Under the pieces are notes generated by a model. The model worked only from the letters and a program-made list of their open reading frames with translations. It ran no database searches and was not told the DNA's origin. DNA of 64,000 nt, taken from NCBI GenBank assembly GCA_963817895.1, contig CAWFQB010000001.1, positions 672,001 through 736,000 of the forward strand, read 5' to 3'. Shown here piece after piece: positions 1-64,000 of this stretch (within the stretch, counting starts at the first letter, position 1; every line of letters starts with the position of its first letter). The DNA is from an uncultured Chthonomonadaceae bacterium. Its GTDB lineage: Bacteria; Armatimonadota; Chthonomonadetes; Chthonomonadales; Chthonomonadaceae. Both the position numbers and the translations under genes were made by a program.

Positions 1-1539
1 GTCATGGACGTTGTTGACGCCGACCACTTTGATGCCGTCGAGTTTGGGCAGTTTGCCCGCGTTGTGGCGCGAAATCACGGCTTTGGTGAAGCCCTGCCGC
101 GCGGCTTCTTTCAGGCGTTTTTCGATCTGCGACACGGCGCGGATTTCTCCCGCCAGTCCCACTTCGCCCAACAGTATTGTCGTTGGTTCCACCGCCTGTT
201 CGCGGAAGTTGGACGCGATGGCAACGGCTGTCGCCAGATCGGACGCGGGTTCCACAATGCGGATTCCGCCCGCCACATTCACAAACACGTCCTGCTCGGC
301 GATTTTCAGGCCCACGCGCTTTTCCAGAACCGCTAAAATCATGTTGACGCGGTTCGGGTCCATGCCCGTGACGACGCGGCGCGGGCTGGCAAGGTTGGAA
401 CGGGCGACCAATGCCTGCACTTCCACCAGCAGGGCGCGCGAACCCTCCAGGGTACTGGCAACGGCAGACCCAGTGCCGCCCTCCGCCCGCTCTGAGAGCA
501 GGACGGCGCTCGGATTGTCCACGCCGATAAGCCCGTTCTCGTGCATCTCGAAAATGCCCAGTTCGTCGGTAGACCCGAACCGGTTTTTCGCCGCCCGCAG
601 CAGGCGGTAAGCGTGATGCCGGTCGCCCTCGAAATACAGAACCGTGTCTACGATATGCTCCAGACACGCGCGGCCCGGCCAGATTGCCCTCTTTGGTGAC
701 GTGTCCGATTAGGACAATCGGCACATGAACCGTTTTGGCGAACCGGGCCAGATGCGTGGCGCATTGCCGTATCTGCGTGACGGTTCCGGGCGCGCTGTCC
801 AGACTGGAATCCGACATGGTTTGAATACTGTCAATCACGGCAAGGGCGGGGCGCGTGGTTTCCAGATGGTGCAGTATCACGCCGATTTCCGTTTCCACGC
901 TGACCAGAAAGTTCGGGCTTTCCGCTCCCAACCGCGCGCTGCGCAACCGGATCTGCTGCGCGCTCTCTTCCCCGGAGATGTACAACACGCGGTTGGAAGT
1001 TGATGGTTGTGTCGTTCTCCGGGTGGATGCCCGGGTTGAGAGTGCTTCCCTTGCGCATTGGACGCAAGGTTGGGGAGGGCGCAATGAATTGCGCGCCTAC
1101 GTTTTTCCCTTTTCCCTTTTGTTCCTTGCCGTCAGTAGTTTCCGCTTGAACATTTGCGGCAATGCAATACGCAACCTGGCTCAACAATGTAGACTTTGCC
1201 GATACCCGGATCTCCACCGACGAGCATCAATCCACCGGGTACGATGCCGCCGCCCAACACGCGGTCGAACTCGCCGATGCCGCTGGAAAGCCGCGCCTGT
1301 CTGGTCATTTCGACTTCGGTAATCGGGATGGGCATACCGCTTGTCGTCGGCACAATTCCCCTGCCTGCCGAACTGAAACTCGCGATGCTGCCCGCTTTGC
1401 CTGCGCTGCCCGCTTTTTCCTTGACCGTCACTTCCTCGGTAAACGAGTCCCACGAGTCGCAGTCCGGGCATTTGCCCATCCACTTCGGTGACTCGTAGCT
1501 ACAGTTCTGACAGATGTATTTTGTTTGTAATCTTGCCAT
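1..1539 (-). CDS. radA: DNA repair protein RadA/Sms (3' end outside window; frameshifts near 1195, 990 and 665; ~45-50 aa insertion after Walker A)
   Basis: N-terminal C4 zinc finger YICQNC...KWMGKCPDC, EFDRVLGGGIVPG, GDPGIGK(ST), VLYISGEES, IDSIQT and GHVTKEGNLAGP, spread over three frames. Confidence 0.95.
1076..1100 (-). repeat. GTAG-type REP-like palindrome inside the radA insertion
   Basis: Minus strand reads GTAGGCGCGCAATTCATTGCGCCCT: a GTAG head plus a GC-rich hairpin. Confidence 0.6.
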
Positions 1540-1586
1540 AACACTTTACACTTCAATCTGACAGGTGAAAACAGGAAGCCGAAACG

Positions 1587-2964
1587 CTAATCTTCCTTGT
1601 CCTTTTCTTTGTTTTCCACTTTGCGGGCGTCGATGCGGATGGGTGTGCCTTCCAGCGGGTATTTCAGCGCGCAGTTGGTTTTCCAGATAGCGCTGGTAGG
1701 AGAAGTGCAGCATGTTCGGCGTCGTTGCAGAACAGCACGATGGTCGGCGGCTGAACGCGGGGCATCGTCGCATAGTACACTTTGAACGTGCGCCCATGAT
1801 CCATAAGCGGGCGGCGCTCGGTGGCGTCGCGAATAATGCGGTTCAGTTCGCCGGTCGGGATGCGGTGCGCGTGGTTCTGCGCGGCCGTGATCGCCGTTTC
1901 AATGGCGTAGCGAACGCCGAAACGTTCCTGCGCGGACACGAACACGAGCGGCGCATAGTCCAGAAACGGGCAGTCCTTGCGGAACCGCTCGGTAAACTTT
2001 TCGATTTTGTCGCGGTCGGGATGCCGCTGCCGCCCCTTCTCATAAACCACGCCGGGATCAACTAAGTCCCACTTGTTCACGACCATGATGCAGGCGCGTC
2101 CCGCCTCCTGCGCCATGCCCGCCACGCGCTTATCGCCGTCCAGCATCCCCGCGCTGCCGTCCATGACGACCATGCCGACATTGCTGCGCTCCAGCGCGGT
2201 TTGCGCCCGCATCACCATGTAGTATTCGACCGTCCCCTGAATTTTGCCGCTGCGCCGGATGCCCGCCGTGTCCAGCAGGACCAGTTTCTGCCCGTCCCAC
2301 TCCAACTGGGTATCAATGGTGTCGCGGGTCGTGCCGGGAATCGGGCTGACGATCACGCGCTCCTCGCCCAGAATCGCGTTCAGCAGGCTGGACTTGCCGA
2401 CGTTGGGACGCCCGATGATGGCAAGCCGGATCGCATCCTCGTCTTCCTCTTCGCGGTCGAAATCGGCGGGCAGAAGTTTGACAACTTCATCCAGCAAATC
2501 GCCGACGCCGATGCCGTTGCAGCGCGGAAATGGTATGCATGTCGCCCAGTCCCAGCGCGTAAAACTCCGCCGCGTCCTGCATCAGGCGGGGATTGTCGGT
2601 TTTGTTGACGACGAGCAGAACCGGGCGTTTGGAAGCGCGCAGCACGTCGGCCAATTCCTGATCCGTGCCGGTCATGCCGTCGGCGGCGTCCACGACGAAC
2701 AGAATGACTTCGGCCTCTTCCATCGCGATTTCGGCCTGAGCCCGCACCTGCAGCGCGAGCGGGTCGGTTTCATTGAGAATGATGCCGCCGGTATCAATGA
2801 CGGTGAATTCGTGGCCGCTGCCATTCGACATTGTGGTACAGGCGGTCGCGCGTGATGCCGGGCGTGTCTTCCACAATGGCGACGCGCCGCCCGACAAGGC
2901 GATTAAACAGGGTAGATTTGCCGACGTTGGGCCTGCCAACGACGGCGACAAGCGGACGGGACAT
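1587..2964 (-). CDS. der: Ribosome biogenesis GTPase Der/EngA (several single-base frameshifts)
   Basis: Two G domains (GRPNVGKS twice, DTGG/DTAG, NKTD/NKWD) and a KH-like C-terminus ([13 protein letters not shown]...LEGTPIRI). Confidence 0.95.
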
Positions 2965-2973
2965 AAGTTTCTC

Positions 2974-3059
2974 CAATTGCCGATTTGCGATTTTCGATTG
3001 ACGATTTTGGCTTGCATAGCTTCTAATCGTCAATCGAAAATCGTCAATCGAAAATCGCC
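2974..3059. repeat. Inverted heptamer tandem array (CGATTTT/CGATTGA ... AATCGAA/AATCGTC)
   Basis: About 4 units, a short spacer, then 5 reverse-complement units, directly upstream of der. Confidence 0.85.
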
Positions 3060-3466
3060 TGTCCCGTGTCCGCGCGGCAGAGGTGGCGGCGAGGTTAGAG
3101 CGGGGACGAGGCGAGGCGGCGCGAGCGCCGCAAAAGATGTGTTTTCAAAGTGAGTGTTTGCTTCACGGTTGAATGTTGTTCGGGTTGGTTGACCAGCTGA
3201 GCGATTACATGAGCGTTTGCGTTTTTCGGTGTTCGACTTGTTTGCAACGGAATGTGAACATTTCAGTGGCAGGCGCGTTGGTCGCGCCACACTATTGATT
3301 GTACCATTAACCGCCTGTATCGTCAACTCAGGCTGCTTGACCTGCATCGTTACGGCATGACAGGGCGCGGCAGTACCTTCTACAATTTGTCCTTTTTGTA
3401 TCCCAATCTGTCATGCCGCTGTTCTCTGGTATCGGAGGCTTTTTGCCGACTGCGGAACAGGCGGAA

Positions 3467-3628
3467 CTATTTGCCGACGCGTTGAGCCTGTTTGCGGGCG
3501 CGGAGGCGCGTGGGCGGCACGCTCCATGCTCTGGGTTCCGCGCCGGACGGGCGAAACGTGAGCAGGTGCCTATCCAGCGAACGGCGCAAAGTCGTAGTGG
3601 CGTGTCTGGTTATGGCGCGAACAGGCAT
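3467..3628 (-). CDS. Possible small basic protein (53 aa, MPVRAITRHAT...)
   Basis: ATG preceded by a GGAGGT RBS and open to TAG; no recognisable motif. Confidence 0.3.
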   Translation of the reverse strand: MPVRAITRHATTTLRRSLDRHLLTFRPSGAEPRAWSVPPTRLRARKQAQRVGK

Positions 3629-3735
3629 GGTAACAAACCTCCAGTATCCCTTTCACGGGCAGAGAACGCGATGATGAGGTTGATTGTTGGCTGCATGGCC
3701 GGCTTTCTTGAGCGCGCGAAAACTTGTTAAAAACG

Positions 3736-3779
3736 CAAACCGCCTGCCACAACGCTAATCTGTTGCGGCAGGCGGTTTG
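3736..3779. terminator. Hairpin downstream of the DUF4382 lipoprotein gene
   Basis: CAAACCGCCTGCC...GGCAGGCGGTTTG inverted repeat. Confidence 0.6.
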
Positions 3780-3834
3780 TCATCCCTATGCGGTTTTGGC
3801 GGCGCGTTTTTCGCAACCGGGAAAGCCGGAGTGA

Positions 3835-5013
3835 TTACGGTTGTAGTGGCCCGTCATTGCCATTGCCTCCATCGTGGCCTGCCGGTCCATGTCCCGGCAT
3901 GTCCTGCTTCAGCAGCACCGCGCTGGCGGTCAGCGTCTGGCCGGGCGTGTCGAACGCGCCCTGAACGCCAATCACGCTGCCGACCGTGACATTGGCAAAT
4001 GTACCCTGCGACTGCCGTCCGTTGGGGAAGCGGGTTGTGGAAGTAGTCTTTACCGTGATGGTTCCGCCCGTCGGCAGGAAGTGTTCCGCGCCCGCAATGG
4101 TCAGCGTGAAGCTGTTGTTACTCGTGTCCACGCTGGCGACGGTTCCCCGCACCTGGGCGCGCGGAATGGTAGTGTAGTCGTTCAGCACGACCGAAGTTGC
4201 CGTAAGCGTTTGTGTGGAAGCATCGAAAGCGCCATCTACCGCCACGCTCTGGCCGTTGGCAAGCGCGATTGCGCTTCCGGTTTGCCCGCTGGTAATCGTG
4301 GTCGTACTCGTCAGCGCGACGGTAATCGTTTTTCCATTTGGACCCTGGAGGGTGAAGCCGGTTGTGCCATTCAGGTTGGCGACCGTACCCATGAGATGTC
4401 CGCCCCGCGCTTTTGTGCCGATCATGCCGCCATCGCCACACGCGATCTGTGGACGCAGGACGCTGCCGACGAGTTTGAATTCCGCCAGTTTGAAGTCTAC
4501 CAGAACCGTCGCGGTTTGTCCTGCCTGTACTTTGGTGGGCGTGGGAACCACAAGGGCGATCTGGCCGTTGGCGTCCGTGCCGAGCGTAGTGTCTACGGCT
4601 GTACTTGTGCTGGTTCCGTCCTGCGCGACGAGCGTAATGTGGTCGCCGAACGTGACGCGGGCACTGGTATAGGTTCCCGTCGGCACATTCACGGTAGAAA
4701 GCAGTTGCGCAGTGCTGGAAAGCGCGCTGAAATCAATGGTCTGTCCCGCGTCGCTGGCGTACACGGTCGTGTAGTTGGTTCCATCGGTCGAAAGTTCGAT
4801 CTTGTACAGGGTGACAAGCACCTGTTTGTACTGGTCGCTGAAAGCGTCCGTGATGTACACTTCGAGGGGCGCGCTGCGTCCGGTTGACGTGCCGGAACCG
4901 TCAGCAACGGGTCCACCGCCGCTGGCCCCGCCGCATCCGGGCAGAGTGGTGAGCAGAAGAGGCAGGGCAAGCGTGGCGAAAAGCCATCGAGATTGTCGCA
5001 TGAGTGTTGGCAA
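3835..5013 (-). CDS. Lipoprotein with a DUF4382-like N-domain and two DUF5666-like beta repeats
   Basis: Lipobox LPGC; LEVYITDA motif; two repeats of the type V.V.GAFD..TQTLTA..V.L. Confidence 0.75.
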   Translation of the reverse strand: MPTLMRQSRWLFATLALPLLLTTLPGCGGASGGGPVADGSGTSTGRSAPLEVYITDAFSDQYKQVLVTLYKIELSTDGTNYTTVYASDAGQTIDFSALSSTAQLLSTVNVPTGTYTSARVTFGDHITLVAQDGTSTSTAVDTTLGTDANGQIALVVPTPTKVQAGQTATVLVDFKLAEFKLVGSVLRPQIACGDGGMIGTKARGGHLMGTVANLNGTTGFTLQGPNGKTITVALTSTTTITSGQTGSAIALANGQSVAVDGAFDASTQTLTATSVVLNDYTTIPRAQVRGTVASVDTSNNSFTLTIAGAEHFLPTGGTITVKTTSTTRFPNGRQSQGTFANVTVGSVIGVQGAFDTPGQTLTASAVLLKQDMPGHGPAGHDGGNGNDGPLQP

Positions 5014-5470
5014 TCCTTTCCTCGCGCAAGTGTTTCCTGCGCAGCGGCAAACGGTTCGGCAACTCTACCCTTAAAAGGCGTAATCACCGGTTCGAGTCCG
5101 TTTATGAGAGTGAAAGCAGTATGCCCTGGGGTCAGGCAAGAAACCGGTCGAGCGAACTCCGGTCAAGGGAAATGAGCGCTACTCTACTATGAAACCACAG
5201 AAATGTGAAAAAATTATAAAAATTTGTAAATTTTTCGTCCACCGTAAAATTTTCAGGCTGAAGTGGTTGAAGTATGTTTCTGACGAACGCGCGAACCTCA
5301 GCGAAAGCAACATTTGAACGAACTTTGAAACGAAACCGATTATAGCCGCGTCTATACAGGAAGGGAGTTTTCATCGAAATGTTGAATAGAACCCCTGCCA
5401 TTCTTTTCATGTTTTCAACCCATACGCCCCCTTTTGCGGGCCTGTTTCTTCAGGAGGTTTCATTCTCACC

Positions 5471-5650
5471 ATGACAAAATTGCGAGACACCGCGAAAGAG
5501 GAGCAGAACCGCTCCCAAAAACTGAATCAACAGGGCAAGCGCAAAGAGACCGTCCATGCGGGCGGGACGCCCGACTTCAACGAAGCCACCGGCAAATACC
5601 TCACGCCTGCGGAAAAACTGCTGCGCAAAAATTTCAAATGGGCGAAGTAG
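5471..5650 (+). CDS. Small protein (59 aa) with a GGTPDFNEATG motif
   Basis: AGGAGG RBS upstream; MTKLRDTAKEEQ...AGGTPDFNEATGKYLTPAEKLLRKNFKWAK*; shares its motif with the next ORF. Confidence 0.7.
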   Translation: MTKLRDTAKEEQNRSQKLNQQGKRKETVHAGGTPDFNEATGKYLTPAEKLLRKNFKWAK

Positions 5651-5735
5651 GTATTCGGTATTCGGCTGGCTGCGATAAAGTAAACTGTCGCGCTATCGTA
5701 TTTTCCGAACACCAAACACCGAATACCGAATACCG
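5650..5735. repeat. Inverted heptamer tandem array (GGTATTC ... CCGAAYA)
   Basis: 2 units, spacer, then 4 reverse-complement units, lying between the two small ORFs. Confidence 0.8.
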
Positions 5736-5745
5736 GGAGACAATC

Positions 5746-5944
5746 ATGCCTGAATTGACGCCGGAACAGAAGAAACTCATTGACGCCAAAATCGAGAAAG
5801 ACGGACTGAACGAGTTTGGCGATCCCAAAGGAACCGATGTACATGGGCGGAACCCCGCTGTTCAATGAAATGACGGGGGATCAACTGGATCGTTATCAAT
5901 ACATCGTCGGCAAGCACCCCGATTGGCTGCCGCAGTCGAAATAG
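5746..5944 (+). CDS. Small protein (~65 aa, one +1 frameshift near 5836) with an NEFGDPKGTMYMGGTPLFNEMTG...YI...HPDW motif
   Basis: GGAGA RBS; removing one base joins MPELTPEQKK...GDPKGT to MYMGGTPLFNEMTGDQLDRYQYIVGKHPDWLPQSK*. Confidence 0.75.
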
Positions 5945-5951
5945 TAGGAGA

Positions 5952-6014
5952 AGATACGAGATACGAGATACAAGTGGATGCTTCTCGTATCTCGTACCTC
6001 GTATCTCCTACCTC
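5952..6014. repeat. Inverted heptamer tandem array (AGATACG ... TCTCGTA)
   Basis: 3 units, short spacer, then 4 reverse-complement units. Confidence 0.85.
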
Positions 6015-6029
6015 AGAAACGAGGATTAC

Positions 6030-7830
6030 ATGCCTTCTAAATCTGTTTCTTTTACCGGACGCGCGCTGGTGGCGCTGGTATTGGCCGGGGCTGCCGTGCC
6101 GACTGTGCAGGCGTGGCGGCACAGTCATTTGGGCGTGGTCATGGCGCAGGCCGAGGCTTCGACCGGTTATGACACCGATGCGCAGTGGACGCTGCCTGAC
6201 ACGCTGGAATTACAGTTGAAACCCGGCGTCAGCAGTGACGTACTGGCCGAACTGAGCAAAAAAGTCGGCGCGAATGTCGTCTTTAACAGCGATGCGGGCG
6301 CCGAAACGGGCGTTGCCCGCGTCACGTTGCCGGACGGCGCGAATATGCAGGCGGCATTGGATGCGTTGCGCGGCGACCCGAATGTGGAAGTGGCGGACGT
6401 GGAACATCTGTACCGCGATCCCGATGTGCAGGCGGAAGAGACAAGTTTGAGCAACCCCGTCAAATCGGATGGTGACGGCAGCCGCTGGAAGCCCAACGAT
6501 CCGCGCTACGGCGAGCAGTGGAACTTTCAGGTCGTAAAGGCTGAAGAAGCGTGGGAAATCACCAAAGGCAAGGGCGTGACGGTTGCCGTGATTGATACGG
6601 GCGTAGCCTATGCCGACAGCCGCAAGGGGAAAATCGCCCGCGACTTCAAGGAGACGAAGTTCGCCAAAGGCCACGATTTTGTCAACAAGGACGACATTCC
6701 CTACGACGATCAGGGACACGGCACACACGTCGCCGGCACGATTGCGGAGAGTACGGACAACAATGAGGGCGTGGCGGGACTGGCGTTCGAGGCAACCGTG
6801 ATGCCGATCAAGGTGTTGAGCGCGCAGGGCGGCGGCACATCGGCGGATATTGGCGAAGGTATCCGGTGGGCGGCGGATCATGGCGCGAAGGTCATCAACA
6901 TGAGTCTGGGTGGGCCGTATCCCGACAAACTGATGGGTTCGGCCTGCGAGTATGCGTATAAGAAGGGCGTGACGATTGTGTGCGCGGCGGGCAATTCAGG
7001 GCGTGAGGGCGTGGGCTATCCCGCCGGGTTCCCGGAGTGCATCGCGGTATCCGCCATTGGTCCGACAAAGCAGCTGAGTTTCTACTCGTCATGGGGCAAG
7101 CAGGTAGCAATTGCCGCGCCGGGTGGCGACTCGCAGGTGGGCGGACCCGCTGAAGGCAAAATCCTGCAAAACACGGTCTTGCAGGGTAAAGACGACTACT
7201 ATGCGTTTCAGGGCACGTCTATGGCGTCGCCCCACGTCGCGGCGATTGCGGCCCTTGTCGAGTCGAAGGGCATAACCGACCCGAAGGACGTGCGCGCGGT
7301 CTTACAGAAGTCGGCGCAAAAGGTGGACGGCCCGAAAGAGAAGTATGGCGCGGGCATCGTGGACGCGGCGGGCGCGGCGAAACTGGCGGCGAATACCTAC
7401 GGCGACGGGGTTGCGCGGTTCTGGTTTGTGGTTGCCATGTTCGCGGGCTGCTATATGGTGGGCAAATCGCGCGGCCAAACAGGGTGAGCGCGACCCGTAC
7501 CCGGTCTGGACAACAGCCGCGTTCGCGTTTGGCCTGCTGTTCCCCGACTGGCTGATGGGCTATCTGGGCATGTCGTCGCACATCAACCTGATTGCGCACA
7601 GCGTTCTGGTTCCCGCCGGATTGCTGCTGTTGGGCGCAAAGGGCAAGGACGAACTGCGCTGCCTGGGCTGGCTGTCGTTCGGCCTGACCCTGCATCTCGG
7701 CTGGGAGTTCCTGCGCCATACGGTTCCGATGGGCGTGGATTTAGGAATGTTGCCGTCCCTCGCGTGGATGGGGGGCAACGTGGTTATTGGGTTGGGCATG
7801 TGGCTCACTGGTCTGACTGCCAAAGACTAA
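6030..7830 (+). CDS. Secreted S8 subtilisin-like serine peptidase with a C-terminal multi-TM domain (frameshift near 7480)
   Basis: Catalytic motifs VAVIDTG, HGTHVAGTIA and GTSMASPHVA; signal peptide; hydrophobic tail continues in ORF 7345..7830. Confidence 0.9.
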
Positions 7831-7897
7831 TCATCTTATGCCTGTCAATCTCCAACCGCGCACATAAAAGCCGCCAATGTTGGCAAGCAGTACAATC

Positions 7898-7937
7898 AAG
7901 AAAGGAGGCGGGCAGAATGTTGCCCGCCTCCTTTCTT
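7898..7937 (+). terminator. Intrinsic terminator (bidirectional-type hairpin)
   Basis: AAGAAAGGAGGCGGGCA...TGCCCGCCTCCTTTCTT. Confidence 0.75.
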
Positions 7938-8014
7938 GTTGACAGTCAAGTCAGCCTTTGTTATAATGATTGTCGGAGCAGGTAATTTGTGAGTAGGCTT
8001 GATAAGGAGAAATT

Positions 8015-8446
8015 ATGCAGCAACTAGAACTTAGCCGTCAGGAGATCGGACAGCGGGGCGAAGAACTGTATCGGCAGCACATCCGGCAGCAGGTGGAAAC
8101 CGAAGCCAATATCGGGAAAATGGTTATCATTGACATAGACAGTGGCGACTTCGAGGTGGGAGATAACATTGCTATCGAGGCAACACGACAATTAAGGGAC
8201 AGGCATGCCGATGGCAGATTTTATGGTATCAAGATTGGTTACAATGTTACGGCGTCTTTTGGCGGCGGAATGGAGCGAACAACGCCTATGATCGCGAATC
8301 AAACGACGCCTTACGCGGCGATTGTACCGGAAGTCAATGCCTCATTACATGCTGAGACACACATTCCGCTGGTTCGCGTAATGGAAGAGGGGTTGGCAAA
8401 GCGGCTTGTCAAAACGGTTGTCGAGGACGCCAACGCCGAAATATGA
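8015..8446 (+). CDS. Small conserved hypothetical protein (GEELY...GKMVIIDIDSGDFEV family)
   Basis: AAGGAG RBS; N-terminal ~90 aa resembles a widespread small-protein family; C-terminal extension uncertain. Confidence 0.65.
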   Translation: MQQLELSRQEIGQRGEELYRQHIRQQVETEANIGKMVIIDIDSGDFEVGDNIAIEATRQLRDRHADGRFYGIKIGYNVTASFGGGMERTTPMIANQTTPYAAIVPEVNASLHAETHIPLVRVMEEGLAKRLVKTVVEDANAEI

Positions 8447-8513
8447 GTATAGTTCCTTCTGATTGTTGGTCATAGAACATTGCAGCCGGACATGTATTTG
8501 TCCGGCTTTTTTA

Positions 8514-8560
8514 CCTCACCCCAACCCTCTCCTTGCCGCGCAACGCGCTAGGAGAGGGAG
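8514..8560. repeat. CCTCACCCCAACCCTCTCC...GGAGAGGG REP-like palindrome
   Basis: Related copies at 20930-20988 and 58871-58910. Confidence 0.6.
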
Positions 8561-8760
8561 CAGATGCTTCAATGCGATAAATTGTGCGTTGAGGCGGGAA
8601 GGTGAATATGCAATTCAAGTAGGAAGCGAACAGAAACAAGTTTCGGCGCGTCAGACAAGGGAATGGTAGCCGAAGGCGCGTTCCGCCGTTTCTATGCAGT
8701 GACACCGCGCAACCTCAATGCGGACTTCCTTTGGATACTGTGATGTGAACGGAGAACTTT

Positions 8761-10479
8761 ATGCGAACTCAACGCTGGATGGCCGGGATGTTGCTGATGC
8801 TGCCGCTGTGGGCGCGGGCGCAGAATGGCGCGACTGCCGAAGACCCGCTGGCGAAAGCCTTGCAGCAGAGCAGTGTGTTTGTCGGCAAAACCCTGCGCGG
8901 ACAGGTGAACCAGAACGCGCTGGAGCAGTTGACGCAGAACGCTGCTGCCGAGCGTCCGCTGAAAATCGCCGTTGTCAGTCAGTTGCCTGCCAGTGGCAAG
9001 CAGTTCGCCACGCGCAACAATTATACCAAATCTTTGCACGACTGGCTTGGAATGGGGCGCGGGACGCTGATTGTCCGCACCAATGCGGGCGTTTCGGCGG
9101 CGACGGACGCGGTTCCCGCCACCCGAATTACGCAAATATTGCAGAAACATGCCTCGGAACTACAGGGCGATTTTGTGAACGGAATTCGGCAGACGGTTGC
9201 CGATCTGGACGCGGCGGCAACAGGACAGGCGAACGGCGTTCCAGCCACGCCCCTCTCCCCGGTTTCACCCGCTAATGGAACAGCAGATAATGGCTTCACA
9301 GCGGGGGGCGCAGATATTTCCCGGCCCAATACAGAGGGCGGCGTTCCGGGCTTTTTGTGGCTGATTCCGGCTGTGGGAATCGGCGGAGCGGCGTTGTGGG
9401 CGGGCAAGCGGGCAATGGACAAAGGGCAGGCGATGCGGCAGGCGCGGCAGCCTATTCAACGTTTACACGGAGAAGTGGTAAATGGCATCGCGTATGCGGA
9501 TACTTATCTGGATTTGCTGCCTGCGTCCTCAGAAGTGGAACAGGCGCGGGGCGCGCGACAACAGGCGGCGGGATTGCTGGATCAGGCCAACGCATTATTG
9601 CCAACGGCGCGAACAGTGGAAGATTACGGGCAACTGGAAGCCCTGCTGGAACAGGCCAAAGCGCTCACGCGAACCTGTCACAGCCTCATAGATACAGCGA
9701 CGGGCGGCACGGGGCTTGCGGTTGCGGTTGATGGCACGGACTACAGGGCCACTCCCGCTACGCATGACAACACGCCGCCCGACCAATCCGCGCCCATTAT
9801 TCCCCATTTGCGCGTGGAAGACATTCCCGCGAACGAGCGCGCGGCCTGTTTCTTCTGTTCGCGTCCCGCCCGCATTACCGATTTGACGCCGATTACGATT
9901 GCCATCAACGGACAGCGGCGCAAGGTGCTTGCCTGCGCGGACGATGTTGGCATTATTCAGCGCGGCGCGACGCCGAAAGTGCGCAGCATGTCGGCGGCAG
10001 GAGGACAGGCTGTTCCCTGGTACGCCAGTCGGGGCTACGATCCCTACCGCGACTACTACCGTTCCGACATGGTTTTCGTGCCGGGGTACGGGTATGGCGG
10101 CGGGGTAGCGGATGGTTTCCTGTTCGGCGCGTTGATGTCGCAGCCGTATGCGATGCCCTATCCCGTTTTCATCAACCAAAACGGCGACCCGACCAACGAT
10201 TTTGTTCAGGCCGGTCCGCCTGCTTATGCCGATAACGGCTTCAATGGCGACAACACGGGGGGTTACGACAACAGCGCGGCTGCCGGGTATGACAACGGCG
10301 GCAATGACGCGGGCGTGGGCGGCGCGGATTTCAGCGGCAACGCCGATGCGGGCGGCGCTGCCGACTTCAGCAGCAGCGCAAGCGTGGATTTCAGCAGTTC
10401 CAGTTCCGACTTCGGCGGTGGCGGCGCGGATTTTGGCGGCGGTGGCAGTGATTTTGGTGGCGGCGGTGGCGACTTCTGA
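8761..10479 (+). CDS. Membrane protein: TPM-like exported domain, TM helix, helical region, CxxC zinc-ribbon-like segment, Gly/Asp-rich tail
   Basis: Signal peptide; TM GFLWLIPAVGIGGAALW; ACFFCSRP...LAC; C-terminal (S/A)DFGGGG repeats. Confidence 0.75.
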   Translation: MRTQRWMAGMLLMLPLWARAQNGATAEDPLAKALQQSSVFVGKTLRGQVNQNALEQLTQNAAAERPLKIAVVSQLPASGKQFATRNNYTKSLHDWLGMGRGTLIVRTNAGVSAATDAVPATRITQILQKHASELQGDFVNGIRQTVADLDAAATGQANGVPATPLSPVSPANGTADNGFTAGGADISRPNTEGGVPGFLWLIPAVGIGGAALWAGKRAMDKGQAMRQARQPIQRLHGEVVNGIAYADTYLDLLPASSEVEQARGARQQAAGLLDQANALLPTARTVEDYGQLEALLEQAKALTRTCHSLIDTATGGTGLAVAVDGTDYRATPATHDNTPPDQSAPIIPHLRVEDIPANERAACFFCSRPARITDLTPITIAINGQRRKVLACADDVGIIQRGATPKVRSMSAAGGQAVPWYASRGYDPYRDYYRSDMVFVPGYGYGGGVADGFLFGALMSQPYAMPYPVFINQNGDPTNDFVQAGPPAYADNGFNGDNTGGYDNSAAAGYDNGGNDAGVGGADFSGNADAGGAADFSSSASVDFSSSSSDFGGGGADFGGGGSDFGGGGGDF

Positions 10480-10489
10480 ATTCACGACG

Positions 10490-10536
10490 GGGCGCATTGT
10501 TAGCGGCAGTTCTCAACTTCCGGCAACAATGCGCCC
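10490..10536. terminator. Hairpin between convergent genes
   Basis: GGGCGCATTGTT...AACAATGCGCCC. Confidence 0.55.
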
Positions 10537-10570
10537 GGTTTTATTCCGTTTCTCCTGTGGAATTCTGAAT

Positions 10571-11488
10571 TCATCTTTCGGCAAGCGCCTGATGGCCGTC
10601 ACTGGCGCAGGTTTCCACATAGTGGCGCAACTGATGCGCGGCCAGCGTCTGCATCACAAGAGCCATGTTCAGTTTTTCCAGAGATTGAATGGTGGGCGTC
10701 AGGGAAGAGGGCTGTTTCGGCTCGGCGGTTTGACGCGCGGCCAGAATCTTATCCAGTCCTTTCAGCGCGTCGGTCAGGGCGGCCAGATTCTGTCGCTGTT
10801 TGACGGACGCGAGTTCATACGCCTGCAAGGGGGCGGCGGCGGCATCCAGAGCGTCCACCGTCTCGGCAACGTCTTCGGGGCTGCGGCTGCGGCGCAAGGC
10901 GGCAGTTTTTCAAATCGCGCGCCGTAAAGGTTCGATATGTTTCCTGTCCAGCCCCACCAGATTGGTAAAGCCGGTTCCCAATTCTTTGCCCGCCGCCATA
11001 CACTGCTGCGCGATGGCGCAGGGCTTGCCGACAACGGGGATACGCGCCAGCAAGCCAAGCGTGGGGCTGTGCGCGGCCCTGTCGAGCAGAGGCAGCGCGG
11101 GAGCCATTGCCGCCGCGAAGGTCGCGCCTGCCTGCGATATTTCACCCCCGCGCTTCGCCCCCGGTTCCAGCGCGTCCAAATTTACAGGCGCATGGTCCAG
11201 GCGATACAGCAGCCGCTGAAACGCATCGCGCGGCAGTTGCCCGGAATCCGATTCGGAGGCAGTTTCCGGTATTTGCGACGGGCGCGAAGGGCCGTTCTGC
11301 CGCCCGCAAAAGGGGATTCGCGTATTTGCTGCCGCCTGCGCCCCTGTCCTGTTCGCGCCCCATGACAGCAGCAACCCGGACACTACCAGCAGGCGCAGCA
11401 GCCCTGTGGCCTGCTTTGTTCTTTGCTTTAGGCTGTGCCTACCCCATGTTTTCACTGTGTTCCTCCTGTTGGAATGGTTGTCCGGCAT
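10571..11488 (-). CDS. Exported helical hypothetical protein, last gene of the kinase operon (frameshift near 10915)
   Basis: Starts 6 nt after the kinase stop; hydrophobic signal LLRLLVVSGLLLSW; continues in ORF 10571..10897. Confidence 0.6.
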
Positions 11489-11493
11489 GGTCT

Positions 11494-13509
11494 TCATTTC
11501 GGAAAATGCTTGTTGATGTAGTCGCGGATGGTGTGAGCGTTGTGCCGCTCCAGAACCGTGAATTGCTTTTCGAGTTTTTCCGCGTCGCCGGAAAGGGGCC
11601 GATACCAGGACTTGCCCGCAAAGTAGTCGGCCAATTGATGAACTTTGAAACGGTAGCCATGCGCGGCATACGGCTGATTGCAGGCAACCGTCAAATCCCA
11701 CCGGCTTTTCCCCATCAGGTCCGCGTCGGTCAATTCGCGAGTATTCATCTGCGCAAGCAGTTCGTCCGTTCCGCCGGAAACGCCAGGCGCGGTGTTGTTA
11801 AAAGTCTGTTGATGGGTTGACGGTCGTTTCACAGGATAATGATAAACAGGACGCGGGTCGGGATGCGCTGCGCCTTCCGAACTGCCGCCGCGCGCAAAGG
11901 ACCAGTGATAGGAAGAATTGCCATCGCTGCCCTTTCCGGCAAGCGTATCGGAATCCACCAGCCGTCCTGCTTCCGCGCCGAGCTTCCAGGGCTTGGTGGC
12001 CGGCAGTCTGAGAACGCGCGTTTCATGAAATTGCACTCTTTTACCATCATTGCCCATGTCGCCCGCTGTCGCGATCTGTACCTCGCCCTGCGGATATTGA
12101 AGGGTCATCACGCCCGAAAACGCGCTTCCATGCGTATCTGTCACATCAAGCGCGGCGTCCCGGCAGATACCGAAGGTTCCCGTCCAGTGTCCCATCAGTT
12201 TTGAAGCGGACGCGGTTATGGGCGGCAGAGAAGGGGTGTTGCTCGGATTTGTTTCCGCCGAAATGGGGTTCTCTGCAATTGTTTTCTTCTCTTCTGTTTT
12301 GGGCGCAGGCGCGTCGCCGGTTTTCGAGTCAGTTGTCCCCGTAGTTGAGACAGTTGCGTCGGTATGTGAGTCAGACGGCTTTACAGCAGGAGAAGCGTTG
12401 CCTGCTTTGTCTTCGGATTTATCTACAGGCTTATAGAAAGGCGGCGCGGGAGGATCATTGGCGGCGGTTCGCTTTAGCAGGCCCGCGCTTACCAGTCCTA
12501 CTCCTGCCAGCGCGACAATGCCGATACCCCAATAACTGGCGGCGGGCATACGACGCGCTTGCGGCAACCCGGCCTCCTGTGGAACAGACGATTCCGCCGC
12601 GCCCTGCCGCAAGCGAAGCCTGATTTGCCGCCACTGGGCCTCGCGGCGTCGCTTCCTCCGCGCGCGACTCCCCGGCAAGCGCGTTGCTGAAATCAAGACA
12701 GCAGGCAAAACGCTCCTGTGGGTTTTTCGCCAACGCTTTGAGCAGGGCGGCGTTGATGGATGGGGAGAGGGCGGGCTGCCATTCTATGGGCGGGCGGGGC
12801 TGGTCGCGCAGGTGACACATCAGCAGGGAAATCGGGGAGGCGTCCGCGCTCGCGCCGAACGGAAGCCCGCCGCATAACATCTCATAGGCGACGATACCGA
12901 GCGAGTAAACATCGGTGCGATAGTCAACATCGGGCCGGCCCTCCGCCTGCTCCGGCGACATGTACTCGGGCGTACCCACGATCATGCCCGCTTTGGTCAG
13001 GCGCGTACCGCTGCCGTCCTGTTGCGCCCGCGCATCCCGAAATCCACCAGTTTCACTTGAAGCCCGCCGCCTGGGTCACGGTGCAGCAAAATATTAGCCG
13101 GCTTGATGTCGCGATGGATGATCCCCTGTTCATGCGCGTAATCCAGCGCCTGCGCGATCTGCCGTATGAGAGGCAGAGCCGTATCGGGCGGCAATGCGCC
13201 TGCCGAAGACAGCAGATCGGCAAGGTCGCCGCCTTCGATGAGTTCCATTGTGAAATAGGGGCGCGGGGCGTCCGGCGCGGCGACGGCGTGAATGGTAGCA
13301 ATATGGGGATGGCGCAGGCGGGCGGCGGTACGCGCTTCATTGAGAAAGCGCTGCACGAACTCGCGGTCATGGCACATCTGTGAGGACAGCATTTTCAGCG
13401 CCTCATCGCGGTGCAGTCCCGTATGCCAGGCGCGATACACCTGCGCCATTCCGCCCTCGCCCAACAAAGCGTCCAGCCGATATACATCTATTTGATTGCC
13501 CAATTCCAT
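11494..13509 (-). CDS. Hanks-type Ser/Thr kinase with TM helix and C-terminal YARHG domain (frameshifts near 13030 and 12665)
   Basis: LGEGGMAQVY, HRDIKPANILL, DFG, GTPEYMSPEQ; TM YWGIGIVALAGVGLVSAGLL; NQPYAAHGYRF...YF..KSWY.P. Confidence 0.9.
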
Positions 13510-13557
13510 AGCGCCCTCCGGCTTGAAACGTGTTCCTGTGGCTGGTTAGCTCCGTGT

Positions 13558-14667
13558 TCAGGAAGCGTTGGCTTTCGCGCTGTTGCGCATCAGGTTGAAC
13601 AGAGCCAGCGCGGATAATGCGCCGATTGCCGCGCCCAGAAGCCCGCCGCCAACCAGGTAGCAAAAGGAGGTAATGCACAGCCCCTTAACGTCCACAAAGA
13701 ACATGCCATGCAAATTCGAGCCAAGCGTAAGAACGTCCATGAGCGGCATCTGCATTCCGAGTATGGAGGGCCGCAGCATGAATCCGCCAAAGTTGCCTAC
13801 CAACGCCCCGGCCAGTCCCAGTCCGATCACTCCACCCATAGCGGAACCGGATTTCGACGCTACTCGCGCCGCGCCCGAAACAGGGGCGGGACCGGGCATG
13901 TTCGCGTTAATGTTCGAGCGCGCGGCTTCTTGCGGCGCCGGTGTGGAAGCGGCAGAGGTCTGCACCGTCGCGGGACGGGCGGAGGACATCTCAGGAACCG
14001 CCGGTGCAGGCGGGGAAATAATCGGATGGGGCAGCATCGGCTCGGCAACAGAGGGACGCGGGAAAGTTTCTGCTGCTATCGCGGGGGTTGGCAGCGGACG
14101 CGGCTGGTCACAGGCAGGCGTAACGGAGGGCCTGTCGGCAAAAAAACTGGCATTGGAAGCGTGTGCCGCCTCATCATTCAAATTCGTTCGCGCCTCATTT
14201 ATAGAGATTGCGGGCGGCGAAATGGGAACCTTCACTGCATTGCCCGACACAGACGCATAACCGGGAAGGTCGCCCGATGAACCTGTTTCAGAATTGGCCG
14301 GTAGGTCGTAGTTGGCGGACGCCTCGCGTGAAGTCTCCACAGGGAACGTCGGCGCGGGCATAAAAACAGTCGGCATGTTGCGCGGCAGGGTCAGATTGAG
14401 TTCGCTGCCGCCGATACGAATCACGTCGCCGTCCTGAAGCGTATAACGATCCGCCACGCGCTGATTGTTGACAAGCGTGCCGTTGCGGCTGCTGATGTCG
14501 AGCAGTTGCCATTCGCCCAGCGCGTTGCGCTCCAGCATGGCATGGCGGCGCGATACGGCCATATCCGCTTCGGGCAGCAGAATGTCGCAGCCGTCGCCCC
14601 TGCCGATAAGATAGCGTTCTTTTGAAAGCGGCATGGGTGTGCCGTCCACACTGATTTGTCCTGTCAC
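13558..14667 (-). CDS. FHA domain protein with Pro/Ala linker and C-terminal TM helices
   Basis: IGRGDGCDI...VSRRHA...SRNGTLVN...GDVIRIG; hydrophobic C-terminus. Confidence 0.85.
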   Translation of the reverse strand: MTGQISVDGTPMPLSKERYLIGRGDGCDILLPEADMAVSRRHAMLERNALGEWQLLDISSRNGTLVNNQRVADRYTLQDGDVIRIGGSELNLTLPRNMPTVFMPAPTFPVETSREASANYDLPANSETGSSGDLPGYASVSGNAVKVPISPPAISINEARTNLNDEAAHASNASFFADRPSVTPACDQPRPLPTPAIAAETFPRPSVAEPMLPHPIISPPAPAVPEMSSARPATVQTSAASTPAPQEAARSNINANMPGPAPVSGAARVASKSGSAMGGVIGLGLAGALVGNFGGFMLRPSILGMQMPLMDVLTLGSNLHGMFFVDVKGLCITSFCYLVGGGLLGAAIGALSALALFNLMRNSAKANAS

Positions 14668-14768
14668 GCTGCTGTTTCCTTTCCTGAAGATTTCTCGCGT
14701 TGCGGTATGGCGGGGCGGAAGAAGCCGGTCAAACCCGCCTCTTCCGCGCCAACAATGCCGTCGAAAAA

Positions 14769-17700
14769 CTAACCTTTCTTCTTCGGCTTGTCCTCGTCTT
14801 TCTTGTCTGTCTTGTCTTCTTTCTTCGGCGGGTCCTTCGGCTTCTCTGTTTTATCGGGAGCGCCTCTGCCTGTCTGACCGCTGCCCCTGCCGGGAGAGGT
14901 ATCTCTACCGACAGTGCCACCTCCTCTATTGGGAATAGAATTAGGAGTGCCTCTGCCGGGGGGCGTACCGCCTGTTACCGGAGGTTTGCTGCCCCCGCCA
15001 TTGTTCCCGGCAGACCCCGGTATGCTGCCGGTGCGGGGGGTTGTTCTGACACCGGTACTGCCTGTCGTGGTTCCGGGGATATAGCCGCCCTTTACTCCTG
15101 TGTTGCCGGGGTGTGGGTTGACATAGGCGGTGGGTATCGAAATTTGACGCGCCTTCACCCCCTCAACAACCACGCTTCTGTTGATTCTGGATGGATAGGA
15201 AACGAGCTTGCCGGGGGCTGCGGTTCTGACTACGGCTGACCATCCCATCGGCAGGGGCGGCGTGGGCCTACCACGCCGTTGCACCGACTGGCTTACAACA
15301 AGCCAATTCGGTGTCGGTTGCAGGAAGATGGCATTGCGGGTGTAGCGTTCGCGTCCGTAAGCGGGAATGACAATCAGGCGCTCAAAAACCTGCTGAAAGC
15401 CCCGGTAATCTTTGTTTTTATCTGAGGCGAAAATGTAGCGGACGAACTCGCCGTATTCCGGGTCTTCCGCCACGATGAGACTGGCATCCAGTTTGGGATT
15501 GGGAAGCCAGGCGCGGGCAGACACGACGCCGGTTCCGGGCTGCGGAATACGCTGCGCGGCTTCCACCGCCGCCGCTTCCTGTTCGCTGTCGGTTCCCTGT
15601 TCCACGGTGCGCCAGCGATGCCGCAACTGGCAGGCGCAGGAGTGTGGCCCGGCTTCCGTGACCACCGCCGTGTAGTAGTCGGCGGACAGTCCCTGCTCAT
15701 GGTACGGCAGCGGCTGTCCCATCACGGAAATTTCGAACTGACTGGGGGATTGCTCCGTAGAAACCTGTACGCCGTCCGCCGTGCCGACATTAAGGAATAG
15801 AATGCCCTGCGCGTAATCCATGCCGGTGACGCGCACATTGAAGTCGGCGGCGCGGGTAATATCGGCAACCATGTCGCCGAACGCCTTGCGCGATGCGATA
15901 ATGGGACAGCGGCTCACGGCGTTGTGCATGCTGTTCTGCAAGTCCAGCAGATGCTGAACGCGGTAACGCGCCCGCTCCTCATTCTTCATCTTCCTTAGTT
16001 TGGCCTGCTCCTCTTCGGGCGCGGTTTTGTCTATGGATTCGAGGATTTTGCGGGCGTCCTCGTGATTGAGCAGGGCTTCCATCAGGGGCTTGTCGTCTTC
16101 CACTTCGGCTTCGTAGTCGGCGAGGGCATCGGCATGAGCGCGCGTATTCCCGACGCGCTGATTTTTTTCCACATCCGTCAGCGTATAGTCCACATCCACG
16201 CCGCACTCGTACCGAAACGGCAGCGAACCCGCCAGTTTCTCCTTCGCCTCTTTGAACGTTGCGCTTGCCGACAGCGTCAGGTCGGCGTTTTCGCGCAAAT
16301 CGACAACCTCCAGGGAGTGAATCTGGCTTAGATACCCGCGCAGGTCGTTGTTGGATACCAGGCCGGTGTGGTCGTGTCCCGTGAAATTTTCCACGAACAG
16401 GCGGGCTTTTGCGCGGGGTACAAACGCGGTAGTCCCTGATTTCAGCAGTTCCGTCGAACGCTTGACCACGATCTGGTTGACACTGCCATTGTTATAGCAG
16501 ACAACCATGCCCTCCTGAACATAGTTTTCGCAGGGGCCGCTGACGGACGTGAACGTTCCTTCCGGCGAACCGAGCGCCTCATGCGCTTCGGCCTGTGTGC
16601 TGCCGACGTGAATGCCGCCGACGCTTCCCGCGTCGGCGCCGGTGAGCATCAACATCTCACAAAGCATGGCGGCATCCGGGTTGACAGAGGGACGCATCAG
16701 CGCGGTCAGCCCCTGCCGGTCATATTCCCACGCCTGGCTGCCGTTGGCAACATCTTTGATGCTATCGGCTTTGCCGACTTTGGCTTCCACTTGCGCCTGC
16801 CCGTCCAGTACGGCGATATTATCGGCGATCTTGAGGTTCGCGATCTTCACGAGATGCAGTTTGTCACAGGCGACGGCATTGTCGCGGTCGTAAGGGTCAG
16901 TTTTGTAGGTGTTGATCAGGGCTTCCGCTTCGCCGCCGGACAGGTCTTTCTTAACATGAATGGGAATGGGGCCACTGCCGAGCGCGGCGACAGGCACGCT
17001 GCAAACAACGATGCCCGCCGCGTCCGCTGTCCACGTTTGACCGGGCGCGGCGGGCGTTGTGAGAACGCTTCCGGGCTGTGTCGTGACCTGCACATCCACA
17101 GCATTATGCTCTATGGACACGGCAGTCGGATCGGGTTTGGAAAACACCACGTCCTTGTATATTGTTTTCGCGGTAGTCGAGGCCGGCTGCGGCTTTGTTT
17201 TGGGCGTGGCGTTGCCGCGCTGCCCTGCGCCCGTTCCGGGCAGGCCGGCAAGCGCAAGATGCGAGGGGTTCCCGCTCTCCTGCCAGACGGAGTTTTCCAA
17301 CCGGGAAGGAGTGTGGGCCAGGCGCGTGGAAGGCGCGCGCGTGGACTCTTCGGAGTAGATGGCAATGCGACGCCCGTTGAATTCCTTTGAAGGCCCAATG
17401 CCCTCGGAGGGGACGTACAGGCTGGCTGTATCCGCGTTCGCCACCTGCCAGTGCTTGCTCTCGCCGTCGGCAAAGGCGATGTCAATGGCGACCGGCAGGG
17501 GGCCGATTTTCTTCAGGCTGACGTGTCCCTGCGCGTCCGTAATCAGGGGCGCGTTGGGCGCGTCGCCAATGACAACATCCTCCTCCTGCCCCGGACGCGG
17601 CGTTTTTCGGTGTATGGTGGCGATCACGCGCAGCCCCGCAACCGCCTGCTGCCGGGGGTCCACAAACGACAGGGTTGTATCCTGATAGTTCGTTTTGACA

Positions 17701-18077
17701 ATTACAGTTTCAGGCACTTTGACAATGACCGGCTTTTTGCTGCCCCGTTTAGGCGGGAGGGTTTTTGTTGACGATGGGCGGCGGTAAATATGCTGCCCGT
17801 ACATAGCAGAAGCCACCTGCATGTGGCGCTGCTGGTGAAACTGCGCGACTTCTGCTGCGTACTGCTTATGCTTCTCGCCGTTCTTCTTGTTGTAGGCATC
17901 AGTGGCGTGAACTGCCACTTTGGTCGCGTGTTTGAGAGGAATGGAGCTTGGCAGACCTGCCAGAAGTTGGGCTTTCGTAGAGTCAGAATCCTCGCCCTTC
18001 ACCAAAGCGGCACTGCCCGCAAGGGCGAGAAGCGCCAGGGCGGCGAGAGGATGAAGGCGTATTTGAAGCGGCATCAT
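14769..18077 (-). CDS. Large secreted multidomain hypothetical protein (1102 aa)
   Basis: Uninterrupted ORF; signal peptide; beta-rich domains; Gly/Thr/Pro- and Lys/Asp-rich tail. Confidence 0.8.
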   Translation of the reverse strand: MMPLQIRLHPLAALALLALAGSAALVKGEDSDSTKAQLLAGLPSSIPLKHATKVAVHATDAYNKKNGEKHKQYAAEVAQFHQQRHMQVASAMYGQHIYRRPSSTKTLPPKRGSKKPVIVKVPETVIVKTNYQDTTLSFVDPRQQAVAGLRVIATIHRKTPRPGQEEDVVIGDAPNAPLITDAQGHVSLKKIGPLPVAIDIAFADGESKHWQVANADTASLYVPSEGIGPSKEFNGRRIAIYSEESTRAPSTRLAHTPSRLENSVWQESGNPSHLALAGLPGTGAGQRGNATPKTKPQPASTTAKTIYKDVVFSKPDPTAVSIEHNAVDVQVTTQPGSVLTTPAAPGQTWTADAAGIVVCSVPVAALGSGPIPIHVKKDLSGGEAEALINTYKTDPYDRDNAVACDKLHLVKIANLKIADNIAVLDGQAQVEAKVGKADSIKDVANGSQAWEYDRQGLTALMRPSVNPDAAMLCEMLMLTGADAGSVGGIHVGSTQAEAHEALGSPEGTFTSVSGPCENYVQEGMVVCYNNGSVNQIVVKRSTELLKSGTTAFVPRAKARLFVENFTGHDHTGLVSNNDLRGYLSQIHSLEVVDLRENADLTLSASATFKEAKEKLAGSLPFRYECGVDVDYTLTDVEKNQRVGNTRAHADALADYEAEVEDDKPLMEALLNHEDARKILESIDKTAPEEEQAKLRKMKNEERARYRVQHLLDLQNSMHNAVSRCPIIASRKAFGDMVADITRAADFNVRVTGMDYAQGILFLNVGTADGVQVSTEQSPSQFEISVMGQPLPYHEQGLSADYYTAVVTEAGPHSCACQLRHRWRTVEQGTDSEQEAAAVEAAQRIPQPGTGVVSARAWLPNPKLDASLIVAEDPEYGEFVRYIFASDKNKDYRGFQQVFERLIVIPAYGRERYTRNAIFLQPTPNWLVVSQSVQRRGRPTPPLPMGWSAVVRTAAPGKLVSYPSRINRSVVVEGVKARQISIPTAYVNPHPGNTGVKGGYIPGTTTGSTGVRTTPRTGSIPGSAGNNGGGSKPPVTGGTPPGRGTPNSIPNRGGGTVGRDTSPGRGSGQTGRGAPDKTEKPKDPPKKEDKTDKKDEDKPKKKG

Positions 18078-18089
18078 TGTGACCTTTCA

Positions 18090-18113
18090 CACTTCGGCAG
18101 TTCTGCCGAAGTG
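18090..18113. repeat. Short intergenic palindrome
   Basis: CACTTCGGCAG-TT-CTGCCGAAGTG. Confidence 0.6.
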
Positions 18114-18129
18114 ACGTTACAGAGGAATA

Positions 18130-19505
18130 CTACGGCATCGGCTTATTCAAATTTTTATCAATCAAAGCTTTCAATGGAATTAAATCGCTATCTTCGGGAA
18201 ATAGCTCGGTCGCATGGCGGACAGTATTCTGAGCAGCCTTATAGTCCTCCAGATAGTATTGAGCGCGTCCCAGTTGTACCCAAGCAACCCGATTGACGCT
18301 GTCTAATTCAATTGCATGGCTCGCATGCGTTTGCGCGCGTCGCGATTCTTCATCGCAAATGGTCAGTTCTTTTTCCGCATCTTCTCGCGTCAGTTTGCCC
18401 TGTTCCTTGCGGGCTGTCAAATTGAACCGACGCGCGCTCACATCATTTACCAACTTTTTGAACTCTGCGCCTCTTGCTCTGCCAGCCTGCCGGTTTGCGC
18501 GTTCTGCCAGGCGCGTCCGGCGAACAGGGAACAGGCGGCGAGGACAAAGCACAGGGCCACGAGCGCGGGCGTTTTGGAAGCGCGGGGCGCGAGGGGCGTT
18601 GACCTGACGGCGACAGGCTCCGGCAGCGAGGCCGCTGGAATCGGTCTGGGGCGGGGCAGGGCGGCGGCAAGCGCGTCCACGAAGGCGGCGCAGCAGGCGA
18701 AGCGCTCGGCAGGCGTTTTGGCAAGCGCGGCGAGGATCGCCGCGTCAACCCCGGCAGGCAGATCGTGAACATGGCTTGAGGGCGGCGCGGGCAGGTCGCG
18801 CAGATGATTCATGATGATGGAAATCGCCGACACGCCCGCGCCACCCTGAAACGGCGGCTGCCCGCACAGCATCTCATACGCCACAACCCCGAACGAGTAG
18901 ATGTCGGTATGGTAGTCTATTGTCGCCTTGCCTTCGGCCTGTTCGGGCGACATGTATTCCGGCGTACCCACAATCATGCCCGCTTTGGTCAGGCGTGTGC
19001 CGCTCGCGTCCTGCTGCGCGCGGGCAATCCCGAAATCCACCAACTTTATCTGCGCATCGCCGTGTTCTCCCGTGTGCAGCAGGGCGTTGGCGGGCTTGAC
19101 ATCGCGGTGAACCACGCCCTGCCCGTGCGCGTAATCCAACGCCTCCGCCATCTGTCGCAGGATGGGCAGGCACTCGCGCAACGACAAGCGCCCCTGCCGC
19201 GCCAGCAGGTCGGACAGGTCCCGGCCCTCGATCAGCTCCATCGTGAAAAAGGGCTGTGGCGCGTCGGGTTCGCTGACCGTGTAAATGGTAGCGATATGCG
19301 GATGCCGCAGACGGGCGGCTGTGCGGGCTTCGGTGATGAACCGCTCCACAAAGTTGCGGTCATGCGCCAGATGCGGCGGCAGCAGTTTCAGCGCCTCGAA
19401 CCGGTGCAACCCGGTATGCCAGGCCTTAAATACCTGCGCCATGCCGCCCTGCCCCAGCATCTCCTCCAGCCGATAGGGTCCTATTAAATCTGCTTGTGTT
19501 GTCAT
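18130..19505 (-). CDS. Hanks-type Ser/Thr kinase with TM helix and C-terminal TPR (frameshift near 18455)
   Basis: LGQGGMAQVF, HRDVKPANAL, DFGIAR, GTPEYMSPEQ; TM; TPR AWVQLGRAQYYLEDYKAA...ATELFP. Confidence 0.9.
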
Positions 19506-19549
19506 GGTTTGCCTTGTGCTTTGTCGTTTTGCTGTTCGCTATCAAGATG

Positions 19550-20806
19550 CTACCGCATATCAGCCTTCTGCAGTTTCGCCGCCCTCCGCTGCGCGTCAGG
19601 CTGGTCTTCCGTATCTGTCCCTCTTCTCGGATGGGCGCTTGCAGAACCTGGGGGGCGAGGTTCTTCCTTTCCCTGCTCAGGGGCAGGCGGGCCAAAAACG
19701 GGCATTTTTTTGCTTTGCGGAACCGTTTTTGCAGGGGCGTGAACAGCGCTTATCGGCGTTATAGCGTTCGTCTGCGTTATAGCCGGGTAACGCAGGCGCG
19801 CAACGGCCAGGCCAATAATAAAAAATGCCAGGCCGCTCACTGTCAGCAGCATGGGGCGCAGCGCGCGGTTGGGATCGTGAACGCCTGAAGCGGTTTCCCT
19901 GTTCGGAAGCGCGGCGGGCGGAAATTCCTTCCCCTTCCAGGTCGGCGGCTTGCGCGCGATGGTTTGCGGCCTGCCTTCACAGGCGGCGACAAGCGAGATG
20001 TTGTCGTGTCCGCCGCGTTCGCGCGCCAGTTTCACCAGATTGTCGCAGGCCGTCTGTAAATCCGGCGCGGCAACAAATTCATCGCGCATCTCTTCGGGCA
20101 TCACATACTCGCTCAGGCCATCCGAACACAGCAGCAGCGCGTCGCCGGGTTCCCATGCTCCCTGATACAGGGAAGGTTCCACATCGGCGGCGATCCCAAT
20201 GGATTTGGTGAGCTGATTGCGCAGGTTGGAATTACGGGCTTCGTCCGGCGTCATGGTGCCGCGCCGAACCGCCTCTCCCACCCACGAGTCGTCATCCGTT
20301 AGTTGGCAGATGCCGCTCCGGGTCAGCAGATACGCGCGGCTGTCGCCGACATGCGCGATGGTATAATCCCGCGTCCGGCACAGGCACAGGGTCAGCGTCG
20401 TGCCGGGGTGCGCCACGCCCTGCCCGCCGTACCCGAATACGGCCTGATTGATACTGCGCGTAACCGCCACAGCGCGTTGGGCAAGCCGCGCCTCCGCTCC
20501 CGCTTCCGGCCCCCCGGTTACCATCTCGTCCGCAACTGTATGAGGAGAAAGGAAGGCTTGCCGCGTCATTTCTCCCGCAAGGCCGCTGGCAACTTCCCCC
20601 GCCTGATGCCCGCCCATGCCGTCGGCAACCAGCAGCACGGCAATCAGGCCGTCGGGGTTGGCGGCAGGGGGCGAAACCGCTTCCGCCACAACCGTATCTT
20701 CATTTATTTCACGGACGCAGCCCACGTCCGTAGCGCGGCCAATGTTCATCGCTTGTTTGCATCCTGACTTTCGCGGCGCCAACTTATGGACAAACCACTT
20801 GGACAT
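19550..20806 (-). CDS. PP2C/Stp1-family Ser/Thr phosphatase with a C-terminal TM helix
   Basis: TDVG.VREINED, VADGMGGHQAGEVAS, HVGDSRAY, LCSDGL, GGHDNIS. Confidence 0.92.
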   Translation of the reverse strand: MSKWFVHKLAPRKSGCKQAMNIGRATDVGCVREINEDTVVAEAVSPPAANPDGLIAVLLVADGMGGHQAGEVASGLAGEMTRQAFLSPHTVADEMVTGGPEAGAEARLAQRAVAVTRSINQAVFGYGGQGVAHPGTTLTLCLCRTRDYTIAHVGDSRAYLLTRSGICQLTDDDSWVGEAVRRGTMTPDEARNSNLRNQLTKSIGIAADVEPSLYQGAWEPGDALLLCSDGLSEYVMPEEMRDEFVAAPDLQTACDNLVKLARERGGHDNISLVAACEGRPQTIARKPPTWKGKEFPPAALPNRETASGVHDPNRALRPMLLTVSGLAFFIIGLAVARLRYPAITQTNAITPISAVHAPAKTVPQSKKMPVFGPPAPEQGKEEPRPPGSASAHPRRGTDTEDQPDAQRRAAKLQKADMR

Positions 20807-20929
20807 TGTACAATCCCGCGTCCGTAGGACGCTTGGCGGAACGCCACTCAGACGGGTGTTTTCAACACTCGGAACCCCGCCATAGTACAATCTTTATCTG
20901 GTTTGTCCATTAGAGCCTATCCCAATTGG

Positions 20930-20988
20930 CCCTCAACCCGGGCGTCCACTTGTGGACATACCCCTTCTCCCAACTTTGGGAGAAGGGG
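20930..20988. repeat. CCCCTTCTCCC...GGGAGAAGGGG REP-like palindrome
   Basis: Hairpin related to 8514-8560 and 58871-58910. Confidence 0.55.
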
Positions 20989-21013
20989 AAACTATCGGGA
21001 TAGGCTCTTACTC

Positions 21014-22795
21014 TCAGGCGTGAATGGAATGGAACATCAGTACCGTTTTGCCGGTTCCGGGCGCGATCTGATCGCCGTTGGCAAGCTCGCGCGCTTCGGT
21101 TCCAATGGCCTCGCCGTTCACTTTCGTGCCGTGTGTGCTGCGCTGGTCGGTCAGCAGAAATTTGCCGTCCCGGTACACCAGAGTGGCGTGTTTGCGGGAA
21201 ACGCTTTCGTCGTTGAGCAGAATGTCCTGATCTTCGCGGCCCAATCCCATGACGCTGCGCGTGATGGCAAATCGCTGCCCCGCGTCCGGCCCGGAAAGCA
21301 CTTCCAGTTCCGCTCCCAATGTGGCCTGGGTTGCGGGCGCGGGCGTTTTCACCTGCGCGAACGGCATTTCCAGCGCGACAGTCGCGGCGGAACGCGAACC
21401 CTGCGGCGCGGGGGTGGAAGCCAGCGCCGGAACATTCTGCCCGGACGGAACCCCGCCCATTCCCGGCGAAACCGCCGCGCTGTTCACGACCGCCTGCGCC
21501 TGTTCTGAGGGGGCTTGCGGCGCGGGGGAAGACGCGGGGACGCGCAGGGTAATTCGCAGCGTGGACGCGCCGATTTCCAACTGCGACCCCGAATGGGCTT
21601 CCGCCTGCCGATGATGCACCATGCCGCCATCCAGCAGCGACCCGTTCGTACTCTCATCCCGGTATAAAACGCGCCCGTCTACGGTGACGATCAGGCTGCC
21701 ATGTTGGGAAGACACCTCCCCGTCGCGATCCAGCGCGATGCCGTCCTTTACGGCGCGGCCCACGCGCGTTTCGCCGTGCTGAAGCGGGAACTTCTGCCCC
21801 TGATGCGGCCCGGAAATCACCTCCACAGAGCCAACGGAAACAATGGTGCGCGCGGGCATCGCTTTGGAACCGCTTGCCCCCACAGCGGCAGCCCCCGGCG
21901 CAGTCGTAACAACCGTTCCCCCCGGCCCGCCCGAAGCGGGGGCGCGACTGTTGGATGCGGCCCGCAGGCGTTCCGCTTCCTGCCGCGCGGCTTCGGCTTT
22001 GCGGCGCTCCTGCTCGATCTGCTGCTCCACGCCCTGCTTTTGCGCCGCCGCTTTGCTGCGGGCCGTCATCACGATAAAGATGACCGCTGCGGCGGCCAGC
22101 AGCAGCCCCCCGGCCAGCAGCAGCGGGTCTATTTTCATGCCCCCGCCGCTTCCGCCGCCCTCTACGCGCTCCTTGCGAATTTCGCTTAACACGTATTTCG
22201 AGCCTTCACGCACCACGCGGGCGTTCAGAGCATAGGTGGTATGCGCGGCGGTAGAGGGGTAATTGCCGATCACTTCCACTTCCGATTGATCGTTCATGTG
22301 GAAGTTGTAGCGGTTGGTCGTTTGATGATAATCGCCGATAATCCCCTGTACCCGGACTTCCTGATCTTTCATCGGTTTGAGAACATCGTCGCGGACGCTG
22401 TCCAGCGTGGGAACTTCATGCGCGGTATTATCCCCGCCCGTTTTGGATGAGGTTGGTTTCGCGTCGCCGCCTGTCGCCGGCTTGTGTTCGGTTGCGTTAT
22501 GGGAGGTGGAAGCGGTTCCCGCTTGCGCCCCTGCCCGCGCCCCCACGATGGACAACATTCCCAAACAAAGCAGCAGCATGGCCGCAGCCAGCAGGGGCAT
22601 ACGATTGCGCCGGCTTGCGGAATCCGCAAAACGGGTGGGGGCGATGAAATCTCCGGCGGTGAAACCAGAAGGCAACCGCCTGCCGCATAGCCGCGCCTGA
22701 TGGTGAAGGCTCATGGAACGTATCATGGTAGAGTTTCTCCGACATTCCTGCCGCCTACCGCGCGTCGAAATCGCGCGAAGGCAATGAACAGTCAA
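21014..22795 (-). CDS. Membrane protein: exported small beta domain, TM helix, coiled coil, two FHA domains (true start probably downstream of 22795)
   Basis: Signal-like MPLLAAAMLLLCLG; TM; FHA motifs VGR...VSSQH...STNGS and LGR...VSRKHA...STHGTKVNG. Confidence 0.85.
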   Translation of the reverse strand: MTVHCLRAISTRGRRQECRRNSTMIRSMSLHHQARLCGRRLPSGFTAGDFIAPTRFADSASRRNRMPLLAAAMLLLCLGMLSIVGARAGAQAGTASTSHNATEHKPATGGDAKPTSSKTGGDNTAHEVPTLDSVRDDVLKPMKDQEVRVQGIIGDYHQTTNRYNFHMNDQSEVEVIGNYPSTAAHTTYALNARVVREGSKYVLSEIRKERVEGGGSGGGMKIDPLLLAGGLLLAAAAVIFIVMTARSKAAAQKQGVEQQIEQERRKAEAARQEAERLRAASNSRAPASGGPGGTVVTTAPGAAAVGASGSKAMPARTIVSVGSVEVISGPHQGQKFPLQHGETRVGRAVKDGIALDRDGEVSSQHGSLIVTVDGRVLYRDESTNGSLLDGGMVHHRQAEAHSGSQLEIGASTLRITLRVPASSPAPQAPSEQAQAVVNSAAVSPGMGGVPSGQNVPALASTPAPQGSRSAATVALEMPFAQVKTPAPATQATLGAELEVLSGPDAGQRFAITRSVMGLGREDQDILLNDESVSRKHATLVYRDGKFLLTDQRSTHGTKVNGEAIGTEARELANGDQIAPGTGKTVLMFHSIHA

Positions 22796-22817
22796 AATAG
22801 ATAATGAAAGCGAATTA

Positions 22818-25162
22818 TCAGTCGTGCGTTCGATCCCGCGCTGCCAGCGTCAAATACACAGCCGCCCCGGTTCCGCCCACCATTGCCATTAACACGCACA
22901 GCGCGACAAGGGGCGAGGTATGGAACACATCCTGCGTCTGAGAACCCAGTCCCACATCCCGCCAGCGGTCCGCCACGTTCGCGCTTCCGCACAGTCCGCC
23001 ATACGCCCAGCGCATGCTGTTCAGGCCAGCGATTGCGACGAACAGCGCGTTCATCTGTTCCAGTGGAATCAGGCCGGAGAAAATCACCTGCATCAGCAGG
23101 ATCAGGGCCACAAGGGTTATCGCCTGATCGGGCGACGAGGCGCCGCGCCGACACCCACAGACCCATCAGGACGGACATAAAGGAACCGGCGGCCAGAATG
23201 GAAAATAGCAGCAGCATCCGGGGGGCGTCCAGATGAAAATCAATTTTCAGGCACACCGCCGCCAGCAAAAACAGACTCTGGAGTACGGCCACAATGCCTA
23301 AAACCACCATTTTGGAGCCGATGTACGGCCCGATTTGCAGGGCGACATGCCGTTCCCGATGGTAGATGGCCTTTTCTTTCACAATTTCACGGCAGGCGTT
23401 GCACAGTCCGAAGCAGGTCATGCTCAACGCCAGCAAAAACAGCAGGCGCGGGGCGTCCTGAACGGGAAAATTGCCTTTGCTATCCGCCGTCTGCGCGGAA
23501 GCGAACGTGTCCGCCTTGAAGAGGAAGGCCACGATCAGGGCGACCAGAGGAACCTGCGCCATCCAGATTGCCAGATTGCGGGTGTCGCTGCGGATCACCT
23601 CCAGGTAACGGCAGGTGAGCGCGCTTAATTGCCGCCATGCGGATTGTCGCGGGCGTGACGGCAGCAGGCGCGGCAAGGCTGCGCCCGCAGTCGAACCCGA
23701 ACCGGCAAACGGCGAAGAAGCCGCATCCAGATAAGGAGATTTGCTTCCCCTCGCGATGCTCAGGGTGGCAGAGCCGGTGGCATTGAGCAGGTCGTACACC
23801 GCCGCGTAATCGGCAACGCCGAAAAAGCGGGGCGCTTCGCGGGGCGGGCCGCAGTACGCCAGCCTGCCGCCCCGCGCCATCCAGATCACCTTGTCGTACT
23901 CTTCCAGCGTTTGAACGGAGTGCGTCACCGTAATAATGGTTCGGCCCTCCCTGGCGAGCGTCCGTAATTGCTGCGTGACGCGCCGTTCCAGGCCCGCGTC
24001 CAGCCCGGTTGTCGGCTCGTCGAGAAACAGGATACTCGGACGAGTCAGCAATTCCACGCCGATGTTGACGCGCTTGCGCTCGCCGCCGCTCAGGGTCCGT
24101 ATCAGGCTGCTCCGCCGGTGTTCCAGTTCCAGTTCCGTCAGGGTTCGGGCGATCATGCGCTCGATTTCGGCTGCCGGGGTGTCCTGGGGCAGCCGGAGCA
24201 GCGCGGCATAGCGCAGCGCGCTTTCTACCGTCAGTTCCCCATGCACGATGTCGGCCTGCGGCACATAACCAATGGCGGTACGGAACAGATCGGGCGCGTC
24301 GTAGAAGTCAATGCCGTTGAGCAGCACCTGCCCCGATGTGGCGGGCTGATAGCCGTTGAGCGCCAGCAGGAGGGTGGTCTTCCCGGCCCCGCTCGCGCCC
24401 ACAATGGCAACGAGTTCGCGGGGATGAATGGTCAGCGAAACATCTTCCAGCAGGGTCAGCGCCTGCCCGTCCTTGCGAACGGTTCGCGTCAGGTTCCGGG
24501 CGTCCAGTCGAATCTGCCCCGTCTCATCATCAACAGCGACGTTCTGGTCGCCGAGATGAAAGCGATTCAGTCCGATGCGAACGCGGTCGTCCCGGCCTAC
24601 AAAGGCTCTGGTCACGCGCTGTTCGTTCAGAAACGTGCCGTTTGTGCTGCCCAGGTCTTCCAGCAGCCAGCCAGCCGCTTCGCGAGTTCAGGCGCGCGTG
24701 ACGCCAGGAGACGCCGGACGTGTCCAAAACCACATCACTGGCCGGGTCGCGCCCTATCAGCAGGCTTTGCCCCGCGCTGATACGGGCGCAGGGCAGCGTC
24801 AATGTGCGCCCGTTTCCCCCATCCGCCCGTTGTCCGGCGGCTTGTAAGTCCGGTTCCGAAGGCAACGCCCTGTCTGCGCGGCACACCAGACAGGCATCGC
24901 CAATGGTCAGGGTATCCGAAGGCGCAAGCGTGGCGGCGGTATGAGGCGGAAGCATGGCATGGTTGTGCCAGGTTCCGTTTGTGGAGCCGGAATCCATCAC
25001 GGTGTAGTGGCCGTTTCGGACTTCAATGCAGGCGTGATTCCATGAGACGCCGTTTTGCGCCAGACACAATTCGCATGCCGGGTCGCGCCCGATGCGCAGG
25101 CCCGCCGGAGGAATTTCGCGGCATTGCGCTTGCAGCGCGTCATCTTGCCATTGAAGGTACAT
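22818..25162 (-). CDS. FHA-FHA-ABC ATPase-ABC2 permease fusion, Rv1747-like (frameshifts near 24670 and 23140)
   Basis: Two FHA domains; GASGAGKT, LSGGERKR, FLDEPTTGLD; permease segment REIVKEKAIYHRER. Confidence 0.9.
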
Positions 25163-25211
25163 AGGAAATGCCTGTATCGAAAATAGCCGTACTTGCAGGA
25201 AAAGCGCTAAC

Positions 25212-26271
25212 TCAACAGAAACTTATCGCAAATTGGCCGGCAGCCAGGCCATCGCTTTTGGACGCTTTCACTCCGAATATGGATTTCGCGGGAACCTCGG
25301 AAGATTTAATCTCTGTTCTCTGATAAGCATGGCGGCGCTGACCCGCCCAGCCACGATCATCGCGTCCTGTGTCTATTGCGCCCCGCGCTTTCAGGAGCCG
25401 CGCGATTTTTGAATATTTTGACTGGTTGGCGATATGCAGGGGCGTGCCGCCGATTTCATGGCAGAAGCCGCCGGGTATCATGCGCTTTGTGCCGATGAAA
25501 CTTTCGGGATTCAGCTTCACATGCTTTCTCAGCAGCATTTCAACGATGGGCAGGCTTTCTGCTCGGACTGCCGCGTGAAGAGGCGTCTCTCCGTATTCGT
25601 TCGCGAAGTTTACGTTTGCGCCGCTCTCTATCAGGACGCCGCGCCGTTTCCACCTTGCCGGACGCGCAGGCGTAATACAGCGGCGTGGCGTTGTCATAAC
25701 CGCCTGTCAAATTCAAGCGCACGCCGTATTGGATCAGCAGTGCCGCCATCCCCGCGCCTCCCTGTTCGCCGACAAAATGAAGTGGCGTCTGATTCCAGCG
25801 AGTTTGCTGCGAGTTGACATTCGCGCCATGCTGAATGAGCAAGCGGGCAATCTCCAGATGTCCTGTTTGCGCGGCCCAGTGCAGCGGCGTGCCGGTCATG
25901 CCATCGTCGGAAATCAGACAGCCGCCATTACGGGTATCGTTAACCGCATCTACTTTGCTGCCTGCCAGCAGCAACAGTTTGACGGCTTCGATACTGCCGC
26001 CGAACACGGCCCCGTGCAAGGGAGTTCGGCGTCTTTCATCGGTTTCATTCACATTGGAACCGGCGGCAATCAGTTTTTTCACCTCCGGGGCCTTGCCGGC
26101 AAAAGCCGCATCATACAAAGGGATGCCATTGCCTTTGGGAGCATGCGCCGATATAAACTCACTGGCGCTGAAATCGTCTGCCTGCGCCGGCGGCACGCGC
26201 CACGCGCTGAAAACGGCCAGGCAGGTGATGGCGCAAACCACAACAAACACTCGTGAGCGGCAGAGAATCAT
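25212..26271 (-). CDS. Secreted ankyrin-repeat protein (frameshift near 25640), first gene of the leftward operon
   Basis: Signal peptide; repeated TPLH.A...G..E..KLL...GANVN motifs. Confidence 0.9.
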
Positions 26272-26370
26272 GGCGGCAGCCTTTGAATACAGAACGAGAA
26301 CAGAAAGCGGAGGAGAGGCTGGACTGAGGCTCGACAGGAAGCGACAGGAGTGAAAGCCAATTATTCAGCC

Positions 26371-26416
26371 ATCTTAACACGTTTGCATGAACGCCTGCAT
26401 GACAGTTACATGACAA
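26371..26416 (-). promoter_or_regulatory. Putative SARP/OmpR-type direct-repeat operator plus -10 element for the leftward operon
   Basis: Minus strand: TGTCATG-TAAC-TGTCATG-CAGGC-GTTCATG-N9-TAAGAT. Confidence 0.55.
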
Positions 26417-26508
26417 ACGCGGAAATCAACAGGAATTTACGCGCGAAAGGAGTAATATTTTAGTTGGTTGGTCGCGCTGTAGATCGAAACGCTGAACGGA
26501 GAGCAAGC

Positions 26509-28320
26509 ATGCCCGCGATTTCGGAGAATGGGAAGCCTGTCGGAGCGTCATTATGTATCCAACTGTTCGGAGGGCTGGAGGTAAGCCGGAACGGTCAGCC
26601 CCTGCGCGGCCTACAGGATCGGCAGGGTGAACGTTTGCTGGCGTACCTTGCCCTGCGCAAAGGCCGAAGCGTTGCCAGCGCCACGCTTGCGGGCGTGTTC
26701 TGGCCCGCTACCGAGAGTCTGGACAGCCTGCGCCAGGCATTGCTGCATTTACGGCGCGTGTTGGGCGAGGAGGCGGGACGGCTGGAAACCGCGCGGGGCG
26801 TGGTCAGCCTGAATCTAGAGGGGGCATGGGTGGATGTGGACGCCTTTGACGCCGCCATTGCCGACAATACGCCGGACGCGCTGCGCCATGCCGTAGATAT
26901 TTACCGGGGGCCGCTGCTGGACGGATGGGCGGAAAACTGGCTGGATAAGGAGCGCAAGAAACGCGCGGAGGCGTATGTCGAAGCGCTGTACGCGCTTGCC
27001 CAACACGCCCTGAGCGCGTCGGATTACCGCCTGGCCGCGAATTGCCTGCATAAATACGCCCGCTGCCGTCCCGGCCATGAGCGCGGCTGGCTGGAATGGA
27101 TGCAGGCGCTGCATAAAAGCGGCGAACGCCTGGCCGCTCTGGAAGTGTATCATAAATACCGCGACTATCTGAACCGCACCCATAACCTTGTCCCGCCGCT
27201 CGACATGACTGCGCTTTACCATGACATTCAGGCGGGCGAATTGCCCGCAATTGCGGCTGTCGCCCCCACACCCGGCGGCGTTGCCGATTCCGACGCGGAA
27301 GAGACTATCGGCGGGGCCATGCCGCTGAAATCGCCGTTTTACGTGTCGCGTCCCATTGACGCGCAGTTTCAGGCCGCTATCGCCCATCAGGAGAGCATCG
27401 CGCTGGTCAAAGGGGCGCGGCAGACAGGCAAATCTTCGCTGCTGGCGCGCGGGCTGCATCACGCCCGCAAGCGCGGCGCAGCCGTCGTGATGGTCAGTTT
27501 TGAAACGTTCAGCGAACAGGATTTACACTCGATGGAGGCGGTCTGCCTGCGGCTGATTACCTGCCTGTCGGACGCGCTCGATCTGGAATTTACCCCCGCA
27601 GTGGACTGGAATCCCCTGCTTGGCCCCAATGTGAACCTGGAGCGGTATCTGCTGCGGCGCGTGATGACCGCGATTTCCGCGCCGCTTGTCTGTGGGCTGG
27701 ACGAATTGGACCGCCTGTTCGCGCGCCCCTTCAGCGGCGAATTCTTCTCCATGCTCCGGTCGTGGCACGAAAAACGGGCGTTTGAGCCGACAAAGCCCTG
27801 GAAGCGGCTGACGCTGGCGCTTACCTGCGCGACGGAAGCCCACCTGTACATCGCGGATGTGAACAAATCGCCGTTCAATGTGGGCGCGCGGCTGATGCTC
27901 AACGATTTTACGCTGTCCGAAGTGGAGGAGCTGAACCGCTGTTACGGCCTGCTCCTGAACCCGGAAGAGCTGTCGGCGTTTTTTGAATTGACGGGCGGGC
28001 ATCCCTACCTGACCCGGCTTGGCCTGCGCGAAATGGCGCGCAGGGAACCGCCCCGCGTAGGCGATGTGGCCCAACTGGAAGCCTGCGCCCTGCGCCCCGA
28101 CAGCCCGTTCGGAGATCACCTGCGCCGACTGGAAACGCTTCTGGAAGAGTCGCCTGCGCTGCGGCAGGCGACTGCCGATGTTCTGCTTGGACGCTCCTGC
28201 GCGGAAGAGAGTTTCCTGCGCCTGCGCAGCGGGGGGATTCTGCGCGGCGAAGACAGGGAACACGCGCTCCTGCGCTGCCGCCTGTACGAAGCCTACTTGA
28301 GAAAGCAAATGCGCCTGTGA
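26509..28320 (+). CDS. SARP-family (wHTH + BTAD) regulator fused to an AAA_35 STAND-like NTPase
   Basis: IQLFGGLEV, LLAYLAL, WVDVDAF, YRGPLLDGW; then GGAMPLKSPFYVSR, GARQTGKSSLL, LDELD, SPFNVG, TGGHPYL. Confidence 0.9.
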   Translation: MPAISENGKPVGASLCIQLFGGLEVSRNGQPLRGLQDRQGERLLAYLALRKGRSVASATLAGVFWPATESLDSLRQALLHLRRVLGEEAGRLETARGVVSLNLEGAWVDVDAFDAAIADNTPDALRHAVDIYRGPLLDGWAENWLDKERKKRAEAYVEALYALAQHALSASDYRLAANCLHKYARCRPGHERGWLEWMQALHKSGERLAALEVYHKYRDYLNRTHNLVPPLDMTALYHDIQAGELPAIAAVAPTPGGVADSDAEETIGGAMPLKSPFYVSRPIDAQFQAAIAHQESIALVKGARQTGKSSLLARGLHHARKRGAAVVMVSFETFSEQDLHSMEAVCLRLITCLSDALDLEFTPAVDWNPLLGPNVNLERYLLRRVMTAISAPLVCGLDELDRLFARPFSGEFFSMLRSWHEKRAFEPTKPWKRLTLALTCATEAHLYIADVNKSPFNVGARLMLNDFTLSEVEELNRCYGLLLNPEELSAFFELTGGHPYLTRLGLREMARREPPRVGDVAQLEACALRPDSPFGDHLRRLETLLEESPALRQATADVLLGRSCAEESFLRLRSGGILRGEDREHALLRCRLYEAYLRKQMRL

Positions 28321-31300
28321 ACCGCAACATCAATAGTCCGCCGCCCGCTTCTGCCGCCGCTTTGTCGCTGCCTGAACCCTGTTCCCCGGCAGCGGACAGC
28401 CGCGCTGCGATAGCAGACAGCCGCGCTACGGGAGAAATGCCCGCCGTCGCTTTGCCGCCGTTCTACGTTACGGGCGGCTCCCTGCCCGAAGACGCCTGCT
28501 CCTACGTGGAACGGCAGGCGGACCGCGACCTTCTCACGGCGTTACGGGCGGGACAATTCTGCTATGTGCTGGATTCGCGGCAGGTGGGGAAATCCTCGCT
28601 GATGGTGCGCGCGGCGGCCAAACTGCGGGCGGAAAACTGGCGCGTGGCGGTGCTGGATTTAAGCGCGTGCGGCCAGAATGTTTCGCCGGAACAGTGGTAT
28701 TTCGGCATGTTATTCGCCATCGGGGATCAGCTGCATATCGAGGACGAACTGGAAGCCTTCTGGGGAAAACACGCCGGACTGGGCCTCGTGCAGCGCTGGA
28801 TAGAGGCGGTCGGGCAGGTCGCGCTGGCGCAATCGTCCGAACCGCTGGTGATCTTTATTGACGAGATTGACGCGGTGAAAAGCCTGCCGTTTTCCGCAGA
28901 CGAGTTCTTTGCAGCCATTCGCGAATGTTACAACCGTCGGACGCGGGACAGCGCGTTTACGCGCCTTTCGTTTTGCCTGATCGGGGTGGCAACGCCCTCG
29001 GAACTGATTCAGAACCCGCACACGACTCCGTTCAACATCGGACAGCGGATCGCGTTGCTGGATTTCAGCGAAGCCGAAGCCGCGCCGCTTGCTGTGGGGT
29101 TGAGCGCGGGGTCGGGACACGGCGCGGCCCTGCTGGGGCGCGTTTTGCAATGGACAGGTGGGCATCCGTATTTAACTCAGATATTGTGCCGGTATCTGGC
29201 GGAACAAAACAGCCTGCATACTATCAAAGACGTGGATCAAGCCTGCCATACGCTATTCCTGACCCGGCAGGCGCGAGAAACCAACGACAACCTGACGTTT
29301 GTGCGCAAGCGCCTGTTGGGGGATTGCGTTTCGGACGCGCAGATCGCCGAAATGCTCCACTGCTACCGCCGGGTGTTACGCGGGCGCGGCAAAATCCTGA
29401 ACGATCCAACCGATCCGCTTGTCACTACGCTGCTGTTGTGTGGACTTGCGCGGGCCGTGACGTATGAGCCGGAAAGCGCGCTGCGCGTCCGCAATCGGAT
29501 TTACGCGCGGGTTTTCAATGAACAATGGGTACTCGACACCCTGCCGGACGCCGAGCGGCGACGCCTGCGCGCGGCGATACGGCGGGATGTGGCGCGGGCT
29601 TCGATTTCGTGGCTGACCGCCGCGCTTGCGCTGGCGATTGCGTCCTGGCAGTTTGCTGTTGCTCGCAATGCCGCGCAACAGGCCGCGCAGAGTCGGGATC
29701 AGGTGCAGCAGAACCGCGTGGCAATGGAGGAGCAGCGCGCAAAAATCGCAGGGTATCAGCAGAATATAATGAGTTTAAGGCAGCAAAAAAACGAAACTCA
29801 AAAAGTTGCTGAAATGGTAGGAATTGCAAGGCAGCAGGCGGAACGCCGCCGGGAACAGGTGGAACGCGACTCGAAGCGCGTTAAAACCGACGCGGATAAA
29901 TCTATTCGAGAAGCGATTACCGCGACACGGGCGGCGAATGCCAGAGAACAGGCTGCGACGCGGCGCGCCTCCCTGGCGGAAACACGCGCCGATAAAGCGC
30001 GTCAGGTACAACAGCAACTACTCCCCGAAGCGGGGGACGCAATGCTGGCAGGCGAACTGACGACCCATCCCGGACATGAAATTGACGGCCTGCGGCTTGC
30101 CGCCCGTACTATCGAAACTGTAGAAAAAGCAGCATCGCGCGCCGGCCCGGTACGCCGTTCAAGCGCTCGTGGACGCGGTGGCGGTGGGCAAATTTCGCCT
30201 GATGCGCCTGATGCAGGAGGGCGCGGTGATTACCGCCCGCTATTCGCCCGACGACGCCCGGATTCTCACGGCGGGAACGGATCGCTACGCCTACCTGTGG
30301 GACGCGCATACCGGCAAACTGCTGCAAAAAATCGCGGCCCAACCCATTCCTGACAATCAGCAAAGCAATCAAAAATTATCCAACATAAACTCTGCGGAAT
30401 TCTCTTTTGATGGCAAGAATATCCTTACAGCGGGAGATGATAAAACGGTACGCATCTGGGATGCCACAGATCCGCGGCCAATGGTAGAAAAGCCACTCCT
30501 GACGCTGAAACAAGCCTGGACTCCTCAATTCAATGCCTCCTTTTCTCGCGATGGCAAATATCTCGTAACATCTGGCCCCGGCAAATACGCAAGCATCTGG
30601 GATTTGCAGACACGACAGATAGCGCATATACTGAAACCGGCCAACCAACAGGCGGATTATGTCTGGTCTGTTGCTTTTTCAGACGACAATAAGCATGTCG
30701 TGACAGCCGGGCAAGATGGGACTGTCAATGTATGGGATGTCGCAACCGGTTTGCAGCAGGCTGATTTCCGTCGGCACCACGGCCCTGTATTGTCCGCCAT
30801 TTTCAACCGATGGGGAAACGTGGTCATTTCCACCGGGACGGACAAGACCGTTCAATCCTGGAACTGGACGGACCCGAATACTTATGAACGTTACCGCGAT
30901 TATGTGGGGCATCGCGACTGGGTCTGGTCAGCGGCGCGTTCGCGAACCGGGGATGTCAACTATCTGGCGACCTGCGGCAGGGACGGAAATATCTTCATCT
31001 GGAACTTTGATCGGGACATCGCGCCGCTGTATACCATTGATACCCATGCCGGAACCGTGTACGACGCGCAGTTTTCCGGGGATAACACCCGCCTGGTCAC
31101 GGCGGGCAGCGACCATATTTCGGAAGTGTGGTATTTCCCCATTCCCATTCTGTTGGGCCTGGGGAGCCATATTACGCATGTGGAGTTTTCGCCGGATGGG
31201 GCGCATACGCTGGTTTCCAGCGCGGACGGGCATGTTTATCAGGGAAGCATCCATGCGGGAACCGGCCAACTGCGTTTCGATGGGGATGGTCGGTCGGTTT

Positions 31301-32142
31301 TCTGCGCCGGTTACTCCCCGGATGGGAAGCGGATTGCTGCCGCAGGCGCAAACAACCTCCCGCGCATCTGGATTCCGCAGCCGGCTATCAGCGCGCAAGA
31401 CGGATACTTTCAAGAGTTGAAGGGCCATTCCAAAGAGGTTTACAGCATCGCCTTTTCCTCCGATGGTTCGCAGGTGATTACCGCCAGCGCGGACGGCGCG
31501 GCGAGAATATGGGACGCGCTGACAGGAACCTGCCTGCAAACCCTCAACGCCGACGCGGGACCCGTCCTCTACGGCGCTCTTTCGGGCGACAAAAAGACCG
31601 CGCTGACCGCCGGCAGGGACGGTTCGGCCCGCCTGTGGGACGCGCGAACCAAAACCGTCCTGCATACCTTCACGCCCGCCCGGTCTGTCGGCAGGAGCGG
31701 CAAGCCCCCTTCCGATTACCCCAATACGGCTGTTTTTTCCCCGGACGCCCGGCATGTACTGACTGCCGACACGAACCATCAGGCGTACCTGTGGGATGTA
31801 AAAACGGGGCAGATGGAGGCTGTGTTGAGCGGGCATACGGACAGCGTTCAATCCGCCTGTTTTTCTCATGACGGGAAGCGTATCGTTACGGCCAGCCGGG
31901 ATCAAACCCTGCGGCTATGGGATGTGCAGGCGGTATTGCAGGCGGGCAGGTCGAAACAAACGCCCGTGCCGCTGTTTCACATCAACGTCGGCGGCAGGGG
32001 CGCGATGTCCGCCTGTTTTTCCCCGGATGGCCGGCAGATTCTTGTCGGCTGCTACGATGGCACGTCCAAACTGTACCCGGCAACGCTGACCGCCTTCCTT
32101 CACAAAGCCCACGAGATACTACAGCAAGTTCCCCCGCCGTAA
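28317..32142 (+). CDS. AAA_35 NTPase - TM - coiled coil - WD40 propeller protein (frameshift near 30130-30170)
   Basis: GGSL...YVERQAD, SRQVGKSSL, FIDEID, TPFNIG, GGHPYLTQ, VRNRIY; hydrophobic segment; many GH...WD repeats. Confidence 0.9.
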
Positions 32143-32303
32143 TAGAAACGAAACAGCGCTATCGGCTGCCCTGCCCCTTAACAGTCCGTCTCTACACACT
32201 GAAAATGAGATTATTGAAAAAATTTTGCCTCGTCTTTACATTCTTACGGCTATGGGGTAACATGCTTTTAGCATCTTATTAGATGTGTAAGGAGGCATCA
32301 TCC

Positions 32304-32597
32304 ATGATCAACCTGAGCCGAGACATACAATCGCTTACGGACTTCAAACGCAACACCAACGATTTTGTAAAGCAGATGCAGGAGACGAAAGCGCCTGTTG
32401 TGCTGACCGTCAACGGCAAAGCTACGCTGGTTGTGCATGACGCGGAAAGCTACCAATCTTTGTTGGAGCGCGTAGCGCAAGCGGATGTTATTGAAGGCAT
32501 CCGGCGCGGTTTGGAGCAAATGGAGCGCGGCGAAGGACGCCCCGCCGACGAAGTGTTTGCCGAGTTCCGCGCCAAACATGGTATTCCCAATGGCTAA
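32304..32597 (+). CDS. Phd/YefM family antitoxin
   Basis: DIQSLTDFKRN...PVVLTVNGKA.LVV.DAESYQ; AAGGAGG RBS. Confidence 0.9.
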   Translation: MINLSRDIQSLTDFKRNTNDFVKQMQETKAPVVLTVNGKATLVVHDAESYQSLLERVAQADVIEGIRRGLEQMERGEGRPADEVFAEFRAKHGIPNG

Positions 32598-32930
32598 AGA
32601 ATACCGTATCATCCTGCAACCGGAGGCGTATGCCGGAATGGAAAGCGCGTATGAGTATTTGGAGCAATACTCTCCCGATAATGCTCACAAGTGGGCCGTC
32701 GAGATCATGGAGGCCATTAACTCGCTGCAAACATTCCCCGGACGTTGCAGTCTTGCCCCGAAAGTGACTTCTTTGTTCAGGAGATTAGACAACTTCTTTA
32801 CGGCAAAGGCAGAAACACGTACCGCATACTTTTCACCATCCAAGAGGAAGCGGTATCCGTTTTATACATCCGCCACAGCGCGCAAGATACCTTAAAGCCG
32901 GACACTCAGGCAGATACGAATGAAGAGTAG
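32590..32930 (+). CDS. RelE/ParE family toxin (frameshift near 32760)
   Basis: Overlaps the antitoxin stop; YRIILQPEA...SLQTFPGRC...IRQLLYGK...YRILF...VLYIRH. Confidence 0.85.
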
Positions 32931-33008
32931 ATGAATACAAGCCTTCGCCTACTCACTCGTCCAATTGTAGCTATTGTGTGCTACAGGCAGGGAGGGTTTT
33001 GGTTGAAT

Positions 33009-33890
33009 ATGGAACTATCACCTGAAGCCCAAGCTTTCCTGAACAACTTGCAAAGGTTTCCTCCCGCCCTCAATGCGCCACAGTGTATCCTCAGACTCAA
33101 ACAGGCAAATTTGCCCGTATTCGAGTCAATAGTTGCGTTTCAAACCCGCTATGGTGGCTACCGTTTTCCATTTGGCTACACATGTTGGTTCTTTGAGTGC
33201 GGGATTATACCCACGTCGTCTACCTATTACTCTGATCCGTTGCTTTTAAGGCCACTCCTTTCTCTGCACAGGAAAGTAAACGCTCAATTGTTCCATGAGT
33301 ATTACACGCCCTACGGTTCGATTACGGCGATAAGGTTTCAAAAACAATGGTACTTTTCGTGTATGGGGCATGGATTTGAGGGAATGTGCTTTTATGTCAC
33401 TGAGTCTGGTGAGATTGGCTATTTTAATGATGGCAAGTGGCATGCGATAGTCGCATCCATGGATATGCTGGTGGAGCGAGCGGCTTTTATAAGCCAGAGA
33501 CGTGACCTTGGCTATGAACTTGTAGGGCGATATCCTGTCGAAAAATTCAATTGGGAGTATGCCGAAACAGTATTGGGCATGAAGTATAATCCCGAAATTT
33601 CCTATTCATCCATGAAATTTTGGCGTGGTGATAGCGCTTACGCCATTAATTCTCAAGGCTGTATTACCGTTTTTATCCTGTTTGTTCACATCCGCTCCAT
33701 GCTGCACCAGCAGTTGAACCGCTTTTATGTCGTCTTGCATGGCTGCTTCAATAAGCGGTGTTTTTCCACTGCGATTTTGCGCATTTACATCAGCCCCTGC
33801 GCACAACAGGCGTTCTGCAATTGCAATTTTATTCAATTTGCCTTCAGCTATGATGAGAATGAGTGGTGTTCTGCCGTATACATCGCGTGA
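33009..33890 (+). CDS. Hypothetical, SUKH-like immunity-type protein; 3' end overlaps the convergent ankyrin gene
   Basis: AT-richer ORF with GGGAGG RBS; LSPEAQAFL...AFQTRYGG...FYVTESGEI; sequence after ~33655 is the antisense of the ankyrin ORF. Confidence 0.5.
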   Translation: MELSPEAQAFLNNLQRFPPALNAPQCILRLKQANLPVFESIVAFQTRYGGYRFPFGYTCWFFECGIIPTSSTYYSDPLLLRPLLSLHRKVNAQLFHEYYTPYGSITAIRFQKQWYFSCMGHGFEGMCFYVTESGEIGYFNDGKWHAIVASMDMLVERAAFISQRRDLGYELVGRYPVEKFNWEYAETVLGMKYNPEISYSSMKFWRGDSAYAINSQGCITVFILFVHIRSMLHQQLNRFYVVLHGCFNKRCFSTAILRIYISPCAQQAFCNCNFIQFAFSYDENEWCSAVYIA

Positions 33891-33989
33891 CTTTACGTTT
33901 GCGCCACCGGCAAGCGCTTCTTCCACCTCCTGCACATCGCCTTTCAGAGTGGCTTTCAACAACTTGTCTTCGTAGTTACTCCAATTCAT
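33606..33989 (-). CDS. Short ankyrin-repeat protein, apparently truncated
   Basis: GANVKSRDVYGRTPLI, GADVNAQNRSGKTPLI, GADVNKQDKNGNTAL, then the consensus stops abruptly. Confidence 0.75.
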   Translation of the reverse strand: MNWSNYEDKLLKATLKGDVQEVEEALAGGANVKSRDVYGRTPLILIIAEGKLNKIAIAERLLCAGADVNAQNRSGKTPLIEAAMQDDIKAVQLLVQHGADVNKQDKNGNTALRINGVSAITTPKFHG

Positions 33990-34035
33990 TTTTGTTTACC
34001 TGAGACTTTCTCGCGTAAGAGTACGGAGACGCTCA

Positions 34036-36900
34036 TCAGAGATTCTTTTCAAGCACAAAATCAAGAGAATGATTATTGACGATGGCTTGCGCTATCTCGT
34101 CACGCAGGGCGTTCTGGCGCAGTTGGGCGGCGCGGGTGGGCGTGGGTGAAAGCGTATTGGGCAGTTGGCGGTAGTAGGCGAGCGAGCAGACATGCGCTTT
34201 CAGGCCGCCCGCAAGCGTCTGCACATCCGGTTCGGGGGGCGTGTCGAGGATGCCGATGAGATTGAACACCTCGTCGGCCCAGTTGAACTGCCGATTGCGC
34301 CCGATGTTGCCGCATAAGACCAGATGTTCTCTCGCCCGCGTCATGGCGACGTACAGCAATCGCGCCGATTCTTTCTTGTCCGCCTCCTGCCGTTGCCGGT
34401 CAATGGTTTTGTACACCACGTTGGGCGTTCCGTTGAGTTTTGTGCCGAGCGCGAAATGCTGCGGGTCGCAGGCGAACAGGCCGCGTTCGGGGATGAGCAG
34501 GCCGCGCGCCATGTCCGCCAGAATGACAACCGGAAACTCCAGTCCTTTCGCGCCATGAATTGTCAGTATGCGTACCACATCCGCTGCTTCTTCTTCGGTT
34601 GGCGCGTCCCCCTCGCGTTCGGAAAGCGTGTTCATTTCGCGCAGTCGCCTAATAAAGTCGCGCACTCCCATAACAGGATCGGCGTTCGCCATTTGCAGCA
34701 GCTTGCGCACATTGGCAAGCCGCCTGCGCCCACCGGTTCGGCATAGTAGACGGGCGTCGTAGTGAGTGCGGGAAATCAGCCGTTCCAGCAGGTGTCCAAC
34801 CGGAAGTCGGTCCTCCTGCGCCCGCAGTTCATCCATTACATTGATAAAGTCGCGCAGTTTTTCTCGTTCTGTAATTGGCAGCGTATCCGTTTCGAGCAAT
34901 GAGGCAAGGGCGGGATACAGGGGAACGGCTTTGTCGCCCCTGCGTATAGATTTGCCCCGCGTTTGCGCTTCCTCTTCCGCCTGCTGTTGGGCGTATCGGC
35001 TGAGATGGTACAGCGTGTCTACATCCACGCCCACAACGGGAGAGCGCAGGGTTGCGGCTAAGGCCACATCATTTAACGGGGTGTCCAGAACGGTCAGGAC
35101 GTTGATAAGGTCGCGTATCTCGTGCCGCGCGTAATAGCCCCTTCCACCCCCCACCACAAAATAGGGTATGCCCCGTCGCGCAAAGGCTTCCTCGTACTTT
35201 TGCACGTCCGTCAGGCCGCGCAGCAATACGGCTATGTCGCGATACGCGACGGTTTGCCCCCGGCGCGGATCGTCCTGACGGGTAATGCGGAATTCTTCCC
35301 CCTCCACCATGCGCTGTATGCGTCCGGCAAGCGCTTCGGCCTCCATGCCAACGTATTCGCGCCGTCCCAAATCCTGTGTTGTTAAGACCTCCAGACTGGG
35401 ATGCGGTTTGGCATCGAAGTTCGCGCCCACTGTCAGCGGCACAAATGGCGTGGTTTCATTTCGCCAGACTTGCCGGAACACCATCTCGACGGTTTGCAGG
35501 ATTTCGGGGCGTGACCGGAAGTTTACCGACAGGGAGACGTGAACGCCCGCTTTATCCTCCCGAAACTGGCGTTCCAGATCGCGAAACAGGCGCGAGTCGG
35601 CATGGCGGAACCCGTAAATGCTCTGCTGCACGTCCCCAACTACAAACAGATGGTTGCGCGGTATGCCCGCTTCCTGACTTGATTTGACGTGCAGCAGATT
35701 GATGAGCCGCATTTGCAGCGGGTTCGTATCCTGAAACTCATCTACCATTAAATGCCGGAACAGACGCTGATAACGGGCGCGAACAACGGGGGATTTTGTA
35801 AGCAGGCGTACCCCTTCTTCCTGCAAATCTTCGGTGTCCAGACTGCCGCGCTTCTGTTTTGCGATCTCGTACTCTTTCCAGACGGCAACCGCCAGTTGCC
35901 ACAGCCGATGGCATTGCAGGGCGGCGTTTTCTTCGGTATCCGCCAGAGTGCCGAACAGGTCACGCGCTTCTTCGCACTGAATACGGATGCGCTGTAACAG
36001 TCGCGCCGTTTCCATGTCGGCGGGCGTCGCCACCTGACGCGGCGCGCTGCGGCTGACGCTTTTATACGCGGCTTCCAATGCGGACAGGGTTGGGAAAAGC
36101 GCGTCTGCGTCGGGATGTAAATACTCGGCGTGTTCCAGCAGGGCGTCACAGGCGATGCGAACCGTACCCATCAGATTATCGCGCAGCCCGGACAATGTTA
36201 CGAGCGCGGCGTTGATCTCGGTCAGAAGGGGCGTGAGCAGCATCCACACGGGTTCCAGCGAACGCGCGCCGGTTATGTCCTGCCCGTCCAGCGTGTGCTT
36301 TTCTACCGTGCGCAGGCTTTTCCCCGCGCCGCGCATTTTGGCGATCAGGTTTTCCGTCGCGCCGGACAGGACAAAAAGAGAGTCGCCGCTGGTGTCGTTA
36401 TACGCGCGTTCGCCCTGCGTGGCGGCTACCAACTCGGTAATGTCCGCGTTGTTAGCGGCGTAGGCGCGTGAAATGACGGTTTCAAACGATTGCCGCAATA
36501 ATCGCCGGGATTGCGTCTCGTCCAGAACGCGGAATTGTGGATCAACTCCGGCTTCAAAGGGGTTCTCTTGCAGCAGACGCGAACAGAAGCCGTGAATGGT
36601 GCTGATGTACGCGGTTTCCACCTGCCGCCGCTCCTCGACAAGATTGCGCCGCGACAATTCTGCCACAATCCGGGTTTTCATCTCTTTGGTGGCTTTTTCC
36701 GTGAAGGTGATTACCAGTATCTCGTCCACGCGGACGCGCTGTTCCGGGGAGATTCCCTCCTGTTGCCCGGACGTGACGAGCCGAACGAACCGCTCCACAA
36801 GAACACCGGTCTTGCCCGAACCCGCGCCCGCCGCCACGCAAATGTCGCTATGGTCGGTATTTATCGCCTGCCGCTGATTTTCTGTAAACTTTTCCTTCAC
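34036..36900 (-). CDS. addA: AddA/UvrD-like SF1 helicase with no obvious C-terminal nuclease domain
   Basis: AGAGSGKT, ITFTEKA, ISTIHGFC, VDEFQDTN, VGDVQQSIYGFR, NFRS, TIHGAKGLEFP, LLYVAMTRA. Confidence 0.85.
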   Translation of the reverse strand: MKEKFTENQRQAINTDHSDICVAAGAGSGKTGVLVERFVRLVTSGQQEGISPEQRVRVDEILVITFTEKATKEMKTRIVAELSRRNLVEERRQVETAYISTIHGFCSRLLQENPFEAGVDPQFRVLDETQSRRLLRQSFETVISRAYAANNADITELVAATQGERAYNDTSGDSLFVLSGATENLIAKMRGAGKSLRTVEKHTLDGQDITGARSLEPVWMLLTPLLTEINAALVTLSGLRDNLMGTVRIACDALLEHAEYLHPDADALFPTLSALEAAYKSVSRSAPRQVATPADMETARLLQRIRIQCEEARDLFGTLADTEENAALQCHRLWQLAVAVWKEYEIAKQKRGSLDTEDLQEEGVRLLTKSPVVRARYQRLFRHLMVDEFQDTNPLQMRLINLLHVKSSQEAGIPRNHLFVVGDVQQSIYGFRHADSRLFRDLERQFREDKAGVHVSLSVNFRSRPEILQTVEMVFRQVWRNETTPFVPLTVGANFDAKPHPSLEVLTTQDLGRREYVGMEAEALAGRIQRMVEGEEFRITRQDDPRRGQTVAYRDIAVLLRGLTDVQKYEEAFARRGIPYFVVGGGRGYYARHEIRDLINVLTVLDTPLNDVALAATLRSPVVGVDVDTLYHLSRYAQQQAEEEAQTRGKSIRRGDKAVPLYPALASLLETDTLPITEREKLRDFINVMDELRAQEDRLPVGHLLERLISRTHYDARLLCRTGGRRRLANVRKLLQMANADPVMGVRDFIRRLREMNTLSEREGDAPTEEEAADVVRILTIHGAKGLEFPVVILADMARGLLIPERGLFACDPQHFALGTKLNGTPNVVYKTIDRQRQEADKKESARLLYVAMTRAREHLVLCGNIGRNRQFNWADEVFNLIGILDTPPEPDVQTLAGGLKAHVCSLAYYRQLPNTLSPTPTRAAQLRQNALRDEIAQAIVNNHSLDFVLEKNL

Positions 36901-36940
36901 GGGCGTTCGTCTTGCTCCTGTTTCGTGCCAGAATAGTGTA

Positions 36941-37040
36941 GGTGTTCGGTGTTCGGTGTTCGGTTCACAGCCTTGTTACTCTAATTATGCAGCATCGCTT
37001 TTGCATTTTCCGAACACCGAACACCGAACACCGAACACCG
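36941..37040. repeat. Inverted heptamer tandem array (GGTGTTC ... CCGAACA) in the addA/parA divergent region
   Basis: 3 units, ~46 nt spacer, then 4 reverse-complement units. Confidence 0.9.
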
Positions 37041-37083
37041 ATGTATACGTTTTGGCCTTCGTGGCCCGGAAGGTGAAGCGGGT

Positions 37084-37845
37084 ATGGGTATTGTGTATGC
37101 GGTTGTAAACCAGAAGGGCGGCGTCGGCAAGACCACGACAGCGGTAAATCTGTCAGCGTACATGGCTATGGCCGGCGCGAAAGTGCTGCTGGTGGACCTG
37201 GACCCGCAGGGCAACGCCACCAGCGGGATGGGCGTGGATCGCGGCAGCCTGAAACTCTCCACATATGATGTGCTGCTGGACGGCCTTCCCGTTACGGAAG
37301 CAGTGGTACGCACCAAAGTGGAAAATCTTGCCCTCTTGCCTGCTACCATTGATCTGGCGGGCGCGGATATGGAACTGATGGCGAAAATCTCGCGCGAAAC
37401 GTTTCTGCGGCAGGCGCTGGAACCGGCGCGGGAGTATTTCGACGTGATCCTGATTGATTCGCCGCCCTCACTTGGCCTGCTGACTCTTAACGCTCTCGTC
37501 GCCTCAAACGGCGTGATTTTGCCGATACAAACCGAGTTTTACGCGCTGGAGGGTATCAGCCAGTTGCTCAAGACCATTGACCTTGTGAAGCGTCAGTTGA
37601 ATCCGTCTTTGTATGTCGCCAAAGTGATTCTAACGATGTATGACAACCGGACGCGGTTAGCTCAACAGGTAGAGGCGGATGTCAAGAATTTTTTCCGCGA
37701 CAAGGTTTCTCCCACTATTATACCGCGCAATGTGCGTCTATCGGAAGCGCCGAGTCACGGCCTTCCGATTGCGCTGTATGATCCTAAATCGCGGGGCGCG
37801 CTGGCGTACCAGAAAATCGCGCAGGAGGTATTGAAAAATGGGTAA
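37084..37845 (+). CDS. parA: Chromosome partitioning ATPase ParA/Soj
   Basis: NQKGGVGKTTT, DLDPQGNATSG, DSPPSLG, PRNVRLSEAPSHG. Confidence 0.95.
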   Translation: MGIVYAVVNQKGGVGKTTTAVNLSAYMAMAGAKVLLVDLDPQGNATSGMGVDRGSLKLSTYDVLLDGLPVTEAVVRTKVENLALLPATIDLAGADMELMAKISRETFLRQALEPAREYFDVILIDSPPSLGLLTLNALVASNGVILPIQTEFYALEGISQLLKTIDLVKRQLNPSLYVAKVILTMYDNRTRLAQQVEADVKNFFRDKVSPTIIPRNVRLSEAPSHGLPIALYDPKSRGALAYQKIAQEVLKNG

Positions 37846-38764
37846 GCGAGGATTAGGCCGGGGGTTGGCCGCGCTGATTTCGGAAAATACGATGCGTGAC
37901 GGGGAAGCGCGGGTACAGGAAGTGCCGGTTTCGCAGGTGACACCCAATCCGTATCAGCCCCGTACCCTGTTCGACCCGATTAAAATGGAGGAGCTTGTCA
38001 CCTCCATTAAGGAACACGGCGTTTTGCAGCCAATTCTGTTGCGGGAAGTGGGACACGAGCGTTTTCAGATTGTGGCGGGCGAGCGCCGGTTCCGGGCCGC
38101 GCAGACAGCGGGACTGACGCAGGTTCCCGCGATTGTCAAGGAGTGTTCTGAGCGGGAACTGCTGGAAATGGCGGTTGTCGAAAATGTACAGCGCGAAGAC
38201 ATTGGCGCGATGGAAGCGGCGCGGGCCTATCGCCGCATGATTGACGAATTCCACATGACGCAGGAAACCGTCAGTCACCGCGTCGGAAAGAGCCGTTCGT
38301 CCGTCGCCAATCTGGTGCGCCTGCTCGACCTGCCGGACGTGGTGCAGGACAGCCTTGAACGTAACCAACTGTCGGAGGGACACGGCAAGGCGTTGCTCAA
38401 ACTGCGCGATCACCCCGAACTGCTGGAACGCGCCTGGCGGCGGGCGGCAACGGAACAGTTGTCGGTTCGGGCAACCGAACAGGTGATAGAATTGCTTTTA
38501 ACGCCTTCGCGCTCCTCTTCCGCCGGTTCCAGCGCGGAGGGGGACCGTACTCCCGCTTCCGCTGCTTCCAATGGCACAGCCTCATTTTCCGCTTCCGACC
38601 CGCATGAGGCCGCGCTTGCCGGCAATCTTCAGGATCGGTTGGGAACCAGGGTGTTTGTGCGGCGGGACGGCAAGGGTAGAGGGCGTATCGAAATCGAGTT
38701 TTATACGGAAGAGGATTTACAGCGCGTGTTCGATCTGCTGCTTGAAACCGGGCGGGGGAGATAA
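37838..38764 (+). CDS. parB: Chromosome partitioning protein ParB/Spo0J
   Basis: GLGRGLAAL, PNPYQPR, GVLQPI, AGERRFRA, ENVQRED, GKSRS.VAN..RLL. Confidence 0.95.
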   Translation: MGKRGLGRGLAALISENTMRDGEARVQEVPVSQVTPNPYQPRTLFDPIKMEELVTSIKEHGVLQPILLREVGHERFQIVAGERRFRAAQTAGLTQVPAIVKECSERELLEMAVVENVQREDIGAMEAARAYRRMIDEFHMTQETVSHRVGKSRSSVANLVRLLDLPDVVQDSLERNQLSEGHGKALLKLRDHPELLERAWRRAATEQLSVRATEQVIELLLTPSRSSSAGSSAEGDRTPASAASNGTASFSASDPHEAALAGNLQDRLGTRVFVRRDGKGRGRIEIEFYTEEDLQRVFDLLLETGRGR

Positions 38765-38766
38765 AC

Positions 38767-39267
38767 ATGTCTGAGGAACCGCGCGAGTATCCTCCCGTAG
38801 AGCGTTTCTACTACGATGATGAGAATACTCCTGCTCCCAACAAGCCGCTGCATCCGGGCGTGGCGGCGGTTATCTTCGATGAAACGGGCCGCGTTCTGTT
38901 TATGAAGCGATCTCGCAGTGACCACTGGTGTTTGCCGGGGGGCCGCATGGATATGGACGAGTCGGCGCAGGCATGTTGTATCCGCGAGACATGGGAGGAG
39001 ACGGGCTATGAAACGGAGATTGTTCGTCTGATCTCTCTCAATACCAATCCCCGCAGCGTGGTTCACTACCCGGACGGCAACATCTACCGCAGTTTCGTCA
39101 TCTGTTTCGAGGCAAGGATTACGGGCGGGGAGTTGAAAGCCAGCGCGGAGTCGGAAGCGTTTCGGTGGGTAGGGAAGCACGAACTGGATACTATCAACCT
39201 CATTCCCGACAGCCGTCTGAACGCTCTGGACGCTTGGATCAATCAAGAGGCGGCTTTTATTCGGTAG
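38767..39267 (+). CDS. NUDIX hydrolase
   Basis: Nudix box PGGRMDMDES...CIRETWEETG. Confidence 0.9.
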   Translation: MSEEPREYPPVERFYYDDENTPAPNKPLHPGVAAVIFDETGRVLFMKRSRSDHWCLPGGRMDMDESAQACCIRETWEETGYETEIVRLISLNTNPRSVVHYPDGNIYRSFVICFEARITGGELKASAESEAFRWVGKHELDTINLIPDSRLNALDAWINQEAAFIR

Positions 39268-39310
39268 CGATTAGCACCAAATTGTTCTACGGTCAACAAT
39301 TTGGCGCTTG

Positions 39311-40000
39311 TTAAGCGCGTTCCAGATCGGCAAGGAGGGGGCAGTGGTCGGAGGCAAGACTGTCTACCACCTCCATATATCGCAGGGTTAAATCGGGGGA
39401 AAAGAGGATGTAGTCAATCCGTTCTCTGGGGTTATCGGAGACAAATGTCGGCCGGTTTTGTCCTGTATCCGCATCCGTCAGGCCGGTCTTCTCCACAAGG
39501 GCTTTCACGGCGGGCGCGTCCGGCCCCTCATTCAAATCCCCGCAAAAGATCACGGGATGCCGCGCTTCCGCAATCAGCGGAACCAGAAATTCCGCCTGCT
39601 TTTCGCGCTCCTCGCCATCCAGTCCCCAGTGCGCGCAGAAAACCGTAAGACGGCCAATCCCGGCAACGTCGCGAAGCTGAAGTTCCAGCGCGCCACGCTG
39701 TTCGCGCAGGCTCGGCAGATGATGCTCCTTCGCTTCTACTATCGTGTCCCGCGCCGCAATCGCGATGCCGTAACTGCCCAATCCAATCCGCAGGTTGCGT
39801 TGAAACAAAACGGGACGCTGAAGGTTTCGCGCCAGAACGCCGGGCTGGTCTTCACCCCCGCTTTGCGGGGTGCGCTGATGAATCTCCTGAAAGCAGACGA
39901 CATCCGGGGACAGTCCGCGCACAACGGACGCGATGCGGCGCGTGGAGCGCAGCCCGTCCATGCCAAGACTGCCGCGCGTGTTGTAGGTAACAATTCTCAT
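39311..40000 (-). CDS. Endonuclease/exonuclease/phosphatase (EEP) family protein
   Basis: MRIVTYN, DVVCFQE, GDLN, IDYI, SDHCPL. Confidence 0.9.
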   Translation of the reverse strand: MRIVTYNTRGSLGMDGLRSTRRIASVVRGLSPDVVCFQEIHQRTPQSGGEDQPGVLARNLQRPVLFQRNLRIGLGSYGIAIAARDTIVEAKEHHLPSLREQRGALELQLRDVAGIGRLTVFCAHWGLDGEEREKQAEFLVPLIAEARHPVIFCGDLNEGPDAPAVKALVEKTGLTDADTGQNRPTFVSDNPRERIDYILFSPDLTLRYMEVVDSLASDHCPLLADLERA

Positions 40001-40032
40001 GGCTTTCAGTATACTCGATACCAAACATAAAA

Positions 40033-40062
40033 TGTCGGGGATGCAGTTTCGCATCCCCGACA
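40033..40062. terminator. Hairpin between flgM and the EEP gene
   Basis: TGTCGGGGATGC-N6-GCATCCCCGACA. Confidence 0.5.
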
Positions 40063-40157
40063 AAATTAAACACACATTGAACACTACAGGAAGCGACACG
40101 CAAAGCAAACAAGCCTCTTGTCTTAACGCTCGATGCCTGACGCTTCCTGCTCCTCTT

Positions 40158-40469
40158 TTACAGCGAGGTATTGTCCGCCAGAGTACGGCGAATAATCAAA
40201 TCCGCGATATCCTGACCACTCACATGGTACGTGCCACTTTCAACCTGAGCCTTCAGCGCCTGAACACGGTCTTCACGCACATCCGGCAACTGGCTGATCT
40301 GTTTTTTGATTTGCAGCACTTCCTGCGCCGCCGCCGAAACATCTACCTGCGCCGCCTGACGGCTCTGGATGCTGCGGCCCGACGTGGAAACAGCGGTGAG
40401 AGGCGCAGAAGAGCGCTCCCGCGTGGTGTCACTCAACAACCGGCTTACTTCTTCAGTGGATATTCTCAT
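40158..40469 (-). CDS. flgM: Anti-sigma28 factor FlgM
   Basis: MRIS... start with AGGAGG RBS; C-terminal PDVREDRVQALKAQVESGTYHVSGQDIAD. Confidence 0.9.
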   Translation of the reverse strand: MRISTEEVSRLLSDTTRERSSAPLTAVSTSGRSIQSRQAAQVDVSAAAQEVLQIKKQISQLPDVREDRVQALKAQVESGTYHVSGQDIADLIIRRTLADNTSL

Positions 40470-40524
40470 TGTTTTGCCTCCTGGTCGGTAAAAACAATAC
40501 ATTGCGTATTGGTTTACGTCGAGT

Positions 40525-40650
40525 ACGGCAACCTGGCGACCATCAGGAGTCTGTTCCATGGCAGTCAGCGCGTATGCGCTATTCTACTTAACATCCTCTA
40601 AGGCCCATGGCTTTGCGTCCCCACATTTCTATGGGTTTGCCTTTGACATC
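40525..40650 (-). ncRNA. c-di-GMP-I (GEMM) riboswitch with an enlarged P2 insertion
   Basis: Minus strand: AAAGGCAAACCCATAGAAATGTGGGGACGCAAAGCCATGGGCCTTAG...ATGGTCGCCAGGTTGCCG, matching the GEMM hallmarks GGCAAAC/GAAA/GACGCAAAGCC/GCCAGxTTGCC. Confidence 0.85.
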
Positions 40651-40664
40651 ATCTCTCACAAGTA

Positions 40665-40693
40665 TCATCGGCAGAATCTGCAACGGTCTTCAG
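40665..40693 (-). promoter_or_regulatory. Sigma28 (FliA/SigD)-type promoter
   Basis: Minus strand CTGAAG-N15-GCCGATGA versus consensus TAAA-N15/16-GCCGATAA, just upstream of the riboswitch and flgM. Confidence 0.65.
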
Positions 40694-40845
40694 GGTTATT
40701 TCTGCAAATTTTTCTGCTGCAAGACAATAGCACAATAATTGTTGCCACGTCAATAACTCTAACATACAAAATCGTAATAAACGAAAGAAGTATAAAATGG
40801 ATACGTAGCGATTTGGAGAAAAGGGCGGACGCCTTAGAGGAATTT

Positions 40846-42078
40846 TCACGAGGATAACAGAGGTGGCGGCGAGGCGGGACGCGCGAACAGGTAGCCCTGC
40901 GCGAAGTGAGCGCCATGCGCCCGCAGCCATTCCCATTCCGCCTCGGTTTCCACGCCTTCAGCAACGACCTGCATATCCAATTCGCAGGCGGTTTCCACCA
41001 ATTTACGCACAATCAGCGCCTTGCCCGCGTCCGCGTGAACGTTTCGTATCAACTCCCGGTCCAGTTTCACGAAATCCGGGCGTACTTCCAGCAGTACCGA
41101 CAGGGAAGAGTAACCGGAACCTACATCGTCCAGCGCAACGCCGAAGCCCTTTTCGCGATAAAAGGCGACGATGCGCTTCAAATGCGCTATTTCCGGCAGC
41201 CGTTCGCTTTCAACAATCTCGAACACGATCTGTTCGCGGCGGAATTTCAATTCATCCACCATCTGCACGGTGCTGTCCAGACAGGAATACGGGTTATATA
41301 TGGCGTTGGGAGAGAAATTGACGAAAATGCGCGTGGAAATACGATGCTCCGCCGCGCCCATCAGAGCCGCGCGCCGCGCCGCCAAATCCAATTGGAATAG
41401 CAAGTCCGCGCTTCTTGCCAGTTCAAACATCGCGCCGGGAAATATGACCTGTCCATCCACGCGCCCGCGCAGCAGGCACTCATAGGCGTAGACATTGGGC
41501 GCGCGCAACTCCTGTTCGCTTTGCGGACAGCGCACAATCGGCTGAAACACGCTGAAAAGCCTGTTCTCGCGGAGTACATCAAGAAGCCAATCACTTTGGG
41601 CCTGGCTGGCGAAATCCGGCAGAGCTTCGATCTCAAAATAGTCTGCGGCCTGCGGCAGTTCCCCGGCGGGCTGGAAAAAGGCGCGCGCGTCTCGTTGCTC
41701 CGTATAAGACAGTCGTTCCATAATCGGCGTCAGCAGGGGCGCAAGGCTGCCGACAGGCGCGTCAATGCGCAGGGTTCCATCCTGTTCCTGATGCTGCCAG
41801 GGCGAATCAGCGAGATAGCTGAGAATTTTGCCGAGCGAAAACGTGTGCGGCAGGCGCAAATGCAGCGTTCCCGGCCCGCGAATAGGTATGGGCAGCACTT
41901 CGCACCGCTGACAGCCGGGTTTGCCGACCAAAACATCTTCCCGATTAGGAAGCGTCATGCCGTGATGAATGCCCTCCAGCGCCTCCGCTTTCTGGTGTTC
42001 CTCGACCGGTTCGGGAGGCACATCGCCGTTGCGATACAAAATCTCATCCGCTTGCAGTTTAATGGAGGGTTCGCTCAT
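40846..42078 (-). CDS. EAL domain c-di-GMP phosphodiesterase with an N-terminal CxxC-containing domain
   Basis: FQPIV, YECLLRG, IFVNFSP, FEIVESE, ALDDVGSGYS, VKLD, VVAEGVET, QGYLF. Confidence 0.9.
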   Translation of the reverse strand: MSEPSIKLQADEILYRNGDVPPEPVEEHQKAEALEGIHHGMTLPNREDVLVGKPGCQRCEVLPIPIRGPGTLHLRLPHTFSLGKILSYLADSPWQHQEQDGTLRIDAPVGSLAPLLTPIMERLSYTEQRDARAFFQPAGELPQAADYFEIEALPDFASQAQSDWLLDVLRENRLFSVFQPIVRCPQSEQELRAPNVYAYECLLRGRVDGQVIFPGAMFELARSADLLFQLDLAARRAALMGAAEHRISTRIFVNFSPNAIYNPYSCLDSTVQMVDELKFRREQIVFEIVESERLPEIAHLKRIVAFYREKGFGVALDDVGSGYSSLSVLLEVRPDFVKLDRELIRNVHADAGKALIVRKLVETACELDMQVVAEGVETEAEWEWLRAHGAHFAQGYLFARPASPPPLLSS

Positions 42079-42292
42079 GGCTGAAAATCCTGTGCACAGG
42101 GATATAAGACACAGATGATAGCTTCTTCCCTGTCTCTTAACTGATGTACGAACGCCATTCCGTAAAAATGCGCGGTATATTCGTCTGCTTATTATCTCCC
42201 AATATCTTCAAATAATAAATAGGCTATTTGGCACTTGTGCTACTAGCCTTAAAGTTATAACGCTCGACATTAAGTGCGCTATGCGCATTTAT

Positions 42293-43222
42293 CTACTTTG
42301 GTTTGGAAGCAATCGCCATCAGCGACTCAAAATGGGGTGCTTCGAGGGCGCGATCCACGACGGATATAGCTATCTGCTGAAAACCGGCCTGCGTCAGCAG
42401 AGTCAGCAGTTCCACCTGTGAAAAGCCGGGCCAAACGTCGGCGTACAATTCCCGTGCCGCCTCGAAATCGTGTTTGAGCAGGTCCAGCAATGCGATACGC
42501 CCGCCCGGACGCAGAATACGATATGCTTCCGCAAGCGCCTGCTGTGGATGCAGGGCATGATGCAGCGACTGGTGCATCAGCGCCATATCCACTTCTCCAT
42601 CGGCAAGTGGCAGTTCTTCCATATCGCCAATCCGGTATTCCAGATTGGCAATACCGTTGCGCTCCGCCAGCCCACGCCCGTATTCGGCCATTTTTTCAGA
42701 ACTGTCTACGGCAATCACGCGCTCCGCTGTTTGCGCGAGGAGCAGGGCAAGCGTACCCTCCCCCGCGCCCAGATCGGCGATTACAAGGGGTGGCAACAGG
42801 CGCAGCAGCATTTCCGACAGCGCTTTCCAACTGCGTCCCGGCACGTAATCGCGCCCGAAACGTCCGGCCAGCGTATCGAAGTAGTTGCGCAAATGGTCTT
42901 TGCGGCGGTTAAGGACAAGGCGCAAACCGGCATCGTCGTGTTCGCTCTCCGCAATCTCGTCCGCGCTTTTCGCCAATGCTTCCTCAAGCAGAAGTTGCGC
43001 GCCGGGTGGCGGCGCAAGGCGGTACAGGCTTTTCTGGCCGACGCGGCGAACGTCCACGCAGCCCGCCTGTTTCAACTGCGAAAGCTGCATGGAGATACGG
43101 CTTTGCCCCATGCCCAGTATCTCCTGTAGTTCCGCCACGCTGAGTTCTTCCCGCGCCAGCAGCCGCAGTATCCGAAGACGCGCCGGGTCGCCAAGCGCGC
43201 GAAGCAGTTTCAAAATTTCCAT
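42293..43222 (-). CDS. sahR: ArsR HTH - SAM-methyltransferase fusion regulator (SahR-like)
   Basis: ALGDPARLRIL...ELSVAEL...QSRIS; DLGAGEG; SLHH; divergent from ahcY. Confidence 0.8.
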   Translation of the reverse strand: MEILKLLRALGDPARLRILRLLAREELSVAELQEILGMGQSRISMQLSQLKQAGCVDVRRVGQKSLYRLAPPPGAQLLLEEALAKSADEIAESEHDDAGLRLVLNRRKDHLRNYFDTLAGRFGRDYVPGRSWKALSEMLLRLLPPLVIADLGAGEGTLALLLAQTAERVIAVDSSEKMAEYGRGLAERNGIANLEYRIGDMEELPLADGEVDMALMHQSLHHALHPQQALAEAYRILRPGGRIALLDLLKHDFEAARELYADVWPGFSQVELLTLLTQAGFQQIAISVVDRALEAPHFESLMAIASKPK

Positions 43223-43248
43223 GCCCCTATTATAGGCTGAAAAAAATA

Positions 43249-43280
43249 AAATATCAAGGTATACAGATTCCTTGATATTT
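43249..43280. promoter_or_regulatory. Palindromic operator between sahR and ahcY
   Basis: Perfect AAATATCAAGG-N10-CCTTGATATTT. Confidence 0.7.
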
Positions 43281-43312
43281 GTGATATAATAGTGTTTGGA
43301 GGAAAGTTAAAA

Positions 43313-44770
43313 ATGACAACGCTTGAAGTTCGACCCAATGCCAATTTGATTCACGAGATTGACGCCCTGCCCTACAAAGTGGCGGATATGACGCTGGCCG
43401 CCTGGGGCCGCAAAGAGATTTCCGTAGCCGAACACGAGATGCCCGGCCTGATGTCCATTCGCCGCAAGTACGCGCAGGAAAAACCGCTGCTCGGCGTTCG
43501 CATCACGGGTTCGCTGCACATGACTATTCAGACCGCCGTTCTCATCGAAACCCTTGTGGAACTCGGCGCGAACGTGCGCTGGGCATCCTGCAATATCTTC
43601 TCCACGCAGGACCACGCGGCTGCCGCCATTGCCGAAGCGGGCATTCCCGTGTTCGCGTGGAAGGGCGAGTCGCTGGAAGAATACTGGTGGTGTACCGACC
43701 AGGCGCTGACGTTCCCCGGCGGCAAAGGCCCGCAGTTGATTGTGGACGATGGCGGCGACGCGACCCTGCTCATCCACAAAGGCTACGATCTGGAAAATGG
43801 CGACACGAGCTGGGTCAACAGCCCCTCGGAAAGCCACGAAGAAAAGGTCATCAAAGACCTGCTCAACAACGTTCACGCGGAAACGCCGCAGCGTTGGCAC
43901 ACCGTTGTCGCCGACTGGCGGGGCGTGTCGGAAGAGACGACAACGGGCGTTCACCGGCTGTACAAGATGCAGGAAGTGGGAACCCTCCTCGTTCCGGCCA
44001 TCAACGTCAACGACAGCGTGACCAAATCCAAGTTCGACAACCTGTACGGCTGCCGCGAGTCGCTCGTGGACGGCATCAAGCGGGCAACGGACGTGATGAT
44101 TTCCGGCAAAGTGGCGGTTGTTTGCGGCTATGGCGATGTCGGTAAAGGCTCCGCGCAATCCCTGCGTCACAACGGGGCGCGCGTGATTGTCACCGAGGTT
44201 GATCCCATCAACGCGCTTCAGGCGGCGATGGAGGGCTACCAGGTCACGACGGTCGAAGACACGCTCGGTTGGGCCGACATCTATGTCACGACAACAGGCA
44301 ACGTGGACATCATTCGCCTGGAACATATCGAGAAGATGAAAGATCAGGCCATTGTCTGCAACATCGGCCACTTCGATAACGAAATCCAGATAGACAAACT
44401 CAACAACGCGCCGGGTGTGGTCAAACTCAACATCAAGCCGCAGGTGGACATGTACACGTTCCCGGCTGGCAACAGCATCTATATGCTGGCAGAAGGCCGA
44501 CTGGTAAACCTGGGTTGCGCGACGGGACACCCCTCGTTCGTCATGTCCAACAGCTTCGCCAACCAGACGCTGGCGCAAATTGACCTGTGGAACAACCGCG
44601 ACACGTATGCCGTAGGCGTGTACGTCCTGCCCAAGAAACTGGATGAGGAAGTGGCGCGGCTGCATCTGGAGAAAATCGGCGCGAAACTGACCGTTCTGAC
44701 GGACAAGCAGGCCGACTACATCGGCGTGTCCAAAGATGGCCCCTACAAGGCCGACACCTACCGCTACTAA
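43313..44770 (+). CDS. ahcY: Adenosylhomocysteinase
   Basis: [60 protein letters not shown]-terminal YRY. Confidence 0.98.
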
Positions 44771-44794
44771 ACTCTATAAAATAGAGCAAGCGTC

Positions 44795-44842
44795 AAAGCG
44801 CCCTGTATTTACCTCGGGTGAGGTTGAATACAGGGCGCTTTT
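44795..44842 (+). terminator. Intrinsic terminator after ahcY
   Basis: AAAGCGCCCTGTATT...AATACAGGGCGCTTTT. Confidence 0.75.
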
Positions 44843-44915
44843 CTATCAGGTTTGCAGGAGTATAGACGCGCAGGCGCGAACTATCACGCAGGAAGGACAG
44901 CCGGAGAACCGTTTT

Positions 44916-45476
44916 ATGCGGATTGACAATCCTGACGAGTTGCCGTACTATGTATTGGAGGGTGAGCGGCCTGTGCGGGTACGTTTTGCGCCGTTGGAGG
45001 CAGGCGATGAGAACTACATCAATGCTCAGTGGCATCTTTCCATCTTCTTTGATGTGTGGCAGCGCCTTGCGCAATACGAAATAGCGCAGCCAACTTCTTT
45101 GAAACTTGTTGCTGTTGAGAAACAAGATGATTCTATTTTGGGTCTGTTGCGTATGGGAGATAGCGCGTCTATACAGGTAACTTATGGCAAACTGAATACG
45201 CAATCCTTACTGGAAACCGCGCCGCACCTTCGGTATCAGAGCCGGGAGCGTGAATATCATGGTGTAGGCAAAGCGCTGATAGCGCGGTTAATTGCCGAAA
45301 GCATTTTGCGGGGGCAAGGCGGCAGCCTTGTAGTCTCTCCCAGACCGCAGGTTATCCCCTTTTACCGGCATCTCGGGTTTCAACCATTACGTAGAAACCC
45401 CAAACAGTTTTTCATTCGAGCCGAGGCCGGTCTGCTATTGCTGCAAAGCACTTTGATGGGAGACGAAGAGAAATGA
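44916..45476 (+). CDS. GNAT-fold acetyltransferase, toxin-like
   Basis: LLETAP...YHGVGKALIA...FYRHLGF. Confidence 0.75.
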   Translation: MRIDNPDELPYYVLEGERPVRVRFAPLEAGDENYINAQWHLSIFFDVWQRLAQYEIAQPTSLKLVAVEKQDDSILGLLRMGDSASIQVTYGKLNTQSLLETAPHLRYQSREREYHGVGKALIARLIAESILRGQGGSLVVSPRPQVIPFYRHLGFQPLRRNPKQFFIRAEAGLLLLQSTLMGDEEK

Positions 45477-45778
45477 ATGCTGAAGAACGCGCTATTCTTG
45501 ACCGCACGAATCAATTAGTTCGGGAACTTCTGGACAGGGATTGGCTGGAAGCAGGAATGTCGCAGGAGGAATTGGATCAAAGTCGGCTGGTGACGCAACA
45601 GATGAACGCGGCATTGCGCGAAGGCTATTCTATGGATGAGGTTCTGGAGATGTTTGACTGCTTGCCTGATGAGGAAACATCAGAACAAAATCAGCCTGTC
45701 AACTGCTTTGCGAACCCGGCGCCAGCACAAACGAAACCGGGCAGGAACGGCGATGGGCATCCAGAAAGCCGACATTGA
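45473..45778 (+). CDS. Small acidic protein translationally coupled to the GNAT gene
   Basis: ATGA start/stop overlap; acidic, helical-looking 101 aa. Confidence 0.6.
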   Translation: MNAEERAILDRTNQLVRELLDRDWLEAGMSQEELDQSRLVTQQMNAALREGYSMDEVLEMFDCLPDEETSEQNQPVNCFANPAPAQTKPGRNGDGHPESRH

Positions 45779-45867
45779 TTGACATGCCGACGATTATTGA
45801 AACGGCGGGCAACAAGCCCAAACGAAGATAAGCAATACAAAGGACGGGGAACTTGTTGGAATAGGCT

Positions 45868-47445
45868 CTAAATGCCTTTGGATAAGGACTGGCGGGCGAG
45901 TTCGCGCATTTCGGGGTCGTCAAGGGTCAGGACGCGCTGCCATTCCCAGCGGGCGTCGGCGCGGCGTCCGGCATGGGCGAGGGCTACGCCGAGATAATAG
46001 TGGGTTTGGGCATCATCGGCATCAATCACGAGGGCCTGCTTGAAAGCGGTGATGGCCTCCTCATACCGACCCGCATCATTCAGAAGATTCCCCAGATTGA
46101 ATCGTACATCAGTGTTGTTCGTGTCCAGTTTCGCGCCCTGTTGCAGGGCTTCAATGGCCTCCTCTTCCTCCCCCATTTCGCGCAGCATGTCGCCCAGGCT
46201 GCACCAGTAACGCGCATGTTCGGGCTGCAAACGGACGGCAGCGCGAAACGCTTCCAACGCCTCCTCCGGCTGATGGACATTGTCCAGCGAGATTGCCAGA
46301 TTATGATGCAGGCTGGCGCGATAAGGGTTGAGGTCCAGGGCCGTTTCGTACACGGCTATGGCTTCCTCATGCCGTTCCGCCAGATCGAGCGCGATGCCCA
46401 GATTGTCGAGAAAATCCGGGTCGTCGGGTTTCAGGGCAAGGGCGCGTTCGTGCGCGGCAATCGCTTCGTCGTACCGTTCCAACCGGGTGCAGCATAGCCC
46501 CGCGTTGAACCATGTATCGGGCAGGCTCTCCTTCAGGCGCAACGCCTCGCGGTACGCGGCAAGCGCGTCTTCATCGCGGTCAAGATCGCTCAACGCCGTG
46601 CCGATGTTGTTCCACGCCTGATCGGGGTTGTAATCGCAGCGAATAGCGTGTTGATACGCTTCGATGGCGTCCTCCCACTCTTCCCACTCGCTCAAAATGT
46701 TGCCCAATCGAAAAAACGCGCGTCCGTAATCCGGTCGGGCGCGAATCGCTTCCCGAAAAGCGTTGAACGCCTCCTTGAACTGCCCCTTTTCCTGCAAAAT
46801 GTCGCCGATGTTGAAATAGGCTCTGGCGTAGCCGGGGTTCAGGCGAATGGCCTCCTCGTATGCCTGCAACGCCGCATCCGTCCGTTCCAGATTGCGAAGC
46901 GCGACGCCCATGTTGTAGCACAGGCGGGCATCATCGGGCAGGCGGCTGCGCAGGTCCTCATACAGGGTGACGGCCTCTTCCGATTGCCCCGCTTCATCCA
47001 GAATAAACGCCATGTCTTGCAAGGCGGCATCGTCGTTGGAGTCGAGCCACAGCGCCTGCCGATAGGCCGAGATCGCTTCGGTTCGCTGTTCCAGTTCCGC
47101 GCAGGCGTATGCCAGCCGTTTCCAGTTATCCGCCGTCTGCGGCGCAAGGCGGGCGGCCTGCTCAAAAGCCTGCCGCGCTTCATCCAGCCGTCCCTGTGTG
47201 AGCAATGCGCCGCCCCACGCGCCCTGATAATCGGCGTTGTCCGGGGCCAGCCGAACGGCTTCCCGGTACGCCGCTTCCGCGTCTTCCCCGCGTTCCAGTT
47301 CCGTCAGCGCGTCGCCAAGATTGGCGTGACAGGCGGCATTGTCGGGAGTTTGCCGCGCCACTTCCGCCAGCATCGCCGCCGCGTCCGCGAACTGCTCCGC
47401 GTCCAGCGCTTCCAGCCCCCGTTTGTATAATTCGGCAGTGTCCAA
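45868..47445 (-). CDS. Multi-TPR repeat protein
   Basis: Many 34-aa repeats of the type A..NLG..L...EEA...Y..A.RL.P. Confidence 0.92.
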   Translation of the reverse strand: MDTAELYKRGLEALDAEQFADAAAMLAEVARQTPDNAACHANLGDALTELERGEDAEAAYREAVRLAPDNADYQGAWGGALLTQGRLDEARQAFEQAARLAPQTADNWKRLAYACAELEQRTEAISAYRQALWLDSNDDAALQDMAFILDEAGQSEEAVTLYEDLRSRLPDDARLCYNMGVALRNLERTDAALQAYEEAIRLNPGYARAYFNIGDILQEKGQFKEAFNAFREAIRARPDYGRAFFRLGNILSEWEEWEDAIEAYQHAIRCDYNPDQAWNNIGTALSDLDRDEDALAAYREALRLKESLPDTWFNAGLCCTRLERYDEAIAAHERALALKPDDPDFLDNLGIALDLAERHEEAIAVYETALDLNPYRASLHHNLAISLDNVHQPEEALEAFRAAVRLQPEHARYWCSLGDMLREMGEEEEAIEALQQGAKLDTNNTDVRFNLGNLLNDAGRYEEAITAFKQALVIDADDAQTHYYLGVALAHAGRRADARWEWQRVLTLDDPEMRELARQSLSKGI

Positions 47446-47503
47446 TGCAGGCTCCAGAACGAAGAAGGAAACAATTGTGGAAGGAAAGAATTGTGATGCG
47501 GCA

Positions 47504-48686
47504 TCAGGGAACCGGAGGCAAATTCAGCAGCGCAACCGCCTGTGCGCGAAACTCCTCCCCGGTCGGTTTCCGATGATGACGCTTTTGAAAATCCGCGATA
47601 TACTGCTGCGATTGCCGATAAAATCGCTGGTGCGTGTAATAGATAGGCTGCTTCTCATTATGATCGTCTATCAGCCAGAAGCCTTTTTGCTTGCCGTCTG
47701 CTGTGACTTCATTATTAAACAATTCCCAGTAGAGTATAAACGGACATCCCCATTTCAGCCCTGTTCGCATCACCTGACGCGAACGCTCTTCCTGCGCGGC
47801 GGGCGAACTTCCCAGAGCGGGAAAGCCGTATTCGCCGATGAAGACCCGCTTGCCCGAAATGCCCGATTTTCGCGGCAGACGCGCCTCGATATAATCCAGT
47901 GATTTGGGCAGATTGACAGCGATGTCGCCGTTGAGCGCGTCATAGGAGGAGTAGGAGACATAATCCACGTTTGTTTTCGGCAGCACAGCATTTGTCAGGC
48001 GGGTTTTCCCCTGCATGGCATCTACGACGCGGTTCACTTCCAGATAATAGTAAACCTCTACGGACTTGTGCGGGGTTGCCCGTTTCGCATCGTCTACGGC
48101 CTTCTGCCGGGTATTCACCCACGCAATCATATTCTGGACATCCTCGCCCGTCGGAATGTAGTTCGGGTCCGTGTGAGTGAGGTGCCAGTCTCCTTCCCAA
48201 TTGCCCAGATAAAAACGCTTTCCCGTCCCCGTATAGGTTTTCAGCAGGTAACAGGTCAGGTCATACATCTCCGCATATTCGCTTTTGAGCGAGGCCGGGA
48301 GGAAGCGATTGGCTTCAGTGGAGATCGGATAGACCCACAACAGATAGTGGGAAAAGGGCATTTCCAGAGTAGTTTTCACCGACATAGCGTTCTGAGCCGT
48401 TTCCGTCAGATTTTTGGGCTTGATGTTGTCGCTTTTGTTCGGGACGAGCGCGAACTTGATGGTGTTTGACCCCATGCCGAGAATAGCGCTGCGCCGCTTC
48501 CACCAGAGCCGGGGCAGTTGTAAACTGATAGCTTCCCCCTATAGCCTGCGTACCCAGAACATAGTTATAGTCATCCGCGCTCATCGCCGTCTGCTGTGCT
48601 TTGCGTTCACTTTGTCCCGGAGCCGATGCCTGCCATAGCGCCAGCAGAAACGCGCAGAGTATCGGCATTAGCAGATATTTCTTCAT
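47504..48686 (-). CDS. Secreted hypothetical protein, glycoside-hydrolase-like TIM barrel (frameshift near 48485)
   Basis: Signal peptide MKKYLLM...; LGNWEGDW and VFIGEYG glutamate motifs; ILYWELFNNE. Confidence 0.65.
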
Positions 48687-48736
48687 TATTCAGCTTTCAT
48701 CCTGCAATTCTGCTCTGTGATTCTGACCTATGAGGC

Positions 48737-49372
48737 TTATGAGGTAAGGAGAACGGCAAGGGTATCGAACTCGTTTGGGCGCGGGTCGTTCAAAATCCAC
48801 TCTGCCTGCAATGTCAAGCCACCCAAACTTTGGAAGGCGACAGTGCCAGAAGTAATGATCGTCTGGTCATAAACCGTTTCGTTCAGGCGTAACTGGCGTA
48901 TCTCGCCTTTCCGCAGATTAATAAAAACCAGTTCCGGTACGCCCATGCGCAGGTAATAGGCTTCAAGAGCGCGTAAATCGGAGGGGCGGTCATTCGAAAC
49001 AATCTCAATTACAAGGTCGGGCGCGCCGTAAACAGCCTTTTGCCGCATGATATGGCTGCGCTCTTGTCGCACAAACAACAAATCAGGCATCCGCCCGCCA
49101 AAGCCGTCAATCTGCACCATGATACGCGAACTCAGCATTTCGCCCAGGCCGCGCTGTTTGGCATACATGCCTGCAACATGATAAAGCCAGGCCATGCACC
49201 GTTCGTGATCCAGTTGTACCACTGCCTCTTTCTCCACAATCACGCCGTCCACGAGTTCAAGCCATTGCCCTTCAGCCATGTCAAGAAAGCGTTCAAACGG
49301 AATGGGACGATCCGCGACGTGAACCACGCGGCCTTCCACCATCTGCTCGGTTTCCATCAGAATGTCTGTCAT
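48737..49372 (-). CDS. Uma2/DUF820 PD-(D/E)XK endonuclease family protein
   Basis: LELVDG, RMPDLLFV, GAPDLVIEIVS, Y..MGVPE. Confidence 0.9.
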   Translation of the reverse strand: MTDILMETEQMVEGRVVHVADRPIPFERFLDMAEGQWLELVDGVIVEKEAVVQLDHERCMAWLYHVAGMYAKQRGLGEMLSSRIMVQIDGFGGRMPDLLFVRQERSHIMRQKAVYGAPDLVIEIVSNDRPSDLRALEAYYLRMGVPELVFINLRKGEIRQLRLNETVYDQTIITSGTVAFQSLGGLTLQAEWILNDPRPNEFDTLAVLLTS

Positions 49373-49429
49373 TGCAAACCTCCGATACTCTGCGCTTAAC
49401 ACTGCTATCAACCATTATAGCACAGGGCC

Positions 49430-49612
49430 AGAATACTCCAACCCTTCGCCATAATAGTCGGCATTGCCCGGTTCCAGTTACGCGGCCTGCCAATACGCAC
49501 GTTCCGCCTTTTCCGTTCGCTCCAACTCGGCCAGTGTATCTCTCAGGTTCGCATGACACTCCGCGTTTTAGGGACTTTGCCGCGCCCTCCGCCAGCATCG
49601 CCGTCGCGTCTG
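49430..49612 (-). pseudogene. Decayed fragment paralogous to the 5' end of the TPR gene (~47205-47390)
   Basis: Translates with indels and a stop as DATAMLAE..NAECHANLRDTLAELERTEKAERAYWQAA*LEPGNADYYG versus DAAAMLAE..NAACHANLGDALTELERGEDAEAAYREAVRLAPDNADYQG. Confidence 0.75.
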
Positions 49613-49755
49613 TGGGAGATAAATGAAAGTATATATGATAGAAAAACTCAGTCGGCAGGATTTAGAGATAGCCAGAGCGAAACTAATTTAGAAGCACATA
49701 ATGATCTACATTCCACCGCCAATCAAGAAGATTTAATTCAAGAAAGGAAATTACA

Positions 49756-51572
49756 ATGACCAATTTGGCCGACATTTCTTTGAAAGTTCGCAATTACAAG
49801 TGCTTTGCTTCTGAGGAACAAGGGTATGAGAGAATCCTGCCTATCAATTTGATCATTGGACGCAATAACACTGGAAAATCAGCTCTGCTGGAGATTGTTG
49901 GTCATGTTATTTCTAACGCCGATCTGCGGCGTTATAGCTTCAAAGGACAAGAACCTCAAATTCTATTATCTGCGCCTCTAAGGCAAATCGAAATAAATCA
50001 GGTAATAGACCATGTTCGTCAGGGCAATCTTGATGTGAATAATGAACATCAGTTCTTAACGGATATTCGTACTTCTCGCATCCAGTGGACATGCCGACTC
50101 CAAGATGCCATAAACGTTGTTTTTCAACCTTCCCTTAGCCATTACTTCAGATCACAGGAACAACATAGTAATCATCTGAATTTTTTTGTAAATCCAATTA
50201 AAAGACCTTTCGGAGGCTTAAAGTTCCGACGCCTCTCTCCTGATAGAGACATCAAGCCAGAAGTAGATGCAGACATCAATTACGATGCTGAAGTACCCGA
50301 CAAGTACCTGAATGCAAATGGCACTATGGCAACAACACTATTTCAGCAATTCCTTAATCGAGAGGACCTTCCACGTGAACTTGTGGAAAAAACGATTCTT
50401 GATAACTTGAATCTTATATTTTCTCCTGATGGTTATTTTACTCGGATTTTTGTACGTCAAATCGTCGTTACTTCTGACCACCGTAACAAGCAATGGGAGA
50501 TCGATTTAGAGGAAAAAGATAAGGGCAGTGTTCGTGTAACTGATTCCGGACACGGGTTGAAAACTATTTTATTAGTTTTAGCGAACCTCTTTCTGGTCCC
50601 AAGATTTTTAGGGCATCCACTTCATGAATTCATTTTTGGCTTCGAAGAATTAGAAAACAACATGCACCCAGCACTTTATCGCAGATTGCTGATGTATTTG
50701 CGAGACAAAGTTAAAGAAGAAGGTTGTCACATCATCCTAACTAGCCACTCGCACGTTGCCATTGACCTTTCCGTCCGAGAAAAGGATATAGCACAAATTC
50801 TACATGTCACTCACAATGGTGAGTATGCTGAGGTGCAAACGGTTACAGACTATATGCATCACCGCAAAATTCTGGATGAACTTGATGTACGTGCCAGTGA
50901 CCTACTTCAGTCAAACTGTGTAGTTTGGGTAGAAGGTCCCTCAGATAGATTGTACTTCAACCGATGGATGGAACTTTTCAGCGACGACAAGTTGAAGGAG
51001 GGCGTTCATTACCAATGTACCTTCTACGGCGGCAAGTTGCTATCTCAACTAGAGGCGATTGATCCCTGGCATGACACCGATGCTGAAGACGCCACAGATC
51101 TTGTGAACCTCATGAAAATAAATAAACATGCCATCGTGTTGATGGACTCAGATCAAAGGACAGCCGACTCCTTTATAAACACTACCAAGCAGCGAATAGT
51201 CGAGCAAATTACAGAAATGCAAGGTCTTGCCTGGGTAACAGAGGGGCGTGAAGTCGAAAACTACCTTCCCCAGGAGGCACTAGAGAAAATGTTTACTGGG
51301 CATTCACTTCAACCACTGGCGCAGTATGAAGATATAAAGGACTTTCTTGACAATAATGTTAAAGAAAGTCCTAAACGTAGTTCAGAAAAAATCCTGATAA
51401 ATTACCTGTCGGGGTAGGCAAGCGCTTCGAGGAGGACAAAGTAGGTTTTGCTCGCCGTATCTGCCCCCATCTCAATATGAAAAATCTTTCCACTCACTTG
51501 GACATAAAAACCCAGATGGAAGAGGTATGTGACCTGATTCGCAAATGGAACAAGGTAAGAGAAGGTTCATAG
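49756..51572 (+). CDS. OLD-family ATP-dependent nuclease (ABC ATPase + TOPRIM), AT-rich; frameshift near 51395
   Basis: VRNYKCF, IGRNNTGKS, SGHG, FEELENNMHP, TSHS, WVEGPSD, MDSD, REVENY; tail KVGFARRI...IRKWN in another frame. Confidence 0.85.
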
Positions 51573-51685
51573 ATTGAGTTTACCGTTCATCCACACGAGC
51601 GCCACCGTTCTACCTCGCTTTCCTCAATTTGCCTCATGCCCATTGATCTAAATTACTTGGGGCTGTAAATATACCTTTCTGAACA

Positions 51686-51711
51686 TCAGGGCAAAACATG
51701 TTTTGCCCTGA
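51686..51711. repeat. Perfect 26-bp palindrome
   Basis: TCAGGGCAAAACATGTTTTGCCCTGA. Confidence 0.8.
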
Positions 51712-52193
51712 CAGCAAGCAATAGACTTACAGCCCCGAAGTAAGCGCCTCATTCCTTTTTTCTCATAGCGCCAACAACTACAATTCAGAAAAATACAGAA
51801 AAATAGCCAGGCAGCGCAAAAAACATGAAACCTGCGACCAATACATCTGTCTACATAAAACAACTGTCTTTTAATCAGCCAGGTGGCGGGATGTGGAGAG
51901 TTTAAAGTTCCTCTCGACAATCTAACCTGGAAGGGAGGTGCAAGATAATGCCTGTATATACGCGTCCGCCTTAATCCTTACGAGGTCACGACGCCTCTAC
52001 ACACAACCTGACACAACGAGACACTGGGCTGGAAGCGCTGTATTGCCATTATTTCGACGCTGTCTCTACATACTCTTTTTCCAACGCGCTCCCCAATCTG
52101 TCGCAACAGCGTTCCTCTGAAAACTGCTCCCAACAGGCTTGGGATCGTGTCCGCAGGTCGCGTGTCATTTCCTGCCGGGAAAGACGCTTATAT

Positions 52194-54976
52194 TTAGAAA
52201 CTTCCTGACAGCGACAATAAAACTCTGCGCCCTTGCTGAAAGCGGGTTCCGCTGAAGCCGGATTGGAAGTTGATGACGGTACGGTCGTCGAAGAGGTTCT
52301 CCACGTCCAGATTCAGGCCGCCCCGGTTGTGGAAGGTTGAGGGGCCGAAACCGGCGTGAAGATTAACCTGTGTGCGGGGCGTTCGCAACGCGCTCGGCGG
52401 CACGACGCTGCTGGCAAGGCCGCTGCCGTGCTGGAGTTCCAGGCCCATCAGCGCGCCGTTGCGCCAGTGGTAGCCGAATCCGAAGCCCAATGTGTTGCGC
52501 TGGTCGTGGTCGTTGTAAGTCGGCACGATTGCGCCCGTGTTGTCCACGCCACTGGGCGCGGCGATGGAATACGTGTAGTTGAGATTGAGCGTCTATGCCC
52601 GAACGGGGCTTGCGATCCTTGCCCAGTCCGGGGACAAGATCGTAGGAGAACTCGATGCCGTGTACCCCCCCGTTCTGGAAGTTGAGCGCGGAATAGATGC
52701 CGATTTGACTGCCCGGTATCAACAATCCGGTATCCACCTGATTGCGAATGTTTTTGATGTAGTACGCGAGTGTCAGCGTCTGATTCGGCGCGAGTTGGCG
52801 CTGTATGCTGATGTCGTACTGATCCAGTGTTTCGGGTTCAATCGGCTGCCCGACAACCGCGCCCTGCGCAAGCGGCGGCGTGTTGAACAGGCGGTTGTAA
52901 CTCAGGCGCAGCGAGGTCAGGCCATCCAGCGTGTAGGAGAAGTTCAGGCGGGGCGAAAGCGTCATGGTGTCAATGATGGGCTGGCCCAAATCCTGCGACT
53001 GCCGATACCAGTCCAGACGCAGGCCGTAGTTGATGGTAAAGCGGCGCGAAGTTTTCCACGTATCCTGCGCATAAGCGGCCCGATACCAGCCGGCGCGATG
53101 CACGTTCAGCGTGGGCGACGTTGCCGGACGTGGGCGCGTATACCGAATTGCCGTTTACATCCTTCACATATACCGGATTGCCCTGATTGTCCTTCACCGG
53201 CGTTCCGCTCGCGTCCAACTGCGGCACGAATCCCCCCATCGGCGCAAGATTGGGCGCGAGGTTCGCCAGTTCGTCCAGCGCGAGACGGCTGCCGGGAACC
53301 AGATTGTACGACTCGTTGCCGTACTGGTCGTCCAGCAGAAACCCGGCCTTGAAGCGGTGCGCGGTTCTGTCCAGTGTCACGGCTCCGGTAAACTGTACAT
53401 GATGCGCGTTGCGTTTGGCGGTCGGGTTGTATTCGATGCTGTTGTCAACGGGCAGATTCATCACGTCCACAAGCGGGTTGTGGTTATTCACGTCCTGCCC
53501 GGAGTGGAGAAATGTCGCGGCAAGTTGGGCAGTATCGCGTGAGGATAGGCGATGCGTGTAGTTGAGAATGGCAAACTCGTTTAATTCGCGCTGCGTGATG
53601 TCCTGGGCGGATTGCTGCGAGGGAAGCGCCATTGTTTGCGCCCCAAGCAGGTTGGCGTTGTAATTGGGATTGGCCGGGTCGGTAACAACATCGGGGCGCG
53701 AGCCGTCGCGGTTGCGCAGTCCTAAAAAGCCAAATCCCTGCCCTGCCGAGGCGAAACTATCCGGCAGGCCCGTCCGGTTATTGATTTGAAGCGTACTTGG
53801 ATTGTTGCTCAGGGTGAGAGTCAGGGTGTCTTTACTGCTCGGCGCGTAGCGAAACTTGCCGAAGTAGCTCTGGTCCGAACCGGCATTGTGCGCGGTCTGA
53901 TTATCGGGCTGCTGCGGCTCGACGGCGTTGCGGGAACGGGTCGCGCCGACATTGAACACGTAACTGGCGCGTTTGCCCAGCGGCCCTTCCCACGTAAAGT
54001 TGCCGTTGGTCGTGTCGTAAGAGCCGCCGTCAAATTCTAAATCCGCATGGGGCTTGCGCGCGCCGGGGAGAGTGGTAATATCCAGAATGGCCGCTGTCTG
54101 CCCGCCGAATTCCGGCGCGTACGCGCCCGTCAGAAACGACAGGCTCTGGATGGTAGACGGCACAATGATGGAACCCTGCCGCCCCGAAAGCGTGTCGGGC
54201 AACTGAACGCCATCTATCACATACGCGATTTCGGCATGTTCGCCCCGGACGTGTTCCTGCCCCGCCGAGTCGGACGTAACGGAGGGCAAGCCCTCAATCA
54301 GTTTGTTGGGGCTGCTGCCCGCGCCCGTTTTTTCTTTAATCTGATTGGCGTTGACCGTAACAGCGGGGGTCGGCTGTTCCCGGCGCAGAAGCGTGGCGCG
54401 AACGATAATAGTAATATCCCGAACGGGAGGCTGCGCCTGTGTACCTGTTTGTGTTTGTTGATTCGGCTGCGCCTGCCCGCCCGCCTGCGTTGCGCCTGCC
54501 GCTGTTGTCGGCGGCTGCGCCTGCGTATGCAGAGTCAGGCTTGAACCCGCCACAAGGGTAATCACCACTTCAACCGGCTTCCCATTGCCTGTTCCGGCTT
54601 TTCCCGCCTGTGAAACTGTACTCCCGTCCGTCGCGCAAATATCCCACGCGGAAACGTCAAAAGTGGCTGTCGGGGCAGGCGTGAACACGCCCGTCAACAA
54701 TCGTTTTGTAATCCGCCTGCCGCTTGTATCCTCAATCGTTACCGACGCGCCCGCTATTGCCCGATGCGTAACCGGGTCCACCACGACGAAGCGCAAGCGG
54801 GGGGTGGCAAAGGATGAAGGATGAAGGATGAAGGATGAATCTTCACTGGCGTGAGCGGAGGCGGCAAAGAAACATACAGGCGCAAACAGCATCAGCGATT
54901 GAACGGCGCGTAGCCCTAACGCCAGTGACTTACGGATAATAATTGGGCTTGCAATGCGCGTAAATTCATCCTTCAT
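52194..54976 (-). CDS. TonB-dependent outer-membrane receptor (frameshifts near 53120 and 52590)
   Basis: Plug motifs HVRGEH...IDGV and GAYAPEFGG; barrel motifs YAQDTW, NYGLRLD, LSPRL, ENLFD; C-terminal F. Confidence 0.9.
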
Positions 54977-54997
54977 CCTTCATCCTTCATCCTTTGC
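54807..54997. repeat. Perfect 34-bp inverted repeat of (GGATGAA)4 flanking the receptor's signal-peptide coding region
   Basis: 54807-54840 is the exact reverse complement of 54964-54997. Confidence 0.92.
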
Positions 54998-55003
54998 TAT
55001 CTC

Positions 55004-55861
55004 TCAACTCACCTGAAATTCGATGTGCAGGCGGACGCGGCTTTCAACCGGCTGGCCGTCCCGCGTGGCGGGCTTAAACTTCCATTTGCGGGCCGTGTCG
55101 AGCGCGATTTGATCCAGTTTGTCGTTGCCCGTCGGCTGCATCAGCCGGACACTCGTAGAATTGCCCCCGGCGTCTACCGTGATCTCGACCACAACCGTTT
55201 TGTCCAGCGCCGTACCCCGCAAATCATCCGGCAGGCTCGGCTGCGGCGCGAACGTTTGCGCGGCTTCGGTAAACACAGGCGCGCGCGGGGCAGGCATGGG
55301 TTCGGGCTTCGGCTCCGGTTTGGGTTCCGGCTTTGGCTCGATGACTTTGGCAATTTGCGCGGGCGACTTGGCCGCTTCGGTTTTAGGTTCCGTCTTCGGC
55401 TCGGCCTTTGGTTCAGCTTTGGGTTCCGGTTCGGTTGCTTTCACCGTTGGCTGCGTCACGTCGGCTTTGGGCGTGGGAATCTCGCCCGCTTTGCCTGTCC
55501 CCTGCTCCACGCCGCCACTCGCATCATCCCCGCCCCCACCCGTCGCAAGCGCCAGTTTCGGCTGATTGAGATTAGTTCGGACGGCTGCCCGCTGTTGATG
55601 CGGCGTTGTCGCGTTCGATTTTTTCGCGGTCTGCGCAGCCTTTTGCGGTTTGGCTTTGGCTTCCTTCTTTTGCGCTTCCGGCGGCTTCACCTGTGGCGGC
55701 GGGGGCAGATTGACAATCTTCACCTCGCCCACAATGAACTGCTGCTTGATCTTCTTGAACGCCCCGAAATGCGCCAGAACCGGCAGCAACAGGATGTGCG
55801 CCAGTATGGAGATGCCGATAATCCGCATCAAGAGCGGGTTGCTCTGTCTTCGTCGTCGCAT
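55004..55861 (-). CDS. tonB: TonB energy transducer
   Basis: N-terminal TM with SILAH; EPKP repeats; TonB_C LDQIALDTARKWKFKPATRDGQPV. Confidence 0.9.
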   Translation of the reverse strand: MRRRRQSNPLLMRIIGISILAHILLLPVLAHFGAFKKIKQQFIVGEVKIVNLPPPPQVKPPEAQKKEAKAKPQKAAQTAKKSNATTPHQQRAAVRTNLNQPKLALATGGGGDDASGGVEQGTGKAGEIPTPKADVTQPTVKATEPEPKAEPKAEPKTEPKTEAAKSPAQIAKVIEPKPEPKPEPKPEPMPAPRAPVFTEAAQTFAPQPSLPDDLRGTALDKTVVVEITVDAGGNSTSVRLMQPTGNDKLDQIALDTARKWKFKPATRDGQPVESRVRLHIEFQVS

Positions 55862-55979
55862 AAAACCTCCTGCGGAGGTAGGTTGTTAGTTGTCAGGTTG
55901 TTAGTTGTCAGGTAAAAACAGGCCTGTGCGCGAATTTCCTAACAACCTGATAACCTAACAACTAACAACTAACAACCTA
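55851..55979. repeat. Inverted (GTTGTTA/TAACAAC) heptamer cassette, copy 1
   Basis: Near-duplicate of 56377-56506. Confidence 0.85.
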
Positions 55980-56387
55980 TTTCTCCGTCGCAAACGCAAA
56001 GCGCAGGATGCCGGTTTTGCGGGCGGCGTCCATTGCGGCGATGACCAGACCATGCTGTACGTGCTGGTCGGCGTTCAGAATAATCAGGTCTTTGTCGTTG
56101 AGATTGAGCGTTTTCAATTCCGCTTCCAGTGTTTCCAGCGTCACCACTTTGGTGTTCAGATAGATGGAATTGTCGGCGCGAATGGTAATCGTGACATTCT
56201 GCGCGGCGTGTTCGCTGCCCGTCGCGGCTTTGGGCAGATTGACCGGAATACCGGACTGCACCACCATCGCCAGCGAAGCGACCATAAAGAAGAACAGCAG
56301 AAACATCATCACGTCAATCATGGGAATGACAATGATTTCCGCCTCTTCCAGCGCTTTGCGCCTGCTGATTTTAACTCGTCGTCGCAT
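55977..56387 (-). CDS. exbD: ExbD/TolR
   Basis: IPMIDVMMFLLFFFMV, IPVNLPKA, LNAD..V.HG. Confidence 0.92.
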   Translation of the reverse strand: MRRRVKISRRKALEEAEIIVIPMIDVMMFLLFFFMVASLAMVVQSGIPVNLPKAATGSEHAAQNVTITIRADNSIYLNTKVVTLETLEAELKTLNLNDKDLIILNADQHVQHGLVIAAMDAARKTGILRFAFATEK

Positions 56388-56506
56388 AGAACCTCCTGCG
56401 GAGATAGGTTGTTAGGTTGTTAGTTATTAGGTTGTTAGGTAAACGCAAGCAGGCGCCTGAATTTCCTATCTACCTAACAACTAACAACTAACAACCTAAC
56501 AACCTA
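56377..56506. repeat. Inverted (GTTGTTA/TAACAAC) heptamer cassette, copy 2
   Basis: Near-duplicate of 55851-55979. Confidence 0.85.
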
Positions 56507-57130
56507 ATCAATCCTTCCCGTCAGATAGTTGACGAGTTCCGCGCCGTAATACTCCATGTCTTCCACGATCTTGCGGGTCAGGTTGGAGTAGTAGTTGAAA
56601 AAGATGAAGCCGACAACGGCCAGCGTGATTCCGGTTGCGGTAGAAATCAGGGCTTCGGAAATGCCGCCCAAAACGGCTGTCGGATTGCTCAATCCCTGCT
56701 GCGAGGCGGCGCGGAAGGACGAAATCATGCCCGCAATCGTGCCAAGCAGTCCGAGCAGGGGCGCGATGTTGATGATGGTTTTGATGACAGGCAGGTTGGC
56801 TTCCAGTTGGGGCGTTTCGTTGGCGGCCTCCTGCTCCATTGCCATCTCAATCGCGTCGGCGTTGCGATGCGCGTTGCGCAGGCCGCGCGCGAACATGCGT
56901 CCGAGCGGCCCGCCCGTACTCTGGCATAATGCCATCGCTTTGGTATTGTCCGGTTCCGGTCCTGCCGGACGAACAGACTTGATTTCGTCCAGCAATGCGT
57001 CGCCATCTACGGACGCTTTGCGCAACGTAATCGCGCGCTCGACGATTAGCGCAATCATCACAATGGAGCAGAGGATGAGCGGATACATCATCACGCCGCC
57101 ATTGCGGATAAAGGTCAGCACCGAATTCAT
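56504..57130 (-). CDS. exbB: ExbB/TolQ/MotA proton channel
   Basis: GGVMMYPL, IAPLLGLLGTIAGMISSF, GGISEALISTATG. Confidence 0.92.
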   Translation of the reverse strand: MNSVLTFIRNGGVMMYPLILCSIVMIALIVERAITLRKASVDGDALLDEIKSVRPAGPEPDNTKAMALCQSTGGPLGRMFARGLRNAHRNADAIEMAMEQEAANETPQLEANLPVIKTIINIAPLLGLLGTIAGMISSFRAASQQGLSNPTAVLGGISEALISTATGITLAVVGFIFFNYYSNLTRKIVEDMEYYGAELVNYLTGRID

Positions 57131-57322
57131 AAGGCACTACTTTCTGAAATTATAACAACAAACGGACAATAGACGTTAGGTTCGACGGAACATTCGAGTG
57201 GCAAACGCAGACACGCCTTCACCGCCGGATAATCTCCTGCCGGGGCCGGGATTACGGGGTGATATGCGATTACAGCGCCAAACAAATTGGTTTCTGTCGA
57301 AAAGAGGCAAACGGAGAGTGAA

Positions 57323-57709
57323 TTAAACGATTGGAGGGGCGCGGGAACTGGAGCGAACCGAAAAAGCCCGCGTAACGGGCGTGGAATGGCGAACATAAGC
57401 GCAGGTGAATGTCAGGGGGGCGGCAAAACGCCAGAAGGCGACGACGCGCCCCTGACTGTCGGCCTGCCAGTCGCAAAAGGCGCAGTGAGACGGGGAGGCA
57501 AGCGTTTGCCTGCCGATCTTCGCCTGCGCCTGCTCATGCCCAACGGATGCCTGACGGAAACTATGAACCTCATTGCCGCTGCTATGAATATCACCGGGCG
57601 CGTGGGTATGCGTGACCATGCCGAACGTGCAAAGAAACACATACAGCAGAGCCACAAGAGCGGATTGCGCGCGGGCCGGTATGAAGTTGTGGAGCAGGCG
57701 TTGGCGCAA
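57323..57709 (-). CDS. DUF2946/CruR-like leader protein (TM, HxH, HCxxC, C-terminal RAPP)
   Basis: Hydrophobic segment, THTH, HCAFC, and ends SSRAPPIV*. Confidence 0.75.
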   Translation of the reverse strand: MRQRLLHNFIPARAQSALVALLYVFLCTFGMVTHTHAPGDIHSSGNEVHSFRQASVGHEQAQAKIGRQTLASPSHCAFCDWQADSQGRVVAFWRFAAPLTFTCAYVRHSTPVTRAFSVRSSSRAPPIV

Positions 57710-57763
57710 AGTTAGGGTTTCTTGTGAAAAACAGAAAAGACACTTACCCTATTATATCACAAT

Positions 57764-58690
57764 TTACCGTTCCTTCAGCACGGGAATTTCAAAGCGCGGA
57801 ACGCCGCCGCGTCCGTATTCGCTCACCTGTTCCATGACGATATGCTGAAATTCATCGGCGCGTTCACTGTGCTTCGGGTACAGCGCGATCAGGTCACGGG
57901 CAAACTGCACCTGCGTGGCCTGTTCGCGAATGGTGAACAGCAGGGGAACACAATCCCGCAGCGCGGCGCGCTGCTGCGCTGCATCGCTCAAGTTGTAGCG
58001 GCCCAGCGCGGCAAGGAGGGATTGTTGATACTCCATCACGATCTGCGGGGTGTAGTGGTAGGGATCGGCATGGCGCAGCCAGCGCATGACGCGCCGCCAC
58101 CATCCCACCAGCCGCTTGCGGAATCCGGCTTCGGTAACTTCGCGCCGGGCATTAGCGCGGGTATTAACAACCGCTTCATTGCCGCGCGCGCCATGCAGGA
58201 CGCGGTGAAGTTCCAGCCGCTCCATGACCTGTCCCGCCAGCGTTTGCAGCCGATGAGTTTGAGCCGCGCTGAATTCGCGCGGCGCGTGGTCGAGTACACA
58301 GACAGTGCCGATGGAATAGCCGTCCGGCGTAACAAGCGACGCGCCCGCGTAAAATCGGATATGCGGAGCGTCCGTTACCAGAGGGTTGTCGGCAAAACGG
58401 GGGTCGCGCCGCGCATCCGGCACAATCAGGGGACTGCTTTCAAGAATCGTATGTCCACAAAAAGCGACATCGCGGGGGGTGCTGCGCGTTTCCAGTCCAA
58501 AATGAGATTTGAACCACTGTCGGTTGGTATCCACCAGACTGATGAGGCTCATGGGCATTCGCAATTGCGCGGCGGCGGCGCTCGTCAGGTTGTCGAACGC
58601 GGGTTCTTCGGGGGTATCCAGTATGTGGTAGCGATACAACGCCCGCAGGCGGTCATTCTCGTTTTGGGGCAGGGCGGCGCAAACAGTCAT
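57764..58690 (-). CDS. GAF domain protein with an unknown C-terminal domain
   Basis: NENDRLRALYRYHILDT, RQWFKS, FCGHTI, DPRFADNPLV, IRFYAGA. Confidence 0.85.
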   Translation of the reverse strand: MTVCAALPQNENDRLRALYRYHILDTPEEPAFDNLTSAAAAQLRMPMSLISLVDTNRQWFKSHFGLETRSTPRDVAFCGHTILESSPLIVPDARRDPRFADNPLVTDAPHIRFYAGASLVTPDGYSIGTVCVLDHAPREFSAAQTHRLQTLAGQVMERLELHRVLHGARGNEAVVNTRANARREVTEAGFRKRLVGWWRRVMRWLRHADPYHYTPQIVMEYQQSLLAALGRYNLSDAAQQRAALRDCVPLLFTIREQATQVQFARDLIALYPKHSERADEFQHIVMEQVSEYGRGGVPRFEIPVLKER

Positions 58691-58870
58691 AGCGACATTC
58701 CTTCAATTCGACTTACGGCTAAATATTAGCCAATGGGGAGAATGGAAATCTGCTTCCATTATACCCGCCCGCGAAGTGAAAAACACTGATAATAAGCCGA
58801 AAGTGATGTGCAAGTATACTGTACTATTCATCAGGATTCGCCTCTCCCCCTTGTGAAAGTGTCGGAATTA

Positions 58871-58910
58871 GCCCCTCTCCCAGAGTTGGGAGAGGGGTTA
58901 GGGTGAGGGC
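58871..58910. repeat. CCCCTCTCCC...GGGAGAGGGGTTAGGGTGAGGG REP-like element
   Basis: Hairpin plus tail, related to 8514-8560 and 20930-20988. Confidence 0.7.
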
Positions 58911-58913
58911 CAT

Positions 58914-59159
58914 TCAGTTGTCCGTATTTTGAGGCGGCGGTTTGGCGGCAGGAACCGCGTCCGGGGGCGGGGGAACAATGCGGTTGTCAGCAGTCACCCA
59001 GACGTTCGGGTCCCACTTGCTCCGGCGCGGCCCGGTATAGTACCCCGCGCCGGGAGTGGTCGTCTGCTGTGACTGCCGGGAGAATATCACCAGCAGAATG
59101 GCGGCAAGGCACAACCCGCCAAGCAAAAGCGCTATCTGTCGAGAACGAGCCATGCTCAT
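58914..59159 (-). CDS. Small membrane-anchored protein with an AGYYTGP motif
   Basis: TM IALLLGGLCLAAILLVIF; PGAGYYTGP; Pro-rich tail. Confidence 0.7.
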   Translation of the reverse strand: MSMARSRQIALLLGGLCLAAILLVIFSRQSQQTTTPGAGYYTGPRRSKWDPNVWVTADNRIVPPPPDAVPAAKPPPQNTDN

Positions 59160-59171
59160 ACCCTCATGTCG

Positions 59172-59363
59172 TCACTGTTCGGTGTTGCCTTTTGCCGCGC
59201 CGCCGGGCGGGGGCGTTTTTGCCGCTTTGGGACCGGTGTAGTAACCGGCAGCCGCAGGGGGCGTGTCATCTTTTTTGCCGCAGCCGGAAAGCGCAATGGA
59301 GAACGCGCCGAAGGTCAGGGGCAGCAGCAACAGGGTGGCAAGAGATTTGCGTGTCGTTTTCAT
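59172..59363 (-). CDS. Small lipoprotein with an AGYYTGP motif
   Basis: Lipobox LSGC; AAAGYYTGP. Confidence 0.75.
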   Translation of the reverse strand: MKTTRKSLATLLLLPLTFGAFSIALSGCGKKDDTPPAAAGYYTGPKAAKTPPPGGAAKGNTEQ

Positions 59364-59381
59364 GGCGTTCGATCCCCCTGT

Positions 59382-60191
59382 TTAGAAGTCCACCGGGTAG
59401 GTGAAGTAACGCTCATAGTACATGCCATTCTTCACGGCAAGGTAGCGCTCGGCGTTCGCCACAATGCGTTTGGCATGGCCATCAAGAAAGACGAAGTTGC
59501 CGCCGCCCTGGTGCATGGCCGCCGACTCGCATCCGAATGCAATCGTGATGCCGGTGTTAGCCGCTGTCTTCGCCGTGATGCCATCGGCAATCAGAGCGGT
59601 TTCCGCCGGACGCGCAACGGCGGCCAGGAATACAACGACGGTGGAAGCGGCATCACTGATCAGGCCGCCGGGGTATTGCAGAAACGGATCGGACTGTGTG
59701 CCGGAACCTAGCATCGTCGGCATCTGGAAGGCAATGCCGTAATCGGCGTATTGTTCGTAGGGCTTGGGATCGAATGAGGAGTGGAGGCTGCCGGCGTCGC
59801 AGTCCGACTTGTCGGACGCTTCATACACTTTGTCCAGACTCCAGGAGGGGCATTTGAACACGCCGTTGGAACCGTAAAAACCGTTTGTTCCAATGGTGGC
59901 GCCGTTCTTTATATACGGCTGAAGCAGGGCGCACCAGGTTTTCTGGCCGACGGGCCGCGTGTCGCCCGACTTGCTGCTGATGTACCAGGGGACAATGGCC
60001 TCGTCAAAGTCCTGCGCGTACATCAGCATGGACGTGCCGATCTGCTTCTCGTTGGACAGGCAGGAGACAGCGCGGGCTTTTTCGCGCGCCTGAGCAAATA
60101 CGGGGAACAGAATGGCCGCAAGAATAGCAATAATAGCGATAACCACGAGCAGCTCGATGAGGGTAAAACCTCGTCTTTTCAAGGTCAACAT
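59382..60191 (-). CDS. Prepilin-type N-terminal cleavage/methylation protein with an H-X9-DG motif (DUF1559-like)
   Basis: [35 protein letters not shown]...[23 protein letters not shown]. Confidence 0.92.
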
Positions 60192-60688
60192 TTCTTCCCT
60201 TCCTATTTTCTTCTCTCCAAAAATGGCAGCGTCACGCGCCGACTGCAAATGAAAAACGACGCGGACATGCAGAGCCATTCCGAAAACAAACACAATGGTT
60301 TCGTTTCCTGTGTAGCGACAATGCAAACCCGCGTCTATGCGTAAGCCCATTATATCAGCAGTTTCGGCGTTTGTAAAGCGGCACAGACGCTAATTAGACC
60401 GGAATGTTATCTTTTTTGTCAAAATTTTCGCCTATTGTGACAAATATACGTCTACAAATAGGCACTAATCCGCTTGATTTTTATCATTTACGCCATTTTA
60501 AACCTGATTTGGGAAACGGGGAGGAAGTTTCGGCGGCGAGTGCAGAATTGCCATTGCAGGATGCGAGGGCGCTTCTTTACCTCTTCGGAACAGTTTCCAC
60601 AGGAAGTTTCACAGGAACGCCACGCCCGTATTTTGCAGCCTCGCAGCAATACAATTGACCAACAATCTATACAGCAAAGGATGAAACA

Positions 60689-61726
60689 ATGCCAGACAAG
60701 AAACTCCGCGTGGGCATTATCGGCAGCGGCAGCATCGCCACCCATCGCCACGCGCCCGAATACGCCCTCAACCCCGATGTGGAAATCGTCGCGTTCGTGG
60801 ATCGCGTGCCGGAGCGGGCGGAAAAACTCGCCAAAAAGTACGACGCCAAAGCGTTCAGCAAAGCCGAAGATATTCTGAACATCAAAGACATGGACGCGGT
60901 AAGCGTTTGTACCCCCAACGCCTTCCACGCGCCCCTGACCATTGCCGCGTTTCAGGCCGGCAAGCACGTTCTGTGCGAAAAGCCGATGGCGACCAGCGCG
61001 GAAGAGGCCAAATCCATGATCTCCGCGTCTCAGGCGGCAGGCAAATTCCTGATGATCGGGCATAATCAGCGGCTCGCGCCCCTGCACGTCAAGGCGAAAG
61101 AACTGATTTCCAACGGCACGATTGGCAAAGTAATCAGTTTCCGCACCAGTTTCTCGCACCCCGGCCCGGAAAGCTGGAGCATCGAGGGCGCGACCGGCTG
61201 GTTCTTCGACAAAAAGCAGGCATTTGTCGGCACGATGGGCGACCTGGGCGTTCACAAGGCCGATTTAGTCCGCTGGCTGCTCGGCGAGGAAATCGTAGAA
61301 GTGGCCTCGATGGTGGAGCATCTGGAAAAACCGATGGGCGACGTGGACGACAACGCCGTGTGCCTGCTGAAATCGCAGACGGGCGCTATCGGCACATTAA
61401 CGGCTTCGTGGACGCACTATCCGGGCGAGGACAACGCCACCTATCTCTTCGGCAGCAAGGGGCATATCCGCATAGGAGCCGACCCGAAGTTCAGCGTGAT
61501 GTGTTTCCTGAAAACGGGGGAAAAGCAGTATTTTGAAGTGGGCGCGATGCAGACCAACGAGGGCGGCGGGCAAAGCGATACGGGCGTTATCCTCGCCTTC
61601 GTAACCAGCATCCTGACCAACACGCCCCCGGCTATCAGCGGCGACGAGGGCCGCAAAGCCCTCGCCATCATCCTCGCCTGCCTGAAGTCCTCGGAAACCA
61701 AGCAGTTCGTCAAGGTAGAAATTTAG
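60689..61726 (+). CDS. Gfo/Idh/MocA oxidoreductase
   Basis: GIIGSGSIA, TPNAFH, GKHVLCEKPMA, DLGVH. Confidence 0.92.
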   Translation: MPDKKLRVGIIGSGSIATHRHAPEYALNPDVEIVAFVDRVPERAEKLAKKYDAKAFSKAEDILNIKDMDAVSVCTPNAFHAPLTIAAFQAGKHVLCEKPMATSAEEAKSMISASQAAGKFLMIGHNQRLAPLHVKAKELISNGTIGKVISFRTSFSHPGPESWSIEGATGWFFDKKQAFVGTMGDLGVHKADLVRWLLGEEIVEVASMVEHLEKPMGDVDDNAVCLLKSQTGAIGTLTASWTHYPGEDNATYLFGSKGHIRIGADPKFSVMCFLKTGEKQYFEVGAMQTNEGGGQSDTGVILAFVTSILTNTPPAISGDEGRKALAIILACLKSSETKQFVKVEI

Positions 61727-61727
61727 G

Positions 61728-61793
61728 AGAGAGGGGAACCGCAAAACTGTTCTTTTTCGTTTATTTCGTGTGTTTCGCGGTTCCCTCTTCTCC
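61728..61793. repeat. Imperfect hairpin with 9-nt TTTCGxxxx units after the oxidoreductase gene
   Basis: GAGGGGAACCGCAAAA...TTTCGTTTA TTTCGTGTG TTTCGCGGTTCCCTC. Confidence 0.45.
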
Positions 61794-61811
61794 TCAATGG
61801 GGTTAATGATT

Positions 61812-62807
61812 ATGCCGTTTGCCAGTTTTACGCTTCGCAGGAAACCTGTTCGCTCAAAATTTTGCGCCGCTTTCTCAATGGGCGTTGCGCTTGCCGTTTG
61901 CGCCCTGCCTGCGCTGCTTGCCGGGTGTAGCAGCCCCGTTGGTTATTCGTCGGGCGGCGCGACACTGCCCGTTACGTCAGGAACGCGCCTGCTGTTCGAT
62001 ACGCAGGCGTTTGCCGACAATGCGTTCACATCGGGAATTGACACCATTGCGCCGGACGGCAGCAATTTTCAGCGGCTCGTCAGCGACGCTTCAGCCGCAA
62101 TGCCCCGTTTCAGCGCGGATGGAACCAAACTTATCTATGAAGCGGGGTCAGGAACTGCCTCGCTTCTTGTTTCCAGCGCCGATGGTTCCAGCACTCGCGG
62201 GCTTGGGCCAGGGGGCGATGTTTCATTTCCCGCGTTTCGGCCTGACGGCAAAGTCGTTGTCTACGTAGGCAATTCCAAAGAACTGGCTACTGTGAACAGC
62301 GACGGCTCATCGTATCGTAAAATATACGCGCCCCCGGCAGGCTACAGCCTGTCCCATCCCGTTTACATGCCGGACGGAAACCGCATCGTCTTTGAGGTGG
62401 ACCCGAACCCGGAAACCAGCGACGCGCCGAAAGTATACGTTATCAATGCCGATGGCAGCAGCCGTCGTCAGGTCGGCTCGGACTTCAGCATAACGCCCGC
62501 CGTGAGTCCCGACGGTAAGCGCATCGCATACGGCGCGGTTGCCGAGAACAGCAGTACGACAACAAACTTGTTTGTAACCAACAGCAACGGAACAGGGCAA
62601 ACGACCGGGCCGCTTGCGTCCGCCGCCTCACATCCTGTTTTCAGCCCGGACGGCGCGAAAATCGCGTACCTCAAACTCGTAGACAGCAGCGCGTTTATCA
62701 ATAGCAGTCCCACCTGTGAGATTCACATTATCAACGTGGACGGCACGGGCGATATGCGCGTTGGCGCGAAACTGGCTGTCGGGACAAACTCGCTTGACTG
62801 GCGCTAA
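61812..62807 (+). CDS. TolB-like PD40 beta-propeller lipoprotein
   Basis: Lipobox LAGC; repeated P.FSPDG.KI.Y and NADG motifs. Confidence 0.85.
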   Translation: MPFASFTLRRKPVRSKFCAAFSMGVALAVCALPALLAGCSSPVGYSSGGATLPVTSGTRLLFDTQAFADNAFTSGIDTIAPDGSNFQRLVSDASAAMPRFSADGTKLIYEAGSGTASLLVSSADGSSTRGLGPGGDVSFPAFRPDGKVVVYVGNSKELATVNSDGSSYRKIYAPPAGYSLSHPVYMPDGNRIVFEVDPNPETSDAPKVYVINADGSSRRQVGSDFSITPAVSPDGKRIAYGAVAENSSTTTNLFVTNSNGTGQTTGPLASAASHPVFSPDGAKIAYLKLVDSSAFINSSPTCEIHIINVDGTGDMRVGAKLAVGTNSLDWR

Positions 62808-62841
62808 ATTCCCGGCGAGTACAACATGTTGGAGGAGCATA

Positions 62842-63645
62842 ATGGGTGAGATAAACAGGATAGAGGAAGCAACCGAAGCAAGCGCGTCCAATATTGCCGA
62901 GGCAGGCTCGGTTGCGGAGGTGAATGTGCTGTTGAGGCAGATACCGTTGTTCACGGCGTTTTCCTCACAGGTCGCGTCCGACATGGCGCGGCGCATGACG
63001 GAGCGCGTGTTGCCGGCGGGCGAAAACATTTTCCATCAGGGCGAAGTGGGACAGGAACTGCTGATTATTCAGCGCGGCAGCGTGAAAATATTCCTGCCCG
63101 ATGCCGACAACCCGGAAGAGGCCGTCCTCGCCATTCTCAATGACGGCGAGTTTTTCGGGGAACTGTCCCTGCTGGACGGGCAGCCGCGCAGCGCGTCCGC
63201 CGTAACCTTGCGGGAAACAACTCTGCTGTCGCTACAAAGGGAAGCCTTTTACCGGGCGCTGCATACGGATTACAGGGCCGTCGCGCATGTGATTTCCGTG
63301 TTGTGCCAGCGGCTTCGCGCAACGGATACGCGCCTTGCCGAATCCGCCTTCCGCGACGTTCGGGAACGGGTGGCAAAGTATCTCTGGCATCTGACGGAAC
63401 ACGATACGGAACCCACCTCCATCGGCCTGCGCGTGAAAACGCCGGTTTCCGAAGCGGAACTGGCGCGGGGCGTGGGCGCTACTGTGGAACGAGTGTGCGC
63501 CGAACTGAACCGTCTCAGCCGTGAACTGGTGATCGCCTGGCAGGAGGGTGAACTGACAATCCTCAAGCCGCACGACCTGCGCGATATGGCGCATGGCGGA
63601 AGCGCCAGCGCCGCCATCACGGTTCCCGACTGGCTGCTCGGTTAA
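62842..63645 (+). CDS. Crp/Fnr family transcriptional regulator
   Basis: IFHQGE, GEFFGELSLLDGQPRSASA, C-terminal HTH SEAELARGVGATVERV. Confidence 0.9.
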   Translation: MGEINRIEEATEASASNIAEAGSVAEVNVLLRQIPLFTAFSSQVASDMARRMTERVLPAGENIFHQGEVGQELLIIQRGSVKIFLPDADNPEEAVLAILNDGEFFGELSLLDGQPRSASAVTLRETTLLSLQREAFYRALHTDYRAVAHVISVLCQRLRATDTRLAESAFRDVRERVAKYLWHLTEHDTEPTSIGLRVKTPVSEAELARGVGATVERVCAELNRLSRELVIAWQEGELTILKPHDLRDMAHGGSASAAITVPDWLLG

Positions 63646-63658
63646 ACAATGTTGGTCA

Positions 63659-64000
63659 TCACTGTAGGTCGGGTTCGCGGCGGACGCGCACGGCGACTTC
63701 CATGTGGGAGGAGGGGCCGCGATACACGCCGCGCACGGGCAGCACATCGCCATAATCGCGGCCATAATGCGATTTGATGTAATACTCATTGGTGACAAGG
63801 TTGTTGGTGGGGTCGAAGCCGCGCCATTTGCCGTCCGGCATTAAACATTCCACCCAGGCGTGCATGGCGTTGCCGCCAACCAGTTCTTCCTCTTCGTCGT
63901 TGAGAGTGGGCAGCGTGTCCAACGCGACATTGCCGCCCCTGTCCTCCCGTTCCCACTCGGATTGGCTGAACCTGCCCGCTCCACCAAAGGAATTCACTTC
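63659..64000 (-). CDS. Transglutaminase-like protein (C-terminal part only)
   Basis: MHAWVEC...WRGFDPTNN...GRDYGDV.PVRGV. Confidence 0.85.
   Translation of the reverse strand, partial: EVNSFGGAGRFSQSEWEREDRGGNVALDTLPTLNDEEEELVGGNAMHAWVECLMPDGKWRGFDPTNNLVTNEYYIKSHYGRDYGDVLPVRGVYRGPSSHMEVAVRVRREPDLQ

Follow-up and report, generated by a model that had tools for sequence, protein, structure and literature searches.

The activators AfsR (AfsR/afsS, Streptomyces coelicolor) and EmbR both combine a winged helix with a BTAD domain, and in AfsR this SARP portion is fused to a STAND NTPase. At SARP promoters, 11-bp direct repeats lie just upstream of the -10 element (PMC10936776), and AfsR is phosphorylated by Ser/Thr kinases (PMC10972967). 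The locus that we compare with these and other systems is a 21.6-kb block in a window of 64,000 nucleotides (the whole stretch of DNA analysed) from one Armatimonadota bacterium, an uncultured member of the Chthonomonadaceae. Its activator has the same SARP and STAND parts, repeats of the same kind lie in the adjacent spacer, and Ser/Thr kinases are again encoded nearby. However, the NTPase of the block is AAA_35 rather than NB-ARC, the activator lacks a TPR sensor, the adjacent gene encoding the putative sensor as a separate STAND-WD40 protein anchored in the membrane, and the box (GTCAYG) differs in sequence from those of AfsR and EmbR.

Leipe and colleagues reportedly described, in 2004, the adjacent two-gene arrangement of Npun2340/2341 with WD40 repeats. 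The predicted model of the block AAA_35 domain is nearest to the archaeal ATPases 2qen and 2fna, which would fit the MNS clade. Npun2340/2341 is named as a family of MNS-clade STAND NTPases in the accessible part of PMC8195603, where the SARP output, TM anchor and operator of the block do not appear. The same part of that account presents nSTAND2 (Kaur et al. 2021) as two adjacent STAND genes with predicted hetero-oligomerization, one of which carries variable effectors (PMC8195603). The adjacent two-gene arrangement of the block is similar, but membership in nSTAND2 is rejected: Pfam finds only AAA_35 and AAA_16 at E<0.001, both NTPases keep the Walker A lysine and the Walker B acids whereas one nSTAND2 partner is inactive, and the effectors are other than GT4 and HEPN.

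The threonine phosphorylation pathway of the H1 type VI secretion system (H1-T6SS) comprises PpkA, PppA, Fha1 and TagQRST, and the block likewise encodes a membrane kinase, a PP2C phosphatase, an FHA protein, an ABC component and an envelope partner. In contrast to H1-T6SS, TssC and Hcp, the only core genes searched for, are not detected in this genome (G000, 81% complete), and none of the FHA proteins comes near the TagH cut-off; the first-pass annotation, too, had seen no T6SS structural genes in the window. In PknF-Rv1747, an FHA-FHA-ABC exporter lies beside a membrane kinase (PMC3138270 and PMC3908365), as it does here, except that the block exporter belongs to a larger set, with two kinases, a PP2C, three exported proteins and a further two FHA proteins. 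The 1102-aa exported protein of the block shares with FlgT, in its predicted model, the CsgG-like middle domain and the C-terminal barrel, but its N-terminal half is Ig-like and BLIP-like instead of resembling the FlgT N-terminal domain, and its neighbours are kinase/TPR genes rather than flagellar or curli genes. Its likeness to the ring-forming CsgG, TraT, PelC and FlgT is one of predicted fold only, with the Ig-like and BLIP-like domains as additions. No description of this combination of modules was found in the literature covered, which excludes most subscription journals and the supplements of PMC8195603.

An inserted block of two modules

The block is composed of two independent modules, a STAND pair and a kinase operon, each conserved separately. 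It is an insertion: the site is empty in both congeneric genomes compared (G001 and G002), where the two halves are absent together. In G002, about 420 bp separate the gene that ends at 10469 from the one that starts near 32258; the flanks also meet in G001. The proposed island and its boundaries thus both stand. Neither end repeats longer than 9 bp nor an integrase is seen at the block, so it may have arisen through more than one insertion event.

The coordinates and domains assigned at first pass to the nine leftward and two rightward genes are borne out, the domains by Pfam and a TM scan, with the catalytic motifs of both kinases, the PP2C and the ABC protein intact, as are the FHA domains. 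Five genes are frameshifted, namely those for the ankyrin protein (near 25640), FHA-ABC (near 24670 and 23200), kinase 1/TPR (near 18460), kinase 2 (two breaks) and AAA_35/WD40 (near 30200). Since frame changes also affect 17 of the 51 genes examined elsewhere in the genome that have congeneric orthologues, and a short-read contig of run X1 (a single contig at depth 2.9) has one base fewer at 25639, within the ankyrin break, these frameshifts are very likely assembly errors; with frame changes genome-wide, pseudogene decay is rejected. The DNA contigs are short and none bridges the block. GC content in 10-kb stretches of the block is high (0.60-0.61 vs 0.568 +/- 0.017) and the tetranucleotide distance falls in the 87th-97th percentile, but in-frame GC3 is ordinary (0.66-0.77, a range that leaves out the PP2C and TM-2xFHA genes, vs 0.68 +/- 0.05), so we claim no distant donor.

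The STAND pair and its predicted operator

The first gene of the pair (26509..28320, plus strand) encodes an OmpR-type winged helix and a BTAD domain (Pfam E 2.8e-16) followed by a C-terminal AAA_35 STAND NTPase, with the sensor domain absent. Profile matches over positions 3-244 to EmbR (2fez, E 8e-22) and AfsR (8hvr, E 4.3e-21), together with the fold of the predicted model, which matches both proteins, bear out its identification as a SARP activator. The model of the AAA_35 portion (pLDDT 89), in which helical and winged-helix domains come after the P-loop NTPase, is nearest to archaeal 2qen (E 7.9e-9) and 2fna, with MalT (8bob), CED-4 and Apaf-1 also matching; the STAND assignment is thereby upheld for the SARP-fused copy, the one modelled. 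The second gene (28317..32142, plus strand), the start of which overlaps the stop of the first, encodes AAA_35, a TM helix, a coiled coil and WD40 propellers. The TM helix is conserved, in line with the membrane part of the earlier sensor claim. Walker A and B are intact in both partners (GARQTGKSS/LVCGLDE and DSRQVGKSS/IFIDEID), and the first Walker A glycine is absent from sensor-type AAA_35 throughout the set examined.

Pairs of an effector-AAA_35 gene with an AAA_35-TM-WD40 gene occur in 33 of 201 genomes of the phylum, and their outputs are swappable among SARP, cyclase and TIR. The genome of the block has about 11 AAA_35 loci, the block pair included, and the block copy joins no supported group in a tree of 18 effector-type AAA_35 domains. 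Paralogous SARP-AAA_35 genes lie opposite signal-peptide genes.

The divergent spacer between the modules contains a pattern with SARP-promoter geometry pointing into the operon: a predicted operator, GTCATG-N5-GTCATG-N5-GTTCAT (26387..26414, minus strand), with an 11-bp period, ends 10 nt before a predicted -10 hexamer, TAAGAT (26371..26376, minus strand), which is 100 nt above the ankyrin ATG. These repeats match a box common to SARP-AAA_35 genes elsewhere. With a matrix derived from 19 regions upstream of SARP-AAA_35 genes in other genomes (only 8 of which have a site, two being orthologues of paralogues in this genome), the block site scores 13.85, and 7 of the 3131 upstream regions taken as background score at least as high; the other five SARP-AAA_35 genes of this genome score 10.7-20, and the strict dyad is absent from all 11 AAA_35 genes whose reading lacks the winged helix. 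At 7 of 14 sites, the block included, TAnnnT lies 10 or 21 nt past the repeats and points away from the SARP gene (1.5% by chance), as it does at 2 of 4 sites outside this set. Genome-wide, the operator has only 9 matches, 6 of them at AAA_35 loci. All these statistics are optimistic, the motif having been spotted by eye and the spacer picked after looking. A matrix built from all 29 other SARP genes of the genome fails to single out the block site (6.35, a score attained by 21% of background), and a fixed-lag triple-repeat shuffle test is not significant (229/1000).

As the repeats match the SARP-AAA_35 box and are followed by the -10 hexamer, the SARP activator probably drives the block operon, as one among several targets that are mostly exported proteins. 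Thus, the earlier proposal that the activator induces the leftward module is retained in its promoter pattern, though not as a conserved circuit. Because the site also resembles the Pho box consensus, the binder could instead be a PhoB/OmpR-type regulator or a paralogous SARP.

The kinase operon and the 1102-aa protein

All nine genes of the operon are on the minus strand. An exported ankyrin-repeat protein (25212..26271), with a 69% paralogue at C6:385955 of the same genome, is encoded first, 49 nt from the FHA-FHA-ABC-ABC2 exporter (22818..25162, Pfam), and no terminator-like site is found in this gap. The Rv1747 architecture proposed for the exporter, with FHA-FHA-NBD-ABC2 in one chain near a Ser/Thr kinase, is confirmed across both frameshifts by an intact homologue that aligns end to end; intact homologues of 752-820 aa are present in G215, G020 and G002, and in the last two genomes the arrangement consists of just two genes, kinase and FHA-ABC. 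Next come a protein with a signal/TM segment, a periplasmic domain, a TM helix and two cytoplasmic FHA domains (21014..22795, Pfam and TM scan) and a PstP/Stp1-like PP2C phosphatase with a TM helix (19550..20890, domain search), the true start of which is probably near 20800-20745. Owing to a sigma70-like site before the PP2C gene (20909-20882; 5 such sites found vs 4.9 expected), the 16-kb run may be several transcripts rather than one.

Ser/Thr kinase 1 has a TM helix and a periplasmic TPR-like helical module (18130..19505), and its gene is intact in G003, G149, G117 and at locus L065. The 1102-aa protein (14769..18077) follows, and then an FHA domain joined by a Pro/Ala-rich linker to two C-terminal TM helices (13558..14667, Pfam and TM scan), an orthologue of which comes after the big-protein gene in G003. 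The remaining genes encode Ser/Thr kinase 2 with a TM helix and a YARHG domain (11494..13509, Pfam), intact with the same architecture at L065:7186-9033, and an exported helical protein of no family (10571..11488), which is one gene with an in-frame TGA (10910-10912) spanned by its homologues in G281 and G239. The helical protein has matches in 13 of 401 genomes, lies beside FHA/ABC/PP2C genes in G279, G281 and G100, and yields only sub-0.9 leads in an Atlas search.

The gene order recurs across the phylum, as ABC-TM2FHA-PP2C (G215, G254), TM2FHA-PP2C-FHA-kinase/TPR (G281), kinase/TPR-big-FHA (G003) and kinase/TPR-big-kinase/YARHG-amidase (L065), often with cell-wall hydrolases. Such enzymes in or beside homologous operons include Amidase_3 (L065, L088), GH3 (G254, G281), NlpC/P60 (G279), YkuD/M14 (G254) and PGA_cap (G177); the block copy encodes none.

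The predicted model of the 1102-aa protein consists of a signal peptide, a long helix, two Ig/transthyretin-like domains (~124-245, 304-411), a BLIP-like YjgB/YfeY domain (412-544), a CsgG/TolB-N/PelC/TraT-like domain (553-747), an FlgT-C-like barrel (747-860) and a disordered tail. Residues 553-860 match FlgT (8z5n, E 9.8e-9; 3w1e, E 6.3e-8), and residues 553-747 match CT253 (Z 11.2), the CsgG complex (Z 11.1), PelC (Z 9.2) and TraT (Z 8.7), with rmsd 3.1-3.8 over 113-121 aligned residues at 8-13% identity. Sequence searches are less telling: the protein has no Pfam or NCBIfam family, FlgT_C scores are weak and confined to 3 of 52 homologues, a PDB search with the family profile gives nothing below E 0.1, the Atlas search gives no usable match, and a metagenome scan with alignment A1 detects no relative. 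The family, itself unannotated, has 114 representatives, and a DNA pattern scan yields 31 loci with 4 true members. A Gly-rich hydrophobic insert in the CsgG-like domain characterizes 42 of 53 members; the block copy has lost this hairpin and has a charged 62-aa insert in its place. A TM-TPR gene, usually a kinase, precedes the family gene in 9 of 10 loci. A predicted complex between the TPR module and residues 30-862 of the big protein scores 0.00 and counts neither way.

Linkage of the modules and alternative readings

The linkage comparison proposed at first pass finds the modules together in no other genome examined, so the "complete circuit" first proposed is not a conserved one. The DNA examined on either side of 14 loci of the 1102-aa family and of 7 operon-core loci contains no AAA_35 or BTAD genes, and there are no FHA, PP2C, FHA-ABC or 1102-aa-family genes around 11 and 16 AAA_35 loci. 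We judge the arrangement to be real and locally wired, and not a conserved system, and we lean towards two portable modules joined in one inserted block, the join being functional in this genome. Under this scheme, by analogy with AfsR and STAND biology, the AAA_35-TM-WD40 propellers would sense something outside the inner membrane, and the sensor would use its STAND domain to co-oligomerize with the SARP-AAA_35 protein, which has no sensor of its own, freeing the SARP domain to bind the repeats and, judging from their geometry, activate the leftward promoter. The target would be a Ser/Thr phosphorylation circuit, with putative substrates, for envelope upkeep or remodelling, built of two membrane kinases, whose periplasmic domains are TPR and YARHG, a PP2C in the membrane, three readers with FHA domains, the Rv1747-type exporter among them, and exported proteins, one of which, the FlgT/CsgG-like protein, is consistently encoded next to the TM-TPR module.

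It is rather unlikely that the modules are chance neighbours at an insertion hot spot, with the SARP pair controlling itself or at most the ankyrin gene and the operon using its own promoters. The lack of linkage elsewhere, the 25 AAA_35 matches in this genome, ankyrin genes near other AAA_35 loci, the possible internal promoter before PP2C and the failure to find end repeats or an integrase agree with this possibility, but in G105, G109 (divergent) and G279 (in the run) ankyrin genes go with an operon that has no such pair, the ankyrin and FHA-ABC genes are tightly spaced, and both congeners lack both halves. An immune-type role for the STAND pair, which would make the block an anti-invader or conflict island that detects phage or competitor molecules and deploys envelope countermeasures, appears quite improbable. 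TIR, cyclase-TIR and EAD1-like N-termini do occur on the same pair type at other loci, a cyclase-type pair lies beside an NERD-kinase gene (L093), the G215 operon comes after BrxC/D-like genes, and STAND-WD40 sensors are described among defence-associated STANDs (PMC12803255); yet PADLOC has no family for either AAA_35 domain and only generic kinase matches, the output here is a transcription activator, and the box targets are exported proteins. The immune possibility differs from the preferred reading only in what the signal would be and otherwise overlaps with it.

We consider it highly improbable that the operon is a detached control module of a contractile injection system, either T6SS (PpkA/PppA/Fha1/TagST-like) or the eCIS of this genome, about 400 kb away. 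The parts list is similar to that of H1-T6SS, in G281 a distance of 3.7 kb separates two operon-type genes from Pvc16 and the sheath genes, and a sheath gene is present in 6 of 18 operon-type genomes vs 27 of 201 in the phylum; against this, besides the TssC, Hcp and TagH results above, TssC is found in 0 of 5 genomes, 12 of the 18 operon-bearing genomes have no sheath match, and G002 has sheaths without the block.

If the preferred reading, a functional join of two portable modules, is true, the little-studied AAA_35 proteins acquire a testable job: they would do with STAND domains what two-component systems do elsewhere, and both an operator and a handful of target promoters are predicted for them. 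The 21.6-kb combination itself is a one-off that matters chiefly as a case in which a portable regulator has captured a new operon. The 1102-aa protein establishes a family of large CsgG/FlgT-like exported proteins associated with a TM-TPR kinase module, through which Hanks-type kinases may keep watch on the outer envelope in a phylum of diderms where genetics is almost lacking. A broader proposal, possible if doubtful, is that AAA_35 pairs form an unrecognised transmembrane signalling class, with GTCAYG-box SARP versions, which here induces an FlgT/TraT-like ring-kinase device. In such a class, a membrane STAND-propeller receptor would switch a cognate sensor-less STAND with interchangeable outputs (SARP, nucleotide cyclase, TIR), the SARP versions would control exported-protein operons through the box, and the state of the ring would be read across the periplasm by the kinase TPR module and passed to the FHA readers and the exporter.

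Insertion and anatomy of the block

The block at 10571..32142 is an insertion. In the same-genus genome G002 (91% complete), ~420 bp separate the orthologues of the gene ending at 10469 and of the antitoxin gene at 32258, and in the congeneric G001 (97% complete) the subtilase gene adjoins the helicase gene. Jointly missing from both genomes are module A, the SARP(BTAD)-AAA_35 gene (26509..28320, plus strand) with the AAA_35-TM-WD40 sensor gene (28317..32142, plus strand), and module B, the nine-gene minus-strand operon (10571..26271). No end repeats above 9 bp and no integrase among the genes of the block were found, and their in-frame GC3 is ordinary. On the left, 8761-10479 encodes an exported TM protein that has a tail rich in Gly, Asp and Phe and belongs to no Pfam family; a 77% orthologue exists in G002, and none was found in G001. 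At the right edge (32283-32895), a Phd/YefM antitoxin gene precedes a small ParE-like gene whose G002 counterpart is degraded or different. A ~50-bp intergenic element (8509-8562) occurs in several copies in G002 at 92-96%, and a similar repeated element is common to the G002 empty site and 51877-52081.

The gene anatomy proposed in the first-pass annotation is correct, with gene order and domains confirmed by Pfam and TM helices at the positions it gave. Right to left, the minus strand encodes ankyrin, FHA-FHA-ABC-ABC2, a two-FHA membrane protein, PP2C, kinase, a 1102-aa protein (no assignment), FHA, kinase-YARHG and a last gene (no assignment), and the plus strand encodes BTAD-AAA_35 and AAA_35 followed by WD40. 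The motifs of the kinase, PP2C, ABC and FHA domains are intact. Intergenic gaps in the minus-strand run are 5-101 nt, except before the TM-2xFHA and PP2C genes (~100-260 nt, according to the start chosen). The window (G000:C1:672001-736000) comes from a 7.5-Mb, 81% complete assembly, G000, in which frame changes affect 17 of the 51 genes orthologous to those of congeners (roughly one break per 2.4 kb); breaks inside the block are therefore no evidence of decay. Intact homologues align across the frameshift positions of the block genes, a base is missing at 25639, in the ankyrin-gene break, from one short-read contig, and the last gene of the run is a single reading frame with an internal TGA. 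A GC-rich hairpin without a U tract lies at 14690-14730, between the 1102-aa protein and FHA-TM genes.

Two separately conserved modules

The first-pass annotation had joined both halves into a complete circuit; this linkage was not found at any other locus examined, wording that we prefer to "absent" because many of the compared contigs are short. AAA_35 and BTAD were not found in the DNA around 14 loci of the 1102-aa protein (at least 15 kb upstream in only 5) or 7 operon-core loci, and in G149, G227, G105 and G065, four compared genomes, the AAA_35 matches listed sit on other contigs or megabases away. Conversely, FHA, PP2C, FHA-ABC and 1102-aa-type genes were not found around 11 AAA_35 loci, one of which has a NERD-kinase neighbour, or around the 16 analysable of 20 further SARP-AAA_35 loci. 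Modules A and B, each conserved on its own, have been grafted together locally. Individually, the parts resemble known systems in the way they work (AfsR, PknF-Rv1747, STAND pairs); new are the predicted AAA_35-SARP operator with putative exported-protein targets and the FlgT/CsgG-like family of the 1102-aa protein with its TM-TPR partner, neither of which was found described in the literature searched (subscription journals thinly covered).

AAA_35 is present in 33 of 201 genomes of the phylum and gives 25 matches at ~11 loci in G000. The proteins are of two types that repeatedly lie next to each other. Short ones end in AAA_35 and vary at the N-terminus (SARP, class III cyclase, cyclase-TIR, TIR). 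Long ones open with AAA_35, and in 22 of 24 of them a basic patch and a hydrophobic helix (mean hydropathy >=1.5) follow the NTPase. The front part of the SARP-AAA_35 fusion model (pLDDT 89) matches AfsR and EmbR, and the rear part archaeal STAND ATPases, MalT, CED-4 and Apaf-1. The Npun2340/2341 family is said to consist of adjacent gene pairs. The STAND matches of the fusion fit that family, which is named in PMC8195603. Module A is not nSTAND2: its domains and motifs differ from that system as described in section 15 of PMC8195603. Three consecutive AAA_35 genes stand beside a MoxR-like/vWA-like set at G000:C2:628253-633424. The first starts with an EAD1-like domain, and the locus resembles a conflict system.

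The operon order is found again in other genomes, in each case without module A: FHA-ABC, TM-2xFHA, PP2C in G215 and G254; TM-2xFHA, PP2C, FHA-TM, kinase-TPR in G281; and ABC, helical protein, TM-2xFHA, PP2C, ankyrin in G279. G177, G100 and G280 have shorter versions, and G002 and G020 only kinase with FHA-ABC. That the operon is a detached post-translational control module of a contractile injection system, T6SS-like or the eCIS of G000, is very unlikely. G000 does carry an eCIS-type locus (C1:283000-308000; sheath, two tube genes, eCIS core, PAAR, gp25 baseplate), and 6 of the 18 genomes that have operon-type genes also have sheath genes, versus 27 of 201 overall. This excess is mild, comes from genomes that are related and hence not independent, and shows no requirement of sheath genes for operon-type genes; neither TssC nor Hcp was found in G000 (81% complete). 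Genes similar to this eCIS occur in G003:C219 and G281:C442. We read the operon as an envelope module because cell-wall enzymes (Amidase_3, GH3, NlpC/P60, YkuD/M14, PGA_cap, M28) lie inside or beside many of its homologues; the window copy has none of these. In one homologue (G254:C65), kinases, at least four in number, alternate with GH3 and YkuD/M14 enzymes. Two other FHA/PP2C/kinase clusters of G000 (C5:73779-82932 and C10:210705-213457) are probably housekeeping ones.

A candidate operator in the divergent spacer

The earlier guess that the SARP activator controls the operon has sequence support in operator-like repeats and a -10 element. The 237-bp spacer between the modules reads, toward the operon, GTCATG-N5-GTCATG-N5-GTTCAT, 10 nt, TAAGAT and 100 nt to the ankyrin ATG, a repeat first spotted by eye together with like repeats above paralogues. 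In G000, a strict dyad, defined post hoc, stands above 5 of 6 SARP-AAA_35 genes versus 1 of 24 other SARP genes. When hexamers were counted without bias upstream of 19 SARP-AAA_35 genes from other genomes, CGTGAC ranked first at lag 11 (4/19; other lags <=2), and a matrix from 8 sites in these regions scores the window site 13.85, which 7 of 3131 background regions reach. TAnnnT, pointing away from the SARP gene, lies 10 or 21 nt past the repeats in 7 of 14 sites versus 1.5% by chance (spacer chosen post hoc); of 4 additional sites, L169 and L170 show it as well, and L168 and L172 do not. In SARP promoters the repeats are spaced by 11 or 22 bp and end ~8 bp from the -10 element, according to PMC10936776 and PMC10972967. 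Counting against an operator, a matrix built from the remaining 29 SARP genes of G000 gave the window site no advantage, and a triple-repeat shuffle test of it failed. The site also resembles a Pho box, which counts against SARP binding.

A box plus -10 search of G000 gave 9 genome-wide hits, 6 of them, two overlapping, at AAA_35 loci. Genes facing the paralogous boxes start with signal-like sequences; three end in a PEP-CTERM-like tail, and prepilin-type genes adjoin these three. Exported-protein genes, among them PEP-CTERM-like and prepilin-type/DUF1559 ones, lie below further SARP-type boxes (G000 C5:511105, C5:517380, C9:89700, C10:71114, C10:73273, C1:1629454, C3:114730) and form a candidate regulon. 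G000 has 30 loci with SARP winged-helix starts, many of them on frames of 900-1270 aa, which is a large expansion for a genome outside the actinomycetes.

The 1102-aa protein and its TM-TPR partner

The 1102-aa exported protein (14769..18077, minus strand) gives 3 hits by word search and 114 representatives by profile, and occurs in 11 of 401 phylum genomes. No curated family scores above cut-off in it or in 52 homologues, save TPR in one and a marginal BamE score. Its model (pLDDT 75), for which FlgT is the best Foldseek match, comprises Ig-like, BLIP-like (YjgB, Z 10.9), CsgG/TraT/PelC-like (Z 8-11) and FlgT-C-like domains. A Gly-rich hydrophobic hairpin, likely a membrane anchor by analogy with TraT, is present in the CsgG-like domain of 42 of the 53 members aligned; the window copy has a charged insert instead.

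The upstream gene, visible at 10 of 14 other loci, encodes X-TM-TPR in 9, where X is a kinase (G003, G149, G105, G117, G065, L065, L067), a zinc ribbon (G109) or another domain (G227); in G261, an insertion sequence occupies the position. The final TPR alignment excludes the G065 pair, which is divergent. The periplasmic TPR module is the constant part of the partner, which suggests that it and the 1102-aa protein act together. In G227, a vWA-PP2C-kinase triad directly precedes the TM-TPR and 1102-aa-type genes (L043:15414-19999 and L044); beyond them lie a gene for an ATPase resembling coupling proteins and an RHS/Hint locus. Two FtsK/SpoIIIE ATPase genes follow the homologue in G261 (L045:12942-16888), and in G281:C204 a tandem pair of 1102-aa-type genes is followed by kinase-TM-NTF2-like and M28 peptidase genes.
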